A DNA stretch of 64,000 nucleotides from Gemmatimonadota bacterium (GCA_025358055.1 JANYKV010000087.1:12797-76796), one strand, 5' to 3'; counted from the stretch's first letter, positions 1 to 64,000 are shown. Notes: generated by a model not told the origin, from the letters alone. Numbers and translations: made by a program.

Positions 1-1
1 G

Positions 2-421
2 GGCGGGCACTTGGCGGATATCGTCCCCGCTCACGACAGCGGTGGAGGTCGTGGCATTGCGGCGTTCGATCCCAGTCGCCTGACCCGTGACCACCAACTC
101 GTCGAGTTTGAAGAGATCGTCGGCGAGTTTGACATCGATGGTGGATTGACTGGCGGGCACGGTCACTTCCAGGCGGGCATAGCCAATCGCGCGGACCAGC
201 AGGTGCGCGTCTCCCGCGGGAGCTGCAATGGTGAATTTGCCCTGTGCGTTGGTTCGCACGTTCACCAGGCTTCCGACCACGGAAACGATCGCATCAGCGA
301 CCGGTTGTTCTCCGTTGGCCCGCAGAACTGTCCCGCTGATCTGTCGCTGCTGCGCCTGTAGCGCCACAGGCGATCCGAGCAACGCCAGCAGGAAGACCGC
401 GTTCAACAAACGACGACCCAT
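2..421 (-). CDS. SusC/RagA-like TonB-dependent outer-membrane receptor, N-terminal part (runs off the window)
   Basis: Not in the ORF track. Manual translation from ATG 421 (GGGGGA RBS) gives MGRRLLNAVFLLALLGSPVALQAQQRQISGTV...TNAQGKFTI...LLVRAIGY...KLDELVVTGQATGIERRN: signal peptide, carboxypeptidase-regulatory-like domain, TonB box/plug start. Confidence 0.85.
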   Translation of the reverse strand, partial: MGRRLLNAVFLLALLGSPVALQAQQRQISGTVLRANGEQPVADAIVSVVGSLVNVRTNAQGKFTIAAPAGDAHLLVRAIGYARLEVTVPASQSTIDVKLADDLFKLDELVVTGQATGIERRNATTSTAVVSGDDIRQVPA

Positions 422-481
422 GGTACGTCCCCCCGGTTGAAGAAAAGCGCCGAACACGGAGCTTCGCTCAAATGCCGAGTG

Positions 482-1834
482 CTATAGCTGTGTAGCCACT
501 TCTTGGAATGTCGATTCGAGGCGGCTCAACATCTCGCCGAGCAGCGCCATCGAAATGCCCAGCGCCGGTTCAATCCGAATGACTTGGGCCCTGGAGTAGG
601 TACCCGCAACGAGGACTCCCCGTTTGAACAATCCGCTCGCCACTTTCCAGCCGATTTCCTGCACCGGGAACTCCATCCCAATGAGGAGCCCCTTGCCGTG
701 CGCCTCTTTGAGAACAGCGGGGTATTTGGCGTGAAGTCCAGCGAGCTCACGAAGCAGGTACTCCCCTTTTCGGGCCGCTTGGGCCGGAAGGTCTTCTTCG
801 AGCGTGACCTGGATTGCCGCGAGCCCGGCGGCACAAGCGAGCGGATTCCCTCCGAAGGTGGTGGAGTGGATGATCGGGTTGGGAATCATCACTTCCCAGA
901 TTTTCGCCGTGGAGACAAAGGCGGAAAGCGGCATCACCCCGCCACCGAGCGACTTGCCCATGCACATGATGTCCGGCGCCACATCCCAGTGATCGACCCC
1001 CCACATGCGGCCCGTGCGGCCCATGCCGGTTTGGATTTCGTCCGCAATTAGGAGGGCTCCGTACTTGGTGCACAAGGCTCGGGCCCGGGGCCAGAAGTCG
1101 TCGGGCGGAACCACCCCGCCAGCCTCGCCCTGCACCGGTTCGAGCACCACACCGGCGATCCGATTTCCCACCGCGTCCGAACGCACCAGTTCCGCTTCCA
1201 GCGCGTCCGCATCGCCATACGGAATGAAGCGGACGTCCTGGAGGCCTTCTTGGAAGGGTTCGCGAAAGGAGGCCTTTCCCATGAGCGAGAGCAAGCCCAA
1301 GGACTTCCCGTGGAATCCGCCGATCGTCGAGATGAAGGTGTGCCGCTTGGTATACAGACGCGCCAATTTGACCGCGCCTTCAATGGCATCGGTACCGTTG
1401 TTGATAAAGAAGGAGTTCTGCAAGTCGCCCGGGGTGACGTCAGCGATCACTTTGGCCAGCGCCCCGCGCCAAGGCTCGAGCAACTCCTGGCTATTCAGTG
1501 CCATTCGGCTCAGCTGGGTAGTCACTGCCTGGACAATTTTCGGGTGATTGATGCCCGCGCTGAAGATGCCGTATCCGCCTAAGCAATCGATGTATTCCCG
1601 CCCCAAAAGGTCCTTGAGAACGGATCCCTGCCCCGACCACTCGAGCGCGGCGAATTGCCCCGCCTCCGTGACCGATTTTCGATAACTAATGAACCCGCGG
1701 TTGTAGTACTCGGCGTAGTTTTCGACGGTTTCCGTGATGAACGCGTGCTTTTCTTCGAGGCTCAGACTGTTCGCCGACAACAAGGACAGATACCGCGAGG
1801 TGTGCTGCAGCACTTCGGTATTCGATTTCCGCAA
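482..1834 (-). CDS. patA: Putrescine aminotransferase (class III PLP)
   Basis: YRKSVT...LEWSGQG, DCLGGYG, EPVQGEAG, DEIQTGMGRTG, PLP lysine in GKSLGGG, IRIEP; resembles PatA/YgjG and lies in the pot operon. Confidence 0.85.
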   Translation of the reverse strand: MRKSNTEVLQHTSRYLSLLSANSLSLEEKHAFITETVENYAEYYNRGFISYRKSVTEAGQFAALEWSGQGSVLKDLLGREYIDCLGGYGIFSAGINHPKIVQAVTTQLSRMALNSQELLEPWRGALAKVIADVTPGDLQNSFFINNGTDAIEGAVKLARLYTKRHTFISTIGGFHGKSLGLLSLMGKASFREPFQEGLQDVRFIPYGDADALEAELVRSDAVGNRIAGVVLEPVQGEAGGVVPPDDFWPRARALCTKYGALLIADEIQTGMGRTGRMWGVDHWDVAPDIMCMGKSLGGGVMPLSAFVSTAKIWEVMIPNPIIHSTTFGGNPLACAAGLAAIQVTLEEDLPAQAARKGEYLLRELAGLHAKYPAVLKEAHGKGLLIGMEFPVQEIGWKVASGLFKRGVLVAGTYSRAQVIRIEPALGISMALLGEMLSRLESTFQEVATQL

Positions 1835-1860
1835 TTAATCGGCGCCCCCTTCGGGTTGAC

Positions 1861-2964
1861 TCAGGCGGACTTTATTTCAGTCCAGACTTGATCCCACTCC
1901 GCTGTGGCCTTGCCAAGATCGCGCTGATACTCCAGTCGGGCTAGTTCCTCCTTGGTGGGATAGGGCACCGGATGCGAGATGAGAGGGAGCGCCGCCTGGT
2001 TCGGCGTGCCAAAGCCGGTTTCGTTCGAAATGTCGGCGCCCACCCTCGGCCGGAGGATGTAGTTCATGTACTCATGCGCCGCCCGTTTGTGCCGCGCCGA
2101 ACGAGGAATCGCGAGGGAGTCCGCCCAGAGGGTGCACCCTTCTTTCGGAATGCAGTAGTCCAAGTTCGGCTGCTCGGCGCGGGCTTGGGCCGTGTCGCCG
2201 TTGTAGAGCTGAGCAACCAGGACGTCCCCCGAAATCAGTTGGGCTTTCACCGGGGCGGAAATGTAGGATTTGAGGTTGCCTTTGGCGGTGATCGCTTCGG
2301 CCTTGGCTTGGGCGAGGTCGTGGGGATCGATCGAGTTGAGCGAGTGACCGCCATACCGCAACCACGACCCGATCACATCCCGACCATCATCCATTTGCGT
2401 CATCTTCCCACGAAAGCGCGCGTCGTGGAAAATAGACCAGCTGTCAGGCGTAATGGGCAGTTTGTCCTTCCGGTAGGCAATGCCCGTGTTCCCCCATTGC
2501 CATGGCACGGTATGGGCATTGTCCGGATCAAACACCGGGTTGATGAAGAGGGGGGCGATATTTCCCCAGTCGCTAATGTAGGCGCGGTTCACCCGGGCGA
2601 CGAGACCCAAGGCGACCAGCACCGGAATGGCATAGCCGGACGGGCATATGATGTCGTAGCCCTGGGCACCGGATTGGAGCTTCGCGAGCATTTCCTCATT
2701 GCTTTCGTACGTATCATAGGTCACCGACACTCCGAATTCCTTTTCGAAATTCGGAATCGTAGTGGGCGCGATATAGTCCGACCAACTGTAGATGGCGAGT
2801 TCTTTTTCCATCGGGCCAAGGGGCTTGAGCGGTTCGTGCTCATCCTCCGGTCCCTCGCGACGGCACGCGGTGAGCAGGCTGCCGATCGTACCCAGGCCAA
2901 CGCCCATGGCGGTGGCGCGGTGGACAAACTCCCGCCGGGCGATCCGCTCGTCGACGCTCCTCAT
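1861..2964 (-). CDS. potD: Polyamine ABC transporter substrate-binding protein (Tat/lipoprotein signal)
   Basis: RREF Tat motif and LTAC lipobox; YSWSDYI, YESNEEM, PKEG-xx-W-D PotD/PotF motifs. Confidence 0.9.
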   Translation of the reverse strand: MRSVDERIARREFVHRATAMGVGLGTIGSLLTACRREGPEDEHEPLKPLGPMEKELAIYSWSDYIAPTTIPNFEKEFGVSVTYDTYESNEEMLAKLQSGAQGYDIICPSGYAIPVLVALGLVARVNRAYISDWGNIAPLFINPVFDPDNAHTVPWQWGNTGIAYRKDKLPITPDSWSIFHDARFRGKMTQMDDGRDVIGSWLRYGGHSLNSIDPHDLAQAKAEAITAKGNLKSYISAPVKAQLISGDVLVAQLYNGDTAQARAEQPNLDYCIPKEGCTLWADSLAIPRSARHKRAAHEYMNYILRPRVGADISNETGFGTPNQAALPLISHPVPYPTKEELARLEYQRDLGKATAEWDQVWTEIKSA

Positions 2965-3755
2965 GCTCTTGTCCCCGGCAATGGCCTTTCGCGGGTCAGC
3001 CTCTCCGACAGATAGAGCAGCAGCGTCGTCAGCACCAGGATGATCGTGCTAATCGCGTTAATGCTGGGCTCGATGTTCTTCCGCACCATACTGTATACGA
3101 CCATGGGCAGGGTAGTCGACCCGGGACCGGACACGAACGAAGTGATGACGTAGTCGTCGAACGACATCGTGAAGGCCAGCAGGGCGCCAGCCATGATCCC
3201 GGGCAAGAGTTGGGGAACCGTGATCCTCCAGAACGTAGTAATTTCATCGGCGCCGAGAATCATGGCCGCCTCTTCGAGGGTCCGGTCCATGCCTTCGAGT
3301 CGCGCGAGCACCACAATCACCACGAATGAGATGCTGAAGGCCACGTGGGCCACAACGATCGTGCCCAGCCCAAGTGGAAACCCGATCAGCACGAATAAAA
3401 TCAGAAGAGAGATGCCCACAACGATCTCCGGAGTCACCACGGGAACGTAGAGGAGACCTTCCATGAGGGTTCGCCCGCGAAAGCGATGGCGGCCCACGGC
3501 CAGCGCGATGAGGGTTCCCAAGAGGGTCGATACGACCGTCGAAATGGCGCCCACGATGAGGCTCGCGCGAAGGCCGCGCAAAATGTCTCCCCGCTCGAGC
3601 AGACGACGATACCACTGGAAGGTGAACGAGGTCCATTCCACCGAGAATTTGGACGCGTTGAACGAAAATGCTACGAGCACGAAGATCGGCAGATGCAGAA
3701 AGAAATACACGAGCGCCGTGAGGGCGATGAGCCACTTAGGCAATCGGGACCCCAC
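2961..3755 (-). CDS. potC: Polyamine ABC transporter permease
   Basis: SFN, PEIVVG, LEEAAMILGA EAA loop, SFDDYVIT; overlaps the potD start. Confidence 0.9.
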   Translation of the reverse strand: MGSRLPKWLIALTALVYFFLHLPIFVLVAFSFNASKFSVEWTSFTFQWYRRLLERGDILRGLRASLIVGAISTVVSTLLGTLIALAVGRHRFRGRTLMEGLLYVPVVTPEIVVGISLLILFVLIGFPLGLGTIVVAHVAFSISFVVIVVLARLEGMDRTLEEAAMILGADEITTFWRITVPQLLPGIMAGALLAFTMSFDDYVITSFVSGPGSTTLPMVVYSMVRKNIEPSINAISTIILVLTTLLLYLSERLTRERPLPGTRA

Positions 3756-3756
3756 G

Positions 3757-4641
3757 TCACCGCCCCCCGTCGGCAGCGCGATCCTTGACGCGGAGGTAGG
3801 TCACGACGGCCAGCAACACCAGCGCCATCACAATGAACGACGCGGCCGATCCGAACGGCCAATTGCGGGCCGAAGCGAACTGGTTCTGCACCAGGTTGCC
3901 GATCATCATTTCCTTCGCGCCACCCAGCAAGTCGGACGTCAGAAACGACCCGAGCGCGGGAATGAAGACCAGCAAACATCCCGCGACCAGGCCGGGGAGG
4001 GAAAGCGGAAGCGTCACCCGCCAGAACCGCGCGACAGGCCGGGCGCCAAGCACTTCCGCCGCTTCCAGGAGCGAAAGGTCGAGTTTTTCCAGGGAGGCGT
4101 AGATCGGCAGGATCATGAAGGGAAGAAAGCCGTAGACCAATCCCGTCATGACCGCGAACGGCGTATAGAGAATGGCGATCGGGTGGGAGATGAGCCCCAA
4201 CTTGAGCAACACGCTATTGATGAGACCCGTATCGCGCATCAGGAAAATCATGGCGAAGGTCCGCACCAAAAAGCTGGTCCAGAACGGCAACACGACCAGA
4301 AACATGAGCAGGCTCTTCCACTTTCCGCTCCGGGCGATCACATACGCCACCGGATATCCCAACAAAAGACAGATTGTGGTGCAAAGGAGGGAGACGAAGA
4401 AAGTCCGACTCAAAATGGCGAGATAGATCTTTTCGAAAAACCGGCGGTAGTGTTCGAGCGTGAAACCGGCCTCGACCCCGCCATAGGTGCCGCGGGGCAT
4501 GAGACTGTAGGCAAACATGATGAGGAGCGGCACCAGGAAGAACAGCAATAGCCAGAGGATGCCCGGACTGAGCAGGCTCCACACTTTGGCCGTGGGTCGA
4601 TGATAGAGCCAGGCGAGTGCGCGCTCTCGCACCCCTGCCAT
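3757..4641 (-). CDS. potB: Polyamine ABC transporter permease
   Basis: LGYPVAY, PFWTSFLVR, LPFMILPIY, EAAEVLGA, RNWPFGSA. Confidence 0.9.
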   Translation of the reverse strand: MAGVRERALAWLYHRPTAKVWSLLSPGILWLLLFFLVPLLIMFAYSLMPRGTYGGVEAGFTLEHYRRFFEKIYLAILSRTFFVSLLCTTICLLLGYPVAYVIARSGKWKSLLMFLVVLPFWTSFLVRTFAMIFLMRDTGLINSVLLKLGLISHPIAILYTPFAVMTGLVYGFLPFMILPIYASLEKLDLSLLEAAEVLGARPVARFWRVTLPLSLPGLVAGCLLVFIPALGSFLTSDLLGGAKEMMIGNLVQNQFASARNWPFGSAASFIVMALVLLAVVTYLRVKDRAADGGR

Positions 4642-5760
4642 TTAGGTATCCTCCAGCACTTGGCAATCCTCGGGGAGCCAGGCCACGACCCCGGCATCCC
4701 CCCGACGCCAGGGCAGCGGCTTGAGGAGTTGGCCTTCGTTCCGGACGGCGACGGTGACCTCATCCCCGCCGGCAACCCGCACCAGGACGTGGATGGTTTC
4801 GCCGAGGTAGATGACGTTCTGAACTTCGCAGTCGAGAACATTTTCCCCGGCGGGCCTGGTACCGGCGCGGAGCAGATCGAGCCATTCGGGGCGAACGGCG
4901 ATTTGGACCTCCTGCCCCGCCACAATTTTGGCGTGGGAGGGGACCCGGAATCGTTCCAGCCCGCTTCGCTCCACCTCCCAGGCCCCGTCGACTTGGCGAA
5001 CGGCCTTCCCTCGAAAAAAATTCGATTCCCCAATGAACTTGGCGACAAACGCAGTTCGGGGATTCTCGTAGATCTCCGCCGGACTCCCGAGCTGGGCGAT
5101 ACGCGCGTTGTCCATGACCGCAATGCGATCGGACATTGTGAGCGCTTCTTCTTGATCGTGGGTGACGTAGACGAAAGTGATGCCGAGGCGCTGATTGAGC
5201 GACTTGAGCTCGAGCTGCATTTCCTTGCGCAGCTTGAGGTCGATCGCGCCGAGCGGCTCGTCCAGGAGCAGAATCGATGGCTCGAGGACCAACGCGCGGG
5301 CGAGTGCCACCCGCTGTCTCTGGCCACCCGAGAGTTGCGCCGGCATGCGTCGGGCAAATGTGTCGGGGGCGAGGCGAACGAGGTCGAGGGCACCACGGAC
5401 CCGGTTGCCAATTTCCTTTTTCGGTGTTTTCCGCTGTTCGAGGCCGAAGGCGACGTTGCGCTCGACCGATAGATGGGGGAAAAGGGCGTAGTTCTGAAAG
5501 ACCATGGAGAGTCGCCGCTCATAGGGCCGCTTCCGGTTCACCACTTCGCCGAGGAGGCGAACCTCACCCCCATCCTCGTCCGGTTGCTCGAACCCGGCCA
5601 AGAGACGCAGGGTCGTGGTTTTGCCGCACCCCGAAGGTCCGAGAATCGAGAAGAACTCGCCGGTTCGGATCTCGAACGAGATGTTGTTGACCGCCTTCGC
5701 ATCTCCGAAACTCTTGGACACGTTGATGAACTGGACCACCGGCTGGTCGGAAGAATTCAC
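4642..5760 (-). CDS. potA: Polyamine ABC transporter ATP-binding protein
   Basis: GPSGCGKT Walker A, FQNYALFPH, LSGGQRQR, LLLDEP, THDQEEA, TOBE-like C-terminus. Confidence 0.92.
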   Translation of the reverse strand: MNSSDQPVVQFINVSKSFGDAKAVNNISFEIRTGEFFSILGPSGCGKTTTLRLLAGFEQPDEDGGEVRLLGEVVNRKRPYERRLSMVFQNYALFPHLSVERNVAFGLEQRKTPKKEIGNRVRGALDLVRLAPDTFARRMPAQLSGGQRQRVALARALVLEPSILLLDEPLGAIDLKLRKEMQLELKSLNQRLGITFVYVTHDQEEALTMSDRIAVMDNARIAQLGSPAEIYENPRTAFVAKFIGESNFFRGKAVRQVDGAWEVERSGLERFRVPSHAKIVAGQEVQIAVRPEWLDLLRAGTRPAGENVLDCEVQNVIYLGETIHVLVRVAGGDEVTVAVRNEGQLLKPLPWRRGDAGVVAWLPEDCQVLEDT

Positions 5761-5771
5761 GTGGATCCCCG

Positions 5772-7109
5772 CTACACTTGAGTCGCGGCGGTGAGCGCCT
5801 GCTCCATAACCGCCAAGCCTTCCGCCAACACTTCATCCTCGATGGTGAGAGGCACCAAGATGCGCAACACGTTTCCGTAGGTTCCGGCGGAGAGAAGGAT
5901 CAGGCCGCGCTTGAGCGCCTCGCTCTGCACCCTGCCGGTCAGAGATTTCGCCGGCTCCTTGGTTTTGCGATCGGTGACCAGCTCCATGGCGACCATGGCG
6001 CCGAGGCCCCGGACGTCGCCAATGCATGAAAATTGGTTGGCCCAGCCGCAAAACTGCTCTCGGATGAGGCCTCCGATCCGCTCGCCGCGGGCGGAGATTT
6101 TCTCCTTTTCCATCACATCGAGAACCGCCAAGGCGGCGGCGCAAGCGAGCGGATTCCCGCCGTAGGTGCCTCCCAAGCCCCCCGGATGTACCGCATCAAG
6201 CAGATCGGCGCGCCCGGTAACCGCCGCGAGCGGAAGGCCCGCAGCAAGCGATTTCGCGGTGACGAGGAGGTCGGGCACCAAGCCGTAGTGCTCCGAGGCG
6301 AACAGGTTCCCGGTCCGCCCGAATCCGGTTTGAATCTCGTCCGCGATGAGGACGATGCCGTGGGCTTTGGCAAACGCGGCGAGCGCGCGCACGTATTCGA
6401 GGGGGGCTGGCACAAAACCGCCCTCCCCAAGCTGGAGCTCGATGATGATGGCCGCCACGGAGTCAGGATCGACCAGACCGACGAAGGCTCGTTCCAAGGC
6501 GGATTCGTTGGCCAAGCAGCAGGCCCCTTTGTCCCCGGGCGCAGAGCACCGGTAGCAGTAGGGAAATGGGATTCGATACACTTCGGGCGCGAAGGGTCCG
6601 AAGCCCTTCTTGTACGGCATCACCTTGGCCGTGAGAGCCATGCCCAGATTGGTGCGTCCGTGGAACGCATGTTCGAAACACACGATCGCGGTCCGCCCCG
6701 TAGCATATCGAGCCACCTTGACGGCGTTCTCGACCGCCTCAGCACCGGTGTTGACGAAGAAGGTGCGCTTCGCATGAGTCCCCGGTGTGATCGCATTCAG
6801 GCGCTCGGCCAGCGCAACATAGGGTTCGTAGCTGGCAACCGTGAAACAAGTGTGCGTAAAATGATCGAGCTGAGCGCGCACCGCCTCGACGACCGCGGGG
6901 TGGCGGTGACCGGTGTTCACGACGCCAATCCCTCCACCGAAATCGATCAGCCGATTGCCGTCGGCATCGGTGACCAACGCGCCTTCAGCATGAATCACCG
7001 CAAGCCCGGTTGACGATGGGATTCCACGCGGCACGGCCTGCTCCTTACGTGCGGCAAGGGCCCGGCTGGCGGGGCCGGGAATGACGGTGGCGAGTTTGAT
7101 GGCCGGCAT
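5772..7109 (-). CDS. gabT: 4-aminobutyrate aminotransferase
   Basis: IDFGGGIGV, TGAEAVENAVK, FHGRT, YKKGFGP, GEGGF, AKSLA, GGLGGTYGGNP; likely ATG 7109 with GAGG RBS. Confidence 0.9.
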   Translation of the reverse strand: MPAIKLATVIPGPASRALAARKEQAVPRGIPSSTGLAVIHAEGALVTDADGNRLIDFGGGIGVVNTGHRHPAVVEAVRAQLDHFTHTCFTVASYEPYVALAERLNAITPGTHAKRTFFVNTGAEAVENAVKVARYATGRTAIVCFEHAFHGRTNLGMALTAKVMPYKKGFGPFAPEVYRIPFPYCYRCSAPGDKGACCLANESALERAFVGLVDPDSVAAIIIELQLGEGGFVPAPLEYVRALAAFAKAHGIVLIADEIQTGFGRTGNLFASEHYGLVPDLLVTAKSLAAGLPLAAVTGRADLLDAVHPGGLGGTYGGNPLACAAALAVLDVMEKEKISARGERIGGLIREQFCGWANQFSCIGDVRGLGAMVAMELVTDRKTKEPAKSLTGRVQSEALKRGLILLSAGTYGNVLRILVPLTIEDEVLAEGLAVMEQALTAATQV

Positions 7110-7289
7110 CGGAACCTCAAGAACGGGGCGAACGCAGTGGGGACCGCGAAAAGATACACTCAATTCGAGTGACCGTCGATCGACTGCGTATGACCCTCAC
7201 TCGGGCCGGGAGCGCCCTGATCTGGGAAAAGCATGCGGAAGCCGCGCGGGTCGATACAGCGCCTGGTCGCCGCCGTTAAACTGTTGGTG

Positions 7290-7370
7290 CACAACGTGAT
7301 CGAACAAACAAACGCGACGATTCTCGTCTCATATTTCATTTTCTTGGATCACAAATCTGCTTTGCTCATT
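7290..7370. promoter_or_regulatory. AT-rich divergent promoter region with small inverted repeats
   Basis: AT-rich patch between divergent gabT and the dehydrogenase gene; GACGA-TTC-TCGTC inverted repeat at 7316-7328, flanked by GTGATC...GATCAC. Confidence 0.35.
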
Positions 7371-7581
7371 CACTCGGGCTGGACAAACAGGGGGGGAGGC
7401 GGGCTAGACTGGGAGTGCCTTCCCCGCCACGGCGGGGGGGGTGTTTGCATCCTCCGACAAGCGGAGGGTCCACTCTCGCGACTGACTTTCTCCTTGAGTC
7501 GCGAGCCCCCATCAGCGGCGGGGGCGAGGCCAGGTAATTCGGCCAGACCGAGTGCCGCGCCAACAATGAAAAGAGGAGTTT

Positions 7582-8817
7582 GTGAAAGTCCTGGTCTTGG
7601 GCGCCGGCGCGGTGGGGACCGTGTCCGCCCTCAAATTCCGTCACTCGGCCCTGCTCGAGCAGCTCGTCATCGCCGATGTGAATTCCGCCCGTGCCACTCT
7701 CCTGGCGGATCGATTGAATGACCCACGAGTACGCCCGCTCACGCTCAACGCCGGGGATGAAGCGGCAGTCGCCCGCGCGATCCGCGACACCGGCACCACG
7801 ATCCTGCTCAACGCGGCTCTGCCCGCCACCAACATGCAGGTGATGCGGGCGTGCCTCGACGCCGGATCCGACTACATCGACATGGCGAGCGCGGGCACCG
7901 ATGCGGATGGTCTCCCTAAAATGGACGACCAATTTGCGCTGGACGCGGCCTTCCGGTCCGCCGGCCGCATGGCCCTGCTGGGCATGGGCGCCGACCCGGG
8001 CACAACCAATATCTACGCCGCGTATGCGGCCAAGCACCTGCTGGACACCGTCACCGAGATTCGAGTGCGCGATGGTGACAACTCGATTTGCCAAGGCCAC
8101 GATGGCTTCATCGCCGCGTTCAGCCCCTGGGTGTTCATCGATGAGTGCTTATGTCAGGCGGTCAGTTACCGCGATGGCGCGTATCGTCTCGAAGAACCGT
8201 TGACGGGGCGGGAAGCCTTCGATTTCCCTGAACTCGGCGTGCTCAATTGCTACTACGTCGACCATGAGGAATCCAAGACCCTCCCTCGATTTTTCCCCAA
8301 CGCGCGAGTCATCGATTTCAAGCTCTGCATGGACGAGGTCACGTACCACACGTTGCGTGTCCTGAAGCAACTTGGCCTCTCCCGCACCGAGCTCATTTCC
8401 GTGAATGGGGCGAACGTCGCGCCGCGCGATGTAGTTGTTTCGCTGCTGCCGCAACCCAGCGATCTCGCCGGACGGATGCGAGGGAAGACGTGTGTCGGAA
8501 CGTTGGTTCGGGGGCTCAAGAACGGATATGAGCGGGCCTACTACATCTACAACGTTGCGGATCACGAGCAGGTATACCGAACTATGGGCGTGCAAGCGAC
8601 CGCCTACCAAACCGGGATCCCTCCAGTGATCGCCGCGGAATTGATTCAGGAAGGAATCTGGAATGGCTTCGGGGTCATGTCGCCTGAGCAATTCGACCCT
8701 GACCCGTTCTTAGAGCGGATGGGCCCGGCGGGCCTGGCTTGGCGGGTGCGGGAGGAAGGGGTTCCGAACCCAGTTGGTGCGGAGCAGACAGAGTTTCACG
8801 CGGTCCTGGTGGCATGA
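7582..8817 (+). CDS. Saccharopine dehydrogenase family protein, carboxy(nor)spermidine dehydrogenase-like
   Basis: GAGAVG Rossmann motif, GADPGTTNIYAAYAAKH, HEE, PRDVV...LPQP, GKTCVG, QATAYQTGIP, PEQFDPDPFL; GTG start with GAGGAG RBS. Confidence 0.8.
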   Translation: MKVLVLGAGAVGTVSALKFRHSALLEQLVIADVNSARATLLADRLNDPRVRPLTLNAGDEAAVARAIRDTGTTILLNAALPATNMQVMRACLDAGSDYIDMASAGTDADGLPKMDDQFALDAAFRSAGRMALLGMGADPGTTNIYAAYAAKHLLDTVTEIRVRDGDNSICQGHDGFIAAFSPWVFIDECLCQAVSYRDGAYRLEEPLTGREAFDFPELGVLNCYYVDHEESKTLPRFFPNARVIDFKLCMDEVTYHTLRVLKQLGLSRTELISVNGANVAPRDVVVSLLPQPSDLAGRMRGKTCVGTLVRGLKNGYERAYYIYNVADHEQVYRTMGVQATAYQTGIPPVIAAELIQEGIWNGFGVMSPEQFDPDPFLERMGPAGLAWRVREEGVPNPVGAEQTEFHAVLVA

Positions 8818-8919
8818 TCCTAGTTATACGGACAGATTCAGGATTCGATAACGGACGACCCAGGGAACGCGACAATGACGGCACGCTGAAGCACCGACCT
8901 TGGAAAATGGAGTCCGTTG

Positions 8920-9285
8920 ATGAGCATTCGACGAGTTGTGCCGGACATCAAGTCCCAGCATCTCGCGGAAAGCCGTGCGTTCTACGTTGACTTCCTGGGC
9001 TTGGAACTGGCGATGGACATGGGATTTGTCATGACGTTCGTATCGCCGAGCAATCCGACAGCCCAGATCAGTGTCGTGCGGGATGACCGTGGTTCAACGC
9101 TGCTGCCGGATCTGAGCGTCGAAGTGGCCGACGTCAATCAAGTGCACAAACGTGCCGTCGAACGCGGCCCCGAGATCGTCTACCCGCTCACTGACGAGCC
9201 ATGGGGCGTTCGTCGCTTCTTCGCGGTCGATCCGAATGGGACTATTTTGAACATTCTCAGCCACCTGCCTGCTGAATCGAAATGA
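8920..9285 (+). CDS. VOC/glyoxalase family protein
   Basis: FYVDFLGL, DLSVEVADV, YPLTDEPWGVRRFF..DPNG. Confidence 0.88.
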   Translation: MSIRRVVPDIKSQHLAESRAFYVDFLGLELAMDMGFVMTFVSPSNPTAQISVVRDDRGSTLLPDLSVEVADVNQVHKRAVERGPEIVYPLTDEPWGVRRFFAVDPNGTILNILSHLPAESK

Positions 9286-9390
9286 AGACCCGTTAACAGC
9301 AGTGAAACGCCGGGCGAGTGAGTGTCGGTGCGAAGCAGACGCGAACGGCCGTATGACATCCGAATAGGCAGTGCTCACGGTCCGAGGACA

Positions 9391-9807
9391 ATGCCCAGAG
9401 TCGCCGTGTCCCCAGCCATCCTCGAAACATTGCTCAGCGAGTGCCTCTCCTCTGGTGCCGCCCCGCAGGCAGCGACCCGTCATGGCGCGCTGCGGCTGGT
9501 GAGTGACTTCATGGGCTGCTGGGCTCTTACGATGTCGGGAGAACTGGTATTCATTCCCCATGATGACCCTGACCCAATCGAGCCGGTCTCCGACCACCCC
9601 GTCGACAAGCTCGGGATACACTTCGCGCTGGCCGAGGGAAGCCGTCGCTACCCCAGCTTGGAATCAATTCGCTCCGTTCGGACGCCCGAGGCGGTCGCAT
9701 GCACCATGTGCGATGGTTCCGGGCGACGCCCCGAGTGGCCGCCGAACGTCTCTTGCGCCTGCGGCGGCCTTGGCTGGTTGCCTCCCGCATGGCCTGGCTC
9801 TGGCTAG
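9391..9807 (+). CDS. Hypothetical protein with C-terminal CxxCxGxG...CxCGGxG zinc-finger-like motif
   Basis: ATG 9391 with GAGG RBS; CTMCDGSG...CACGGLGW. Confidence 0.6.
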   Translation: MPRVAVSPAILETLLSECLSSGAAPQAATRHGALRLVSDFMGCWALTMSGELVFIPHDDPDPIEPVSDHPVDKLGIHFALAEGSRRYPSLESIRSVRTPEAVACTMCDGSGRRPEWPPNVSCACGGLGWLPPAWPGSG

Positions 9808-10027
9808 CCGACGGGTGAGATCGAGCGTGAGCGTCGTGGCGCGCCGGTACGCATTGTGCTCTGCACTACCCTCCCTGCGACTTGGTCCTTGGATCAGAAA
9901 TGCCCGCAACTGAGAGTGGGCGGCCATCAGACTGGTGCCCCGGTTTCGCGCCACCGGAAATCCGACACTGGTTGCCTGGTAGCGCGGCCGGGCCATCGAA
10001 CCGCGCGTGCTTGGCAACCAGCCTCGG

Positions 10028-10061
10028 CTGCCGTATATTTGTGTCATTCTCTATACGGCAG
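10028..10061. promoter_or_regulatory. Perfect 10-bp inverted repeat, probable TA autoregulatory operator
   Basis: CTGCCGTATA-N14-TATACGGCAG ending 5 bp before the antitoxin ATG. Confidence 0.6.
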
Positions 10062-10066
10062 GCAGC

Positions 10067-10309
10067 ATGCAGACCAAGCTCACCCTCCGCCTCGAAGATC
10101 GGCTCATCCGCCGGGCGAAAGCCTACGCCCATCGCTCTGGGAAAAGCCTGTCAGAGCTGGTCGCAGACCTGTTTGCTCGGCTCCATGCTCCCGCCCCCGA
10201 GCAGGCGGAGCCCCAATCACCAGCTGTTCGCTCGCTGGCCGGCGCGCTTGAGGGCAAGCACCTGGATCGAGAAGACTACCGAGCCCACCTGACCAACAAG
10301 CACCACTAG
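10067..10309 (+). CDS. Ribbon-helix-helix antitoxin (DUF6364-like)
   Basis: MQTKLTLRLEDRLIRRAKAYA..GKSLSELV...YRAHLTNKH, directly upstream of a PIN gene. Confidence 0.85.
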   Translation: MQTKLTLRLEDRLIRRAKAYAHRSGKSLSELVADLFARLHAPAPEQAEPQSPAVRSLAGALEGKHLDREDYRAHLTNKHH

Positions 10310-10316
10310 GGCGGGC

Positions 10317-10736
10317 ATGCGCGTTCTCTTCGATACCAATATTGTCCTCGATGTGCTGCTTGCGCGCGAGCCGCACGCGGCTCCGGCGACCGTCCTGTTT
10401 GACTACGTCGCGCGCAAAGACCTCGACGGCCTACTTGGCGCAACCACCCTCACTACGATCTTCTATCTGGCTGCGAAGGCTAGCTCCCCGGCCCAAGCCC
10501 GTCGCCACGTCCACACCCTCCTGGACCTCTTCGAGATCGCGGCGGTTACCCGGCCCGTCCTCGCGGAAGCGCTGGAAGGCGGCTTCAAGGACTATGAGGA
10601 TGCGGTCCTGCACGCGGCCGCGCGGCAAGCGGCGGCCACGGCCATTGTCACTCGTGACCCTACCGGCTTCGCGGCAAGCAAGCTGCGGATCTACGGCCCT
10701 GCCGAGTTGCTCCGGCTGGTTCGGGCGGCAGAGTAG
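10317..10736 (+). CDS. PIN-domain (VapC-like) toxin
   Basis: VLFDTNIVLD, FKDYEDA, IVTRD acidic PIN motifs. Confidence 0.9.
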   Translation: MRVLFDTNIVLDVLLAREPHAAPATVLFDYVARKDLDGLLGATTLTTIFYLAAKASSPAQARRHVHTLLDLFEIAAVTRPVLAEALEGGFKDYEDAVLHAAARQAAATAIVTRDPTGFAASKLRIYGPAELLRLVRAAE

Positions 10737-10741
10737 ACACC

Positions 10742-10770
10742 GAGCTGAGAACTTCCTGCACGCTCAGCTC
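10742..10770 (+). terminator. Hairpin after the TA operon
   Basis: GAGCTGAG...CTCAGCTC inverted repeat just after the PIN stop; no clear U-tract. Confidence 0.3.
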
Positions 10771-10844
10771 CTCGGATTGTGGCATGTTCCCGTAACGCCT
10801 ATTGTACGATTCCGTCGTCCGCATTCACCAACGATGGGGGTCCG

Positions 10845-12197
10845 TTGAGACTATTTCTGGTTGCTCTCACCCTGCTGCGGTTTGCGGCGGCGGAGGTTGT
10901 CGCCCAAAACCATGCCTTGCCGCCCTCAACCTATTCCGAGCGGCGCACCGTGGCCTTCAACCGCATCGGCTCGGACCTCCTGATCGTTCCTGCCCGAGCG
11001 TCATTTCTGCTTGACGACGAGATGGGCTATGTCCAGGCTCCGGATTTCCAATATCTCACCGGCCTGGAACATTTGGTCGGGGCAGTTTTGGTGCTGGACG
11101 GAAAGGTGCGATCGGCCACCCTCTTTGCGCCTCGGGCGAGCCGGCTCATCACGCGCTGGTTGGTCTCGCCGGGCCCGGAGTCGGCCGCCGCGCTCGGCTT
11201 GAAGGAGGTGCTTCCGATCGAGTCGCTCGACGAGTGGATCACGCGAAGGCTCAAGGAGTCCTCAGGTCGGGTATCCGTCGCATCGGTGGATGCGAGAGGA
11301 CCGGTGGATACTCCGATACCGATGGCGAATTCCGTCGCGCGCTGGCGGGCCCACCTCCAGGCGCTCGGCGCCACCACGGTGGAATCGGCCACGTCGGTGC
11401 TCCGGCCACTGCGAGAGATCAAGAGCCCCGCTGAAATCGAAATCCTCCGAACCGTCGGAAAAGCGAGTGGCGCGGCGATGATCGCGGGAATCAGGGCTCT
11501 CCGCCCGGGGCGGTGGCAACGGGAGACCGAGATCGCGGTCGTCAACGGATGCGCCGAGGCCGGCGCACGGGGAGTGTCCTTCTGGCCGTGGACTATGAGC
11601 GGACCGAATGCTCAATTCAGCGAGCTATTCTCGTCGTTCGAGGACTACGACCATTTGAATCGGCAGATGAAGCGCGGCGAAGTAGTTCGGGTCGATGTCG
11701 GCTGCCAGCTGGATCACTATATGGGCGATGTGGGGCGTACCGCGCCGGTGGGAGGCAAATTCGACGCGGGGCAGCGCGAGGCCTGGGACCTCTTCATCGC
11801 GGGCTATCGCGCCGGTCTTCCCCACATCAGAGACGGCGCTTCAACTAAAGCAGTTTACGATGTGGCTCTTGCGGAGATTCGTCGCCGGCAGCCGACCTTG
11901 AAGACCGCACTCGGGAAGAAGGCGGCGGCCGTGTTGCTCGCTCCCGATGGCACCGAGCCCTGGGAAATTCATGGGGTCGGGCTAGACGACGCGGAGGGAT
12001 TGCCGGACACCCTCCACACCGGGATGGTCGTCGCCTACGAATTGATGTACGCGGTGGACGGCTACGGATTCTATCTCGAAGACATGATCGCGGTCGGAAA
12101 AGACGGGCCGGATCTACTCACTCCCGGGCTCCCGTATACCGCCGCTCAGATCGAGGCCGTCATGAGACGTGGAACAACAAAGCCGACCCGCCCATAG
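10845..12197 (+). CDS. Exported Xaa-Pro aminopeptidase (M24B)
   Basis: Signal peptide from TTG 10845; FQYLTG AMP_N domain, LREIKSPAEI, metal ligands in DVGC..GDVGRT, HGVGL, E, LED. Confidence 0.85.
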   Translation: MRLFLVALTLLRFAAAEVVAQNHALPPSTYSERRTVAFNRIGSDLLIVPARASFLLDDEMGYVQAPDFQYLTGLEHLVGAVLVLDGKVRSATLFAPRASRLITRWLVSPGPESAAALGLKEVLPIESLDEWITRRLKESSGRVSVASVDARGPVDTPIPMANSVARWRAHLQALGATTVESATSVLRPLREIKSPAEIEILRTVGKASGAAMIAGIRALRPGRWQRETEIAVVNGCAEAGARGVSFWPWTMSGPNAQFSELFSSFEDYDHLNRQMKRGEVVRVDVGCQLDHYMGDVGRTAPVGGKFDAGQREAWDLFIAGYRAGLPHIRDGASTKAVYDVALAEIRRRQPTLKTALGKKAAAVLLAPDGTEPWEIHGVGLDDAEGLPDTLHTGMVVAYELMYAVDGYGFYLEDMIAVGKDGPDLLTPGLPYTAAQIEAVMRRGTTKPTRP

Positions 12198-12247
12198 TGT
12201 CACTTTGTGCTTGAAGGACGCTCCCGGCTGCTGAACGGCATGCGATC

Positions 12248-12478
12248 ATGAGCTGGCTCACCATTTTTGGCCTTGTCGCTGTAACCGCGATGCTGGTGTT
12301 TTACGCGCTCGAGTCTCGGAGTCATTGGTTCATCTTGGCCCTTGCTGTGGCCTGCGTGCTCGGCTCAGTATATGGGTTCCTCCAAGGAGCGTGGCCATTC
12401 GGTGTGATCGAGGCCATCTGGTCCCTGGTCGCGATTCATCGCTGGTGGCGAGGTGTCCGCCCGATCCCGTCAAAGTGA
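12248..12478 (+). CDS. Small membrane protein
   Basis: 76 aa with three hydrophobic segments, YGFLQGAWPFGVIEAIW. Confidence 0.75.
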   Translation: MSWLTIFGLVAVTAMLVFYALESRSHWFILALAVACVLGSVYGFLQGAWPFGVIEAIWSLVAIHRWWRGVRPIPSK

Positions 12479-12525
12479 CCCGTGCGCGGGGCCTCTAGTC
12501 GGTTGACGGCCTGACACCGGACGGT

Positions 12526-14016
12526 ATGATTATCGACCTCCCTTCAACAAGGATTGTCCCCCTGGAATCGTACCAGATGCATATCGACGGGAAGGCCGCC
12601 AAAGCGGCTTCGGGCGGGACGTTCGACGTCTACGACCCATCCACAGAGCAGGTGATCGCCACCTGCCCCGCCGCCGGTGCCGCCGACATCGATCGAGCCG
12701 TGCTCGCCGCAAAACGAGCCTTCTATGAGGGCTGGAAGACCACGGCCGCCCAAGAACGAGGCCGGATCCTTTTCCGCCTGGCCGACCGGATCCGGGCCCG
12801 CCGGGGAGAGCTCGCGGAACTCGAGACTCGCAACTCGGGAAAGCCGATCGTCGAGGCCGAATACGACATGGACGATGCGGCGACCTGCTTCGAGTACTAT
12901 GGCGGACTCGCGACCAAAATCAACGGCGAAGTGCTTCCGGTGCCCGCGGACGCGATTGCCTTCGCGATGAAGGAGCCGATGGGGGTGGCCGGACAGATCA
13001 TTCCATGGAACTTTCCCTTGTTGATGGCCGCTTGGAAAATCGCGCCAGCCTTGGCCGCCGGCTGCACGGTTATTCTCAAGCCGGCCGAGCAAACGCCGCT
13101 CACCATCCTGAAGCTGGCCGAAGACTTCGAAGCGGTTGGGCTTCCCGCCGGGGTGGTGAACATCGTCACCGGCGACGGCCCGGGAGCCGGAGCGGCGCTG
13201 GTCGCGCATCGCGACGTGCGCAAGATTGCGTTCACCGGTAGCGCGGAAGTCGGGCGCCTCATCATGCGCGGTGCCGCGGATCATCTCAAGCGGGTTTCCC
13301 TCGAATTGGGGGGGAAGTCACCGAACATTTTTTTCAGCGACGCCGATTTCGAGAATGCGGTCGATGGCGCACTTTTCGGCACCTTCATCAATCAGGGTGA
13401 AGTCTGTTCGGCGGGAAGCCGGGTGTTGGTGCAAAAGGACATCTACAAGAAATTCGTCGATGCGGCCGCCGCAAAGGCCAAAACGATCAAGCTCGGCCCC
13501 GGGCTCGACCGAGACACCAAAATGGGACCCCTCGTCAGCAAAGAGCAGCGGGATCGGGTGGCGGGGTACCTCAAGATCGGCGCGGGAGAAGCCAAGGTGG
13601 CAGCGGGTGGTGGCGTGCCCCGACAGTTCAGCACCGGCTGGTACGTCGAGCCGACGATTTTCTACGATGTCGACAATTCCGCCCGCATCGCACAGGAAGA
13701 GATCTTCGGGCCGGTGATGAGCATCATTCCCTTCACGGACGAAGCCGACGCGATCCGGATCGCCAACGCCACCGAGTATGGCCTGGCGGCCGCGGTCTGG
13801 ACTCGCGACATCTTCAAGGCATTTCGGGTCGTTCGCTCACTCGAGGCCGGCATTGTGTGGGTCAATCACATGCAGCCGACGTTCGTCGAGGCACCGTGGG
13901 GCGGCTATAAGTCCTCGGGGTTTGGCCGCGAGCTGGGGCATTGGGGCGTCGAGGAGTACCTCGAGACCAAACAGGTGTACATCAATCTCGATGAAAAGCC
14001 GATTGGGTGGTATTGA
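12526..14016 (+). CDS. Aldehyde dehydrogenase (aminoaldehyde/betaine-aldehyde type)
   Basis: IPWNFP, KPAEQTP, FTGS, LELGGKSP, NQGEVCSAG catalytic Cys, EEIFGP. Confidence 0.92.
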   Translation: MIIDLPSTRIVPLESYQMHIDGKAAKAASGGTFDVYDPSTEQVIATCPAAGAADIDRAVLAAKRAFYEGWKTTAAQERGRILFRLADRIRARRGELAELETRNSGKPIVEAEYDMDDAATCFEYYGGLATKINGEVLPVPADAIAFAMKEPMGVAGQIIPWNFPLLMAAWKIAPALAAGCTVILKPAEQTPLTILKLAEDFEAVGLPAGVVNIVTGDGPGAGAALVAHRDVRKIAFTGSAEVGRLIMRGAADHLKRVSLELGGKSPNIFFSDADFENAVDGALFGTFINQGEVCSAGSRVLVQKDIYKKFVDAAAAKAKTIKLGPGLDRDTKMGPLVSKEQRDRVAGYLKIGAGEAKVAAGGGVPRQFSTGWYVEPTIFYDVDNSARIAQEEIFGPVMSIIPFTDEADAIRIANATEYGLAAAVWTRDIFKAFRVVRSLEAGIVWVNHMQPTFVEAPWGGYKSSGFGRELGHWGVEEYLETKQVYINLDEKPIGWY

Positions 14017-14033
14017 GAGGAAAAGGGAAAAGG

Positions 14034-14101
14034 GACGGCAACAAAAAGACGGCAAGAGGAAGACGGCAGGACGGCAGGACGGCAGGACGGCAGGACGGCA
14101 G
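14034..14101. repeat. Tandem repeat (GACGGCAG)x5 with two degenerate upstream units
   Basis: Five perfect units at 14062-14101; GACGGCAA at 14034 and 14048. Confidence 0.9.
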
Positions 14102-14116
14102 GAGAACATCGCAAAC

Positions 14117-14139
14117 GTAGGGGCACGGCATGCCGTGCC
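14117..14139 (+). repeat. GTAG-type REP-like palindrome
   Basis: GTAG followed by G and the perfect palindrome GGCACGGCATGCCGTGCC. Confidence 0.65.
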
Positions 14140-14183
14140 TTTCTGGAGGTCGCGGTGACGAGCCAAACCGAGGTGCGGCCAGA

Positions 14184-14927
14184 ATGAGCGGGGCACCCTC
14201 TGCAAGCCATTCCGTCTCTCACCACCTCCGTTTGGACGTGGCGGATTACGATCGGATCATCCGGACGTTCATTCCGGCGTACGACACAATGCTTGCCACG
14301 ATAGCCTTCTGGGTCGGGCAGGCCGTCCCGGACACCGGGGGGGTGGTGGATTTGGGCGGTGGAACTGGTGGTCTCGCCGAGTCGCTTCTCAATCGTCTCC
14401 CCCAAATCCGGCTCGAGTTTGTGGATGGTGATCCCGAAATGCTCCGGATTGCCGAGACGCGTCTTTGGCGGTTTCGCGATCGTGTCCAGTTCCATCAGCA
14501 GCGGTTCGAAGAACCACTCCCTCCGGCCGCCGCCGTGGTTGCATCATTCGCGCTGCATCACATCCTTGAGTTGGACCAGAAACGCCACGTCTATGCCAAC
14601 GTGTTTAGCGCGCTCGAGCCCGGCGGTGTGTTTCTCAACGGCGACGTTACGATGAGCCAAGATTCCTGGGTCCGCGAGCGGGAGTACGGCCTGTGGAGGG
14701 CCCACATGGCCACCCAAGGTATTGGTGAGGAGAAAGCGCGAGAGCACTTTGCGGCTTGGGCGGCCGAAGATCGGTACTTTTCTGCCGACGAGGAACTCGG
14801 TGCCCTTCGACAGGCAGGGTTCCTCCATCCCGAATGCCTCTGGAAAGATGGGCCCGCAACAGTGATCGGTGCGGTGCGTACGATGGTCCAGGGGAGTGTA
14901 TCGACCGAGACCAGCTTACCTTTGTAG
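14184..14927 (+). CDS. Class I SAM-dependent methyltransferase
   Basis: VVDLGGGTG motif I, SFALHH, LEPGGVFLNGD. Confidence 0.85.
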   Translation: MSGAPSASHSVSHHLRLDVADYDRIIRTFIPAYDTMLATIAFWVGQAVPDTGGVVDLGGGTGGLAESLLNRLPQIRLEFVDGDPEMLRIAETRLWRFRDRVQFHQQRFEEPLPPAAAVVASFALHHILELDQKRHVYANVFSALEPGGVFLNGDVTMSQDSWVREREYGLWRAHMATQGIGEEKAREHFAAWAAEDRYFSADEELGALRQAGFLHPECLWKDGPATVIGAVRTMVQGSVSTETSLPL

Positions 14928-15027
14928 GCTTCACCCCGAGCAGGTAGCCCTCTTCACTCATGTCGCGGCGTGTAGCGTGCTCTCTACTCTGATTCCCGGC
15001 CGTCTCACGGCGGTTCGGACCAACCCT

Positions 15028-15948
15028 TTGAAGTCCTTCCGGGCGATCGATCGCCTGACCTTGTTGTACATCCTGGTCGCGACGATCGTGCTCATCGCCC
15101 ACTTTGCCGGCTGGCGCGGCGCTGACCCCAGTAATTCCGAAGTGGCGTGGCTCGTGACCGCACACGTCTTGGTGGTCGCTTTGGCTGTCCTGGCCCCATT
15201 CGCTCGCGCCCAAAATCCATCGAAACACAATTTTTGGGCCGAATGGTATCCCGCGTTCATCATGACGGGACTCTATTCCAGCGTCGGCCTGTTGAACGGC
15301 GGCGAGGAGTGGGGTGGTGTCGTCGTGTTCGATCGTCTTGTTCAGCGGTGGGATGTCGCGGTGTTCGGCCATGACATCGCCAAGGATACGATTCGCAATT
15401 ACCCCAGCGCCTGGATTTCATGGATCTTGAATCTCTCTTATCTCGCCTACTACGTCCTTATAATCTGTAGTCCCGCGGTGCTGTGGGCCAAGGGTAAGCG
15501 AGGCGCGGCGCGACAGGCGTTGTTTGCCATCTGCCTCATTTTTTTCATCTGCTATATCGTGTTCTTGTTCTTCCCTGTGGCCGGCCCGCAGTATTTTTGG
15601 TCGATCCCGAGCAACGCCTATACGCGTACCGGGGCGGCGCGACTCGTCTATTGGATCATGGAACGGGGTGACGCGTGGGGGTCGGCCTTCCCTTCGAGCC
15701 ACGTTGCCGCAGCAGTCGTGGCCACGGTCTTCGCGTTTCGCGGGTGGAAGCCGCTTGGCTGGGTGCTGCTCCTGCCGACATTGGGGATTTGCCTCGCCGT
15801 GGTATTCACCCAGGTGCACTACGGCGTGGATGCGTTGGCTGGCCTCCTTCTCGCGGCGCTCATCTGCCCCCTAATTCCATTGCTCTGTCCGGTGGAAGAA
15901 GCTCCCAATTGCGGAGCAGTGGCGGCGGAAGCGGCTGTGGCGGCCTAA
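15028..15948 (+). CDS. PAP2/Aur1-like membrane phosphoesterase
   Basis: FPVAGP, AFPSSHVA, VHYGVD and multiple TM segments; start uncertain. Confidence 0.8.
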   Translation: MKSFRAIDRLTLLYILVATIVLIAHFAGWRGADPSNSEVAWLVTAHVLVVALAVLAPFARAQNPSKHNFWAEWYPAFIMTGLYSSVGLLNGGEEWGGVVVFDRLVQRWDVAVFGHDIAKDTIRNYPSAWISWILNLSYLAYYVLIICSPAVLWAKGKRGAARQALFAICLIFFICYIVFLFFPVAGPQYFWSIPSNAYTRTGAARLVYWIMERGDAWGSAFPSSHVAAAVVATVFAFRGWKPLGWVLLLPTLGICLAVVFTQVHYGVDALAGLLLAALICPLIPLLCPVEEAPNCGAVAAEAAVAA

Positions 15949-15987
15949 TCCGGAGTGGCCCCTCTGCCGCGCCGAGAAAAATGCTGC

Positions 15988-17193
15988 TTAGTTCTTCTTC
16001 CCACCTCCACCCTGTTCGATCACAGCGCCAACCACCCGGTCAATTGCCACTCTAACAGGCAAGCTGGGACCGTCGAGGACGTTCCACCCGGTGAATACGA
16101 TGACCAGATCGTACTCGGGTATCGCGATCGGCCGCTGCCCGCCGAAGCCCGAGCCCGCGAACGCCAGCTTCGTACCGTCCTTACCATAGGGATAGAGCCA
16201 CCATTTGAGGCCGTACTTGATGCCGCCGGAAACACTGATGCTGGGTGTGATCGATGCCTTTACCCAATCCGGCTCCACGACCGCCTTACCGTCCCAAACG
16301 CCGTTCTTGAGGAAGAGATAGGCGATCTTCGCGAGATCGTGTACCTCCAAATAGAGACCTCCCTCGGTATCCACTGCTCCCGTCGGCGTCCGCTTCCAGA
16401 AGTAGTGGTCGATGCCGAGCGGGGCAAAAAGATACTGCTGGGCATACTCCTCGACGTCCTTGCCCGTGGCGACCCTAAAGATCTGCGACAGCAATTCAGT
16501 CGCGCCGCTATTGTAGTTGAAGACGGTGCCCGGCTCAGTCTCCATTGGCCGGTCGATCGTGTATTGAATCCAATCGGGGCTCGCCTCCATGCCGCTCCCG
16601 GTGTTGTTCGGGTCGGTATAGGGCAAGCCCTCATTCCACGAGAGTCCGGCCGTCATCGTCAGCAAATGACGGATGGTGAGGCGCCGCTTTCGGTCGTCGA
16701 TATTGGCGACCTTGGTCGTATCGAAAAACGTGAGGATCGGCGTATCAAGCGAAGGAAAAGCTTTGCGCGCGGTCGCGACCCCGATCACGACCGACGTGAC
16801 CGTCTTGGTGACGGACTGCAATGAGTGGAGGTCGCCCCGGTGATAGAACGGATGCCACCACGGGTTGAGATAGTTGTACGGACCGGATGGATCGTGAGCG
16901 TTGAGGGCTCCGGGTTTGCCGGCGTCCGGGCCGTTGATGCGGTCATAGTCGCGCTTATAGGAGCGGTCGTACGCGACCTTGCCGTGGCGGATGACCAACA
17001 TCGCGTCCACGTTGCCGTATTTCCCGGAGGCGATCTCGGCGTCGAGAGCGGCGAGCGCCTTGGCGTCCAGCCCGACGGCGGCCGGCAACGCAGTGGGCCA
17101 TCGTTTGGTGGGCCACTGCGTCTGAGCCATGACGCCGGGAGCCAAGAGGACTGCCAAGAAGAACGCACAAACTGGATGTCTGACGCGCATCAC
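15988..17193 (-). CDS. Exported serine hydrolase (beta-lactamase class C/NylB-like fold)
   Basis: Signal peptide, SVTK (SxxK), HLLTMTAG, FNYNS, GFGGQ. Confidence 0.88.
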   Translation of the reverse strand: MMRVRHPVCAFFLAVLLAPGVMAQTQWPTKRWPTALPAAVGLDAKALAALDAEIASGKYGNVDAMLVIRHGKVAYDRSYKRDYDRINGPDAGKPGALNAHDPSGPYNYLNPWWHPFYHRGDLHSLQSVTKTVTSVVIGVATARKAFPSLDTPILTFFDTTKVANIDDRKRRLTIRHLLTMTAGLSWNEGLPYTDPNNTGSGMEASPDWIQYTIDRPMETEPGTVFNYNSGATELLSQIFRVATGKDVEEYAQQYLFAPLGIDHYFWKRTPTGAVDTEGGLYLEVHDLAKIAYLFLKNGVWDGKAVVEPDWVKASITPSISVSGGIKYGLKWWLYPYGKDGTKLAFAGSGFGGQRPIAIPEYDLVIVFTGWNVLDGPSLPVRVAIDRVVGAVIEQGGGGKKN

Positions 17194-17250
17194 GCCTCCG
17201 TGGAAGGGTCATCCCGAACCGGGCGGGCTGGGCGATTGATCGAGACGCCA

Positions 17251-17679
17251 CTAGTCATCGGGCGCCGCGGGCTCCGGCTGTATCGGGCCAGCGTTCTCGG
17301 CCCGAATGTCGGCGAAGATGAAGTTCTCCGATGCTACGGGCGCGCCGGCCAACGGGCCCTGAAGAAATTGTTCGTCGCTGATGCGAGCATGAAGCGCGTT
17401 ATCGGCGAAGTCGTCTCGTAACGCCTCCACCGTAGTATGGAACCGCACGATCTCCTCGGCCATGGTCGCCAGCCGAGGAGGCGCAAATTCGCCTCCGCGG
17501 AGCATCGTACGCGCGTAACCGACGACGCTCGTCATGTGCCAAAGGACCTCGTGGGGCGTACGCACATGGGAGCCCGCCTGAAAATCAGCGAAGTGCTCGG
17601 GCGCCCCACGAAGCGCCTTTTGCGTACGATACGCGAGCGCGGCGGCAAAATGTTGAAGCAAACGGCGAGAGTCGGTCAT
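17251..17679 (-). pseudogene. DinB-like protein with apparent in-frame internal deletion
   Basis: LAYRTQKALRGAP...RTPHEVLWHM family signature; LQGPLA is joined directly to GAPVASENFI, so the usual DxxTHxGQL..LRRL segment is missing. Confidence 0.55.
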
Positions 17680-17885
17680 GAGGCGATCAGATGAATGTAA
17701 CGATCGGTACCCATCCGGGCACCGGTTTTCGAACCCGCTCTCAATTGGGCCACCGTGGACTTGCCGGACCCACTACGGCCATCGATCGCAACGAGGAGCC
17801 GTTGAGAATGGCTTCGCGCACGCCGGCGAACCTCGGCGAGGACGACTTGGACGGCCAGCTCAGTCTCGGGGGTTACGCTATTCAC
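17676..17885 (-). pseudogene. Truncated P-loop (uridine kinase-like) gene stub
   Basis: LLVAIDGRSGSGKSTVAQL, then unrelated sequence and a stop; only 69 aa. Confidence 0.65.
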
Positions 17886-17900
17886 CGGAGGCCTTGCACA

Positions 17901-18275
17901 CTAGCGAGCGGCGTAAAGCATTGCTACGAGCGCAATGAGGAAGAGCGGCATGGCCGCCAGGGCCATCCCGACGACCAGGCGAGCATCAACCATCCGCCCC
18001 AGCCGGCGTCGCCTGATGGCAAAGGCGACTCCAACGAGAATCATCATGCCGCTCAGGGCCGCGCCGGCCACCGTGAGGCGATTGCTCCCTGGACTCCGAC
18101 CGAGCGAGGCGGCTTGGGCCATCCCGATGATCGTGGGGAGCACCAGGGCAACGAACACCGGAAGTGGTGTCAGGAGGAGGTATACGCGCTCGCCGGGAGA
18201 GATGTCTCCGGTCGAAGCCCGCGACAAAACCACACCGAGCAACACCGCGATCCCAAAGGTGATCAAGGCAATCAT
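17901..18275 (-). CDS. Hypothetical membrane protein (about 4 TM)
   Basis: Alternating hydrophobic segments from ATG 18275. Confidence 0.55.
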   Translation of the reverse strand: MIALITFGIAVLLGVVLSRASTGDISPGERVYLLLTPLPVFVALVLPTIIGMAQAASLGRSPGSNRLTVAGAALSGMMILVGVAFAIRRRRLGRMVDARLVVGMALAAMPLFLIALVAMLYAAR

Positions 18276-18555
18276 GGCATGACATCGATCGCGAGGTCCA
18301 CGCTGACAGGAAGGGGCTGCCACCCATGTCTGAATGTCGCCTATAGCGCTCGACACCCGTCGTTACAAGGCCCACCCAAAATATGAGCCGCAGCGCCGGG
18401 CGCCAAATCAGCCCTCCTCGCGGACGATCACGTCGCGTCGCGTGTAGGCCGATGATGAGGCTGAGGGAAGACGAGAATGGCCCGAACGGAGGACAGCGAA
18501 ACGAATCAGAAAAATGGTGGAGTCCCCTCGGAGTGAATGATTCAGTCGGCCCAGA

Positions 18556-19134
18556 TCAGCTGGACGCGCGTTCGGCGGCCCAACGCCGCTCGGCTTTCCG
18601 GCGAATCGCAGGCAGCAGAAGGAGGCGAATGCTGACGATCCCAAACCGGGCCCAGCGCCAGTACCTACGGAAGTTGCTCCGGGCCTGGGCATCCGTCGCG
18701 GCCGCGCGCGTCTCGTGGGTGAAGCGCGTGACGGCAGGACCGAGCAGATCGGTTTCGAGCGTCCAGGCGATCTTTACCTCGTTTGGCTCCGCGTAGGCTA
18801 CGAATTGTTCGGCCGGCAACGGTGTGAAGCCGGCGTCGGCCTGCCAAGGCTGACAGACCGCTCCACAAACAATCAAGCGGCCCGGCTGTTCGACCAATAC
18901 CACCCAACCCATACGCTTCATCTCCGCCAGCAGACCCTGTGGCTCTCGCGGCGCGGACGGTGCGGAACGCATAAGCACCTCCCGAAGTCGGAATATGGCA
19001 CGCACGAGAGCCGGCGACTGGAGATCGAAATTGGCCGCGACCTCCATGACGAGAGGGGCGGGGGCCTTGATGGTGGTGTAAAAGCGCTCCCGCACATCCG
19101 GCCTAGGGATAAACGGATCAAGCGGCGATGACAT
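18556..19134 (-). CDS. Hypothetical protein (DUF2867-like)
   Basis: LDPFIPRPDVRER..IKAP...KIAW...ETRAAATD..AR..FRRYW conserved-looking pattern. Confidence 0.7.
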   Translation of the reverse strand: MSSPLDPFIPRPDVRERFYTTIKAPAPLVMEVAANFDLQSPALVRAIFRLREVLMRSAPSAPREPQGLLAEMKRMGWVVLVEQPGRLIVCGAVCQPWQADAGFTPLPAEQFVAYAEPNEVKIAWTLETDLLGPAVTRFTHETRAAATDAQARSNFRRYWRWARFGIVSIRLLLLPAIRRKAERRWAAERASS

Positions 19135-19259
19135 TTGATGACGAATGGGAGACTCACCCGCCTCCAATTGAGGTGCATCGATTGTTGGCTGCCCGGCGGC
19201 GCGGCGCGGGATCCGCAGGGGCTACGGAGAATTCGATTGGGAAATGTTGCCGCTGGTGA

Positions 19260-19565
19260 CTACGCCCATTTCTTTCCGATAGCATCGAGGTTCGACCGGC
19301 CCAGGTCTTCAGGGGTCATTGCAATTCGAAATTCGACCTCTGCATTGAACGTGAGGAACCACGGTTCGGCCAGAGCTGGAACATCTGAGGAGTCCTTCAC
19401 GTTGACCACGAGGGTGCCACCACGCCGACCGTGGTGTTCCGAAAAGTAGGCGGCTTCCGGCTTGATGCTTTCAAGGATTCGTTGAATCTTCTCTCCGACG
19501 GTTCCATTGCGAACGGCGGAATTAAAGGGCTCGAGCGGGAATTGGACGTGCATTAACATGCGCAT
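19260..19565 (-). CDS. Small conserved protein (DUF3303/GYD-like)
   Basis: KPEAAYF..GRRGG..V...PALAEPWFLTFNAEVEF..AMTPEDL; GGAGG RBS. Confidence 0.8.
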   Translation of the reverse strand: MRMLMHVQFPLEPFNSAVRNGTVGEKIQRILESIKPEAAYFSEHHGRRGGTLVVNVKDSSDVPALAEPWFLTFNAEVEFRIAMTPEDLGRSNLDAIGKKWA

Positions 19566-19665
19566 TGGTGGCCTCCAAGACAGGCTGGGTGGGGTTTGCG
19601 AACGAGCAGTGGCAATCAATATAGAGCGCGGCCGCGGCGGCGGTTAGTGTAGGTACGGCCGTGAA

Positions 19666-20199
19666 TCATGGCGGCAGTTGGGTCCACATCTGGCGGATGA
19701 TCCGCCACTTTCCGCTCGAGTCAGGAGCCACCAGCACAAGGTCAGTCGACCGGCTGGTTTGAGCGGTTTCCTTCCCGTCTTTCTGATACACCCATCCCAG
19801 TGTGGCTGTTCCCCGAAAGAAGGCTAGATCGAGCGTCCCGTCGATCTCGGTGATCTCACGAGTAAAACCGGTGATGCGCGTATGGGACCCGTCCGGCGGC
19901 CACCAGTAGGCCCGAATTGCTGAGAGCCCTTCCACCGGGGTCGCGCCGGGTGGGAGAAGAATCGCTCGGGGATGGAACAACCGGAGGACCGCCGCGGTGT
20001 CATCACGAAGCCACGCCTGCACGAACGCCGTGTCGAGGGCACCAATGGCAGCTCGATTGGTCTCGGACAAGGTCCGTGAAACGGCTGGTCGCTCGGGCCC
20101 GCACGTGGCAAGACTCAGCGAGAAAATCACCAGTGTGAGAAGGAGGGGGGCACCATTCCGCTGCATGGCGCGGGACCCGGTTAAATCGCGGACCTTCAT
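19666..20199 (-). CDS. DUF4440/SnoaL (NTF2-like) exported protein
   Basis: Signal/lipobox-like segment, AILLPPG..PVEG..AIRAYW, GKWRIIRQMW; AGGAG RBS. Confidence 0.78.
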   Translation of the reverse strand: MKVRDLTGSRAMQRNGAPLLLTLVIFSLSLATCGPERPAVSRTLSETNRAAIGALDTAFVQAWLRDDTAAVLRLFHPRAILLPPGATPVEGLSAIRAYWWPPDGSHTRITGFTREITEIDGTLDLAFFRGTATLGWVYQKDGKETAQTSRSTDLVLVAPDSSGKWRIIRQMWTQLPP

Positions 20200-20269
20200 T
20201 GTGGGGTCTCCTTTGCGTAGGGGCAAGAGTTCTCGTGTCCCGAGGTCGTCCAATGCTGACGCGCCTGCG

Positions 20270-20722
20270 TCAGCGAGAGCCTTTCAACATTACACCTAGT
20301 CGGAGAGGGGCAAGATCCGGTTCCACCCAATTGGCACGAGCTTGCTCGGTGAACAAAGTATCCCTGGTGTAGAATTGCTGAAGAACGTCTTTGCCGGCGA
20401 GCGGGCTTGCCACCAGCCTCACGATCCGTGCCTCTAACGTCAGGTGTGCGGGGCAAGTGTCGAGAAACTCGGACAAGAGGTGGACATACGCGCGCGTAAT
20501 CGTTTCATGGTAGCCCTGCGTCGCAGAGTTTGGCGTTCCATGCGTTTGGTTCAACCGGCGAATGCCATTCCGCAGGCGTGTCAGGGCTTCCGCCGAACCG
20601 TACCGAGCAACATGCCATATGCCGACCGATAAGTGTGCGGAGTGCGTCCATTCGTCCCGACGCAGAGTGCATCGAGCGAAACGATCGACGAAATCATCGA
20701 GATCCCCGAAGAACGCGGGCAT
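20270..20722 (-). CDS. Conserved hypothetical protein
   Basis: EWTHSAHL...GYHETIT..Y...ARANWVEPDL; GGAGG RBS. Confidence 0.75.
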   Translation of the reverse strand: MPAFFGDLDDFVDRFARCTLRRDEWTHSAHLSVGIWHVARYGSAEALTRLRNGIRRLNQTHGTPNSATQGYHETITRAYVHLLSEFLDTCPAHLTLEARIVRLVASPLAGKDVLQQFYTRDTLFTEQARANWVEPDLAPLRLGVMLKGSR

Positions 20723-20862
20723 TGTCCTCCAACGATTCACGGCCCGCAAGCCGGCGACGGCTTGACGGATACGAGAACGGGAGAGGCCACCGCTTGGACC
20801 AGCGGCAACAGGTGAAACAAGGTCGGCATCAGTGATTCCGTGGGGTTGGTCTCAAGAGTGTG

Positions 20863-20898
20863 GGAGAACGCTGGCGTCAGCTGCACGCATCATTAGAC
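20863..20898 (-). mobile_element. Collapsed attC-like remnant
   Basis: Minus strand reads GTCTAAT-GATGCGTGCAGCTGACGCCAGC-GTTCTCC: degenerate R'' and R' boxes around a TGCAGCTGAC core. Confidence 0.4.
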
Positions 20899-21031
20899 GG
20901 CGGATTCCGACAAACCCCGGTTGGAACCGAGCGGTCTCGGCGGTTGATCGGGGTGCCATCCGAAATCTGGTGCCCCGGACTCCGGCAATACCGGGCCCGC
21001 GTTCTAGGCCCCTGGCCTGGGTCGAGCCCGG

Positions 21032-21283
21032 CTAGGCGGACTTCACCAAGCGGATGAGGTAGAGGAGCAACAGTGCGCCGACCACGGCGGTGACCAAGCT
21101 ACCCACGACCCCATAGGTAGCGATGCCCAAGAGACCGAACACCCAGCCGCCGAGGAAGGCGCCGACCACGCCGACGACAAGATCGCCGAGCACACCGAAG
21201 CCGCCTCCCTTCATGATCTTACCAGCCAGCCAGCCGGCGAGAATGCCGATACATAGAAAGAGAATGATGCTCTGTGTGGCCAT
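21032..21283 (-). CDS. GlsB/YeaQ/YmgE family membrane protein
   Basis: GILAGWLAG..MKGGGFG..GDLVVGVVGAFLGG. Confidence 0.92.
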   Translation of the reverse strand: MATQSIILFLCIGILAGWLAGKIMKGGGFGVLGDLVVGVVGAFLGGWVFGLLGIATYGVVGSLVTAVVGALLLLYLIRLVKSA

Positions 21284-21487
21284 CGGAGGCTCGCTGGATT
21301 GGAGGAAGAGAGAGATCTCACCGGCCGGTACGAGCCGGGTTCCGATCTAGATGTACGGGGATTTTCCAGGAGACGCAAGGGGTCTCCCAAGGCCGCTGTA
21401 CGCCATTCTAGGCGGCCCCGAGCCCGCGCCACGGCTCCATTTGATTCCCACCACCATCCAGTCCGGCTCGACCTCGCCTCAAGGTAT

Positions 21488-22333
21488 CTAGGCGCCGAGC
21501 CGGCCGGCCAAATCATTGAAGTCTGTCGCCGAAATGTCAACCGACGAATCGGCCCTCAAGTCAGGCGTTCCAGTCGGCCCATACTCCAATGGCCGGGCGA
21601 CGAACGCCGTCTTCAGCCCCGCGCCTTTCGCGGCGCGCAGATCGCCGGAGTGGGCCGCTACCATCATAACGTTCGCCGGCTTGAGGTCAAGAATGTCCGC
21701 GGCGGACTGATAGACTTCGCGATCGGGCTTGTAGTGACGAACGAGCTCGGCGCCCAGAACGCAATCCCAGGGCAACCCCGCGTGTTTCGCCATGTCCGTG
21801 ATCAGCGAGATGTTGCCGTTCGAGAGGGGCGCGATGATGAATTTCTGCTTCAACCGGGTGAGTCCACCAACCGCGTCGGGCCATGGTCGCAACCGATGCC
21901 AGACGTGATTGAGCGCCTCGATTTCGGCCTCTGAAAGCCCGGCGATGCCAAAGTCGACCAACATCTTGTCGAGGGTCATCCGATGGAGGGCATCGAGCTT
22001 GGTCCACGGCAGCTCACCACTTCGGACGCGGTTCATGCTCGGGCCGTACCCGGCGCGCCAGGCATCGGCGAACTTCGCCCCGTCCACCTTCAGGCCCTTC
22101 CGTTTCGCTAACGCCTCCACTTCCAGCGTCACCGATGTGCGCCAGTCGACGACGGTGCCGAAGACGTCAAAAACGAGCGCCTTAACCGATGGTAGTTGAG
22201 GTTTCGACCGCTCGCCGCTCGGTGCGCTGCCGGACCTCATCGCGCGGCCGCCGCGAAACTCCGAGCCGACCGCCGCGAGGGCGCTGGCCTGCAGAAGCGC
22301 TCGGCGTGAAACTGTTGCGAACCCACGGGTCAT
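21488..22333 (-). CDS. Haloacid dehalogenase type II with Tat signal
   Basis: SRRALLQ Tat motif; FDVFGTVVDW, LSNGN, YKP, MVAAH..DL; GGAGG RBS. Confidence 0.88.
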   Translation of the reverse strand: MTRGFATVSRRALLQASALAAVGSEFRGGRAMRSGSAPSGERSKPQLPSVKALVFDVFGTVVDWRTSVTLEVEALAKRKGLKVDGAKFADAWRAGYGPSMNRVRSGELPWTKLDALHRMTLDKMLVDFGIAGLSEAEIEALNHVWHRLRPWPDAVGGLTRLKQKFIIAPLSNGNISLITDMAKHAGLPWDCVLGAELVRHYKPDREVYQSAADILDLKPANVMMVAAHSGDLRAAKGAGLKTAFVARPLEYGPTGTPDLRADSSVDISATDFNDLAGRLGA

Positions 22334-22419
22334 GATTCCTCCGGTTCACCCGACTCCCGAACCGTGCGGCTCGGTCGGCGATCGAATGGTGCGTCACGCG
22401 TGCGGCGCCTCGCCACCCT

Positions 22420-22968
22420 TCACGCGAGAAGCGGGAAATAGCGGTCCTGTAGCAAGCGCACATGATGCAGCTCATGACCGGCAATGTGAAACGCCAACCC
22501 GCGGGCCGTTGCCCGGTAGCCGTTCACTTCGCCGGACCGAGTCCACTGCGCCGGCGAAAACCCGCGGAAGAGCGCCACGGATGCTGCGCGGACTGCCCTG
22601 TAGTCACAGAGAATCTCCCGCCAAGGACGCATTTCCGCCTCGGCGTTTGTCGCATAGAGCTTCTCGTCAAAACCCGGCAGTGACTGAGCCTCACCTCGCG
22701 CAAGACACAGAGCCCGGTAGGCAAAGATCCGCTCATCGTCGACCACGTGCCCGATAACGTCTTTCAGCGTCCACTTGGATGGGGCGTACCGGATGCCCTC
22801 CAGCCGCGCCTCCGGCAGAGCCTGCAAGAGTGTCAGCGTTTGGTCGGCGAGGGCCTCGAACACAGACACCGCATCAACCCCCTGCACCTGTTCGATATCG
22901 GCCTGAGCGTAGTCCGCATACTCACCAGGTAGGGGACGACCCGAGGGGTGGTTCAGCGCGTGGGCCAA
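22420..22968 (-). CDS. DinB family protein
   Basis: RP..GEYADY, YAPSKWTLKDVIGHVVDDERIFAYRAL, LPGFDE, IAGHELHH; TTG 22968 with GAGG RBS. Confidence 0.85.
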   Translation of the reverse strand: MAHALNHPSGRPLPGEYADYAQADIEQVQGVDAVSVFEALADQTLTLLQALPEARLEGIRYAPSKWTLKDVIGHVVDDERIFAYRALCLARGEAQSLPGFDEKLYATNAEAEMRPWREILCDYRAVRAASVALFRGFSPAQWTRSGEVNGYRATARGLAFHIAGHELHHVRLLQDRYFPLLA

Positions 22969-23179
22969 TGGATACCTCGGACTCGCCAAAGGGTGAGCTT
23001 GCCCCCAACCGGAGACAATTATAAGCAGAAGGTGTGCACCTCCTGCCTCCGTTGTTCCGTGACCAGCGCAGGGCATTACCGCGCCGTCCCCGGCCGTTCC
23101 GATGATCGCGTTCGCCGAACCGTTGTCGGTCCGTCGCCTCACACCGGCCTCACGATGGCTGGGCAGGATCCATGACCCC

Positions 23180-23989
23180 TTACGACACGGTGAACTCGAG
23201 GACCATCCCGTGTTCGTAGTGGCGGCGGCCATCGCTGGCGGCAGGGACCTGGCAGAGAATGAAGTAACGCCCAGGTTTCAGGTCGACGGCCAGCCACAGT
23301 TCCCGCCCCGGCGCGAGGTCTCCCACGCCACCGACGGGATCAACCGGTGGCCGACCGACCTCACCGCCTTTAAGCCACGCGAGATAGTCCTGAATCGTGG
23401 TCGTGTCGGTGAGGCGGAAGATGTCCGCCTCGTGGGGCTCGGCCCCGTCGTTCCGGATGTGGAGGATCTGAGGACCGGCAAGCAGCGGGGCCGCAAGGCG
23501 GAAGCTATAGTCCCGGAGGGAAAGGTCCGCCGTTGCAGCTGGCGGTAGCGCGCTCGGCCCCGTCGCGGCCGTCACTTCGAGGTCATGGGCCATCCCCAGT
23601 CGCAGGTGGTCCCCTTTCCAACAGACCACGGCATACCGTCCTAGGCTCAAGGCGAGCCAGACCGTCGTCGAGCGGCCGGCCGGAGTCAGGCCCGGGCCGC
23701 CCTGGTCCGTGGCGAAGGAAGGAAAGTCCACCTGGGCCCGCACGCTGTCGACGTAGGAGCCTGCACTCCCGCGAGGGTCAGCGAAGCGGACGAGCAGAGC
23801 CTCATGGACGTCGCGCCCCTGGTTCCGGAGCTCCAGGCGGACCAGGCCGGCCGGCACGGATGCGGGCATCTCGTACCCATACTCGTGGGCGACCAGCGTA
23901 ATGTTCGACGGGGAAGGGGGAGTCGGCCGACAGGCTAGGATGGCCCCCGCGAGGGCCAGGCCCCTGGCACCCCGGAACACGCGAGTCAT
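23180..23989 (-). CDS. Lipoprotein with two cupredoxin-like domains
   Basis: ILAC lipobox; each half has N-x-G-x3-H and GRY..C...H..GM type-1 copper ligand sets. Confidence 0.7.
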   Translation of the reverse strand: MTRVFRGARGLALAGAILACRPTPPSPSNITLVAHEYGYEMPASVPAGLVRLELRNQGRDVHEALLVRFADPRGSAGSYVDSVRAQVDFPSFATDQGGPGLTPAGRSTTVWLALSLGRYAVVCWKGDHLRLGMAHDLEVTAATGPSALPPAATADLSLRDYSFRLAAPLLAGPQILHIRNDGAEPHEADIFRLTDTTTIQDYLAWLKGGEVGRPPVDPVGGVGDLAPGRELWLAVDLKPGRYFILCQVPAASDGRRHYEHGMVLEFTVS

Positions 23990-24033
23990 AAGCGGTCCAT
24001 TGGATTCAGGGCTCAGAGAGAAAATTGAGAATT

Positions 24034-24350
24034 TCACGCACCAGGCGCTCGCCTTGCGCCGTAGCGAAGATAAACTGTGCCTGCGCGGCGCCCGGCAAGA
24101 TCGATCGCGATCACACGAAACCCCGCGTGAACCAACACGTAAGCTTGGTCGCCCCAACTCGCCTTATCGAAGCGACCACCATGGGCCGACACGACGCCAC
24201 GCGGCCCCGTTCCATACTGATCCGCCGAAACGACACCCCCACCGGCGGTTGGGATCGACACCCTTTGCTGAGCGTGCAACGGGGGACGTCGACAATCGGG
24301 GCCGCGCCAAGCACAGCGACGATTCCCAAGCTGGTCGCGATATACCGCAC
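24034..24350 (-). pseudogene. Alpha/beta hydrolase gene fragment
   Basis: GVVSAHGGRFDKASW..QA..LV.AGFRVIAID in one frame, a signal-peptide-like start in another frame, no C-terminal half. Confidence 0.6.
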
Positions 24351-24352
24351 GC

Positions 24353-24637
24353 TCAGAGTTCCTTGACCTCCACGCGGTCGGCGATGCGCGCGCGCGGATT
24401 CTGCATGATTGCTTTAGCCGGGCCATCCCAGATCCGCTGCATTGTGCGCAGGAAATCCTCCGCCGGACCAATGCCCTCGAACTCCAGGTCGATCATGACG
24501 TAGTTGGGGTCGTCCTGGAGACGAAGGACCTGGTAGCGCCGCACCCCGGAACCCTTTCGGTCGGCCGGATCATTGTCGAACGCCTGTTTCCATTTCTCGA
24601 AATTCGGAACGGAGTGTTCGATCCTGACGACAATCAT
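24353..24637 (-). CDS. Small ferredoxin-like fold (ABM/cyclase-like) protein
   Basis: RIEHSVPNFEKWKQAFDNDPADR..SGVRRY...DDPNYVMIDLEF. Confidence 0.8.
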   Translation of the reverse strand: MIVVRIEHSVPNFEKWKQAFDNDPADRKGSGVRRYQVLRLQDDPNYVMIDLEFEGIGPAEDFLRTMQRIWDGPAKAIMQNPRARIADRVEVKEL

Positions 24638-24688
24638 CCCAATCCCTTTCGGCTCAGCCGTCCGCTCTCAGGTTACGCTACCCACATA

Positions 24689-24916
24689 TCATGCGCCGCG
24701 AAGGCCAAAGGCATCAGTCACCGAGGGCACCGCACTACTTGCGCGTTTCGGAGCCGCGGACTTCGCTCGTCTTCGGGCTGAAGTACGCTTCCAAGGCGGC
24801 GGTCGGTAGCAACCCACAGATCTTCGGCGGCGGAGTCGCCTGGGCGTATGTGGGGTTTCCCATCCCTGCAAGCGGAGACCGAGTGCGACAATTGTGACGA
24901 TGGAGAGCGCTCTCAT
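24689..24916 (-). pseudogene. Probable frameshifted secreted-protein fragment
   Basis: AAGGAG RBS and signal-like MRALSIVTIVALG; protein-like YAQATPPPKICGLLPTAALEAYF continues in another frame. Confidence 0.35.
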
Positions 24917-25072
24917 TGGGGGATTCTCCTTCGGTCGAGCGCTCCGGTCAGGTGCACGACTCAGGTGATTGCGAGGCCCCGAAGGGCTCCGACTTATGTG
25001 ATGGGCCCGGTTTGCTTCGTCGGTCCTTCGGGCTTTCTCCCAAGGACAGAAGGGCGACCCCGTAGGGTCTGA

Positions 25073-25501
25073 TTAGGGAGCGCCCTTCCGTTGAGCAAGC
25101 CATCCGTCGACGCTGAGCGGACCGGCTCCCCATGCCGCAAAAACCAGCCAAATGAAGGAGTAGAGCATCACTATCTCGCCATGATTCTGCCACCACCAGA
25201 TCCCGCCGCCCGCCACGTGGACCCAAAAGTAGGCCACGGCCATCTCGCCGGACGCAATGAACGCCATCAGTTGGGTAGCCAAGCCAAGAATCAGGCAGGC
25301 GCCGACGACCACTTCGATGACACCCGCGGCGCCAAAGCGGCTCATGAGATCGACCGTCCCGCCGTTCGGCCCCATGCCGCCGAACCAACCGAAGAGCTTC
25401 GCGCCGCCGTGCGAGAAGTAGGTCAGGCCGGCGACAATACGGAGGGCGGCTTGGGTCGCCGGCAGGTTGCGGCTGTTCAAGGGAGCAATCAAGGTCTCCA
25501 C
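25073..25501 (-). CDS. DoxX family membrane protein
   Basis: LRIVAG...HGGAKLFG, AGVIE, AFIASGEMAVAYF, GAGPLSVD. Confidence 0.9.
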   Translation of the reverse strand: METLIAPLNSRNLPATQAALRIVAGLTYFSHGGAKLFGWFGGMGPNGGTVDLMSRFGAAGVIEVVVGACLILGLATQLMAFIASGEMAVAYFWVHVAGGGIWWWQNHGEIVMLYSFIWLVFAAWGAGPLSVDGWLAQRKGAP

Positions 25502-25635
25502 CTCATTGGAAGTTTGGGGAAGAGAGATTGTAGCTCAGCAGGGGTGGTTGGCAAGTGCCAGCCGGCCGGTATGAGCTCTCCGAACGTGAGTCGATATCCA
25601 TCCGGCGTGCGGATGGGCGATGCGGCGACGATCCC

Positions 25636-25968
25636 TTAAGGGCGGCGGCGGCGACGCGCTGGTGCGGCTGGTTCAGGGACGAACTGAATATTGATCGCCA
25701 GAAGGTCGCGCTCGAACCAGGCGACCAATCGACCGGTGAACTTTTCGGCCAGATAGAACAGGTCGTTCGGGGTCTTCGGCTGCACATGAGCAACCAAGAC
25801 GCCGGCGGCGTTGGCGATCGTGATGTGGCCTCCCTTGGGCCGTTGCACATGCTTGAGACGGGTCCGGGCCTTGTTGCCCCATTCCCAGGTACTGGCATCG
25901 CGAATGCGCGCGCGGAGGAGCCGATACGCATCGCGGCCAGGAGCGGGGACGGCTTGGAGCACGAGCAT
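25636..25968 (-). CDS. Hypothetical protein
   Basis: 110 aa with GAGAGG RBS and protein-like composition (TWEW..K..TRLKH...EKFTGRLVAWF). Confidence 0.65.
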   Translation of the reverse strand: MLVLQAVPAPGRDAYRLLRARIRDASTWEWGNKARTRLKHVQRPKGGHITIANAAGVLVAHVQPKTPNDLFYLAEKFTGRLVAWFERDLLAINIQFVPEPAAPARRRRRP

Positions 25969-26000
25969 GGGCTACCTCTCGGTTCGAGGATCGATTGTCG

Positions 26001-26026
26001 GCCGACACTGCGCTTAACCTGCGGCC
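26001..26026 (-). mobile_element. attC-like right-arm remnant
   Basis: Minus strand GGCCGCAGGTTAAGCGCAGTGTCGGC (L' box and R' lacking one T), about 30 bp before ATG 25968. Confidence 0.4.
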
Positions 26027-26070
26027 TCCGGCAGCGGCAGGCAAGAAGAGCTAATCCCGTGAACCGCCGG

Positions 26071-26526
26071 TTAGCCAGGCCCGACGCCCACCGGTTGCCT
26101 CCTAAGGAAGGAGAGAAGACCTCGGATCCAGCGATACAGGAACCAGATCCCTCCGAGAGCCCAGAGGGCGATGGCCGCGATCGCGAAGCCTTCGCGCTGC
26201 AGCCAGGAACCAAGGAACAAGCAGGTGACGCCGGCCACAGCCGCCAAGAGGAGGCCGAGGAAGGATCGGATCAGCCAGAGGAACTGGGACCCGATCCAGA
26301 TTTCGTCATGCGTGGCACGCGAGAACAGGAAGCCGAGGAATAGACCGAAGGGAAGGAGCCAGCCGTACCGGAGGAAGGACCGTGGGTTGAGGGGCCCGAG
26401 GGTGGGGAGGCCGACAGCCTGCCCGATCCAGAGGAGCATCACGAGGATGCCACAGAGATAGGTGGCGGAGATCACGAGAATGGCAAGGCGAGAAGATGAG
26501 TTCGGTCGTGAACGCTCGTCAGACAT
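26071..26526 (-). CDS. Membrane protein (DUF4870-like)
   Basis: WIGSQFLWLIRSF...WFLYRWIRGL with TM segments. Confidence 0.65.
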   Translation of the reverse strand: MSDERSRPNSSSRLAILVISATYLCGILVMLLWIGQAVGLPTLGPLNPRSFLRYGWLLPFGLFLGFLFSRATHDEIWIGSQFLWLIRSFLGLLLAAVAGVTCLFLGSWLQREGFAIAAIALWALGGIWFLYRWIRGLLSFLRRQPVGVGPG

Positions 26527-26675
26527 GCTTGGAATCTCGGACCGACGCATTTTCGGGGCGTACCACCCCTATATGCTTCAAGATGAGCCTAGCCGTCGGT
26601 TCTGCCTCCCACTCGCCAGTATTCAGTTTCAAGAGGCTTGGCATGCGATCACGGACCAAGGCTTGGGCCGCTCCT

Positions 26676-27044
26676 TCAGGCGACCATGCGACGGGGCCAA
26701 CGAGCCACGCCGATGACGACGACGAGCGCGAGGTGCACGGCGGCGGCGAACCACCCCCCCGCGCCGGGGTGTTTCAGTTGCGTGACGACGGCGCCGACCA
26801 TGATGATGGCGAGGCCGCCGGCGGCGTAGGAGGCCAGGCGCGGGAACAGGAGTAGGATGGCGCCCACGACTTCGGCCGCGCCGACCAGGTACGAGAGGGC
26901 CACCGGGTAGCCCCACTCTACGAATAGACTCTGCCAGTGACTCCCGACGAATTTCCCGCCGCCCGCGGCGCCCATGGCGAGCGCCTCGAAGATGATGACC
27001 AGCCAGAGGGCGGTAGTCGCGATGCGGCGTCCGGCGCTGCTCAT
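26676..27044 (-). CDS. DoxX-like family protein
   Basis: AGGGKF, FVEWGYP, GAAEVVGAILLLFPR, MVGAVVTQL. Confidence 0.85.
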   Translation of the reverse strand: MSSAGRRIATTALWLVIIFEALAMGAAGGGKFVGSHWQSLFVEWGYPVALSYLVGAAEVVGAILLLFPRLASYAAGGLAIIMVGAVVTQLKHPGAGGWFAAAVHLALVVVIGVARWPRRMVA

Positions 27045-27138
27045 GCGGGAATCTCCTGCGTTGCCGCCAGGTCATACCGGCGGTAGATTTACCTAAGGTC
27101 TACTGACATAACCCTACATTACTTCATATAAGGCGTCA

Positions 27139-27474
27139 ATGGCACTTCCCCGCCTCACGCACCTCCAGTTCCTTGCGGTCGCCCACCTCCTCAAAGGCCC
27201 GGCCCGCGGGCGGGCGCTCCGTGATGCCCTGCGAGACGGTGGTGTCCGCCAGAGTGGCCCCGCGTTCTACCAGTTCATGGCGGGGCTCGAGGACGCCGCG
27301 TTCGTCGAGGGCTGGTATGAGCAGCAGGTGGTCGAGGGCCAGATCATCAGGGAGCGGCACTATCGCATCGTCGCCGGTGGACGGAGGGCATGGCAGGAGT
27401 CGCGCGCCTTCTATACCGCGGCCTTTGCCGGGGTACCCCGTGGACTCGCGCGCGGCGGCGCCCGTGGCGCGTAA
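27139..27474 (+). CDS. PadR-family transcriptional regulator
   Basis: Winged HTH pattern QFL..L..G..LR..GPAFYQ..LE...VEG...RHYRI..GG. Confidence 0.75.
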   Translation: MALPRLTHLQFLAVAHLLKGPARGRALRDALRDGGVRQSGPAFYQFMAGLEDAAFVEGWYEQQVVEGQIIRERHYRIVAGGRRAWQESRAFYTAAFAGVPRGLARGGARGA

Positions 27475-27775
27475 CAGTTCCCTGCTCGACCTCGTCGCGC
27501 GCCTGCTTCCGCGAGAGTTCCGCGAGCGGGTCTTCGAACCCGCGGTGGCGGACTTCCGGCTCGACCTCGCCGCGCGGCCGGCGCCCGGCCGGCGGCTCGC
27601 ACTCGAACTCTGGATCGTCGCCGAATGCCTGCGGCTGGGGCTCCCGCAGTTCGCCTGGCGGCGAGGGCGACCCACGCGCCTCGCACACGGCGTGATGGTG
27701 ATGGCGCTCGTGCTCGCCGTGGTGTGGTTCGCGGTGATGCGCGCGAGCTACGCGCAGGGAATGCGGCGACCGTAA
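27464..27775 (+). CDS. Small membrane partner of PadR
   Basis: GTG overlaps the PadR stop; LLPREFRERVFEPAVAD and a C-terminal TM helix. Confidence 0.6.
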   Translation: MARNSSLLDLVARLLPREFRERVFEPAVADFRLDLAARPAPGRRLALELWIVAECLRLGLPQFAWRRGRPTRLAHGVMVMALVLAVVWFAVMRASYAQGMRRP

Positions 27776-27814
27776 CCGCTCAGTCGAGGAAGCGCTCCAA
27801 ATAAAATTGAATAC

Positions 27815-28819
27815 TCACCGTGCAAAGTGGCGAACCTCGACCTTCTCTCCAATTTCGATCGTCAGCAGGTCTTCTGGCCCTTGAAGCGGACCCGCATATG
27901 TTTTCCGCGTCTGGGTCATCACGGCTTCGGAGTTGGGAGCATGTGAGTAGACCGCCAGTCGAGGCTTGACACGGCTGAACACTTCACCGGCCTGCTCCGG
28001 CGTGGTGTGATGCGCGATGATGGATTCCATCCTTTCACGGTTGGCCGGGTAGGTCGGGCGAGCCCGAATCGCCACTGCATCTACGACTTCGTGAACGAGC
28101 ACATCGACGCCCTGCGCAAATCGGATCAAGTTCTCCGAGACTCGCGTATCTCCAGACAATACGACCGAATGGCCTCGATAATCGACTCGATAGCCAAACG
28201 CGGGTTGTACCGGACCATGATCGACAAGAAACGCGGTCACCTTCACACCGTGTTCGTCGAAGACGATGCCTTGCTTGATGTCGTGGCTTACCACCGTGAT
28301 ACCTTCACCCGGGAGTTTTTCGTCTACATCGCGGCGCACGTGAATGTCAAAAGCAAACGCCTGCTGGATGTGATCCATCATGTCGCGAGTGCCATCTGGC
28401 CCCCAGACCTCCAGCGGAATCGTTCGCCCGCCTCCGGCCCAACCAGTCAAAACGAGGTCCGGAATCTGGATTACATGGTCGGAATGCAGATGGGTCAGGA
28501 ACAATCGACTGATCGAACCGATCGGGACTCCAGCCTGGGTCAGGCGTTGGGTAGTGCCACGGCCGCAATCAAAAAGAAACCGTTCGCTTCCGGCCTCGAC
28601 CAGTATGCTTGCCCCGAATTGCTGCAGGTTGACCGGTGGTCCCCCACCCGTGCCAAGCAGGACGACCTTGAAGCTGTCTGCTGGCGCAGATTGAACGACG
28701 GCGCCGCCCCGCATGGACCCGGATCCGGCATCCGTCCACCTGACGCCTGCCTGGCTGGACCACTCAAGAGGGAGCGCGAGACACGCAACCGACACCGCGA
28801 AGAACAAGCCTTTGATCAT
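27815..28819 (-). CDS. Exported MBL-fold hydrolase (RNase Z/ElaC/AtsA-like)
   Basis: Signal peptide, LLGTGG, FDCG, THLHSDH, VDH, SGDT, LVHE, HHT, YSH. Confidence 0.88.
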   Translation of the reverse strand: MIKGLFFAVSVACLALPLEWSSQAGVRWTDAGSGSMRGGAVVQSAPADSFKVVLLGTGGGPPVNLQQFGASILVEAGSERFLFDCGRGTTQRLTQAGVPIGSISRLFLTHLHSDHVIQIPDLVLTGWAGGGRTIPLEVWGPDGTRDMMDHIQQAFAFDIHVRRDVDEKLPGEGITVVSHDIKQGIVFDEHGVKVTAFLVDHGPVQPAFGYRVDYRGHSVVLSGDTRVSENLIRFAQGVDVLVHEVVDAVAIRARPTYPANRERMESIIAHHTTPEQAGEVFSRVKPRLAVYSHAPNSEAVMTQTRKTYAGPLQGPEDLLTIEIGEKVEVRHFAR

Positions 28820-28881
28820 ATATTTGGCTCCCGCAGCCGCTCAGGGCCGCTACCGTATGGGTGGTGTGATTCTTCCGGTTG

Positions 28882-28977
28882 GCCGAACGAAGAAAGCTTA
28901 ACTGTGCCGCCCGTGTTAACCCGACGGCTCAGCTCACGATGCAATCTCCTGAATACCTAACCACTGCCAGCGGCACA
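28882..28977 (-). mobile_element. Partial attC-like site
   Basis: Minus strand ends GCGGCACAGTTAAGCTTTCTTC-GTTCGGC about 60 bp before ATG 28819; inner TGTGCCGC/GCGGCACA repeat is kept, outer left arm is lost. Confidence 0.45.
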
Positions 28978-29202
28978 ATGGGATGGCAATCGCCGAACTG
29001 CCGGGTCTGGCCTCTCCCAGGCAAGCCAAAGCGTTGCGTTTGGAGCCACCTTCGGCTCACACTGTCCCCGTCGGCGCCTCGCTTTCCAGTCCGTCTTTCG
29101 GGCGACAAACACCAGTTCACCGGGGTAGGTCGATCCGTTCTCGCGCCTGTCGTCACCGGCACAGAGGTGCTCACAAGATCGACGCGAACCAGCAGGTGCT
29201 CC

Positions 29203-29712
29203 CTACTTCACGGCCGCCGCACCGGCTCGGGCGACCTGGCCGTCTTGTTCGACACTACCACCCGATACCCCAATGGCGCCGACAACCTTTCCATCCACGA
29301 TGATGGGGATTCCGCCCTCGTTGGGTATCGTCCCCGTGAGACGCAGGACGCGAAGCCCGTCACCACCGGCCGCCACGGCATCCTGAAAGACCTTGGTTGG
29401 GCGGCGAAACAGGGCGGACGTACGTGCCTTCTCGATTGCGAGGTCGACGCTGCCGGTTTGGGTGTCCTGCATCTTCTCAAAGTAGACGAGGTAGCCACCG
29501 GGATCGACGATCGAGATCGCCATCGTCCATCCATGTTTTTGCGCCTCGGCGATTGCCGCCGCGGCCGCCATCTTTGCACTTTCCGTCGGGATGGGCAAGC
29601 CATAGGGGATGTGCGGCGGTGCGGCGAGAGGCCCTTGCGCGAACCCCGGCTGGGAAGCCACGATGATAAAAAGGACGGCAAGAAATGAGCATCTGAGAAG
29701 ACTTCGCGACAT
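29203..29712 (-). CDS. GlcG/HbpS heme-binding family protein (exported)
   Basis: IVDPGG.LV, A.EKARTSALFRRPT, GGIPI..DG.VVGAIGVSG; GGAGG RBS. Confidence 0.9.
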   Translation of the reverse strand: MSRSLLRCSFLAVLFIIVASQPGFAQGPLAAPPHIPYGLPIPTESAKMAAAAAIAEAQKHGWTMAISIVDPGGYLVYFEKMQDTQTGSVDLAIEKARTSALFRRPTKVFQDAVAAGGDGLRVLRLTGTIPNEGGIPIIVDGKVVGAIGVSGGSVEQDGQVARAGAAAVK

Positions 29713-29807
29713 GAGACCTCCAAAAGCCGACATTCGTCCCGAGCGGCGCATCGGGACTGGGGGCGGGAGCACAAGGAGCCCCGAGCGACCCCGTGGGCAA
29801 ACGCCGG

Positions 29808-30242
29808 CTATCCCGCTCCGCGCTCCCACGCCTGGACTGCGCCGGGCACGATTCGAAAGAGCGGATGCGGCACCGGCCGCTGCACGGCCAACAAATCCCG
29901 ATAGCGCTCCGGCTGCCGCCGCCGGAGCTTCCGCTGCAAGTGGGCCCACTCAAAGGCCAGTTGTCCCGTTGTCGCGGCGATCCTAGGCACCGGGCGCCGG
30001 CGGCCGAGCTTACGTCGATCGAACGCGTACCCGCGCGCTTGAGCTTCCTCATACACCAGCGCAAGGTAGCGATTCAGACACCCAACTGGCTGGCGCTGCG
30101 CCCGAAACCGAGTCAGTTGGGGGTGATGCCGGTACCCCTGAGTGCGGCCGCGAAGCACAGCACGAGCGAGCAACGCTTCACGCCAGAGGGCGACGAGGCC
30201 GATCCGGTCCAGATATTTCGGATGCACGGTCCATAACCGCAT
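29808..30242 (-). CDS. Pyrimidine-dimer DNA glycosylase/endonuclease V family protein
   Basis: MRLWTVHPKYLD..GLVALWREALLA...GYRHHPQL.RF. Confidence 0.88.
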   Translation of the reverse strand: MRLWTVHPKYLDRIGLVALWREALLARAVLRGRTQGYRHHPQLTRFRAQRQPVGCLNRYLALVYEEAQARGYAFDRRKLGRRRPVPRIAATTGQLAFEWAHLQRKLRRRQPERYRDLLAVQRPVPHPLFRIVPGAVQAWERGAG

Positions 30243-30355
30243 GCGCTCACATCTTCGGTCGGCCTACCAGGCCCGCGGTGAGCGGCAGCGCTGTTCAACT
30301 GTCCGCTCCAACCACATGGAAGGATGCCGGATCAAAGGCCGGGGACTCGAGGACC

Positions 30356-31516
30356 TCACAGGTAGCTCAGCCACACATCGCTCCGTCGCTGCTTGAGCGC
30401 CGCGAACCACCGGCAGAGCGGATACATCGCGACCACGACGGCTACCCACGCCAGGTAGACGACGGGCAGCGAGTATCCCCACCCGGGTGGCGCCGTGAAG
30501 GGATAGTGCGCGAGGTCGGGGGACTCGAACATCCAATGCGCCGATCCATAGCGCACGTAGCAGGTGGCGACGGCCAACAGGTGGATCAGCGGAAAGTGCA
30601 ACAGATAATAGAACAAAGGCACCTTGCCGATCACGAGCGCAGGCCGGAGCATTCGTGGCGTTCCGCGATCCACCGCCCAGAGAAAGACCACCGCCGGGCC
30701 GAGCGTCATCAGCAGGAACAGCAGTGACGGTGGGTATTTGATCGTGTTGAGGAACGAGAGCACGGTGAACAGCGGCGTCCCTTGATGCGTCCAGGGCGAC
30801 GGGTCGCCGTAAATATTGATGCCCCGAATCACGACAAACGCCAGAGTCAGGGAGAGTCCCAGGCGCAGTAGAAAGGTCCGGCGGCGATCGGTGTCCCAGC
30901 GGTAGACCTGTCCGAGGCCGAATCCCACGGCGGTGACGCCGATCCAGGGAATGAGCGGATAGGCCACAAACACCACATGCTGCGGGCTGTTCAACACGAA
31001 ACCCGGTGAATGGAGAATGGACCAGATCGGGTTCGCCGACTGCACCGAGTCGAGGAGGTTGTGGCCCGCGATCAGAACGACGCCGAGTGCGGTGACCACT
31101 GCCGCCGGCAGGCGAACGAGCGCCGAGAGCGTGATCATCGCCCAGCCGAGCGCCCAGATGACGAGCAGCATCGTCACCCGATAGTCGACGTTGAATTGGT
31201 AGGAGAAGCAGCGAAGCACCCCAAGTTCCAGAAAAATCAGCCAGAGGCCTCGCGTGAGCAGAAATCGGGAGAGTTCCGCCGGGGACTTCCGCGAGAGCGA
31301 GAGGAACGCGCCCGTGCCGGTGAGTAAGAAGAACACCGGCGCGCAGAAGAAGGTGATCCAACGCGTGAGGAACAAGCCGGCGCTGGCGGTGGCCAGATTT
31401 GTGGGACTCTGCCCGGGGATGCCGAAAAAGTCCCGGGTATGATCGAGCGCCATGATGATCATGATCATACCGCGCACGACGTCGATGGATTCGAGGCGCT
31501 TCCCGTTCTCCGCCAT
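30356..31516 (-). CDS. DUF1624/HGSNAT-like membrane acyltransferase
   Basis: RLESIDVVRG..MALDHTRDF, TRWIT.FCAP.F, YPLIPWIG, KYPPSL. Confidence 0.88.
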   Translation of the reverse strand: MAENGKRLESIDVVRGMIMIIMALDHTRDFFGIPGQSPTNLATASAGLFLTRWITFFCAPVFFLLTGTGAFLSLSRKSPAELSRFLLTRGLWLIFLELGVLRCFSYQFNVDYRVTMLLVIWALGWAMITLSALVRLPAAVVTALGVVLIAGHNLLDSVQSANPIWSILHSPGFVLNSPQHVVFVAYPLIPWIGVTAVGFGLGQVYRWDTDRRRTFLLRLGLSLTLAFVVIRGINIYGDPSPWTHQGTPLFTVLSFLNTIKYPPSLLFLLMTLGPAVVFLWAVDRGTPRMLRPALVIGKVPLFYYLLHFPLIHLLAVATCYVRYGSAHWMFESPDLAHYPFTAPPGWGYSLPVVYLAWVAVVVAMYPLCRWFAALKQRRSDVWLSYL

Positions 31517-31542
31517 TGTCCCTCCTGTGATAGCCTCCAGGC

Positions 31543-32955
31543 TTAGCGCGCGACGTTCACCACCTGAATCGTCGTGTATTCCTTGAGGCCGTCCACGTTG
31601 AACTCGACCCCGATTCCGGAGGATTTCACTCCTCCGAACGGTGCCATCGGGTGGAGGCCGCCATGCTGGTTGACCCACGCCGTACCGCACTCCAGCCGAG
31701 ACGCGAGGTTCGCGGCTTCCGCTGAATCATTGCCCCACACGGAGCCCCCGAGCCCCACGTCGAGCGAGTTCGCGCGGGTGAGCGCCTCTTCGACGGTCCG
31801 ATACTTGAGGATCGGGATCGCCGGCCCGAACTGCTCCTCCTTCACCAGGAGCATGTCGTCGGTCGCGTCGGCCACCACCGTGAGTGGGTAGAAGAAGCCC
31901 GGGCCTGCGGGACGAACGCCGCCGGTCACGACCCGCGCGCCTTTCGCCCGGGCCTCGTCGACGTATGAGCCCACCTTGTCGCGCTGCATTTCGTTCGTCA
32001 GCGGACCGACGAGGTTCTTGGGATCCATGCCATCTCCCACCGGGATCTTCGACACGAACTCGGCGAACTTGGCGACAACGTCTTCGTACTGGCTCTCGTG
32101 AACGTACAACCGCTTGAGCGCGGCACAGGTCTGGCCGCCGTTGATGAAACAGCCCCAGAAGAGCTTCTCGAGGAGCGGCTCGATGGCGGTGCCCGGTAGC
32201 ACGATCCCGGCGTCGTTGCCGCCGAGTTCGAGGGTGAGGCGCTTCAAGGTATCGGAGGCGCCGGCCATCACCGACTTGCCGGTCTTCACCGACCCCGTGA
32301 ACACGATCTTGTTGATGTCGGGGTGGGTGACCATCCGGGTCCCGACCTCCGCATCACCAGTGACCACGTTCACGACCCCGGGCGGCAGAACCGTGTTCAT
32401 GAGCTCGACCAGCCGGAGGGTTGAGAGCGGGGTGTACGGCGAGGGCTTGATCACGATAGTGCATCCGACCCGCACAGCGGGCATGATGTGCCAGGTCGCG
32501 ATCATGAGCGGCCAGTTCCAGGGCGTGATCGATCCGACGACGCCGACCGGCTTTCGACGGACAACGATGCTCCCCTTCGCGTCGTCCTGAATGGTCTCTT
32601 CGGGAAGGGCCAAGCTCGCGGTGACTCGGGTCCACGCAACGCAACCGCCGGCCTCGAGGTTGGCTCCCGGCCCACTCTGGGCCTTCCCTTGTTCGCGCGT
32701 GACCAGCGTCGCCAATTCGCCGGCATGTTGCTGGAGGACGGTGGCGACCTCGTTGAGTTTGGCAACCCGTGCGGCGTCGGGGAGCGCAGACCACGCCGGG
32801 AACGCTCGCCGTGCCGCCTTGACAGCTTGATCGAGGAGTTCCACGCTGCCCTGGGGACAAGAGGCGACCAAGGTCCCGTCGGCGGGGTTTCGAATCTCGA
32901 AGGTCTGGTCGGGCGAGACGGCCTTGCCGTCAATCGTAAGGGAATACGTTTGCAT
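31543..32955 (-). CDS. Aldehyde dehydrogenase
   Basis: ITPWNWP, KPSPYTP, FTGS, LELGGND, NGGQTCAA, EEQFGP. Confidence 0.92.
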   Translation of the reverse strand: MQTYSLTIDGKAVSPDQTFEIRNPADGTLVASCPQGSVELLDQAVKAARRAFPAWSALPDAARVAKLNEVATVLQQHAGELATLVTREQGKAQSGPGANLEAGGCVAWTRVTASLALPEETIQDDAKGSIVVRRKPVGVVGSITPWNWPLMIATWHIMPAVRVGCTIVIKPSPYTPLSTLRLVELMNTVLPPGVVNVVTGDAEVGTRMVTHPDINKIVFTGSVKTGKSVMAGASDTLKRLTLELGGNDAGIVLPGTAIEPLLEKLFWGCFINGGQTCAALKRLYVHESQYEDVVAKFAEFVSKIPVGDGMDPKNLVGPLTNEMQRDKVGSYVDEARAKGARVVTGGVRPAGPGFFYPLTVVADATDDMLLVKEEQFGPAIPILKYRTVEEALTRANSLDVGLGGSVWGNDSAEAANLASRLECGTAWVNQHGGLHPMAPFGGVKSSGIGVEFNVDGLKEYTTIQVVNVAR

Positions 32956-33150
32956 TCGTCATGGCTCCGATTGGAACAGTTGAGTACTGGTCATGCGTTG
33001 GTGAAGGTTGGTGGTCCCCTCGTCGCCCCGAGGGGCGCCCAGGTCGGCCCTCAAAAAGGGACCCCTCTTCCTGGAGGAAGGCCCGGCCCAGACAGAGCAA
33101 AGTCACCCGCGAGGGTAACGGGAGCGAGTTGGAGCACGAGCGCGACGGAG

Positions 33151-33939
33151 TCAGCGTGCCGGCAACACCAGCAGTCGGATTTGGTTGACCCACAAGCGGA
33201 CCTCATGGTCTAGGAAAAGCCTTCCGAGTTCCGCGGATGAATACGTGGGGTCACCGTCGACGCCCGTGGTCTCCCACACACCACCTGGGGCGATCTTGTC
33301 CTTCCGCACCCACCGCGCCTCTCGATCGAGAAACAGGAGCTTCGATGTATCCGGAATGTGCGCGTGTTGACCGACGGGCATGCCGTGGGCTTTCAGATAC
33401 CGATTGACCTCTTCGTCATATGGGCCACCGTCGGCGAAGTAGACGTGGATGCCCTTGGGTGCCCACGATGCCTCCAAGGACGCGGCCACGTTCTTGAGGG
33501 CGGTCCAACCGCCACCGTGTTCGCCCATCAGGATCACGTTGCGGAAGCCTGCCGCAATGGCGCTCAGGGCAACCTCACGAGCGACCGCGCCGAAGGTCTC
33601 GTCGGTGACGCTGATCGAGCCCGGGAACGCCATGAGGTCGTCTTTGAGGACGGGATCACCGGTCGGGGCAAACGGCATCGTGGGATAAACCAGGGCGTCA
33701 CCAAGCTCCTCGGCGATACGAAGGGCGACGTAGCGGGCAAGGATGTTGTGCTTGCCGAGCACCATATGGGGCCCGCCTTCTTCGACGCTTCCTGCGAGAT
33801 ATAGCGCGGTTGTATGGCCGGCCGCGATGGCGTCGCGCACTTCGATCCAGGTGAGGTCTTCAATAAAGACCGATGGGGACTGGGCTCGGGTGACCGACCC
33901 GAAAGCAAGGCTGAGCAAAGTGCAAGCGAACATTTTCAT
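33151..33939 (-). CDS. Exported creatininase-family protein
   Basis: IEDLTWIEV, GSVEEGGPHM, FPGSISV, GEHGG, HAH..DTS, GVDGDP; signal peptide. Confidence 0.82.
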   Translation of the reverse strand: MKMFACTLLSLAFGSVTRAQSPSVFIEDLTWIEVRDAIAAGHTTALYLAGSVEEGGPHMVLGKHNILARYVALRIAEELGDALVYPTMPFAPTGDPVLKDDLMAFPGSISVTDETFGAVAREVALSAIAAGFRNVILMGEHGGGWTALKNVAASLEASWAPKGIHVYFADGGPYDEEVNRYLKAHGMPVGQHAHIPDTSKLLFLDREARWVRKDKIAPGGVWETTGVDGDPTYSSAELGRLFLDHEVRLWVNQIRLLVLPAR

Positions 33940-34346
33940 GGCCTTCTCTCCTCCGCGACCGAGCTGCCGGGTACCTCTAGTTGGGCCTTGAGCTCCACGC
34001 TGATGACATGCAGTGGCGTCGGCCCGACGTTCTCGAGTGAGTGCGGCGCTAACGGCTCACCCCAGAGCACGGGCGGCGGGCTCTGGAGGCTGCCTGAGGC
34101 GCGGGTGTCCACAAGGACCGTTCCCTCGGCGTCGCGCCGCACAAACGCACTCCAACTGATGATGTAGTGCACGGCGGGCCACCGATGCGTGTGAACGGGC
34201 GTGCATCCCCCAGGAGCGATTTGCGTATCCAGCACCCGCACCCGGGCATTTTCGAGCAACAGGCGGTGCTGCTCAGGCGCCGCCACAAGGGCGTCGAGAT
34301 CCGGGGTCCACCGTGAGGCAGATGACGTGCTCTCTTTGGGCGTCAT
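33936..34346 (-). CDS. Cupin-like protein
   Basis: LDALVAAP..HRLLLENARVRVL...HTHRWP...PHSLENVG. Confidence 0.82.
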   Translation of the reverse strand: MTPKESTSSASRWTPDLDALVAAPEQHRLLLENARVRVLDTQIAPGGCTPVHTHRWPAVHYIISWSAFVRRDAEGTVLVDTRASGSLQSPPPVLWGEPLAPHSLENVGPTPLHVISVELKAQLEVPGSSVAEERRP

Positions 34347-34351
34347 GTGTA

Positions 34352-34374
34352 GGTGAACGTGTGAGTTTAGCGGC
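34352..34374 (-). mobile_element. attC-like right-arm remnant
   Basis: Minus strand GCCGCTAAACTCACAC-GTTCACC, 5 bp before ATG 34346; resembles the 3' end of classical attC sites. Confidence 0.5.
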
Positions 34375-34418
34375 ATCCGGAGGCTGTCCCCGCGGGAACG
34401 ACGGGTCGGGTACCGCAT

Positions 34419-35282
34419 TCAAGACCTTCCGAACCTCTCGTCAAGATAATCGAGCAATTCCCCGGGGAGCCATTCATGAAACTCCTCGCGATCAAAACCC
34501 TCGGGATCCGTTGACGGAAGGAAGTTCGCAAGTCTCATGTGGAGCGGGAACGGACTCAAGAACGAAAAATGACCGGCGTTCGCAATAACTCTGCAGGTGA
34601 CCTGACCCCTATCAGGAACACCGTTCAGCACAAGGTCCGCGTGCCATCGAGGAGTAAACGCGTCGTGCTCGGCGATCAGCATGAGAATCGGAACGGTCAC
34701 ATTGCCTAACGAACCTTCGGGCAGGTACCAGGCGGTAGCCGGCGCGAGTAGAACAAGGGTCCGAACGCGTGGATCCGGCACCACTTCCACTCTTTGCCGA
34801 CTTTCCGACCAAGGTGTGCCGCCCGCCACTGCCAGAGCCGTGTAGCCCCCCATTGAATGTCCGATGATTGCGACATTATTTGACCGCACGCAAGCGCTGA
34901 ACTGGGCGTCGGAGGCAACCGCATCAATCGCGAGCCGGACATGCCTCGGGCGGTTCTCCAGGTTTTCGTGAGCGTTTGCCAATTCGTTGTTGTTGCGGTT
35001 GTTCCCAGGGTGTTCGAGCAAGGCAACCACGTAGCCGCTCTTCGCCAGATGCGTACCGATGGTTCGATAGAGAAGATGCGAACCGCCGCTTCCATGGGAA
35101 ACCACTACGAGAGGGAATCGGCCGTCAGCAACAGGGGCGTCCGGGCTGACGTCGATGGTATATGCCCCAAACGCAGTGGGGGTCGGTGGTAGGCGTGTCG
35201 GGTACAGGACGAGGGCGGGAAACGAAACGTCCTTTGTGTCATCTTTCACCTGCATTTGACGGCTCCCAACGAACATGCGCAT
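34419..35282 (-). CDS. Alpha/beta hydrolase (predicted dienelactone hydrolase-like)
   Basis: PLVVVSHGSGG, GHSMGG nucleophile elbow, AGHFSFL; preceded by a perfect GTTAGGT core at 35303-35309. Confidence 0.85.
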   Translation of the reverse strand: MRMFVGSRQMQVKDDTKDVSFPALVLYPTRLPPTPTAFGAYTIDVSPDAPVADGRFPLVVVSHGSGGSHLLYRTIGTHLAKSGYVVALLEHPGNNRNNNELANAHENLENRPRHVRLAIDAVASDAQFSACVRSNNVAIIGHSMGGYTALAVAGGTPWSESRQRVEVVPDPRVRTLVLLAPATAWYLPEGSLGNVTVPILMLIAEHDAFTPRWHADLVLNGVPDRGQVTCRVIANAGHFSFLSPFPLHMRLANFLPSTDPEGFDREEFHEWLPGELLDYLDERFGRS

Positions 35283-35335
35283 GCGCGTACTCCACGTTTA
35301 ATACCTAACCCCAAAATGGTATCAACTGTGCTCGC

Positions 35336-36181
35336 CTACCGAAGCGCGCGCGCCAGTGCCGCCGGTCCCACACCGCGGAAGATCGTGTCGTGCGCGAGAT
35401 CTGGGCGGGGCGCGTACACCCACGCGAGCCCCCGCAGCGGCAGGGTGCGCAGCAGCGCCGCGAGGCGTGCCGTCCCGGTCGTGATGTCCGCGACATTCGA
35501 GCTGGCCAGATAGAGCGTGCGCGGCGCAGAGTCGAGGGCGGTTAGGCGCGCCGGAGCCGAATCTACGAGTGCGCCGCCGTTCCACCACACACTCGGGTCG
35601 AGAGCGATGTAGTGGTCGAAGAGCCGCGGCTCCGCGAGGAACGTCTCCAGAACGAACAGGCCGGCGAGCGACTCGCCCACGATCGCTCGCTCCTCGGTCG
35701 TGCGGTAGCGAGCTCGGACCGCCGGGATGAGTTCGTCGCGGAGAAAGAGTCGGAAGGCGGCCGAGCCGCCCACCCGCTTCGCGATCGCGCTGTCGGCTGC
35801 GACGCGCGTGGGCCCGGTGAGATCGCGGCGGCGCTCCGTATTCGGTATCCCGACGACAATCACCGGCCGGATCGCGCCCAGAGCGATCAGGGAGTCGACC
35901 GTGTGCACCACGTGCGGAAAGTCCTCGTCGATGCCACCATCTGGCATGTAGAGCACCGGCAAGTGGGCTACAGATGGCGCGTGATAGCCCGGGGGCATAT
36001 GCACGTTGACCGACCTGGCCTCGCCGAGCGCTCGGGAAACGATCGTGAATGTGTCGTGCGCAGGTACCGGATCCTCGCCCGGCGGCGTGCCCTGCGCGCC
36101 GAGGGGGCCCGCCAGAAGGGCGAGGGCCACCAGACGTCCGAGCGATGGCCAGATCTGGAAGCGGCTCGGCGTTATCGTCAT
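35336..36181 (-). CDS. Exported putative esterase (IroE/Fes-like)
   Basis: PVLYMPDG, RRRDLT, GGSAAF..FL.DEL.P, GESLAG, PSVWW. Confidence 0.85.
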   Translation of the reverse strand: MTITPSRFQIWPSLGRLVALALLAGPLGAQGTPPGEDPVPAHDTFTIVSRALGEARSVNVHMPPGYHAPSVAHLPVLYMPDGGIDEDFPHVVHTVDSLIALGAIRPVIVVGIPNTERRRDLTGPTRVAADSAIAKRVGGSAAFRLFLRDELIPAVRARYRTTEERAIVGESLAGLFVLETFLAEPRLFDHYIALDPSVWWNGGALVDSAPARLTALDSAPRTLYLASSNVADITTGTARLAALLRTLPLRGLAWVYAPRPDLAHDTIFRGVGPAALARALR

Positions 36182-36229
36182 CGATAGTGTGGTCGGCGAA
36201 GATGCGTGGCAGCGGCTCTCAGCCGCCGT

Positions 36230-36257
36230 GCCCAATAAGTCGCAGTCAGCTGCAACG
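36230..36257 (-). mobile_element. Collapsed attC-like remnant
   Basis: Minus strand CGTTGCAGCTGACTGCGACTT-ATTGGGC; shares the TGCAGCTGAC core with 20876-20885. Confidence 0.4.
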
Positions 36258-36314
36258 AAGGTCATCGCTGCCTCCTCGCACCTGAGCTGCTGCCGTTCGA
36301 AGCGAGGCCATCGA

Positions 36315-36797
36315 TCACGAGGTTCCTTGCTCGGCGGACCACGTCGCGATCTGAGCGTGGTGCCCCGACCACGCTTCCCACACCGACTCCGCCCAGGCTC
36401 GCGCCGCCGGCGCAATCGAATCGTCCGACCCGGACAACGGTATGTCGACGACCGTGCGAGTCGACCTGAAGGATGGCGGGTGAAGCCAGTGAAAGTCCCT
36501 CTTGCGACCAAGAAGACGCGGGACGCCTACCGGCCGCAGTCGCACGAGATAGTCGTGAAGGTTGAGAAGGTGAACGGCCACCGACCGGATTGCCTGCGGA
36601 TTCGGCCGGCCCGGATGGGTCACCGCGTAGGCGTCCACGCACATTTGGCGCGCGGCCTGAAGCCTCGGCTCGATTGAGAGGATTCCGAGGAGCTCCCCAT
36701 ACCGCGCCCAGCATCCGGGAGCGGAGGTCATGTAACGGTGGATGGGCCCGTCAATCTTGGCGATCTTGGCGCCACATCCAATGCACGGTTCTGACAT
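36315..36797 (-). CDS. DUF5946-like protein
   Basis: CIGCGA..GPIHRY..APGCW..YG...VDAYAVTHPG...SVAVHL..W...VWEAW. Confidence 0.8.
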   Translation of the reverse strand: MSEPCIGCGAKIAKIDGPIHRYMTSAPGCWARYGELLGILSIEPRLQAARQMCVDAYAVTHPGRPNPQAIRSVAVHLLNLHDYLVRLRPVGVPRLLGRKRDFHWLHPPSFRSTRTVVDIPLSGSDDSIAPAARAWAESVWEAWSGHHAQIATWSAEQGTS

Positions 36798-36833
36798 GTC
36801 GTCCCCAGGATCCCTGGGCTAGGCAACTGTTGG

Positions 36834-37616
36834 CTACACGTCCGCCACGCTGAGTGGACGCGGCTGACGACCATCGACGTCGGTGAAACCGTACTCCTCA
36901 GCCAACGCCGCCGCAACCAGGACGGCGCCGGTCCGGCGCGAAACGTGGGGGTCACTGGCCAATGCCGCCACGGCTCGGCCGATGAACTCTGGACTTTCGG
37001 AGTGGCTCAAGTCGAACACCCCGGCAGCCAGCACCGCCTCGGTGCGGACGAGGCCGGGATACAGCGACACGACGGTCACACCGTGGGATTTCAGCTCGTG
37101 CGCCATATCCGTCGTCATCTTATCGGTCGCCGCTTTCGCCACACCGTATAGCGTATTGGCGATGTGCTTCTGGGCGGCCCAAGAAGAAATCTGCACAAAC
37201 AGGCCGCGGCGCGCCTCGACCATCGTACGTGCTGCGTGCTGACTCGCAACGAACGCCGCGCGCACGCCCGCGGTAACCATCGCGTCCCAGCGCCATGTCG
37301 GTTGCTTCCAGAACGGTGCAATGAACGTGAACTGGCCATCTTCAACCATTCGTTCGTAACCGCCCCACGCGACGTTGACGAGAATATCGAGTCGGCCGGT
37401 CGTGTCTCCGATTTGTCGGAAGGCCTTCGCGACGTCTAGATCGTTGGTGTGGTCGCATGCGATGGCCGTGATGTCGGAACCGAGTTCTGCGTGGGTGACA
37501 CTTCGACCGGTTGCGAAGACTTTCGCACCGGCATGGGCAAGGCCAAGCGCAACTCCGCGCCCGACCCCACGACTCGCGCCCGTGACCAGAGCGACTTGTC
37601 CCTGAAGTGTCGTCAT
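36834..37616 (-). CDS. SDR oxidoreductase (DHRS1-like)
   Basis: TGASRGVG, YGVAK (YxxxK), PGLVRTE, SESPEFIGRAV. Confidence 0.9.
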   Translation of the reverse strand: MTTLQGQVALVTGASRGVGRGVALGLAHAGAKVFATGRSVTHAELGSDITAIACDHTNDLDVAKAFRQIGDTTGRLDILVNVAWGGYERMVEDGQFTFIAPFWKQPTWRWDAMVTAGVRAAFVASQHAARTMVEARRGLFVQISSWAAQKHIANTLYGVAKAATDKMTTDMAHELKSHGVTVVSLYPGLVRTEAVLAAGVFDLSHSESPEFIGRAVAALASDPHVSRRTGAVLVAAALAEEYGFTDVDGRQPRPLSVADV

Positions 37617-37645
37617 GCTCGATTGTCTCCGATGCTGCTTCGGCT

Positions 37646-37770
37646 GTCTAACGAGTGGCATTCTGCTGTAAGGGCAGTAGGCCGGCGGGGCGGCCCACTG
37701 TTACACCAATGATATCGCACGGCCCCACCGACCGTAAAGCCGCCTTTGGCAGCAGAATGCTTTGTTCGCT
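37646..37770 (-). mobile_element. Complete attC-like recombination site (125 bp)
   Basis: Minus strand AGCGAAC-AAA-GCATTCTGCTGCCAAAGGC...GCCCTTACAGCAGAATGC-CACTC-GTTAGAC. Imperfect palindrome with one unpaired extra base on the first arm, perfect GTTRRRY core, then RBS and ATG of the SDR gene. Confidence 0.72.
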
Positions 37771-37859
37771 GGCACCAGTCCGATGTTCCCTGCAGACGCT
37801 CGGCGTGGACACGGCGCGTTACTGGGCGTGACGTTGGGCGCTCGCACCTGCCGCTACGG

Positions 37860-38005
37860 ATTTGGACCGGCAATGGTATGGATCGATGGCGTGCTTGGAT
37901 CTGCGCATGGTCCGCAGCGGACATAGGCGTCACCGGTTGTCCCTCCAACACCGAGTTGTCGCGCATGAGTTCCTCAAACCCCGGCTTCGAGAAGCAGGCA
38001 CGATG
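37860..38005 (-). pseudogene. C-terminal gene remnant (possibly cupin-like) upstream of the attC
   Basis: FSKPGFEELMRDNSVLEGQPVTPMS...QARH reads as a protein tail with no N-terminus; boundaries approximate. Confidence 0.35.
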
Positions 38006-38122
38006 AATGGAATGCGAGTGGCCGGTATGAAAGCGGACTATTCTCGGTGGCGCGCTTGCTAGAAATAGGACACTGATGCATCATTAGCCTCCTCGTCCCA
38101 TTAGCGCACCAGGAGACATACC

Positions 38123-38437
38123 ATGATCAAAGTCAGCGTGATGTATCCCAACAATGCTGGCGCTCGATTTGACCATGCGTACTACCGCGACAAGCACATG
38201 CCTCTGGTGAAGGCCCGAATGGGCGACAGCTGCAAGTTCTACACGGTCGATAAGGGACTGGCAGGTGGAACTCCCGGCGCTCCAGCGACCTATGTCGGCA
38301 TGTGCCATATCTTTTGTGATTCTGTGGAGTCGTTTCAGACTGGATTCGGTCCGCATATGCAAGAGATCATGAGCGACATTCCGAAATACACCGATCTGTC
38401 GCCGGTGATTCAGATCAGCGAGGTCGTTGTGGGGTGA
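38123..38437 (+). CDS. EthD family protein
   Basis: MIKVSVMYP...FD..YY..KHMPLV...DIPKYTD..P..QISEV; AGGAG RBS. Confidence 0.92.
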   Translation: MIKVSVMYPNNAGARFDHAYYRDKHMPLVKARMGDSCKFYTVDKGLAGGTPGAPATYVGMCHIFCDSVESFQTGFGPHMQEIMSDIPKYTDLSPVIQISEVVVG

Positions 38438-38458
38438 GCCACTGCGCCGGGGAACGAA

Positions 38459-40603
38459 TTAGGGATAAAACTTCTCTCCCCGCAGCGCCATGTTCCGCAA
38501 CAGCTTCGGTGGGGCAAACCGATCCCCATACTTCTTCCCCAACGCCTTGCACTCCGCCGCGAACTCCGCCACACCCACCGTATCGACGAGCGACAAAGGC
38601 CCTCCGGTATACGGCGCGAAGCCCAAACCGAAAATGGCACCGATATCCCCCTCGGCGGCATTCGTCAGCACCTTGTCTTCCATGGCGCGAATCGTCTCGA
38701 GCGCGTGCACGTACAGGAGCCGCTTCTTGAGCACCTCGACCGAGGGCTGCTCTTTGGCCACGGGAAACCGCTCGACCAGACCGGGCCAGAGGTGCTTCTT
38801 TCCGTTCTCCGGATAGTCGTAATAGCCCTTCTTGGCCTTCCGCCCGAACCGGCCAAGTTCCACCATGACGTCGAGTACATGGTCGCCGCTAGCAGGCTTG
38901 AATTTGTCGCCAAGATCCTTCTTGGTCTGCTCCCGGATATGATAGCTCAAGTCGATCGCGACTTCGTCATGGAGCGCGAGAGGCCCCACGGGCATTCCGG
39001 CCATCCTCCCCGCGTTCTCAATGAGGGCGGGCGCGACGCCTTCGAGCAGCATCGACATGCCTTCATTGATATAGGCGCCACACACGCGGCTCAGCAAGAA
39101 GCCCCGTCCGTCGTTGACCACGATTGGAGTCTTCCGAATTTGGCGCACATAGTCGAGAGCCCGGGCCAAGGCTTCGGAGCCGGTCTTTTTGCCGACGATC
39201 ACCTCCACCAACGGCATCTTGTCGACAGGCGAGAAAAAGTGGATCCCGACGAACTGCTTCGGGCGACTGCTCGCCTCAGCTAGGCCCGTGATCGGAAGTG
39301 TCGAAGTGTTGCTGGCGAAGATCGAGCCCTTCGGCATCACCACTTCGGCCTTTGCCGTCGCATCGGCTTTGACCACCCGATCTTCGAATACCGCCTCGAT
39401 GACGAGGTCCACGCCGGCGAGATCGGCGAAATCCGTCGTCGGCCGGATTCGGCCGAGCAAGGCCTCTCCCTCCGCCGCGCTCATCTTTCCCCGACTGACC
39501 GCCTTCTCGACCAGGCCGCGGGAGTAGCCCTTCCCTTTTTCCGCTGCGGGCAAATCGCGATCCAACAAGACGACCTCGATGCCCGCCGCGGCCGAGACGT
39601 ACGCGATACCAGATCCCATCATCCCCGCACCGAGCAAGCCCAACTTCCCGACCTTGGAGGGTGGGACGTCAACCGGACGACGACTGAGCTTGTCGGCGGC
39701 GCCCTTATTGATGAATAAGGTGCGGATCATGTTCCGCGCCTCGGGCGACCTGATGAGAGTCGTGAAGTACTTGGACTCGATTCGGAGTCCGACGTCGATC
39801 GGCACCTGGCATCCCTCGTAGACGCACGAGAGAATCGCCTTGGGCGCGGGATAGTTGTAGTAGGTCTTCTGCTGCACCATCGCGCTCGCGCCCATCAACA
39901 CCTGCGAGGCCGATGCGCCCAACAGTCCCGTTTGGATCGGCGCCTTGAAACCCTTCTTGTCCCACGGCGCGACCGGGTCGCCGGCCGTCAGCAGCCAAGC
40001 CTTCGCGGCCGAGAGAAGTTGCTCCGCCGGCACCACCTGGTTCACGAGGCCCAATTTCAACGCCTCCCGGGGCGAGATTCCGTTGCCTTCAACCAGGAGC
40101 ATGAGCGCGGGTTGAAGTCCGATCAGGCGCGGGAGCCGTTGCGTGCCACCGGCACCGGGCAAGAGCCCGATTTTTACTTCAGGGAGGCCGAGTTGAATGC
40201 GCGGGTCGTCGGCCACTACGCGGTAGTGGCAGGCCAACGCGGTTTCGAGCCCGCCTCCCATGGCGGTTCCGTTGAGCGCCGCGACCACCGGTTTCCCGCA
40301 GGTTTCGAGGCGCCGGAGCAATCGGTTGGCGCCGGCGCATCGCTCGTACATGGCCGCCACGTCCTGACCCATCTGTCTCATCATCTGATCGAGCATCTTG
40401 ATGTCGGCCCCAGCCAAAAAGACCGGCTTGCCCGACGTAATGATCACGCCCTTGAGGGTAGTACTTCCGGCGGCTTCGGTGATCAGTACGTCGAGCCGGG
40501 CGAAAAACTCGGGTGTGAAGACGTTCATGGACCGATCAGGTATATCGATCGTCCAAGTCGCGATGTGGTCGGAGTCGATGGAAGTACGAATCGTTTCGGT
40601 CAT
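38459..40603 (-). CDS. Multifunctional enoyl-CoA hydratase/3-hydroxyacyl-CoA dehydrogenase (FadB/FadJ type)
   Basis: AGAD, GGGLE, PEVKIGLLPGAGGTQRLPR, GAGMMG, EAVFE, SNTSTL, HFFSPV. Confidence 0.93.
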   Translation of the reverse strand: MTETIRTSIDSDHIATWTIDIPDRSMNVFTPEFFARLDVLITEAAGSTTLKGVIITSGKPVFLAGADIKMLDQMMRQMGQDVAAMYERCAGANRLLRRLETCGKPVVAALNGTAMGGGLETALACHYRVVADDPRIQLGLPEVKIGLLPGAGGTQRLPRLIGLQPALMLLVEGNGISPREALKLGLVNQVVPAEQLLSAAKAWLLTAGDPVAPWDKKGFKAPIQTGLLGASASQVLMGASAMVQQKTYYNYPAPKAILSCVYEGCQVPIDVGLRIESKYFTTLIRSPEARNMIRTLFINKGAADKLSRRPVDVPPSKVGKLGLLGAGMMGSGIAYVSAAAGIEVVLLDRDLPAAEKGKGYSRGLVEKAVSRGKMSAAEGEALLGRIRPTTDFADLAGVDLVIEAVFEDRVVKADATAKAEVVMPKGSIFASNTSTLPITGLAEASSRPKQFVGIHFFSPVDKMPLVEVIVGKKTGSEALARALDYVRQIRKTPIVVNDGRGFLLSRVCGAYINEGMSMLLEGVAPALIENAGRMAGMPVGPLALHDEVAIDLSYHIREQTKKDLGDKFKPASGDHVLDVMVELGRFGRKAKKGYYDYPENGKKHLWPGLVERFPVAKEQPSVEVLKKRLLYVHALETIRAMEDKVLTNAAEGDIGAIFGLGFAPYTGGPLSLVDTVGVAEFAAECKALGKKYGDRFAPPKLLRNMALRGEKFYP

Positions 40604-40666
40604 GAGTAGTCAGCTTCCGGTTGAGAATCGATAACAATGAGCGGCAGCCTGATTCGGCGTTCCGCC

Positions 40667-41875
40667 TTAGACGCGCTCGATGATCGTCGCGATGCCCATC
40701 CCCCCGCCAATGCACAACGTGGCAAGGCCGGTGGCCAAGTTGCGGCGTTCGAGCTCGTCGACCAGGATGCCCAAAATGATGGCACCCGTCGCCCCGATCG
40801 GGTGGCCCATCGCGATGGCGCCGCCGTTGACGTTGACCTTGTCGTGCGGGACCGACAACACCTCCATGTACCGGAGCACGACGACGGCAAATGCCTCGTT
40901 GAGTTCGAAGAGATCGATGTCCGCGACGTTCATCCTTGCGCGCTTGAGCGCTTTCTGGGATGCATAACTCGGCCCGGTCAGCATAATGGTCGGATCGGTA
41001 CCGTAGGTCGCGAACGCCACGATCCGGGCGCGGGGTTTGAGATTTAGTTTCTTCGCGATGCGTTGGTTACCGACCAGCACCGCGCCCGCCCCGTCGACAA
41101 TTCCACTCGAGTTCCCGGCATGGTGGACGTGGTTGATTCGCTCCACCTGGGGATACCGTTGCATCGCCACACTGTCAAAACCAAACTTCTCGCCCATTTC
41201 CACAAACGAGGGCTCGAGCGCGGCGAGGCTCTCCAGCGTAGTATCCGGCCGGAGGAACTCATCCCGTTCGAGCACCGGGAGGCCGATCACATCCTTCACC
41301 GGCACGACGGAACGGGCAAAATGGCCGTTCGCCCAAGCAAAGGCGGCGCGGCGTTGGCTTTCGACCGCGTAGCGGTCCACATCGGTCCGAGAATGTCCGT
41401 ACAACGTTGCCATCAGGTCGGCCGAAATACCCTGCGGGATGAAATGCGTGTGGAAGGCCAGTTGTGGATCGGTGAACCAAGCTCCCCCGGCGCCTCCCAG
41501 CGGCACCCGCGACATGGCCTCCACACCACCACCAATCGTCAACTCGGCCTGACCGGCCATGACTTGAGCCGCAGCGGTATTCACCGCCTCCAGGCCGGAC
41601 CCACAGAAACGATCGAGCTGTTTACCCGTCACGGTTTCGGCGTAACCCGCTTCGAGAACGGCGAATCGTGCGATGTCGCTCCCCTGTTCCCCGACCGGCG
41701 CGCCACAGCCCAGGACCACGTCGTCCACGAAGCTGGTGTCCAGCTCATTGCGATCGCGCAACGCCACCAGCACTTGGGTAATGAGCTGAACGGGCGTGAT
41801 CTCGTGGAGGCTGCCGTTGGACTTGCCGCGCCCTCGCGGGGTGCGCACATGATCGAAAATGAATGCATCAGGCAC
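40667..41875 (-). CDS. Acetyl-CoA acyltransferase (thiolase)
   Basis: RFCGSG, NEAF, GHPIGATG, LCIGGGMG; GTG 41875 with GGGAG RBS. Confidence 0.93.
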   Translation of the reverse strand: MPDAFIFDHVRTPRGRGKSNGSLHEITPVQLITQVLVALRDRNELDTSFVDDVVLGCGAPVGEQGSDIARFAVLEAGYAETVTGKQLDRFCGSGLEAVNTAAAQVMAGQAELTIGGGVEAMSRVPLGGAGGAWFTDPQLAFHTHFIPQGISADLMATLYGHSRTDVDRYAVESQRRAAFAWANGHFARSVVPVKDVIGLPVLERDEFLRPDTTLESLAALEPSFVEMGEKFGFDSVAMQRYPQVERINHVHHAGNSSGIVDGAGAVLVGNQRIAKKLNLKPRARIVAFATYGTDPTIMLTGPSYASQKALKRARMNVADIDLFELNEAFAVVVLRYMEVLSVPHDKVNVNGGAIAMGHPIGATGAIILGILVDELERRNLATGLATLCIGGGMGIATIIERV

Positions 41876-41917
41876 GATGAACTCCCGAAGATGAATGGCC
41901 AATGGAACGTGTGGGCA

Positions 41918-43789
41918 TCAAGCCCACACGACTTCGTGTCGAATCGCGTATGGCCCCAAAACCTCCGCGACCGTGGCGGCGAGCGCCTCTCGCCGGTCCG
42001 GCTTGGCTCCCGACATGGTGACGGTGGCCAACGTACCATGAAGCGAGTGCGGTTTGACCGCGACCGATACGTCGAGCCCAGGCGTTCGCAATGTTGCTAG
42101 AGCTTCCCGGTACACCCGTTCCACGATATCCTCGCGAAGAGGGGGTTTGAAGATCTTGCCCACGGCCGTCATGGGCATTCGGTCCAAGATGAACACATCG
42201 GCGGGAGCCGCCGGGCGTTCGGCGACCTCCGCACGGGCGAACTCCCGCAACTCATCCGCCGTCGCGGCCGCCCCCGGCCGCAGTGTCACATACGCCACAG
42301 GCACCTCTCCCGCCCGCGCATCCGGCTTCCCGACCGCGGCGGCCAAAGCCACCGCCGGGTGTCGATGCAGCGCCTCCTCCACTATTGCGGGGTCGATATT
42401 GTGTCCGCCTCGGATGATGAGGTCCTTTGCGCGCCCGGTCAGCCAAAAATAGCCTTGCGCATCCACCCGTCCCAGGTCGCCCGTGTTAAACCAGCCATTC
42501 CCGGCCCACGCCTTTTCATTGTGCCGCTCGTGAAAATACCCCGGGGTGACGTGCGGTCCCTTGAGGAGAACAACGCCAATCTCACCCACAACGCAATCCC
42601 GTACCTGTTTCCCGTCGGGATCCAGCACCGCCACTTTCATCTCGGTGTACGGAGCGCGAAACCCGATGGATCCGATCCGTCGCTCCCCATCATGCGGGTT
42701 GGCGGAACTGAGGCACGTCCCCTCGGTCATGCCATACCCTTCGATGATCTTGATTCCAGTGCGTTCTTCGAATGCCTGAAACAGCGCCACCGGCATCGGC
42801 GCGGCGCCGCAGCCACCAAATTCGAGGGAGCTCACGTCGGCGCCATTCAGCGGCACCTGCAACAGGGCGGCGTAGAGCGTGGGTACCCCGGAGAATCGGG
42901 CGACCTTGAACCGCTCGATCAATTTCCAGAAGTCGCCCACAGTTTCCGGATTGCGGAAGCCCAGCGGGCCCGCGATGATCGTGTGGCTCGCGGTCGAGAA
43001 CGGCCCCAGGCCCGAGACAATGATCGCGTTGACGTGAAACAGCGGAAGTCCGACGAGCGTGCCCTTGCCCGGCTCCATGCGGCTGTATTCACCGAGCAGC
43101 CACGACTCGAATACTTCCATTGCGTGCGTGTGACGAACCAACTTCGGCAGGCCGGTGGTTCCCCCGGTGTGGAAGAACGCGGCGACGTCGTCCGGCGCAA
43201 TCATTCGGCCGCTGATGAGGTGGTCATCGGACTGGGCATTGATCAGGTCATAGAAATCGAGGGCGCCCAAGGGCAAGACGCCACCATGGCGCAGGACCAC
43301 GACCTGCTCGATTTCCGGAACGAGAGCACGCACGGCTTGCGCCTTTTCCCAGAGATCGAAGCCCAGTGTCGGCCCCAGGGTGACCAATACCCGGCTCCCG
43401 GCGGAGCGAACAATCTCGGCCATTTGCTCGGCGCCGAGAAAGTAGTTCACCGCGTTGACCACACCGGCGGCTTGACCACCCCAGATCGTGTAGTGCGTCT
43501 CGGGGAAATTGGGCAGGAAGTAGGTCACCGGTGCGTCGAGCCGGACGCCCAGAGAATGAAATGCGTTCGCAGTTTGGGTGACCCGGCGGAACAGCTCGCG
43601 ATACGTGATCTGGATCGGGGTGTCGGTGACCCGTCCGGTGGGTAGAAATGTGATCGCGAGCGCGTTCGGATGTTGTCCGGCGACATTCCGCAGCAACTCG
43701 TAGGTCGACCGCGCGGGTTGGCGCTCGTTGAATGGTGTTTTTTCGATCGCGTGGATATCGTCTAACGTCGCGATCCGGGGGTGGCTCAT
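41918..43789 (-). CDS. Acyl-CoA synthetase (AMP-binding)
   Basis: HTGGTTGLPK, EGYGMTE, TGD, GRAKDLIIRGG, TAVGKI. Confidence 0.92.
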   Translation of the reverse strand: MSHPRIATLDDIHAIEKTPFNERQPARSTYELLRNVAGQHPNALAITFLPTGRVTDTPIQITYRELFRRVTQTANAFHSLGVRLDAPVTYFLPNFPETHYTIWGGQAAGVVNAVNYFLGAEQMAEIVRSAGSRVLVTLGPTLGFDLWEKAQAVRALVPEIEQVVVLRHGGVLPLGALDFYDLINAQSDDHLISGRMIAPDDVAAFFHTGGTTGLPKLVRHTHAMEVFESWLLGEYSRMEPGKGTLVGLPLFHVNAIIVSGLGPFSTASHTIIAGPLGFRNPETVGDFWKLIERFKVARFSGVPTLYAALLQVPLNGADVSSLEFGGCGAAPMPVALFQAFEERTGIKIIEGYGMTEGTCLSSANPHDGERRIGSIGFRAPYTEMKVAVLDPDGKQVRDCVVGEIGVVLLKGPHVTPGYFHERHNEKAWAGNGWFNTGDLGRVDAQGYFWLTGRAKDLIIRGGHNIDPAIVEEALHRHPAVALAAAVGKPDARAGEVPVAYVTLRPGAAATADELREFARAEVAERPAAPADVFILDRMPMTAVGKIFKPPLREDIVERVYREALATLRTPGLDVSVAVKPHSLHGTLATVTMSGAKPDRREALAATVAEVLGPYAIRHEVVWA

Positions 43790-44973
43790 CAGGCGACTTC
43801 AAACAGGCCGGCCGCACCCATCCCACCACCGACGCACATGGTGACGACGACGTACTTGACGCCACGTCGCTTGCCTTCGATCAGGGCGTGGCCCACCAAA
43901 CGCGCGCCGCTCATGCCATACGGATGCCCGATGGAAATCGCGCCGCCGTCGACGTTGAGGAGTTCATTCGGGATGCCGAGCCGGTCGCGACAATAGAGCA
44001 CCTGAACCGCGAAGGCCTCGTTCAATTCCCAGAGCCCGATGTCGCCCATCCGAAGACCGTTGCGCTGGAGCAGCTTTGGAACGGCGAACACGGGCCCGAT
44101 GCCCATCTCATCGGGCTCGCACCCCGCGACGACCAGCCCGCGGTAGACGCCGAGGGGGGTAAGGCCACGCTGCTCGGCAAGTTTGCGGTCCATCACCACA
44201 CACGCCGACGCTCCATCCGAGAGTTGACTCGCGTTACCTGCGGTGATCGTCAACTCCGGCGCGATGACCGGCTTGAGCTTCGACAGCCCCTCGAGCGTGG
44301 TGTCGGGTCGATTCCCCTCGTCCTTGGTGAGGGTCACCGCCCTCGGGGAGATCGCCTTGGTCTCCTTGTCTTCCACCATCATTGTGGTGGGCATCGGCGC
44401 GATCTCCTGGTCGAAGCGTCCAGCCGCTTGCGCCGTGGCGGTACGTTGCTGACTCTGGAAGGCGAACGCATCCTGGCCTTCGCGACCGATTCCATAGCGC
44501 TTCGCGACGACCTCGGCGGTCTGCAACATGGCAAAATAGATTTCCGGCTTATGCTCGGTGAGCCACGCGTCCTGGTACCGATGTCGATTGGCATGCTCGT
44601 TTTGGACCAGGGAGATCGACTCGAGCCCACCGGCCACCATGATGGGCACGTTGTCGACGAGTACCCGTTGGGCCGCGAATGCGATCGCTTGCATTCCCGA
44701 GGAGCAGAATCGGTTGAGGGTGATGCCGCCAACGGTCACCGGGAGCCCAGCCCGGATCACGGCTTGGCGGGCGATGTTTCCGCCGGTTGCGCCTTCCGGC
44801 AGCCCGCAACCGAGAATGACGTCCTCGACTTCGCCGGGATCGATCCGCGCCCGTTCGACGGCGTGTTGAATCACGTGCGCGCCGAGCGCGGCGCCGTGAG
44901 TGTCGTTGAACGCACCACGGTACGCCCTCCCGATGGGTGTTCGGGCGGTGGAGACGATGACGGCTTCTTTCAT
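43789..44973 (-). CDS. Acetyl-CoA C-acyltransferase (PimB-like thiolase)
   Basis: [39 protein letters not shown]. Confidence 0.92.
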
Positions 44974-45205
44974 GGGATCGGCGTTCCTGAAAAGGATTTT
45001 GTGTACAGTAACCCACGCCGCAACGTTCCGCGAGTGCCACCGCGCCACCGCCCAGGACGGCGAGCCCACGCCACGGGATTCAAGGAGCCGGTCGCGGCGC
45101 AGAACCCCAAGTTGTGGCGAGCCCGAACGATCCGTATCTTCCATCAACGTCCGGCCACCGGCCGAATGGCGTGAAGCACCTCCACCGCACGGGTCAGGAC
45201 ACTCC

Positions 45206-46753
45206 TTGCTCCCCAAGCCGCCGTTTGCATGGGATTTGAGCCTCGCCGACGAACTGGTCGCTTTCGAGCGCCTGAAACCTCGATTGGTCGACGTGTGGGA
45301 TCGATTGATGTCCCACGGCGAGGAGGCCTACAGTTCGGTGGTGGTGCCGTCCCTCACCCTGGACCAGGAGGAGCTGCGGAAGCTCGATGGCGCGAGCTTT
45401 TATGAAGAACGCTTGCTGTTTCTTCTTATCCGTTTGCGCAACCCGCGCGCTCAGATGGTCTATGTCACGTCACAGCCGGTCCATCCACTCATTCTCGAGT
45501 ACTACCTTCAGCTGCTGGTCGGCGTCCCGGCGAGTCACGCCCGAACGCGGCTGACGATGCTGTGCGCCTACGACGCTTCGCCGCGCTCCCTGACGGAGAA
45601 AATTCTCGAACGGCCCCGTTTGGTCGAGCGAATTCGGTGGGCCATCCGGGATCCGAGCTCAGCGTACCTCACGGTATTCAACGCCACTCCCCTCGAACGA
45701 AAGCTCGCGGTGTTGCTGGGCATTCCGCTGAATGGAGCCGACCCGGCGCTCAGTCATCTCGGCACGAAAACCGGGAGTCGGCGCATTTTCCGGGAAGCTG
45801 GGGTCGATTTTCCCGCGGGATTCGAAGATCTCCGCGATGAACAGGATACAGTGGATGGGATCCTCCGTCTCAAGTCCGAGCGGCCGTCCCTCCGGTGCGC
45901 CGTAGTGAAGCTCAACGAGAGTTTCTCGGGGGAAGGCAACGCCCTCGTGCGGATGCCTGAGGAGGTGAACCGCGCGGCGGTGGGGAAGGCCCTCGAGGGG
46001 ATGGAGTTCGTTGCCGCGACCGAGAACCGGGAAACGTTCTTTGCCAAATTCGAACGTATGGGTGGTATCGTCGAGGAATTCATTGAGGCAAAGGAAAAGC
46101 TATCTCCGAGCGCTCAGCTGCGGACCGACCCGCACGGCGGCGTCCTACCCATTTCCACCCATGACCAGATCCTCGGCGGTGAGTCGGGACAGGTGTTTCT
46201 GGGTTGCCGCTTTCCGGCGAGCGAAGACTACCGGATGCAGATCCAGGACGCGGGCATGAAAGTGGGCGAAGTCTTGGCGAGGAACGGAGTGATCAGCCGT
46301 TTCGGCGTCGATTTTCTGACGTGGCGCAACGGTCCCAACGAGCCGTGGCGGGTGACGGCGATCGAAATCAATCTCCGGATGGGCGGAACGACTCACCCCT
46401 TCCTGGCCCTCAGGTTCCTCACCGGCGGGCAACTCGATTCGGGCACAGGACAGTTTTTGAACGTGAGCGGGCGGCCCAAATTCTATCGCGCTACCGACAA
46501 TCTTCGCTCGCAGCGATACAAGGGCCTCCTCCCGGAAGACCTCATCGATATTCTGACCTACAACAAGCTGCACTACAGCGATAGGACCGAATCGGGAGTC
46601 CTCTTTCACCTCATCGGAGCGATTTCCGAATTCGGCAAATTGGGCCTGACGGCGATTGCAAACAGCCCCGAGGAGAGTGAATCGTTGTACAACAAGGTGC
46701 TCGAGGTCTTGGATACGGAGACGGACTACAGAAAGGGAGGCAGCAACGGGTAA
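45206..46753 (+). CDS. PGM1-related ATP-grasp peptide ligase
   Basis: YEERLLF..RL..P...[53 protein letters not shown] and a PGM1_C-like tail; TTG 45206 start inferred. Confidence 0.8.
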
Positions 46754-46810
46754 GGAGGGAGGAGGGCTATTCCGCGTTTTCCCGTCGCTGCTTTTCTCGC
46801 GACGCGCCTC

Positions 46811-47869
46811 TCAACGACCAGGCCGAGCTTTTGCTGCGACAGCAGGTCGCTCTCTTTGGCGCGCTCGGTAGAAGAGGAACGCCAGTCCGAAACAAAAACA
46901 AGTGAAGAAGAACCAGAGAAAAACAATCACCACCTGGACTCCGCCCGGAGTGTTGGTGGCGACATCGAGGGGCTCCGCTCGGTTCACAAAGATGGTCATG
47001 CGCCCCACTCGCGCCGCGTTGGCCGCGCGCCGAGCCTCAGCATAGTAGTCGATTGTGGACCAGGACTGGGCCAGCGGGGAATGGAAGGTGGTGTCGTTGA
47101 ACGCGTATGAAAGCCAGTACCGAGGGCTGTACGTGGTGGAGTTTTTGGTCGACGCGCGCACGACATCCGCGCTATCCACCTTGGCCTCGAGCTTGCGCCA
47201 TGCGCTTTGCTGATGGGACCGCGAGTAGAAAGCGTAGGATCCGACGCAAAGGAACACTACGCCGAGGCTCGCACCAATCCAAATGCCAAGCGTGGGAGGG
47301 AGTGGAAAAGATGCGGCGGCGGATTGATCCATTCCGAGGCGACGGCCAAACCAATAGAACAAGGCCGAGAACGCGAGAAAGACCAGGCTGATCCCGCCGA
47401 GGATGAGCGGCACCAGAAAAAACCTGCCATTCCACCCAGCATCAAATTTGAGATCGTCCGGATTTTGCGGGTTGACCAGAGCGGAGATGACACCGCTTCG
47501 CCGCGTGGACTGCAACGCACGCCACCGAGATCGGTAGTCGCCCCGGAGGATCGACGGGGTCGTCACCAGCGTGTGCTCGATGCCGTGCCAGGGGAACCGC
47601 AACCAATAGCGGATGGTGTAGACATCCTCCCTGATCCGCTGCGGCGTGACGATCATGCCGCTGTCCACCTGCGCCGTCACAATGGGCCACGAGCGCAACT
47701 GCTCCCGCTTCTTCGCTGTTTGCTTCCCGGCCCAGACCGCGAGCCCAAGACCGATCAGGCCCATCGCCAGCGCGGCCTGCCCCCAGTTGGGTTGGAAATG
47801 CCCGCGCCAGCCGAAGGTCCTCAAGCCGCCCGATTTTCTATCCCGAGGGTTTCGCGATCTCATCACCAC
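46811..47869 (-). CDS. Tandem DUF3592-like membrane protein
   Basis: Two repeats of TM-W...A.VDS...YWL...VN..P-TM. Confidence 0.7.
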   Translation of the reverse strand: MVMRSRNPRDRKSGGLRTFGWRGHFQPNWGQAALAMGLIGLGLAVWAGKQTAKKREQLRSWPIVTAQVDSGMIVTPQRIREDVYTIRYWLRFPWHGIEHTLVTTPSILRGDYRSRWRALQSTRRSGVISALVNPQNPDDLKFDAGWNGRFFLVPLILGGISLVFLAFSALFYWFGRRLGMDQSAAASFPLPPTLGIWIGASLGVVFLCVGSYAFYSRSHQQSAWRKLEAKVDSADVVRASTKNSTTYSPRYWLSYAFNDTTFHSPLAQSWSTIDYYAEARRAANAARVGRMTIFVNRAEPLDVATNTPGGVQVVIVFLWFFFTCFCFGLAFLFYRARQRERPAVAAKARPGR

Positions 47870-48016
47870 CTCGTCATGAGGAGTGCTTGAGTGGCTCCGG
47901 GGTCCTCCCGGGTCGCTCGGCGCACGACTTCGCGCCGCACGGGATCGTCACTTCGATGCGCTCACCGAACGGCCGCGTTCCGGGGATAGTGGGTGGAAGC
48001 TTTCCGCTGATCGGCC

Positions 48017-48814
48017 CTACCCAATCGCGCGCTTCTCAAAACTCCGCATGCCGAGCGTGAGAAACAGCGTTGTAAGGAGTGCCAACGCTCCAGTCACATA
48101 ACGGAGCGGCATATGCGGGAGATCCGGAGTGAGCGCGCCCCTCATTCCCTCCGCCACATACACCAACGGATTGATCAGCACCGCGTATTTCATGACCGGG
48201 ACGGCATCCAGTCCCCGCCAGGGATAATACGCGCACCCGAAGAAGATCATCGGGGCGATGATCACCCCGAACATCAGCCCGATCTGTTGCGGGCTAATCA
48301 TGGTGCCGAGCAGGAGCCCCAGGGCAGAAAATGAGGCGGAGCCCAGCACGATTACCAGGAAGACCGTGCCAAAATGCTGGATCGACAAGGACTCGATCGG
48401 TCCCATGATAAGACGCGCGATCGGCAGCACGAAAAGCGCGGCGATAAACCCTTGCAACACCCCTGCGACCACTTTCTCAATGGCAATGAGGTACACCGGG
48501 ACCGGCGCGAGGAGTCGATCTTCGATTTCGCGGGTCCACCCAAAATCCGTCACCATTGGCAGCGCCACGGACTGGATGCTGGACAGCGCGAGACTAATAC
48601 CAAGGATACCGGGCAACAGCGCCGACGTGTAGCCTTTTTGCACGAAGCCCATGCGGGGCAGGAGGTAGCCAAACACCACCACGAACAGAATCGGCTGCAA
48701 GGTAGTGCGGACCAGGAAGGCCGCGAGTTCTCTCCGCGCGACGTGAATGTCTCGACGCAGGAGCGCCAAGAACACCCGGCCTGGGGCAACCACGTCCGGG
48801 GACGCCGCGGTCAT
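48017..48814 (-). CDS. ABC-2 type transporter permease
   Basis: LLPG, EIEDRLLAPV, NPLVYVAEGMR; six TM segments. Confidence 0.88.
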   Translation of the reverse strand: MTAASPDVVAPGRVFLALLRRDIHVARRELAAFLVRTTLQPILFVVVFGYLLPRMGFVQKGYTSALLPGILGISLALSSIQSVALPMVTDFGWTREIEDRLLAPVPVYLIAIEKVVAGVLQGFIAALFVLPIARLIMGPIESLSIQHFGTVFLVIVLGSASFSALGLLLGTMISPQQIGLMFGVIIAPMIFFGCAYYPWRGLDAVPVMKYAVLINPLVYVAEGMRGALTPDLPHMPLRYVTGALALLTTLFLTLGMRSFEKRAIG

Positions 48815-49833
48815 TCGAGCTTTCTCCCCGTGAGTGAAATGAAGAGCGTTTCGAGACTGGGTGGAGCTAGGTGGATGTTGGTCACGGTTCGCCCCGCCTG
48901 GTCGACGATTTTGATCAGCTGCGCGATGACTTCTTCGCCTCGGCGGGCAAAGACCCGCAGCAGCTCTCGGCTGGTTTCGACCCGCAGCACGCCGGGAAGG
49001 TGACCCGCCGGTCCGGCACAGCCACCTGCATCACCATCGAGCGTGAGTTCCAGGAGAGTTCCACCGGGGGCTCTGGCTTTCAAATTGGCCGGCGTGTCGA
49101 TGGCGAGGAGCCGGCCGTGATCCACGATCGCCAACCGGTCGCACAGACGATCGGCCTCCTCCATATAGTGGGTCGTCATGACGATGGTCCGGCCTTCGGC
49201 ATGTAGCTTCCGAAGAATCTCCCAGAGTGCCAAGCGGGCCTGGGGGTCGAGCCCCACGGTCGGCTCATCCAGGAACAGGACGCTGGGTTGATGAATCAGC
49301 GCCCGCGCGATCATGAGTCGCTGCTGTTGGCCGCCGGACAACTCCGGCACGCGTGCCGTTTCGCGGGTGGCGATCCCCAGCATCGCGAGGAGTTCCCGGG
49401 CCCGGGTGAGCGCCACGGATTTTGAGATCCCGAAGTACGCGGCGTGGAACAGCAGGTTCTCGATCGCGGTCAGACTCCGGTCCGGATTGGGGCGTTGCGG
49501 CACCACCCCGATCCGTTGTTTGACCCGCACCGACTCGCGAACCACATCGGCCCCATCGATGAGGGCGGTCCCCGAGGTCGGGCGGGTTCGGGTGGTGAGG
49601 ATATCGAGGGTAGTGGTCTTCCCCGCCCCGTTGGGTCCGAGCAGGCCGAAGAATTCACCGGCGGCAACTTCGAGGTCGAGACCTTCCAGCGCCACCACAT
49701 CGGTGGGGGAACGGGGCGTCATGCCGGGCGCACCCGGCAGGGCCAATCCTCCGCCAAACAAGGACCGGCCTGGTTTCGATCCAGGGTAGATTTTTCGGAG
49801 CGCGCGCGTCGCGATGATTGGAGCCAAAATCAT
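48811..49833 (-). CDS. ABC-2 exporter ATP-binding protein
   Basis: GPNGAGKT, LSGGQ, FLDEPT, THYMEEA, PSLE tail. Confidence 0.92.
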   Translation of the reverse strand: MILAPIIATRALRKIYPGSKPGRSLFGGGLALPGAPGMTPRSPTDVVALEGLDLEVAAGEFFGLLGPNGAGKTTTLDILTTRTRPTSGTALIDGADVVRESVRVKQRIGVVPQRPNPDRSLTAIENLLFHAAYFGISKSVALTRARELLAMLGIATRETARVPELSGGQQQRLMIARALIHQPSVLFLDEPTVGLDPQARLALWEILRKLHAEGRTIVMTTHYMEEADRLCDRLAIVDHGRLLAIDTPANLKARAPGGTLLELTLDGDAGGCAGPAGHLPGVLRVETSRELLRVFARRGEEVIAQLIKIVDQAGRTVTNIHLAPPSLETLFISLTGRKLE

Positions 49834-49875
49834 GAACCTGACGATAATCTAGCGGCAGACCGGCCGCCATCCGTG

Positions 49876-51450
49876 TTACGGTTGTCGCCACCGGCATCCG
49901 AGGGCGTGGATCCATTCATCGGCGACGCTGGGCCCCCAGGTTCCGGCGGCATAGTTCGGGAAGTGATCCGGGGCCTTGTGACCCCAGAACTCGATCATCG
50001 GGTCGACCACGGACCATGCGGCTTCGACCTCGTCGCTTCGAGTGAAGAGCGTCGCATCACCGAGCATGCAGTCGAGGATGAGGGTCTCGTAGGCTTCGTG
50101 TCCGTTGTCGCCGAACGCCTCGACGTAGTTGAAGTCCATTTCCACCGAGGCCATCCGGACGTCGACCCCCGGCGTCTTCACCTCGAATCGAAGGGAGATG
50201 CCCTCGTTGGGTTGGACCCGAATCGCGAGCACGTTCGGTTCGAACGCCTCCCCATCCCGGAGCGGAAACATCAGATGGGGCGGCTGGCGGAACTGAATCG
50301 CAATCTCGGTGGCGCGGCGGGGCATCCGTTTCGCGGAACGGAGATAGAAGGGCACTCCCTGCCACCGCCAATTGTCGATCATGAAGCGCACGGCGGCATA
50401 CGTAGCCGTGCCGGAGTCCGGCGAGACATCGGGCTCGGTTCGATAGCCCCGCACCGCGGACCCGTCGATCGTGCCGGGCCCATACTGGCCTCGCACCGAG
50501 TACTCGTGCATCGTTGCCGGGGTGATCGGGCGGATGGCATGCAGCACCTTCGCTTTCTCATCTCGAACCGCATCGGCGCTGAAAGTAACCGGAGGCTCCA
50601 TCGCGGTGAGCGTGAGGAGTTGCAAGAGGTGATTTTGGAACATGTCGCGGACGACTCCGGCTTCCTCGTAGTATCGTCCGCGCCGCTCCACGCCGACCGT
50701 CTCCACGGCGGTTATCTGCACGTGGTGTATGTGTTGCCGGTTCCACAGCGGCTCGAAAATGGAGTTGGCAAACCGGCACACCAACAGGTTCTGAACCGTT
50801 TCTTTCCCTAGATAGTGATCGATGCGGTAGATCTGATGCTCGGAGAACGCTCGACGCACCACCCCATTCAGCGCTTGGGCGCTTTCGAGGCTCGATCCGA
50901 ACGGTTTTTCAATGATGACACGAACCCACGGTCGGTCGGACTGCGCATAGAGGCGACGCGCTACGCCGCTTTGCGCAAGATGGTCAATCGCCGTGGCGTA
51001 GACGCTGGGCGGAATGGCCAAATAGAAGAGCCGGCCTCCGTCCGCGGGACGGCCGGTTTCGAGCACGGTGAGGCGTTCTTGGACCGCCGCGTAGGTCGCC
51101 GCTTCGGCGAAATCTCCCGCGACGTAGTGCAGGCGCGGCACGAATTTGTCGAGCGCCTCTTTGGTCGCTTCCTCGGGCGGAAGAAATTGTTCGAGGGCGG
51201 TGCGGATCGCCGCGCGGAAGAGATCGTCGTCCATGGCCTCGCGCGCGACACCGAGCACGGTGAAATCGTCCGCCAACATGCCTGCGCCTGCGAGCCGGAA
51301 CAAGGCGGGCATCAGCTTCCGGCGCGTCAGATCGCCACCGGCCCCGAAAATGATCATCGTGCAGGAACCAGCCCGCTTCAAGGAAACGCTCGGCGACTGA
51401 TGCGGCAACTGCACCCGGAGCGGCGCCGATAGCGGTGGGGGATGGGTCAC
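49876..51450 (-). CDS. zwf: Glucose-6-phosphate 1-dehydrogenase
   Basis: GAGGDL, EKPFG, RIDHYLGKE, NWRWQGVPF. Confidence 0.96.
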   Translation of the reverse strand: MTHPPPLSAPLRVQLPHQSPSVSLKRAGSCTMIIFGAGGDLTRRKLMPALFRLAGAGMLADDFTVLGVAREAMDDDLFRAAIRTALEQFLPPEEATKEALDKFVPRLHYVAGDFAEAATYAAVQERLTVLETGRPADGGRLFYLAIPPSVYATAIDHLAQSGVARRLYAQSDRPWVRVIIEKPFGSSLESAQALNGVVRRAFSEHQIYRIDHYLGKETVQNLLVCRFANSIFEPLWNRQHIHHVQITAVETVGVERRGRYYEEAGVVRDMFQNHLLQLLTLTAMEPPVTFSADAVRDEKAKVLHAIRPITPATMHEYSVRGQYGPGTIDGSAVRGYRTEPDVSPDSGTATYAAVRFMIDNWRWQGVPFYLRSAKRMPRRATEIAIQFRQPPHLMFPLRDGEAFEPNVLAIRVQPNEGISLRFEVKTPGVDVRMASVEMDFNYVEAFGDNGHEAYETLILDCMLGDATLFTRSDEVEAAWSVVDPMIEFWGHKAPDHFPNYAAGTWGPSVADEWIHALGCRWRQP

Positions 51451-52346
51451 GTTTTTTTCACCGCGTGGCCACCGAATTCATTTCGGAGCGCCGCGATGAC
51501 CTTGGCCGAATACGACTCCGCCTGCCGGGACCGGAAACGCGTCAGGAGCGACAGGGTGATCACGGGCGCCGGAACGTCGACGTCGATCGCCTCTTGCACG
51601 GTCCAGCGGCCTTCTCCGGAATCCTCCACGTATCCTTTGAGATCCGCGAGAGTGGGGTCTTTGGCGAAGGCCCGCTCCGCCAGTTCATTGATCCAGGAAC
51701 GCACCACGCTCCCCTGATTCCAGACCGCGGCAATCTGGTGGAGATCGAGCTTGAAGGTCTTGGATGCATTCAAGATCTCATAGCCCTCCGCGTACGCTTG
51801 CAGCATTCCGTATTCGATCCCGTTGTGAATCATTTTCACGTAGTGACCGGCGCCAGGCGGCCCGACGTGGGCGCATCCGTTCGGTGGCGCCAGGGTGGTA
51901 AAGATGGGTTTGCAGAGTTCGAACGCGGCCGGAGTCGCGCCGATCATCAGGCAGTATCCGTTCTTGAGTCCCCAAATGCCGCCGCTGGTGCCTGAGTCCA
52001 CAAAGGCAACGCCCTGGGCCGCCAAACGCTCGGCCCGGCGGATCGTGTCGTGAAAATTGGAATTCCCGCCGTCGATGATCACGTCACCGCGGCTGAGATG
52101 CGGCAGCAGGCTGTCGATGGTGTCCTCGACCGGTTTTCCGGACGGCACCATGATCCATACGATGCGCGGCGCGGCGAGTTGCCGGCAGGCGTGCGCGAGG
52201 TCCGTCGCCGCTTTGGCGCCGAGGGCCACATGCGCCTTCACCGCCTCCGGGCTGCGATCGTAGGCGACCACCGAATGGCCTCCTTCCAGAAGTCGCTGGA
52301 CCATGTTGCCACCCATGCGTCCCAATCCGATCATCGCCAGCTGCAT
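51447..52346 (-). CDS. gnd: 6-phosphogluconate dehydrogenase, decarboxylating (short form)
   Basis: GLGRMG, IDGGN, SGG, KMIHNGIEY, DSGEGRW, RNEFGGH. Confidence 0.95.
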   Translation of the reverse strand: MQLAMIGLGRMGGNMVQRLLEGGHSVVAYDRSPEAVKAHVALGAKAATDLAHACRQLAAPRIVWIMVPSGKPVEDTIDSLLPHLSRGDVIIDGGNSNFHDTIRRAERLAAQGVAFVDSGTSGGIWGLKNGYCLMIGATPAAFELCKPIFTTLAPPNGCAHVGPPGAGHYVKMIHNGIEYGMLQAYAEGYEILNASKTFKLDLHQIAAVWNQGSVVRSWINELAERAFAKDPTLADLKGYVEDSGEGRWTVQEAIDVDVPAPVITLSLLTRFRSRQAESYSAKVIAALRNEFGGHAVKKT

Positions 52347-52411
52347 ACGATCCATCCTCCTCCGACAAGTGAGCATTCTGTGAATTCAGAGTCCTTGCAC
52401 CACGGTGTGGT

Positions 52412-53392
52412 TCAGGCGAGACGATGCGCGACCGCGGCCGCACCCATCAGGCCCACCTTCGCGTTGGTGATGATATGCACCGGCACCCGGCTGAGAAAGT
52501 CCACGAATCGTCCCTTGTCCCGAAAGGCGGAGATGAAGCCGCCCTGGGAAAGTTTGGACACGATCCGCGGAGCGATACCTCCCGCCAGATAGATCCCGCC
52601 GGTGGACACGACCATCAACGCGAGGTCGCCCGCCTGGGCTCCGTACATCGACGCGAAGAGGTCGAGGGCCCGGCCGGAGAGCCCGTCGGTGCCCGCCAGC
52701 CCGAAGCGCGAAATGACCGCCGCCGGATCCTCCGTTTTCATCGCATCGTGGACCGCGGGCTGTTCCGTCGAAGGCTCGAGGGACACGAGGTACCGGTAGA
52801 TCTGGACCAGGCCGGACCCGGACAGGACTCGTTCCGACGAGACGTGGCCGAATTGTGCGTGGAGGAATTTCGAGAGCCCCCACTCGAGGTCGTCTCGGGC
52901 AGCGAACGTCTGATGCCCGCCTTCGGAGGAATTCACCTGATAGTGTTGTCCCTGCCAGGTGAGAAACCCTTCGCCCAGCCCGGTACCCGCGCCGATCAAC
53001 CCGATCGGTCCGGTGGAGACTCGATCACCTTCCTGGAGCGTCACGACGTCCCCAACCTGAAGCCGCTCGATACCATGACCCACCGCGGCAAAATCGTTGA
53101 TCAGGGTGGTCCCAGGCACCTGGATTGCGGCGCCAAGTGCCGCCGCATTAATCGTCCACGGAAGGTTCGAGGCGCGGCACTCATCGTTGACGATCGGTCC
53201 GGCGATTCCGAAACACGCATGGAGCGGGTGTTCCTCGACCCCTTGGAGAAAGTGTTGCACGATGGGCGCAAGCCCGGGGTAGTCGCGACTCGGATACCGT
53301 TCCTCCCGCAGAAAGCTCAGGCTCGCCCCATCGATGCTGACTACTGCGAGTCGAGCATTGGTTCCGCCGACGTCACCGGCCAAGACAATCAT
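52412..53392 (-). CDS. glk: Glucokinase
   Basis: DVGGTNAR, GIAGP, INDF, GAGTGLG, EGGH, ERVLSG. Confidence 0.95.
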   Translation of the reverse strand: MIVLAGDVGGTNARLAVVSIDGASLSFLREERYPSRDYPGLAPIVQHFLQGVEEHPLHACFGIAGPIVNDECRASNLPWTINAAALGAAIQVPGTTLINDFAAVGHGIERLQVGDVVTLQEGDRVSTGPIGLIGAGTGLGEGFLTWQGQHYQVNSSEGGHQTFAARDDLEWGLSKFLHAQFGHVSSERVLSGSGLVQIYRYLVSLEPSTEQPAVHDAMKTEDPAAVISRFGLAGTDGLSGRALDLFASMYGAQAGDLALMVVSTGGIYLAGGIAPRIVSKLSQGGFISAFRDKGRFVDFLSRVPVHIITNAKVGLMGAAAVAHRLA

Positions 53393-54207
53393 CGTGAGAC
53401 CCTTTCGAGCTTGCCGGCGGCCGCCGGGTCGAGAAACCAGGTGCCTCCCACCCGGGCGGCGAGTGTGGCCGGAATCTCCAGCGGCGAATGCTGCCCGTCC
53501 AATGCCGCCTGGACCGCCGACGCTTTCTCCGCACCCGTCACCGTCAGAAGCACGGCAGCGGCATGGTCGATGACCGGCGGCGTGATGGTGATTCGGTCAA
53601 AGGGAGGCTTGGGCCCGGTGACCAGGACGACGCGTCGCGTCGCTTCAAGCAACGCCGATGAGCCCGGGAAAAGGGACGCCGTGTGGCCGTCGGCGCCCAT
53701 GCCGAGGTGCAACAAGTCGAGCGCCGCCGGAAGAAGGCAGGCATAGGATCGAACCATCTCGTCGCGATCGGAGGATTCGGTCGGGACCCGATGAACCCGG
53801 GCGGGCGCAATGGCGAGGGGAGCGAACAGCGTCTCGTGGGCCAAGCGAAAGTTGCTGTCCGGGTCATTCATTGGCACCAGACGCTCATCGCCGAAGTAGA
53901 AGGAAACCAGAGCCCACTGACTGGCGCTGACGGTCGTGACCTTCGCGAGTGCGCTGTAAATCGCCCGCGGGGTGGTGCCGCCAGCCAGACCAACGGAGCA
54001 CGACCCCTTAGCAACGATCGTCCGCTCGATGACCCGCGCCATCCAATCGGCCACCGCGGGAGCGAACCCAACCAGGTCAATGATTTTGAGCTCGGCCGTA
54101 GGGAGCCCCTTCGCTGTGGTCCGTCCCGAGAGCGCACGCGGATCGTGGATGGCTACCGGGTTTTCACGAATCCGGGCGGCACCAACATAAGGCAAGAGGA
54201 CCACCAC
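53389..54207 (-). CDS. pgl: 6-phosphogluconolactonase (true start probably downstream of 54207)
   Basis: GGTTP, GDER.V, SNF, GMGADGHTASLFP, RITIT. Confidence 0.92.
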   Translation of the reverse strand: MVVLLPYVGAARIRENPVAIHDPRALSGRTTAKGLPTAELKIIDLVGFAPAVADWMARVIERTIVAKGSCSVGLAGGTTPRAIYSALAKVTTVSASQWALVSFYFGDERLVPMNDPDSNFRLAHETLFAPLAIAPARVHRVPTESSDRDEMVRSYACLLPAALDLLHLGMGADGHTASLFPGSSALLEATRRVVLVTGPKPPFDRITITPPVIDHAAAVLLTVTGAEKASAVQAALDGQHSPLEIPATLAARVGGTWFLDPAAAGKLERVSR

Positions 54208-54406
54208 GACTCACCCGACGCAGAAGAATAGGCTGGTCAGTGAAGCAACGGAAATGCTTTTCCGTCAATGAGTTTCAAATCACCCTTCGGCGAACGTTTC
54301 GATTTGTCCCCGGGAGGGCCGCCCTCCCCAGCGACGACGGCAAGCCGCCCTAGCGCACCCGCCCGCCGGACCGGTACTTTCGGGGAGACATCAACGGAGA
54401 GATCGA

Positions 54407-55018
54407 GTGACCGGAGGCAATTCAACACGCGCAGAGAGCTCACCGCTTCTCGGGATTCTACTTTGGCTCGCCCTCGCCATTATCGCCGGCACTCGGCATT
54501 TCCCTCCAGAAAGCCCTCCCCTGTTCCTACCCGGAACGGTCTGGGGCTTGGTAGCGATCTTCTTCCTCGCGTACCGTTTTGCGCGACCGTTCCATGATTG
54601 GCTTCTCACGGTGGACCTCAGAGTGCTCCTGGCGTTTCACCTGACCCGGTACGTGGGGATCTACTTCCTAGTGCTCTACCGAGCCCAGCAGCTGCCTTAC
54701 GAATTCGCGGTGTTGGGTGGGTGGGGTGACATCATTGCCGCAGACGGCGTGGCTCTCCTGATCCTCTTTGCGCCTCGCCGGGGCCGCGCGAGCTGGCTCG
54801 CCCACGTCATTTGGAATGCCTTCGGCCTAGCCGACATTTTGTTCGTCGCGCTCACCGCCGCGCGCCTCAATCTCGAGCACCCGGGCTCGATGCAGGAGAT
54901 TTTCCACTTGCCACTCTCCTTGCTGCCGACGTTCGTCGTTCCCATCATCATAGCGACCCACTTGATCATTCTGGTCCGGCTCCTCGCCGCCCGGCTCCGG
55001 AACTACGAACGGTTCTAG
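54407..55018 (+). CDS. Conserved membrane protein
   Basis: FHLTRYVG, GWGDI, WNAFGLADI, LLPTFVVP..H; multiple TM segments. Confidence 0.75.
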   Translation: MTGGNSTRAESSPLLGILLWLALAIIAGTRHFPPESPPLFLPGTVWGLVAIFFLAYRFARPFHDWLLTVDLRVLLAFHLTRYVGIYFLVLYRAQQLPYEFAVLGGWGDIIAADGVALLILFAPRRGRASWLAHVIWNAFGLADILFVALTAARLNLEHPGSMQEIFHLPLSLLPTFVVPIIIATHLIILVRLLAARLRNYERF

Positions 55019-55019
55019 A

Positions 55020-55550
55020 ATGACCACGACCCAAGCTTGGAAGATCCGCCCGGCCGGCGCGGCCGACGCATCCACCCTGGCGGCATTGGGCGCCGATATG
55101 TTCCGGCTCACGTATGGACACGCGACACCCGCCGAAGAAATCGACGCGCATATCGCCACCCACTATGGGACGGCCATCCAAGAACGAGAGATCCGCCGCC
55201 CAGGGACGACGGTGCTGATCGTCGAGGCGGAGAAACCGATCGGCTATGCTATCGTGGTTAGTGGGACCGCTCCGCCAAACTTCGCGGGGCCGCCTGGATT
55301 GGAAATTGCCCGCTTCTATATCGATAGGCCCTGGCAGGGAACCGGCGTCGCAAAGACACTCATGGAGGAATGCCTCCAGCTGGCGGCGAAGCGGTCTCAC
55401 TCGATTGTATGGCTCCTCGTGTGGGAGCACAATCCGCGAGCCCTGGCGTTTTATGAGAAATTCGGCTTTGTCGTCGCCGGAGAAACGCCGTTCCCGGTGG
55501 GCCAGGAGATCCAACGCGATTGGATCATGATTCGCCGGTTGGATCACTAA
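55020..55550 (+). CDS. GNAT acetyltransferase (PaiA-like)
   Basis: WQGTGVA acetyl-CoA motif, WLLVWEHNPRALAFYEKFGF. Confidence 0.9.
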   Translation: MTTTQAWKIRPAGAADASTLAALGADMFRLTYGHATPAEEIDAHIATHYGTAIQEREIRRPGTTVLIVEAEKPIGYAIVVSGTAPPNFAGPPGLEIARFYIDRPWQGTGVAKTLMEECLQLAAKRSHSIVWLLVWEHNPRALAFYEKFGFVVAGETPFPVGQEIQRDWIMIRRLDH

Positions 55551-55555
55551 AATCT

Positions 55556-56263
55556 ATGCCGACCTCACCCAACGCCCTGCCAGCCCGGCCTTCTCTCGCA
55601 ACCATTGGCGAAATCCTCGAACGCCAGTACGGGAAACAGCCGCCGCTCGCGCTTCGGGATCCGCTCTCCCTAATTCTCTTCGAAAACCTCGGCTACCTGG
55701 TGGATGATGAGAAACGGACCCAGGCCTTTCAGGCGCTGGAGAAGAAGGTGGGACTCACCCCCAAGCGAATCTTGGCCGCATCACTCGGCACGCTCCAAGA
55801 CATCTGCCATATCGGGGGAATTCATCCGGAGATCCGGGCGAAACGATTGCATGAAATCGCAACTCTGGCCCTCGAAGAGTTCGGAGGAGACCTTACGCCC
55901 ATTCTGAAATGGCCTCTCCCAAAGGCGCGCCGAGCTCTGTCGAAGTTCCCGGCCATCGGAACGCCGGGGGCGGAGAAGATTCTCATGATCTGCGGGGCCC
56001 AGTCGGTTCTCGCGTTGGAGTCGAACGGGCTCCGAGTCCTTACCCGAGTTGGAGTCGCCGAGGAGCTCAGGAGTTATTCCGCCACGTATAGTGCGGTTCA
56101 AACCGCCATTCGCGACGAGGTGCCGGCGGAAACCGGAACCTTGGTCGCGCTCCACCAGTTGTTGCGCGTACACGGCCAAACTCTCTGCAAACGCAACTCT
56201 CCAAGGTGCGTCGAGTGCCCGCTTGGCAAAGTTTGCCGGTTCAAGCGCGGCCGCTCGCTGTGA
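55556..56263 (+). CDS. HhH-GPD/endonuclease III-like protein with 4Fe-4S motif
   Basis: LSKFPAIG HhH motif; C-X6-C-X2-C-X5-C (CKRNSPRCVECPLGKVC). Confidence 0.8.
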   Translation: MPTSPNALPARPSLATIGEILERQYGKQPPLALRDPLSLILFENLGYLVDDEKRTQAFQALEKKVGLTPKRILAASLGTLQDICHIGGIHPEIRAKRLHEIATLALEEFGGDLTPILKWPLPKARRALSKFPAIGTPGAEKILMICGAQSVLALESNGLRVLTRVGVAEELRSYSATYSAVQTAIRDEVPAETGTLVALHQLLRVHGQTLCKRNSPRCVECPLGKVCRFKRGRSL

Positions 56264-56386
56264 AGCGACGCTCGGAATGACACCGGGGGGCGCGCACAAC
56301 GGTTCGCCCCGATCCAATCTCGGGGTTACGTTCTCTCGTCATGATCATCCCGTCGTAACCGAAATATCCTAGTCCCGTTTCGGAGG

Positions 56387-59300
56387 TTGGCTGTGATTAC
56401 CCGACCGGCTCGTCCGTGGCCCCTCTTCGCATTGTCCCTCGCCACTCTGGTGTCACTCGCCCTCCCGACCCCTATCCCGGCTCAACAGTCTGACACTGGG
56501 CTCTTTCAGGAAATGCGTTGGCGAATGATCGGCCCCTTTCGGGGCGGGCGCACCGTGGGGGCCGCCGGAGTACCCACCCAGCCGAACGTGTTCTATATCG
56601 GTGTGAACAACGGCGGCGTGTGGAAGACCACGGACTTCGGACGGACGTGGGCACCCATCTTCGACGATCAGCCCACCGGCTCAATTGGCGACGTGGCGGT
56701 AGCCCCCTCGGATCCGAACGTGGTCTATGTCGGGACCGGGGAAGGCATTCAACGGCCTGATCTCGCGACCGGTATGGGGATGTTTCGTTCGTCGGATGCG
56801 GGTAAGACCTGGAAATACTTGGGCCTGAGCGACGCCCAGCAGATCGGCTCCGTCGCGGTCGATCCCATCAACCCCAATCGAGTGTTTGTGGCAGTGCTGG
56901 GGCACCCCTATGGGCCGAACGCGGAACGCGGGGTGTTTCGCAGTCTGAATGGTGGGGAGACGTGGGAGAAGGTCTTGTACCACGATGAAAACACCGGAGC
57001 GATTCAGGTCGTCATCGACCCCTCGAACCCGCAAGTGATCTACGCCGACCTCTGGGCCGGACGCTATGCCCCCTGGGAGGCCGGCCCCTTCAATGGGCCG
57101 GGCAGTGGTCTCTACAAATCGACCGATGGCGGAACGACCTGGCACCCACTGACCAAGGGCTTGCCCACCATCGCGGAAGGGCTCGGCCGCATCGGAGTAT
57201 CGATCGCGCGCTCGGAGCCCAATCGGCTGTATGCCAACGTCGACGCGGAGACGGCCCATGGCGGGACGTACCGCTCTGATGATGGGGGAGAGAGTTGGTC
57301 TCGAGTGAACTCGGAAGGGCGCGTCTGGGGACGGGGAATGGACTTCGCCGAGGTGGAGGTCGATCCAAAGAATGCCGATATCATCTACGTGGCGAATACA
57401 TCGACCTACAAATCCATCGATGGCGGCAAGACCTTTCACGCCATCAAGGGTGCGCCCGGCGGCGACGACTATCATCGGATTTGGATCAACCCGAACAATC
57501 CTGAGATCATTCTCATCGCGAGCGACCAGGGTGCCACGATCAGCGTGAACGCCGGGCAAACCTGGAGTTCCTGGTATAATCAGCCCACGGCGCAGTTCTA
57601 CCATGTCGTCACCGACAACCAGTTCCCCTATTGGGTGTGCGGCGGGCAGCAGGAAAGCGGATCGGCGTGCGTGCGAAGCCGGGGCGACCACGGCGCTATT
57701 TCATTCCGGGATTGGTATCCCGTCGGCGTTGAGGAGTACGGTTACGTGGCACCCGATCCGCTCCACCCCAACTTGATCTATGGTGGCAAGGCGACCGTCT
57801 TCGACCGGAACACCTTTCAGACGCAGAATGTCGGCCCCGAAGCGGTGCGAAGCGGCAAGTACCGCTTCGTTCGCACCATGCCGATCATTTTCTCGCCGGT
57901 GGACCAGCGGACCCTGTACCTCGCCTCCAACGTGCTCTTCAAGACGACGAACGGTGGGCACAGTTGGGAGGTCATCAGCCCGGACCTTACGCGGGAGAGC
58001 CCCGAGGTCCCGAAGAATTTGGGAGCGTTCACTGGGCTCGATCCCGAGAAAGGCAAGCATCGCGGGGTGATTTACAGCATTGCCCCATCGTTCCAGACCG
58101 TACGGACGATTTGGGCGGGGACCGAGGATGGATTGATTCACCTCACCCGCGATGGGGGAAAATCCTGGAAGAACGTCACGCCAAGCCAACTGGTTCCGTG
58201 GGCGAAGGTGGCGCAGCTCGAAGCCTCACATTTCGACACGCTGAGCGCGTACGCGGCGATCAATACCTTCCGGCTCGATGACCTCAACCCACACGTCTAC
58301 CGAACGCACGATGGAGGGAAGACGTGGCAGGAAATTGCCACCGGCCTTCCCAAGGGAGCGATCATCAACACCGTGCGTGAGGACCCCGTGCGCAAAGGAT
58401 TGCTGTTCGCCGGCAGCGAGAACGCGGTGTACGTCTCGTTCAACGACGGCGACCGGTGGTACCCGCTGCGGGTCAACATGCCGGCCACCTCCATTCGCGA
58501 TCTGGTCATCCATGAGAATGACGTCGTCGTCGGCACGCACGGCCGAGGGTTCTGGATCCTGGATGACATCACCCCGCTCCGGCAGCTGACGCCGGAGGCT
58601 GTAGGCCGTGAACCGCGATTGTTCAAGCCGGCCACCGGAATCCAAGTACGCCGGAACAACAACCCAGACACTCCACTCCCGCCGGAAGAGCCGGTGGGGC
58701 AGAATCCACCGGATGGCGTACTGATCCACTATTTCCTTCCGACCGACGCCATGGGCACCGTTACCCTCGAAATTCTCGACGGCAACGGACGCGTGGTCCG
58801 TCGTTTTGCGAGTGACGATCAGGCCGACCCGATCGATGAGAAATCACTCGCCATCCCACTGTATTGGATCCGGCCCGCCCGCGTCCTGCCGGGGTCGGCT
58901 GGGCTTCACCGATTCGTGTGGGACCTGCACGGACCGGCGCCGAAGGTCGGCAACTTCGACTACCCGATCGCGGCCAACTACGGCGACACTCCGAGGCATC
59001 CGTTGGGCGTGGCGATGCCGGCCGGTCAATACACCGTACGGATGACCTTGAACGGGAAGAGCCAGACCGAACCACTCATCATCAAAATGGATCCACGGGT
59101 CAAGACCCCAGCCGCCGGTCTCGCCCGAAAGTTCAGTATCGAATCGGGTGTGGTGGAAATGCTGGAACGGCAACACGCCGCGCTCGATGAAGTCCGCGCG
59201 GCCCGAAAGCGCGCTCAACAGGCCCGCGAAGCCACCGGTTCCGACACCCAGAGCCAGTTGGAGAAAGAGCTTGCGGACTTTGAAGGAACGTCGCGGAGAT

Positions 59301-59521
59301 TCGGCCCGCGATCGTCGGCACCCAGTCTGGGCCAGATCGGCGGGGACCTCGCCGGACTGCTCGACGCGGTTTCCGGTGCGGACGCCACCCCGACGACCCA
59401 AGCGGAGGCGGCATTTGCCAATCTCAAACGGGCGCTGGCCGAGCAACTCAAGCAGTGGACGCAGTTGAAGGCGAAGGTTCTGAAATCCGGCGCCCCACGC
59501 ACATGCAGCGACGAATCGTAG
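56387..59521 (+). CDS. Exported VPS10/BNR-repeat beta-propeller protein (putative glycosyl hydrolase)
   Basis: WRMIGPFRGGR, repeated SxDxGxTW Asp-boxes, GTHGRGFWILD. Confidence 0.88.
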   Translation: MAVITRPARPWPLFALSLATLVSLALPTPIPAQQSDTGLFQEMRWRMIGPFRGGRTVGAAGVPTQPNVFYIGVNNGGVWKTTDFGRTWAPIFDDQPTGSIGDVAVAPSDPNVVYVGTGEGIQRPDLATGMGMFRSSDAGKTWKYLGLSDAQQIGSVAVDPINPNRVFVAVLGHPYGPNAERGVFRSLNGGETWEKVLYHDENTGAIQVVIDPSNPQVIYADLWAGRYAPWEAGPFNGPGSGLYKSTDGGTTWHPLTKGLPTIAEGLGRIGVSIARSEPNRLYANVDAETAHGGTYRSDDGGESWSRVNSEGRVWGRGMDFAEVEVDPKNADIIYVANTSTYKSIDGGKTFHAIKGAPGGDDYHRIWINPNNPEIILIASDQGATISVNAGQTWSSWYNQPTAQFYHVVTDNQFPYWVCGGQQESGSACVRSRGDHGAISFRDWYPVGVEEYGYVAPDPLHPNLIYGGKATVFDRNTFQTQNVGPEAVRSGKYRFVRTMPIIFSPVDQRTLYLASNVLFKTTNGGHSWEVISPDLTRESPEVPKNLGAFTGLDPEKGKHRGVIYSIAPSFQTVRTIWAGTEDGLIHLTRDGGKSWKNVTPSQLVPWAKVAQLEASHFDTLSAYAAINTFRLDDLNPHVYRTHDGGKTWQEIATGLPKGAIINTVREDPVRKGLLFAGSENAVYVSFNDGDRWYPLRVNMPATSIRDLVIHENDVVVGTHGRGFWILDDITPLRQLTPEAVGREPRLFKPATGIQVRRNNNPDTPLPPEEPVGQNPPDGVLIHYFLPTDAMGTVTLEILDGNGRVVRRFASDDQADPIDEKSLAIPLYWIRPARVLPGSAGLHRFVWDLHGPAPKVGNFDYPIAANYGDTPRHPLGVAMPAGQYTVRMTLNGKSQTEPLIIKMDPRVKTPAAGLARKFSIESGVVEMLERQHAALDEVRAARKRAQQAREATGSDTQSQLEKELADFEGTSRRFGPRSSAPSLGQIGGDLAGLLDAVSGADATPTTQAEAAFANLKRALAEQLKQWTQLKAKVLKSGAPRTCSDES

Positions 59522-59543
59522 ACCCGGCCGGCGGGGTAAACCG

Positions 59544-60596
59544 ATGCGGCTGACCAGCGTGATCCAAGCAGTAGATGCGCACGCGTGCGGAGAGCCCGGG
59601 CGGGTCATCGTGGGCGGCGTCCTCGATGTGCCGGGGAAGACGATGTTTGAGAAGATGAAACATCTGGAGCAGCACGGCGATGCGCTACGCAAACGCATGT
59701 TGCGCGAGCCTCGGGGCTATCCCGCGTTGTGCTGCAATGTGATCCTGCCGCCGACCCACCCCGACGCCGACGCGGGTTTCGTCATCATGGAACAGATGGA
59801 ATACCCTGGAATGTCGGGCAGCAATACGATCTGTGTCGCCACGGTGTTGCTGGAAACGGGAATGATTCCAATGCGCGAGCCGGTGACCGATCTCATTTTG
59901 GAGGCTCCAGCAGGACTCATTCGGATCCGCGCGGAATGCGCGAACAGCAAGGTGCAAAGTGTCACGTTCCAGAACGTGCCAGCGTTTGCGACCCACCTCG
60001 ATGCCGTCGTCGAGGTGCCTCAGCTCGGTACCGTCACCGTGGATGTGGCATACGGGGGCATGTTCTTCGTCATCGCGGATGCGCCAACGCTCGGCTTCCG
60101 ACTCACACCGGATGAGGGTCGAGACATCGTGCGGGTGAGCGAAATGATCAAGGCAGCGGCCCGAGAGCAGTTGCCGGTGGTTCATCCGCTCCATCCGGCC
60201 TTCGAAGGCGTCACCATCGCACAGCTGTCCGGCCCACCCGCTGCTCTTGGCGCCCGCCTCAAAAATGTGGTGACGGTGTCGACCGGTACTTTCGATTGGA
60301 ACCGGCGATCGACGTGGACGGGGGTCATCGATCGCTCGCCCTGCGGCACCGGAACCTGCGCCCGAATGGCCACCTTGTACGCGCGCGGCCAGTTGGCCTT
60401 GAATCAGGATTTCCGGCACGAGGGGATTTTGGGCACCGTGTTCACGGGACGACTCCTCGAAGAGACCACGGTGGGCAAGTACAGGGCTGTCGTGCCGACG
60501 ATTACCGGCCAGGCGTGGATCACGGGGATGGCGAGCTACTCCCTCGATGCCGACGACCCGTTTCCGGAAGGGTTTACAGTGGGAGACATCTGGTAG
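59544..60596 (+). CDS. Proline racemase superfamily protein (Ser/Cys dyad)
   Basis: HACGEPGR, EPRG, MSGSN, DVAYGG, DRSPCGTGT, DPFPEGF. Confidence 0.9.
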   Translation: MRLTSVIQAVDAHACGEPGRVIVGGVLDVPGKTMFEKMKHLEQHGDALRKRMLREPRGYPALCCNVILPPTHPDADAGFVIMEQMEYPGMSGSNTICVATVLLETGMIPMREPVTDLILEAPAGLIRIRAECANSKVQSVTFQNVPAFATHLDAVVEVPQLGTVTVDVAYGGMFFVIADAPTLGFRLTPDEGRDIVRVSEMIKAAAREQLPVVHPLHPAFEGVTIAQLSGPPAALGARLKNVVTVSTGTFDWNRRSTWTGVIDRSPCGTGTCARMATLYARGQLALNQDFRHEGILGTVFTGRLLEETTVGKYRAVVPTITGQAWITGMASYSLDADDPFPEGFTVGDIW

Positions 60597-60608
60597 ACCA
60601 TCCAATCC

Positions 60609-61128
60609 ATGCCTAACCGACCCATTGGGTTTCTTGATTCGCTCCTGCGTGACCTTTGTGCGGCGCTCCGATCAGTGCGTCGGCGTCCCGGAGTATCGAT
60701 CGTGCTGCTCCTGACTCTGACCCTGGGGATTGGGCTGCACACCGCCATAATTACCGCCGTTGACGCGATCCTGCTCCGCCCACCTCCCCTTCCGAACGCC
60801 GCTCGACTCTTCGAATTGTGGGTCCGTGGCGGCGCGATCCAAAGAATTTGGTGTCCGGATGGCCATCGGTGCCTCTACCCATTCCATCGCTATGCTTGTT
60901 TTCAAACGTGGAACGGTGCTCTTCTGCGCTGGGATTGTAATCGGGACCGCCCTGGGCTGGAGCGTCCTTCATCTGATCAGAGGACTTCTATTCGGGATCA
61001 AGGGGCTCGATCTCGTTGCGTTCGTCGCGATACCCCTCTTCCTCGCCGCCGCCGCGGCCGTGTCGGTATGGATGCCAGCGCGTCGCGCAGCAAAGACCGA
61101 TCCGATGGTGGTTCTGCGGTCAGAATAG
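60609..61128 (+). pseudogene. ADOP/MacB-FtsX permease relic with large internal deletion
   Basis: N-terminus (RDL..ALRS.RRRPG...LTLGIG..TAI...V..ILLRP.P) is joined out of frame near 60820 to the C-terminus (SV..RSKEFGVRMAIGA...PARRAAKTDPMVVLRSE). Confidence 0.85.
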
Positions 61129-61153
61129 AGGAATGGACCTCCATGCCGACTAT

Positions 61154-64000
61154 TTACCCGGCGCCGACCTCGCCCACCACCTCGTCCAGCGCCGCCAGAA
61201 ATCGATCGCAGTCTCCTTCATTGAACACCATCGGCGGCTTGATCTTGATCACATTGTAGAGCGGTCCGTCGATACTCAAGAGAATGCCACGCTGCTTCAT
61301 CCCCTCGATCACTTTTTTCGTTTCGACGCGCGCCGGTGTCAGCATCTCTCGGCTTGTCACCAGCTCAATTCCGACAAAAAGGCCCAACCCCCGGACGTCA
61401 CCGATGAGCGCGTGCTTGGCCTGGAGCACCCGGAGGCCATGCAGCATGCGAGTGCCCACGAGCAGCGCCCGCTGCCGGAGCCGTTCGTCCCGCATGACAT
61501 CCAGCACCGCGAGGCCGATCGCCATCGACACCGGGTTCCCGCCGAAGGTGTTGAAATACTCCATGCCGTTCGCGAATTTGGCCGCGATCTCCGGTGTGGT
61601 GACCACCGCGCCGAGTGGGTGTCCATTGCCGATGGGCTTGCCCATCGTGACGATATCGGGCACCACACCCTGAGTTTCGAACGCCCACATGTGGGTCCCG
61701 ACCCGGCCGAAGCCGACCTGCACTTCATCCGCGACACAAACGCCGCCGGCGGCGCGGACGCTGTCGTATGCTGCCCGCAGATACCCATCCGGCAGGACGA
61801 TCTGCCCGCCGCAGCTCAGGATCGATTCGGCGAAGAACGCTCCGACGCGGCGGCCCTCGCGAGTCACGCACTCGATTTGGCGCGCCACATCCTCCGCATA
61901 GCGGTGCCCGCAGGCCGGGTCTGAGGTCTTCCACCGACCCCGGTAACCGTCCGGCATTTCGCATACCCATGTCCGCGGCGGTCGTCCGGCGCCGCCCGGT
62001 CCGTTGAACTTGTAGGGTGAGAGGTCGATCAGCGACGTGAGGTTGCCGTGGTACGCCGCATCCACGACCAAGGTATCGGTTCCACCGGTAGCCGCCCGGG
62101 AGAGACGCAGGGCGAGATCGTTTGCTTCGCTGCCGGAGTTCACGAAGAAACACACGCTGAGCGGCTCGGGCAGCGTGGCCGTGAGCCGGCGGGCATATTC
62201 CACCGCTGCGTCGTGCAGGTACCTGGTGTTGGTGTTGAGTTCGGCCATCTGCGCTTGGCCGGCCCCCACTACACGGGGGTGACAGTGGCCGACATGACAC
62301 ACGTTGTTCACCATGTCGAGCCAGGCCCCGCCCGATTCGTCGTACAAGAATTGACCGGCTCCCCGAACAATTTTGAGTGGTTCGGCATACGACAAACTCA
62401 AAGACGGACTCAAGTGACGGCGCCGCTCGCGGGCAAGCGCCCCACGGTCGCGTTCCAGGGGCGCGGAAACGGCATCCCGAATTCCCAGCAGGATGTTGGG
62501 GTCCGGGCTGATGCTCTCCCACACACTGGTCTGACTCGGCTTGACGACGCCCTCAATGTCGGCGCCGCGTCCGATCAAATCCGTGAAGAGTTGGAGATGC
62601 AGGTGCGGTACCCAGTCGCCGTTGACCGGATGATCTCCGATCCAACCAATCACATCACCGCGGCGCACGAAGTCGCCCACGCGGTGTCGCTCGAGCGACG
62701 CCAGGCTCAGGTGGCCGTACAGGGTCCAGAAGGAGAGCCCCGTATCGGTCCGATGCTCCAGGATGACGACCGGACCGTAATCACCTGACGCCGAGTTATT
62801 GGCCGTCAGGTGCACTCGGCCATCAAGTGGTGCGCGAACCTCCTCCCCCGCACCCAGAAACACATCGACCCCCATGTGCACCGACCGGCGCTCCCCCGAA
62901 TGATCCGCCCGGAACAGGTCCGACGTGTAGACTCCGCGATGTTCTCGATAGCGCCCGATGCCAACGTCGTGACGGTCTCGCCGCATCCGATCGAAGACCG
63001 CTCGGGTCTTCCCGGCGGTATCCGGAATCGTGTTGATCTCGGCTAGCTCGTCGCTCCCTTCGCTCCAGTCGAAGATAGTCACCGGTGTTGCTCCTAGATC
63101 GAACCGGCACACCGAACCGATCTGCTCTCCCGCACGTATCAACCAATCGACGATCCGGCCGGCATTGGGGTTGGGAGGCCGGCCGCAGGCGTCCCGAAAT
63201 TGAAAGTGCGCGAAACGAGAGTTGATGGCCTGGAGCTGTTGGAGCAGCGTCCAAGCGTCGCGTTGGCTGATCAGCAGATACTCGTTTGCGGGGTCGCGGG
63301 CGTATTGCGAAGCCGCCATGCACATGCTCTGCGCCAGACGGGTACGGATGAGGTCAAGCAAAATCCCGAGTTCCGGATCCGTCAACGGATTCGCGTCGTG
63401 AAAACCCGCGATGAGAGGCAGTACCGCTGTGAGCGGGTCGACTTGCCCCATCATGCCGTAGGCGCAGGCGACGGCAAGCTCCGACACGACGTGGTCTTCG
63501 ACCATGTCGCCGAAATCAATCACGCCGACGACCTTGCCGTCGTCCCGCACCAAAACGTTGTAGTCGTTCGCGTCGTGATGGACCACCTGACGGCGCGTGG
63601 CTTCGAGGATGGGCTCTACGACCCCGACAAAATGCTCGAGAATGGCTCGCGCAAGTTCCCGTCGCTCCGGATCCGCAATGTGCGCCAGGAGGTCGCGATG
63701 TTCCGGTGCGCGCCGCATGGCCCAGAGGAGATGGCGCTGCATGGCGGGGTGGCTGACTTGGGCAAGGGCGCGATCGAGTCGGCCGAGGTAGTGACCCAGC
63801 CCGTATAACAGGCGAGGACTGTAGGGCCGATGTTCGGCCATCACGCCACCTGGCAACCAGGTCAACAGCCGGACCCAGCGCGTCGTCCCATCCGGTAGAG
63901 TCAATTTCGATGTTTCGTGTCCGTGGCGGTCGCGAACGACCGACATGGCTGTGAGCCCCTGGCCATGTTGAGCGACGTGGGCGAGGGCGTGGTTCTGGAA
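61154..64000 (-). CDS. Phosphotransferase - M23 - class III aminotransferase fusion (hydroxylysine kinase/phospho-lyase-like), 5' end outside the window
   Basis: HHDANDYN and IDFGD kinase motifs; HMGVD, YGHL and HLH M23 motifs; DEVQVGFGR and GKPIGNG PLP domain; frame open to 64000. Confidence 0.88.
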   Translation of the reverse strand, partial: FQNHALAHVAQHGQGLTAMSVVRDRHGHETSKLTLPDGTTRWVRLLTWLPGGVMAEHRPYSPRLLYGLGHYLGRLDRALAQVSHPAMQRHLLWAMRRAPEHRDLLAHIADPERRELARAILEHFVGVVEPILEATRRQVVHHDANDYNVLVRDDGKVVGVIDFGDMVEDHVVSELAVACAYGMMGQVDPLTAVLPLIAGFHDANPLTDPELGILLDLIRTRLAQSMCMAASQYARDPANEYLLISQRDAWTLLQQLQAINSRFAHFQFRDACGRPPNPNAGRIVDWLIRAGEQIGSVCRFDLGATPVTIFDWSEGSDELAEINTIPDTAGKTRAVFDRMRRDRHDVGIGRYREHRGVYTSDLFRADHSGERRSVHMGVDVFLGAGEEVRAPLDGRVHLTANNSASGDYGPVVILEHRTDTGLSFWTLYGHLSLASLERHRVGDFVRRGDVIGWIGDHPVNGDWVPHLHLQLFTDLIGRGADIEGVVKPSQTSVWESISPDPNILLGIRDAVSAPLERDRGALARERRRHLSPSLSLSYAEPLKIVRGAGQFLYDESGGAWLDMVNNVCHVGHCHPRVVGAGQAQMAELNTNTRYLHDAAVEYARRLTATLPEPLSVCFFVNSGSEANDLALRLSRAATGGTDTLVVDAAYHGNLTSLIDLSPYKFNGPGGAGRPPRTWVCEMPDGYRGRWKTSDPACGHRYAEDVARQIECVTREGRRVGAFFAESILSCGGQIVLPDGYLRAAYDSVRAAGGVCVADEVQVGFGRVGTHMWAFETQGVVPDIVTMGKPIGNGHPLGAVVTTPEIAAKFANGMEYFNTFGGNPVSMAIGLAVLDVMRDERLRQRALLVGTRMLHGLRVLQAKHALIGDVRGLGLFVGIELVTSREMLTPARVETKKVIEGMKQRGILLSIDGPLYNVIKIKPPMVFNEGDCDRFLAALDEVVGEVGAG

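Follow-up and report, generated by a model that had tools for sequence, protein, structure and literature searches.

The 21-kb run between positions 17200 and 38100 of the window (the whole stretch of 64,000 nucleotides analysed here, from a Gemmatimonadota bacterium) probably preserves eroded remnants of a few integron cassettes. We read it as a chromosomal mosaic in which small genes of stress and detoxification type are gathered, at least part of them having entered as integron cassettes, and give this reading a probability of roughly 0.55. A decayed cassette region is a known kind of element, and the remnant is a faint and ordinary example of it because integrons are very common in the bacterial order concerned.

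The gene content of the region comprises the following groups:

17251-20749, minus strand: six small ORFs, one weakly DinB-like, one SnoaL/DUF4440 and four without a family.
21032-27044, minus strand: small genes, namely Transgly_assoc, HAD, DinB_2, a 325-aa orphan, a 94-aa orphan, DoxX, a 110-aa gene, a 159-aa orphan and DoxX_2.
27815-37661, minus strand: larger genes, namely metallo-beta-lactamase, HbpS-like, Pyr_excise, acyltransferase, aldehyde dehydrogenase, creatininase-cupin-hydrolase, esterase, DUF5946 and SDR.

Between 17200 and 38100 a codon-usage gene caller placed 23 ORFs, 22 of which run on the minus strand, and the Pfam families found are unrelated to one another, in agreement with the original prediction of a run of short, unrelated and nearly all minus-strand genes. 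Matches to Pfam at E<=0.001 were obtained for 16 of the 30 ORFs tested across the region, and they fall into the families DinB_2, SnoaL/DUF4440, Transgly_assoc, HAD, DoxX, DoxX_2, metallo-beta-lactamase, HbpS-like, Pyr_excise, acyltransferase, aldehyde dehydrogenase, creatininase, alpha/beta hydrolase, esterase, DUF5946 and SDR. Several of the genes are 390-470 aa long, and the three genes for creatininase, cupin and hydrolase abut or overlap by 4 bp in an operon-like manner. Codon adaptation is weak (0.157 per residue against 0.214 in the flanks, p 0.009), and the spacers between same-strand genes are long, with a median of 195 nt against 30 nt genome-wide. No tRNA gene, which would mark an island, was found at the region border. 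When the region was compared with the genome by BLAST, a 60-nt element at 25002-25063 was the only piece of it that recurred.

A complete integron consists of an intI gene, whose product has a specific extra domain, together with adjoining attI and attC sites. The attC site is recombined by the integron integrase as a folded single strand; it carries the inverse cores R'' (RYYYAAC) and R' (GTTRRRY) at its two ends, paired L'' and L' boxes, and unpaired (extrahelical) bases on one arm. In the order sampled, which we take to be Gemmatimonadales, IntI scored above the TIGR02249 cut-off in 179 of 301 genomes (about 60%), so that the lineage is not integron-poor. Eight family-level relatives have periodic repeats 3' of intI with GCCTAAC...GTTAGGC ends, conforming to the RYYYAAC and GTTRRRY core consensus, and their aligned sites show compensatory changes at 11 of 17 predicted pairs. 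The arrays in these relatives contain attC hairpins of 87-169 nt, with intI upstream of and co-directional with the array, and in 82 of 105 cassettes the longest ORF lies on the intI strand. A search for paired cores on the 5' side of intI gave noise only, the arrays proving to be 3' of the gene. Gemmatimonadota are listed in a review among the phyla with integrons (PMC8618304), and full-text searches by group name or for CALIN and IntegronFinder returned no paper describing the integron layout or the IntI frequency across the order; both that frequency and the shared direction of intI and array may be worth surveying properly.

All attC models were trained only on real cassette-array sites from these eight relatives. 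A lineage attC covariance model (R1) was run with filters off on the 64-kb window, and in 80 kb of control DNA its noise reached 11.5 bits, apart from one likely stray attC; a right-arm model (R2) reached at most 9.6 bits in controls. The E-values of the models are rough, because calibration was shortened. Position weight matrices (PWMs) for the left and right arms were scanned over the genome (about 8.9 million positions), with a reporting threshold of 8 bits for the right arm. A Smith-Waterman scan against real arms was dropped as too noisy, since GC-rich parts of the arms match coding DNA and similar local scores occur inside coding DNA across the window. Rfam, which holds no attC family, gave 0 matches in the window. 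The candidate sites are these:

37646-37770, minus strand: full-length mutated attC-like hairpin (R1 11.6 bits, E 0.75; right-arm PWM 13.6 bits).
30262-30324, minus strand: short (63-nt) degenerate attC-like hairpin (R1 16.2 bits, E 0.053, the top match in the window).
26005-26029, minus strand: right-arm (L') relic CCGCAGGTTAAGCGCAGTGT, without a GTT core (R2 13.5 bits, E 0.006).
20863-20898, minus strand: collapsed site, a left arm GTCTAAT-GA-TGCGTG-CAGCTG-AC followed directly by a core-like end GTTCTCC.
35303-35330, minus strand: weak right-arm relic CAGTTGAT...GTTAGGT (PWM 10.1 bits).
28882-28906, minus strand: weak right-arm relic CAG-TTAAGC...GTTCGGC with a 1-nt deletion (local score 27).

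The hairpin at 30262-30324 sits in the spacer that runs from the acyltransferase stop at 30356 to the Pyr_excise start at 30242, and its R1 score exceeds every control match but the one likely stray attC. It retains a 6-bp L-box pair, a bulged G and an AC spacer, and both R cores are mutated (TCCTTCC, GGTAGGC). This hairpin was absent from the list of sites originally proposed. The right arm claimed at 26001 was recovered at 26005-26029, between the stop of the 159-aa orphan gene and the start of the 110-aa gene; it is the only R2 match in the window below E 0.4, and its local score against real arms is 38, a value of 30 being reached at only 5 of 3193 other genes. Equally, the collapsed site claimed at 20863 proved to contain a strong left arm, the PWM score of 19.9 bits at 20875-20898 being the fourth best in the genome.

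The full attC-like palindrome proposed at 37646-37770, which ends 30 nt ahead of the SDR gene ATG at 37616, is present, and its covariance-model score of 11.6 bits is at noise level. Its outer arms are GCATTCTGCTG/CAGCAGAATGC, followed after 5 nt by GTTAGAC as R'; R'', with the sequence AGCGAAC, is degenerate, and there is no bulged base. The L''/L' boxes form an 11-bp perfect pair of the CTGCTG/CAGCAG type, resembling those of the relatives' attC sites, and among 468 right-arm matches genome-wide the one at 37646-37670 is the sole match whose 11-nt L box pairs 11/11 upstream. Folding is not clearly better than that of shuffled sequences (z -1.9 and -0.2). A gapless inverted-repeat search did not list this site.

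The remaining proposed sites are fainter. The arm ending in GTTAGGT at 35303, in the 53-nt spacer from the esterase stop to the hydrolase start, is a weak relic, with a best local score of 27 against 99 real right arms, where 50 of 3193 other genes reach 26. The one ending in GTTCGGC at 28882, 63 nt ahead of the start of the metallo-beta-lactamase gene (27815-28819), is similarly weak, with a best local score of 27 and values below the R2 and PWM thresholds. At 34352, the proposed GTTCACC arm yielded neither a right-arm PWM match of at least 8 bits nor an R2 match at E<=10; what speaks for it is a resemblance by eye to a collapsed arm on contig C151 of the same genome, and it lies outside the stretch covered by the upstream-score test described below. 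The left-arm stub near 26624 and the collapsed site at 36230 were not recovered either (no PWM match of at least 8 bits; R2 4.4 bits).

Taken across the region, the relics are without exception located within spacers and on the gene strand, and the top two R1 matches of the whole 64-kb window (30262-30324 and 37646-37770) come from minus-strand spacers of the region. The relics also keep the family-specific spacing, R'' being followed after 2 nt by L'' and L' after 5 nt by R'. Upstream right-arm scores of at least 8 bits occur at 3 of 21 region genes, compared with 34 of 3193 genes elsewhere and 5 of 9 on C151, the positive control, the distribution of right-arm scores ahead of region genes lying higher than that of the 3193 other genes (Mann-Whitney p 0.003). 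No enrichment was seen for left-arm scores downstream of region genes (p 0.10). The region ranks fifth of 1968 strand-windows for arm matches, and 22 of 1746 full-length strand-windows hold as many. No region site reaches significance at genome scale, the whole-genome R1 search listing sites on other contigs only. A plain pattern search found paired RYYYAAC...GTTRRRY cores in no region spacer, and no spacer has both inverse cores R'' and R' in one site. In about 15 of the 21 region spacers no relic was detected, among them those within 17251-20749, where the sole PWM match (18902-18926, 10.1 bits) is located inside an ORF. The claim of eroded cassette sites is thus supported for about four to six spacers, most spacers showing no relic, and the further claim of a single array of about 30 cassettes is not supported, given the relic-free spacers, the operon-like genes and the homologues without attC described below.

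Gene order in the region shows no synteny with 30 relatives, and the proposed stubs, searched genome-wide by BLAST, are not repeated in the genome. The acyltransferase and esterase have 77-78% identical homologues on one contig (C6) of genome G015 without attC alongside, and none accompanies their homologues in G015, G025 and G029. Of 300 other genomes of the order, one carries a homologue of the 159-aa orphan, and a metagenome scan found no relative of it. Homologues of the 110-aa gene occur in 30 of the 300 genomes; at 24 loci examined no neighbour is common with the window, except for one locus with a homologue of the flank's beta-lactamase-like gene, and attC or right-arm relics are absent from 23 of the 24. 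In genome G243, two attC sites are followed 650 nt later by an 81%-identical homologue of this gene. An attempt to define the empty site by flank synteny failed, the flanks being patchily conserved between genera and the sample holding no genome of the same genus.

The absence of an integrase, also part of the original prediction, holds for the window, and no intact intI is present in the assembly (93% complete), where the best TIGR02249 match scores 97 bits against a cut-off of 265; tblastn with the IntI of three relatives gave no match on the window's contig. An IntI C-terminal fragment of 27 aa, 67-78% identical to the IntI C-terminus, lies at a contig end (C76:22763-22843). Clearer clusters of attC sites lacking integrases (CALINs) are present on other contigs, and contig C50 has an attC site at its start (78-215). 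The CALIN on C151 (about 6.6-13.6 kb, minus strand) has three R1 matches of 20.6-28.7 bits and five R2 matches within 7 kb; erosion has spared its right arms more than its left arms, and some spacers are collapsed to a right arm only. Nine of its ten ORFs have a Pfam family, including four VOC and one DUF4440, and the HD type also occurs.

It is unlikely that the region is an ordinary variable accessory-enzyme region shaped by general horizontal transfer and rearrangement, in which GC-rich sequence resembles pieces of attC by chance. Each match is weak, the two R1 scores of 16.2 and 11.6 bits standing against 20-45 bits for the real sites elsewhere in the genome and 11.5 bits in control DNA; a nearest-neighbour scan gives similar local scores in coding DNA throughout the window, the fold z-scores of the palindrome at 37646-37770 are unremarkable, the cargo is unlike the relatives' cassettes, and two genes have homologues in non-cassette contexts. 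Against this, independent tests converge on one strand and on spacers, with the R2 match at E 0.006, the fourth-best left arm, the unique 11/11 L box and the upstream enrichment (p 0.003), and the relics preserve the family-specific spacing. Less probable still is that an integrase encoded elsewhere inserted single cassettes one by one at secondary (non-att) sites and that these, never having formed an array, later decayed. Off-target insertion of cassettes by IntI has been described (bioRxiv 10.1101/2022.09.11.507474; Cury et al. 2016, PMC4889954), the genome has other attC sites and an IntI fragment, and the relics stand 2-7 kb from one another, dispersed among genes seemingly vertically inherited; yet the relics are co-oriented with 22 of 23 genes, as an array predicts and separate insertions need not be, and no intact attC is left to mark a recent event.

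Under the favoured reading of a partly cassette-derived block, cassettes would have been moved, as in the relatives, by the IntI tyrosine recombinase through attC hairpin sites. What would survive of those sites in the region is a full-length mutated hairpin, a short hairpin and three or four half-sites, each of them lying shortly ahead of the next gene. The genome assembly has no intact integrase, and the region sites would therefore no longer be kept intact; with the sites decayed, the genes would therefore be fixed in the chromosome, with transcription presumably starting at promoters of their own within the long spacers. The region would then be a relic of cassette insertion rather than a working array, and some of its genes need not be former cassettes. 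A succession of three stages may tentatively be imagined, from intact, orphan-rich arrays through half-eroded CALINs with recognisable enzymes to fragment-only blocks like this one; if it were true, integron decay with selective retention of useful cassettes would be a regular route by which Gemmatimonadales gain stress and detoxification genes. By itself the region matters little, integrase-less and decayed cassette clusters being a described class, and its value is that of a data point on cassettes turning into ordinary chromosomal genes: the lineage-specific model still recognises relics of sites once general signatures such as the inverse cores have vanished, and enzymes appear to make up more of the retained cargo than of that in live arrays.

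Set against the complete integrons of relatives, in which intI is followed by a co-directional 3' array, the region has no intI, recognisable attI or intact attC anywhere in the window. Its cargo also differs, 16 of 30 ORFs having a family and several reaching 390-470 aa, whereas among the relatives' cassettes orphans predominate (a Pfam family in 16 of 105; median length 150 aa). It resembles the CALIN on C151 in its single strand, short single genes and cargo type (DUF4440 in both), but its best matches reach 16.2 and 13.5 bits and are distributed over 17 kb. A CALIN is operationally defined as at least two covariance-model attC sites clustered within 4 kb, the origins offered being loss of intI, rearrangement and secondary-site insertion, and isolated attC sites may reflect genetic degradation of cassettes (Cury et al. 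2016, PMC4889954). In the window, the attC-model search gave at best 16.2 and 11.6 bits with R1, neither a confident call, and these two full-length candidates are 7.3 kb apart, unlike a CALIN; as in a CALIN, there are co-oriented single genes with attC-derived sequence in between and no integron integrase nearby. If it ever was a CALIN, the region is what remains of a decayed one.

The window is the stretch 12797-76796 of contig C158 in a genome assembled into 193 contigs (4.43 Mb, 93% complete), and in the region 17200-38100 a gene caller based on codon usage and trained on long ORFs of the same genome finds 23 ORFs, 22 of them on the minus strand. These ORFs have a median size of 199 aa, against 317 aa genome-wide, are separated from same-strand neighbours by a median spacer of 195 nt, against 30 nt genome-wide, and have a codon score of 0.157 per residue versus 0.214 in 36 flank ORFs (p 0.009). 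A Pfam match at E<=0.001 is obtained for 16 of 30 tested region ORFs, and the families are unrelated: DinB_2, SnoaL/DUF4440, Transgly_assoc, HAD, two DoxX types, metallo-beta-lactamase, HbpS-like, Pyr_excise, acyltransferase, aldehyde dehydrogenase, creatininase, alpha/beta hydrolase, esterase, DUF5946 and SDR. The original prediction, which described these genes as short, unrelated and almost all minus-strand, is thus confirmed on this point. No tRNA genes and no Rfam families are found in the window. An element of roughly 60 nt with a GGCCCTTCGGGCC-type hairpin lies directly downstream of a DoxX gene (25002-25063) and is repeated on contigs C84, C131, C145 and C154 at 77-88% identity; it has no Rfam match.

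Of 301 genomes sampled from the same order, 179 have the integron integrase IntI above the TIGR02249 cut-off, a tally that takes in G212 and G101, both flagged unpublished. In these relatives, intI often lies at a contig end with its 3' end toward the break, and a co-directional array is present at eight of the 10 places where the 3' side was fetched (loci L041-L049). No repeats occur 5' of intI in eight relatives, and 3' of intI there is one per 350-1200 bp. The repeats are imperfect palindromes of 87-169 nt with a GCCTAAC-type core at the start and a GTTAGGC-type core at the end; eight family-level relatives provide 117 sites on the intI strand. In 82 of the 105 cassettes, the longest ORF between adjacent sites shares the strand of intI; the median cassette length is 550 bp and the median ORF 150 aa. 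Transposase genes of the Mutator and IS110 families occupy cassette positions in two arrays (L041:13208-14233 and L044:2916-3950). A passage of Cury et al. 2016 (PMC4889954) names co-directional intI with a 3' array the "inverted integron-integrase group"; full-text literature searches returned no paper describing this layout or the IntI frequency in the order.

All search models were built from the relatives' sites, with window sequence used in none of them: a covariance model (R1; 113 positions, 21 pairs) from alignment A1 of 54 non-redundant sites, a sequence-only right-arm model (R2), and position-weight matrices for the left and right arms. RNAalifold detects compensatory changes at 11 of 17 predicted pairs in the relatives' aligned sites. 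When R1 is run with filters off on both strands of the 64 kb, its two best matches fall in spacers inside the region, the others being short hairpins with E of at least 0.8.

Probable relics of attC sites in the window
30262-30324, minus strand, spacer inside the region: best R1 match, 16.2 bits, E 0.053
37646-37770, minus strand, spacer inside the region: second-best R1 match, 11.6 bits, E 0.75
26005-26029, minus strand: R2 match, 13.5 bits, E 0.006, the sole one below E 0.4 in the window
20875-20898, minus strand: left arm, 19.9 bits by matrix, GTTCTCC end directly after
35303-35330: weaker right arm, 10.1 bits
28882-28906: weaker right arm with a 1-nt deletion

In a negative control of 80 kb from the array-free side of intI in four relatives, noise reaches 11.5 bits with R1 and 9.6 bits with R2, so that 30262-30324 and 26005-26029 stand above it and 37646-37770, by model score alone, does not; R1 also gives one control match of 20.8 bits, which may be a stray attC. 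In the positive control, made up of sites on other contigs of the same genome, R1 scores range from 20 to 45 bits and R2 scores from 8 to 14 bits. At L035:13930-14091 (genome G222), an isolated attC-like match of 20.8 bits is seen about 14 kb from intI, on its 5', array-free side. Among 468 right-arm matches of at least 8 bits genome-wide, with the complement sought 15-170 nt upstream, only 37646-37770 has a perfect upstream complement of the 11-nt L box (10/11 for the intact attC at C50:190-215), and its spacing (R''-2 nt-L'', L'-5 nt-R') agrees with the family. The left arm at 20875-20898 ranks fourth of about 8.9 million genome positions and, together with the GTTCTCC that follows, bears out the collapsed site predicted at 20863.

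The assembly contains no intact intI, and nothing in it passes the TIGR02249 cut-off for integron integrases (best 97 bits against 265), a result from a draft that cannot establish absence from the genome because arrays break assemblies. Searches by tblastn with three relatives' IntI return XerC/D-like genes on contigs C8 and C78 and a 70-aa fragment on C174. Within the final 83 bases of contig C76, 27 aa (22763-22843, locus L006) are 67-78% identical to the IntI C-terminus, and a different gene stands where the rest of intI is expected; either intI is truncated here or the assembly breaks, and the fragment is oriented in a way compatible with C76 continuing into the start of contig C50. There, 78 nt from the contig start, lies the best attC in the genome (C50:78-215, L058; intact, 44.7 bits). 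A DinB gene and a second site, at 841-908, come after it, and an array probably runs on past the contig break. A clearer integrase-less cluster than the region, on the minus strand of contig C151 (6600-13600, L056), is a clear yet degenerate CALIN.

R1 matches in the C151 cluster
9368-9464: 28.7 bits
12370-12449: 24 bits
13506-13570: 20.6 bits

This cluster also has five R2 matches and several right-arm-only spacers, and a family is assigned to 9 of its 10 ORFs (methyltransferase, DUF4440, four VOC/glyoxalase proteins, DUF3224, an HD protein and a Kelch protein). Given the cargo types of C151 and C50, the region's cargo is nearer to the decaying arrays of the same genome than to live arrays.

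No site is able singly to pass a genome-wide threshold. In the region, 3 of 21 genes have a right-arm score of at least 8 bits within 150 nt upstream, compared with 34 of 3193 for the genes elsewhere and 5 of 9 for those of the C151 array; median upstream scores are -0.5 in the region versus -4.8 elsewhere (Mann-Whitney p 0.003), and a nearest-neighbour score of at least 26 against 99 real arms is reached by 3/21 versus 50/3193. This enrichment is real and modest in size, since the region ranks only fifth of 1968 in arm matches per 20.9-kb strand-window (after C151, C50, C12 and C99), six or more matches occur in 22 of 1746 full-length strand-windows, and left arms are not enriched downstream of stop codons (p 0.10). 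An ordinary variable region in which the attC-like pieces are chance matches is a rather unlikely alternative.

Several observations speak against a single array of about 30 cassettes: about 15 of 21 spacers carry no relic, and the creatininase, a cupin-like ORF and a hydrolase are arranged like an operon, with ends that abut or share 4 bp. Genes of 390-470 aa are atypical of the relatives' cassettes, whose ORFs, mostly orphans, have a Pfam family in 16 of 105 cases, against 16 of 30 here. Homologues 77-78% identical to the acyltransferase and the esterase occur in G015:C6, and G025 and G029 likewise carry homologues of the acyltransferase; all of these have short, ordinary spacers and no R1 match beside them. 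Only three window proteins, one of them outside the region, have a homologue in the relatives' array-side sequence (roughly 157 kb, 10 loci). In favour of a cassette origin, besides the relics, are the cargo of C151 and C50 and the distribution of the region's genes, for which no synteny is found with 30 relatives, a sample that takes in G013, flagged unpublished. Among 300 further genomes of the order, a 159-aa orphan has a homologue in one. A 110-aa gene without Pfam family (25636-25968) has homologues in 30 of them and is patchy in distribution yet well conserved, with identity of up to 87% between genera. Of the 24 loci examined for this gene, a single one shares a neighbour with the window, namely a homologue of the beta-lactamase-like gene in the flank, which suggests a highly mobile single gene; in G243 two attC sites precede its homologue by 650 nt, and SnoaL homologues lie among attC sites at 2 of 24 loci. 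Separate insertions of cassettes at secondary sites would agree less well with the strand that the relics share with nearly all genes, and are improbable.

The reading we favour, with a probability of roughly 0.55, is that of decayed ex-cassettes interspersed with other accessory genes in a mosaic. Direct observations are the relics with their strand and placement, as well as the lineage context; the relics would descend from functional attC sites, which loss of integrase activity may have left free to decay, and the genes would now be read from their own promoters. In the passage of Cury et al. 2016 (PMC4889954) that defines it, a CALIN lacks intI and has two or more attC sites that a model calls and that cluster within 4 kb. 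The region falls outside this operational definition and works like the end state of a CALIN, a faint example of an already known class of integrase-less cassette clusters.
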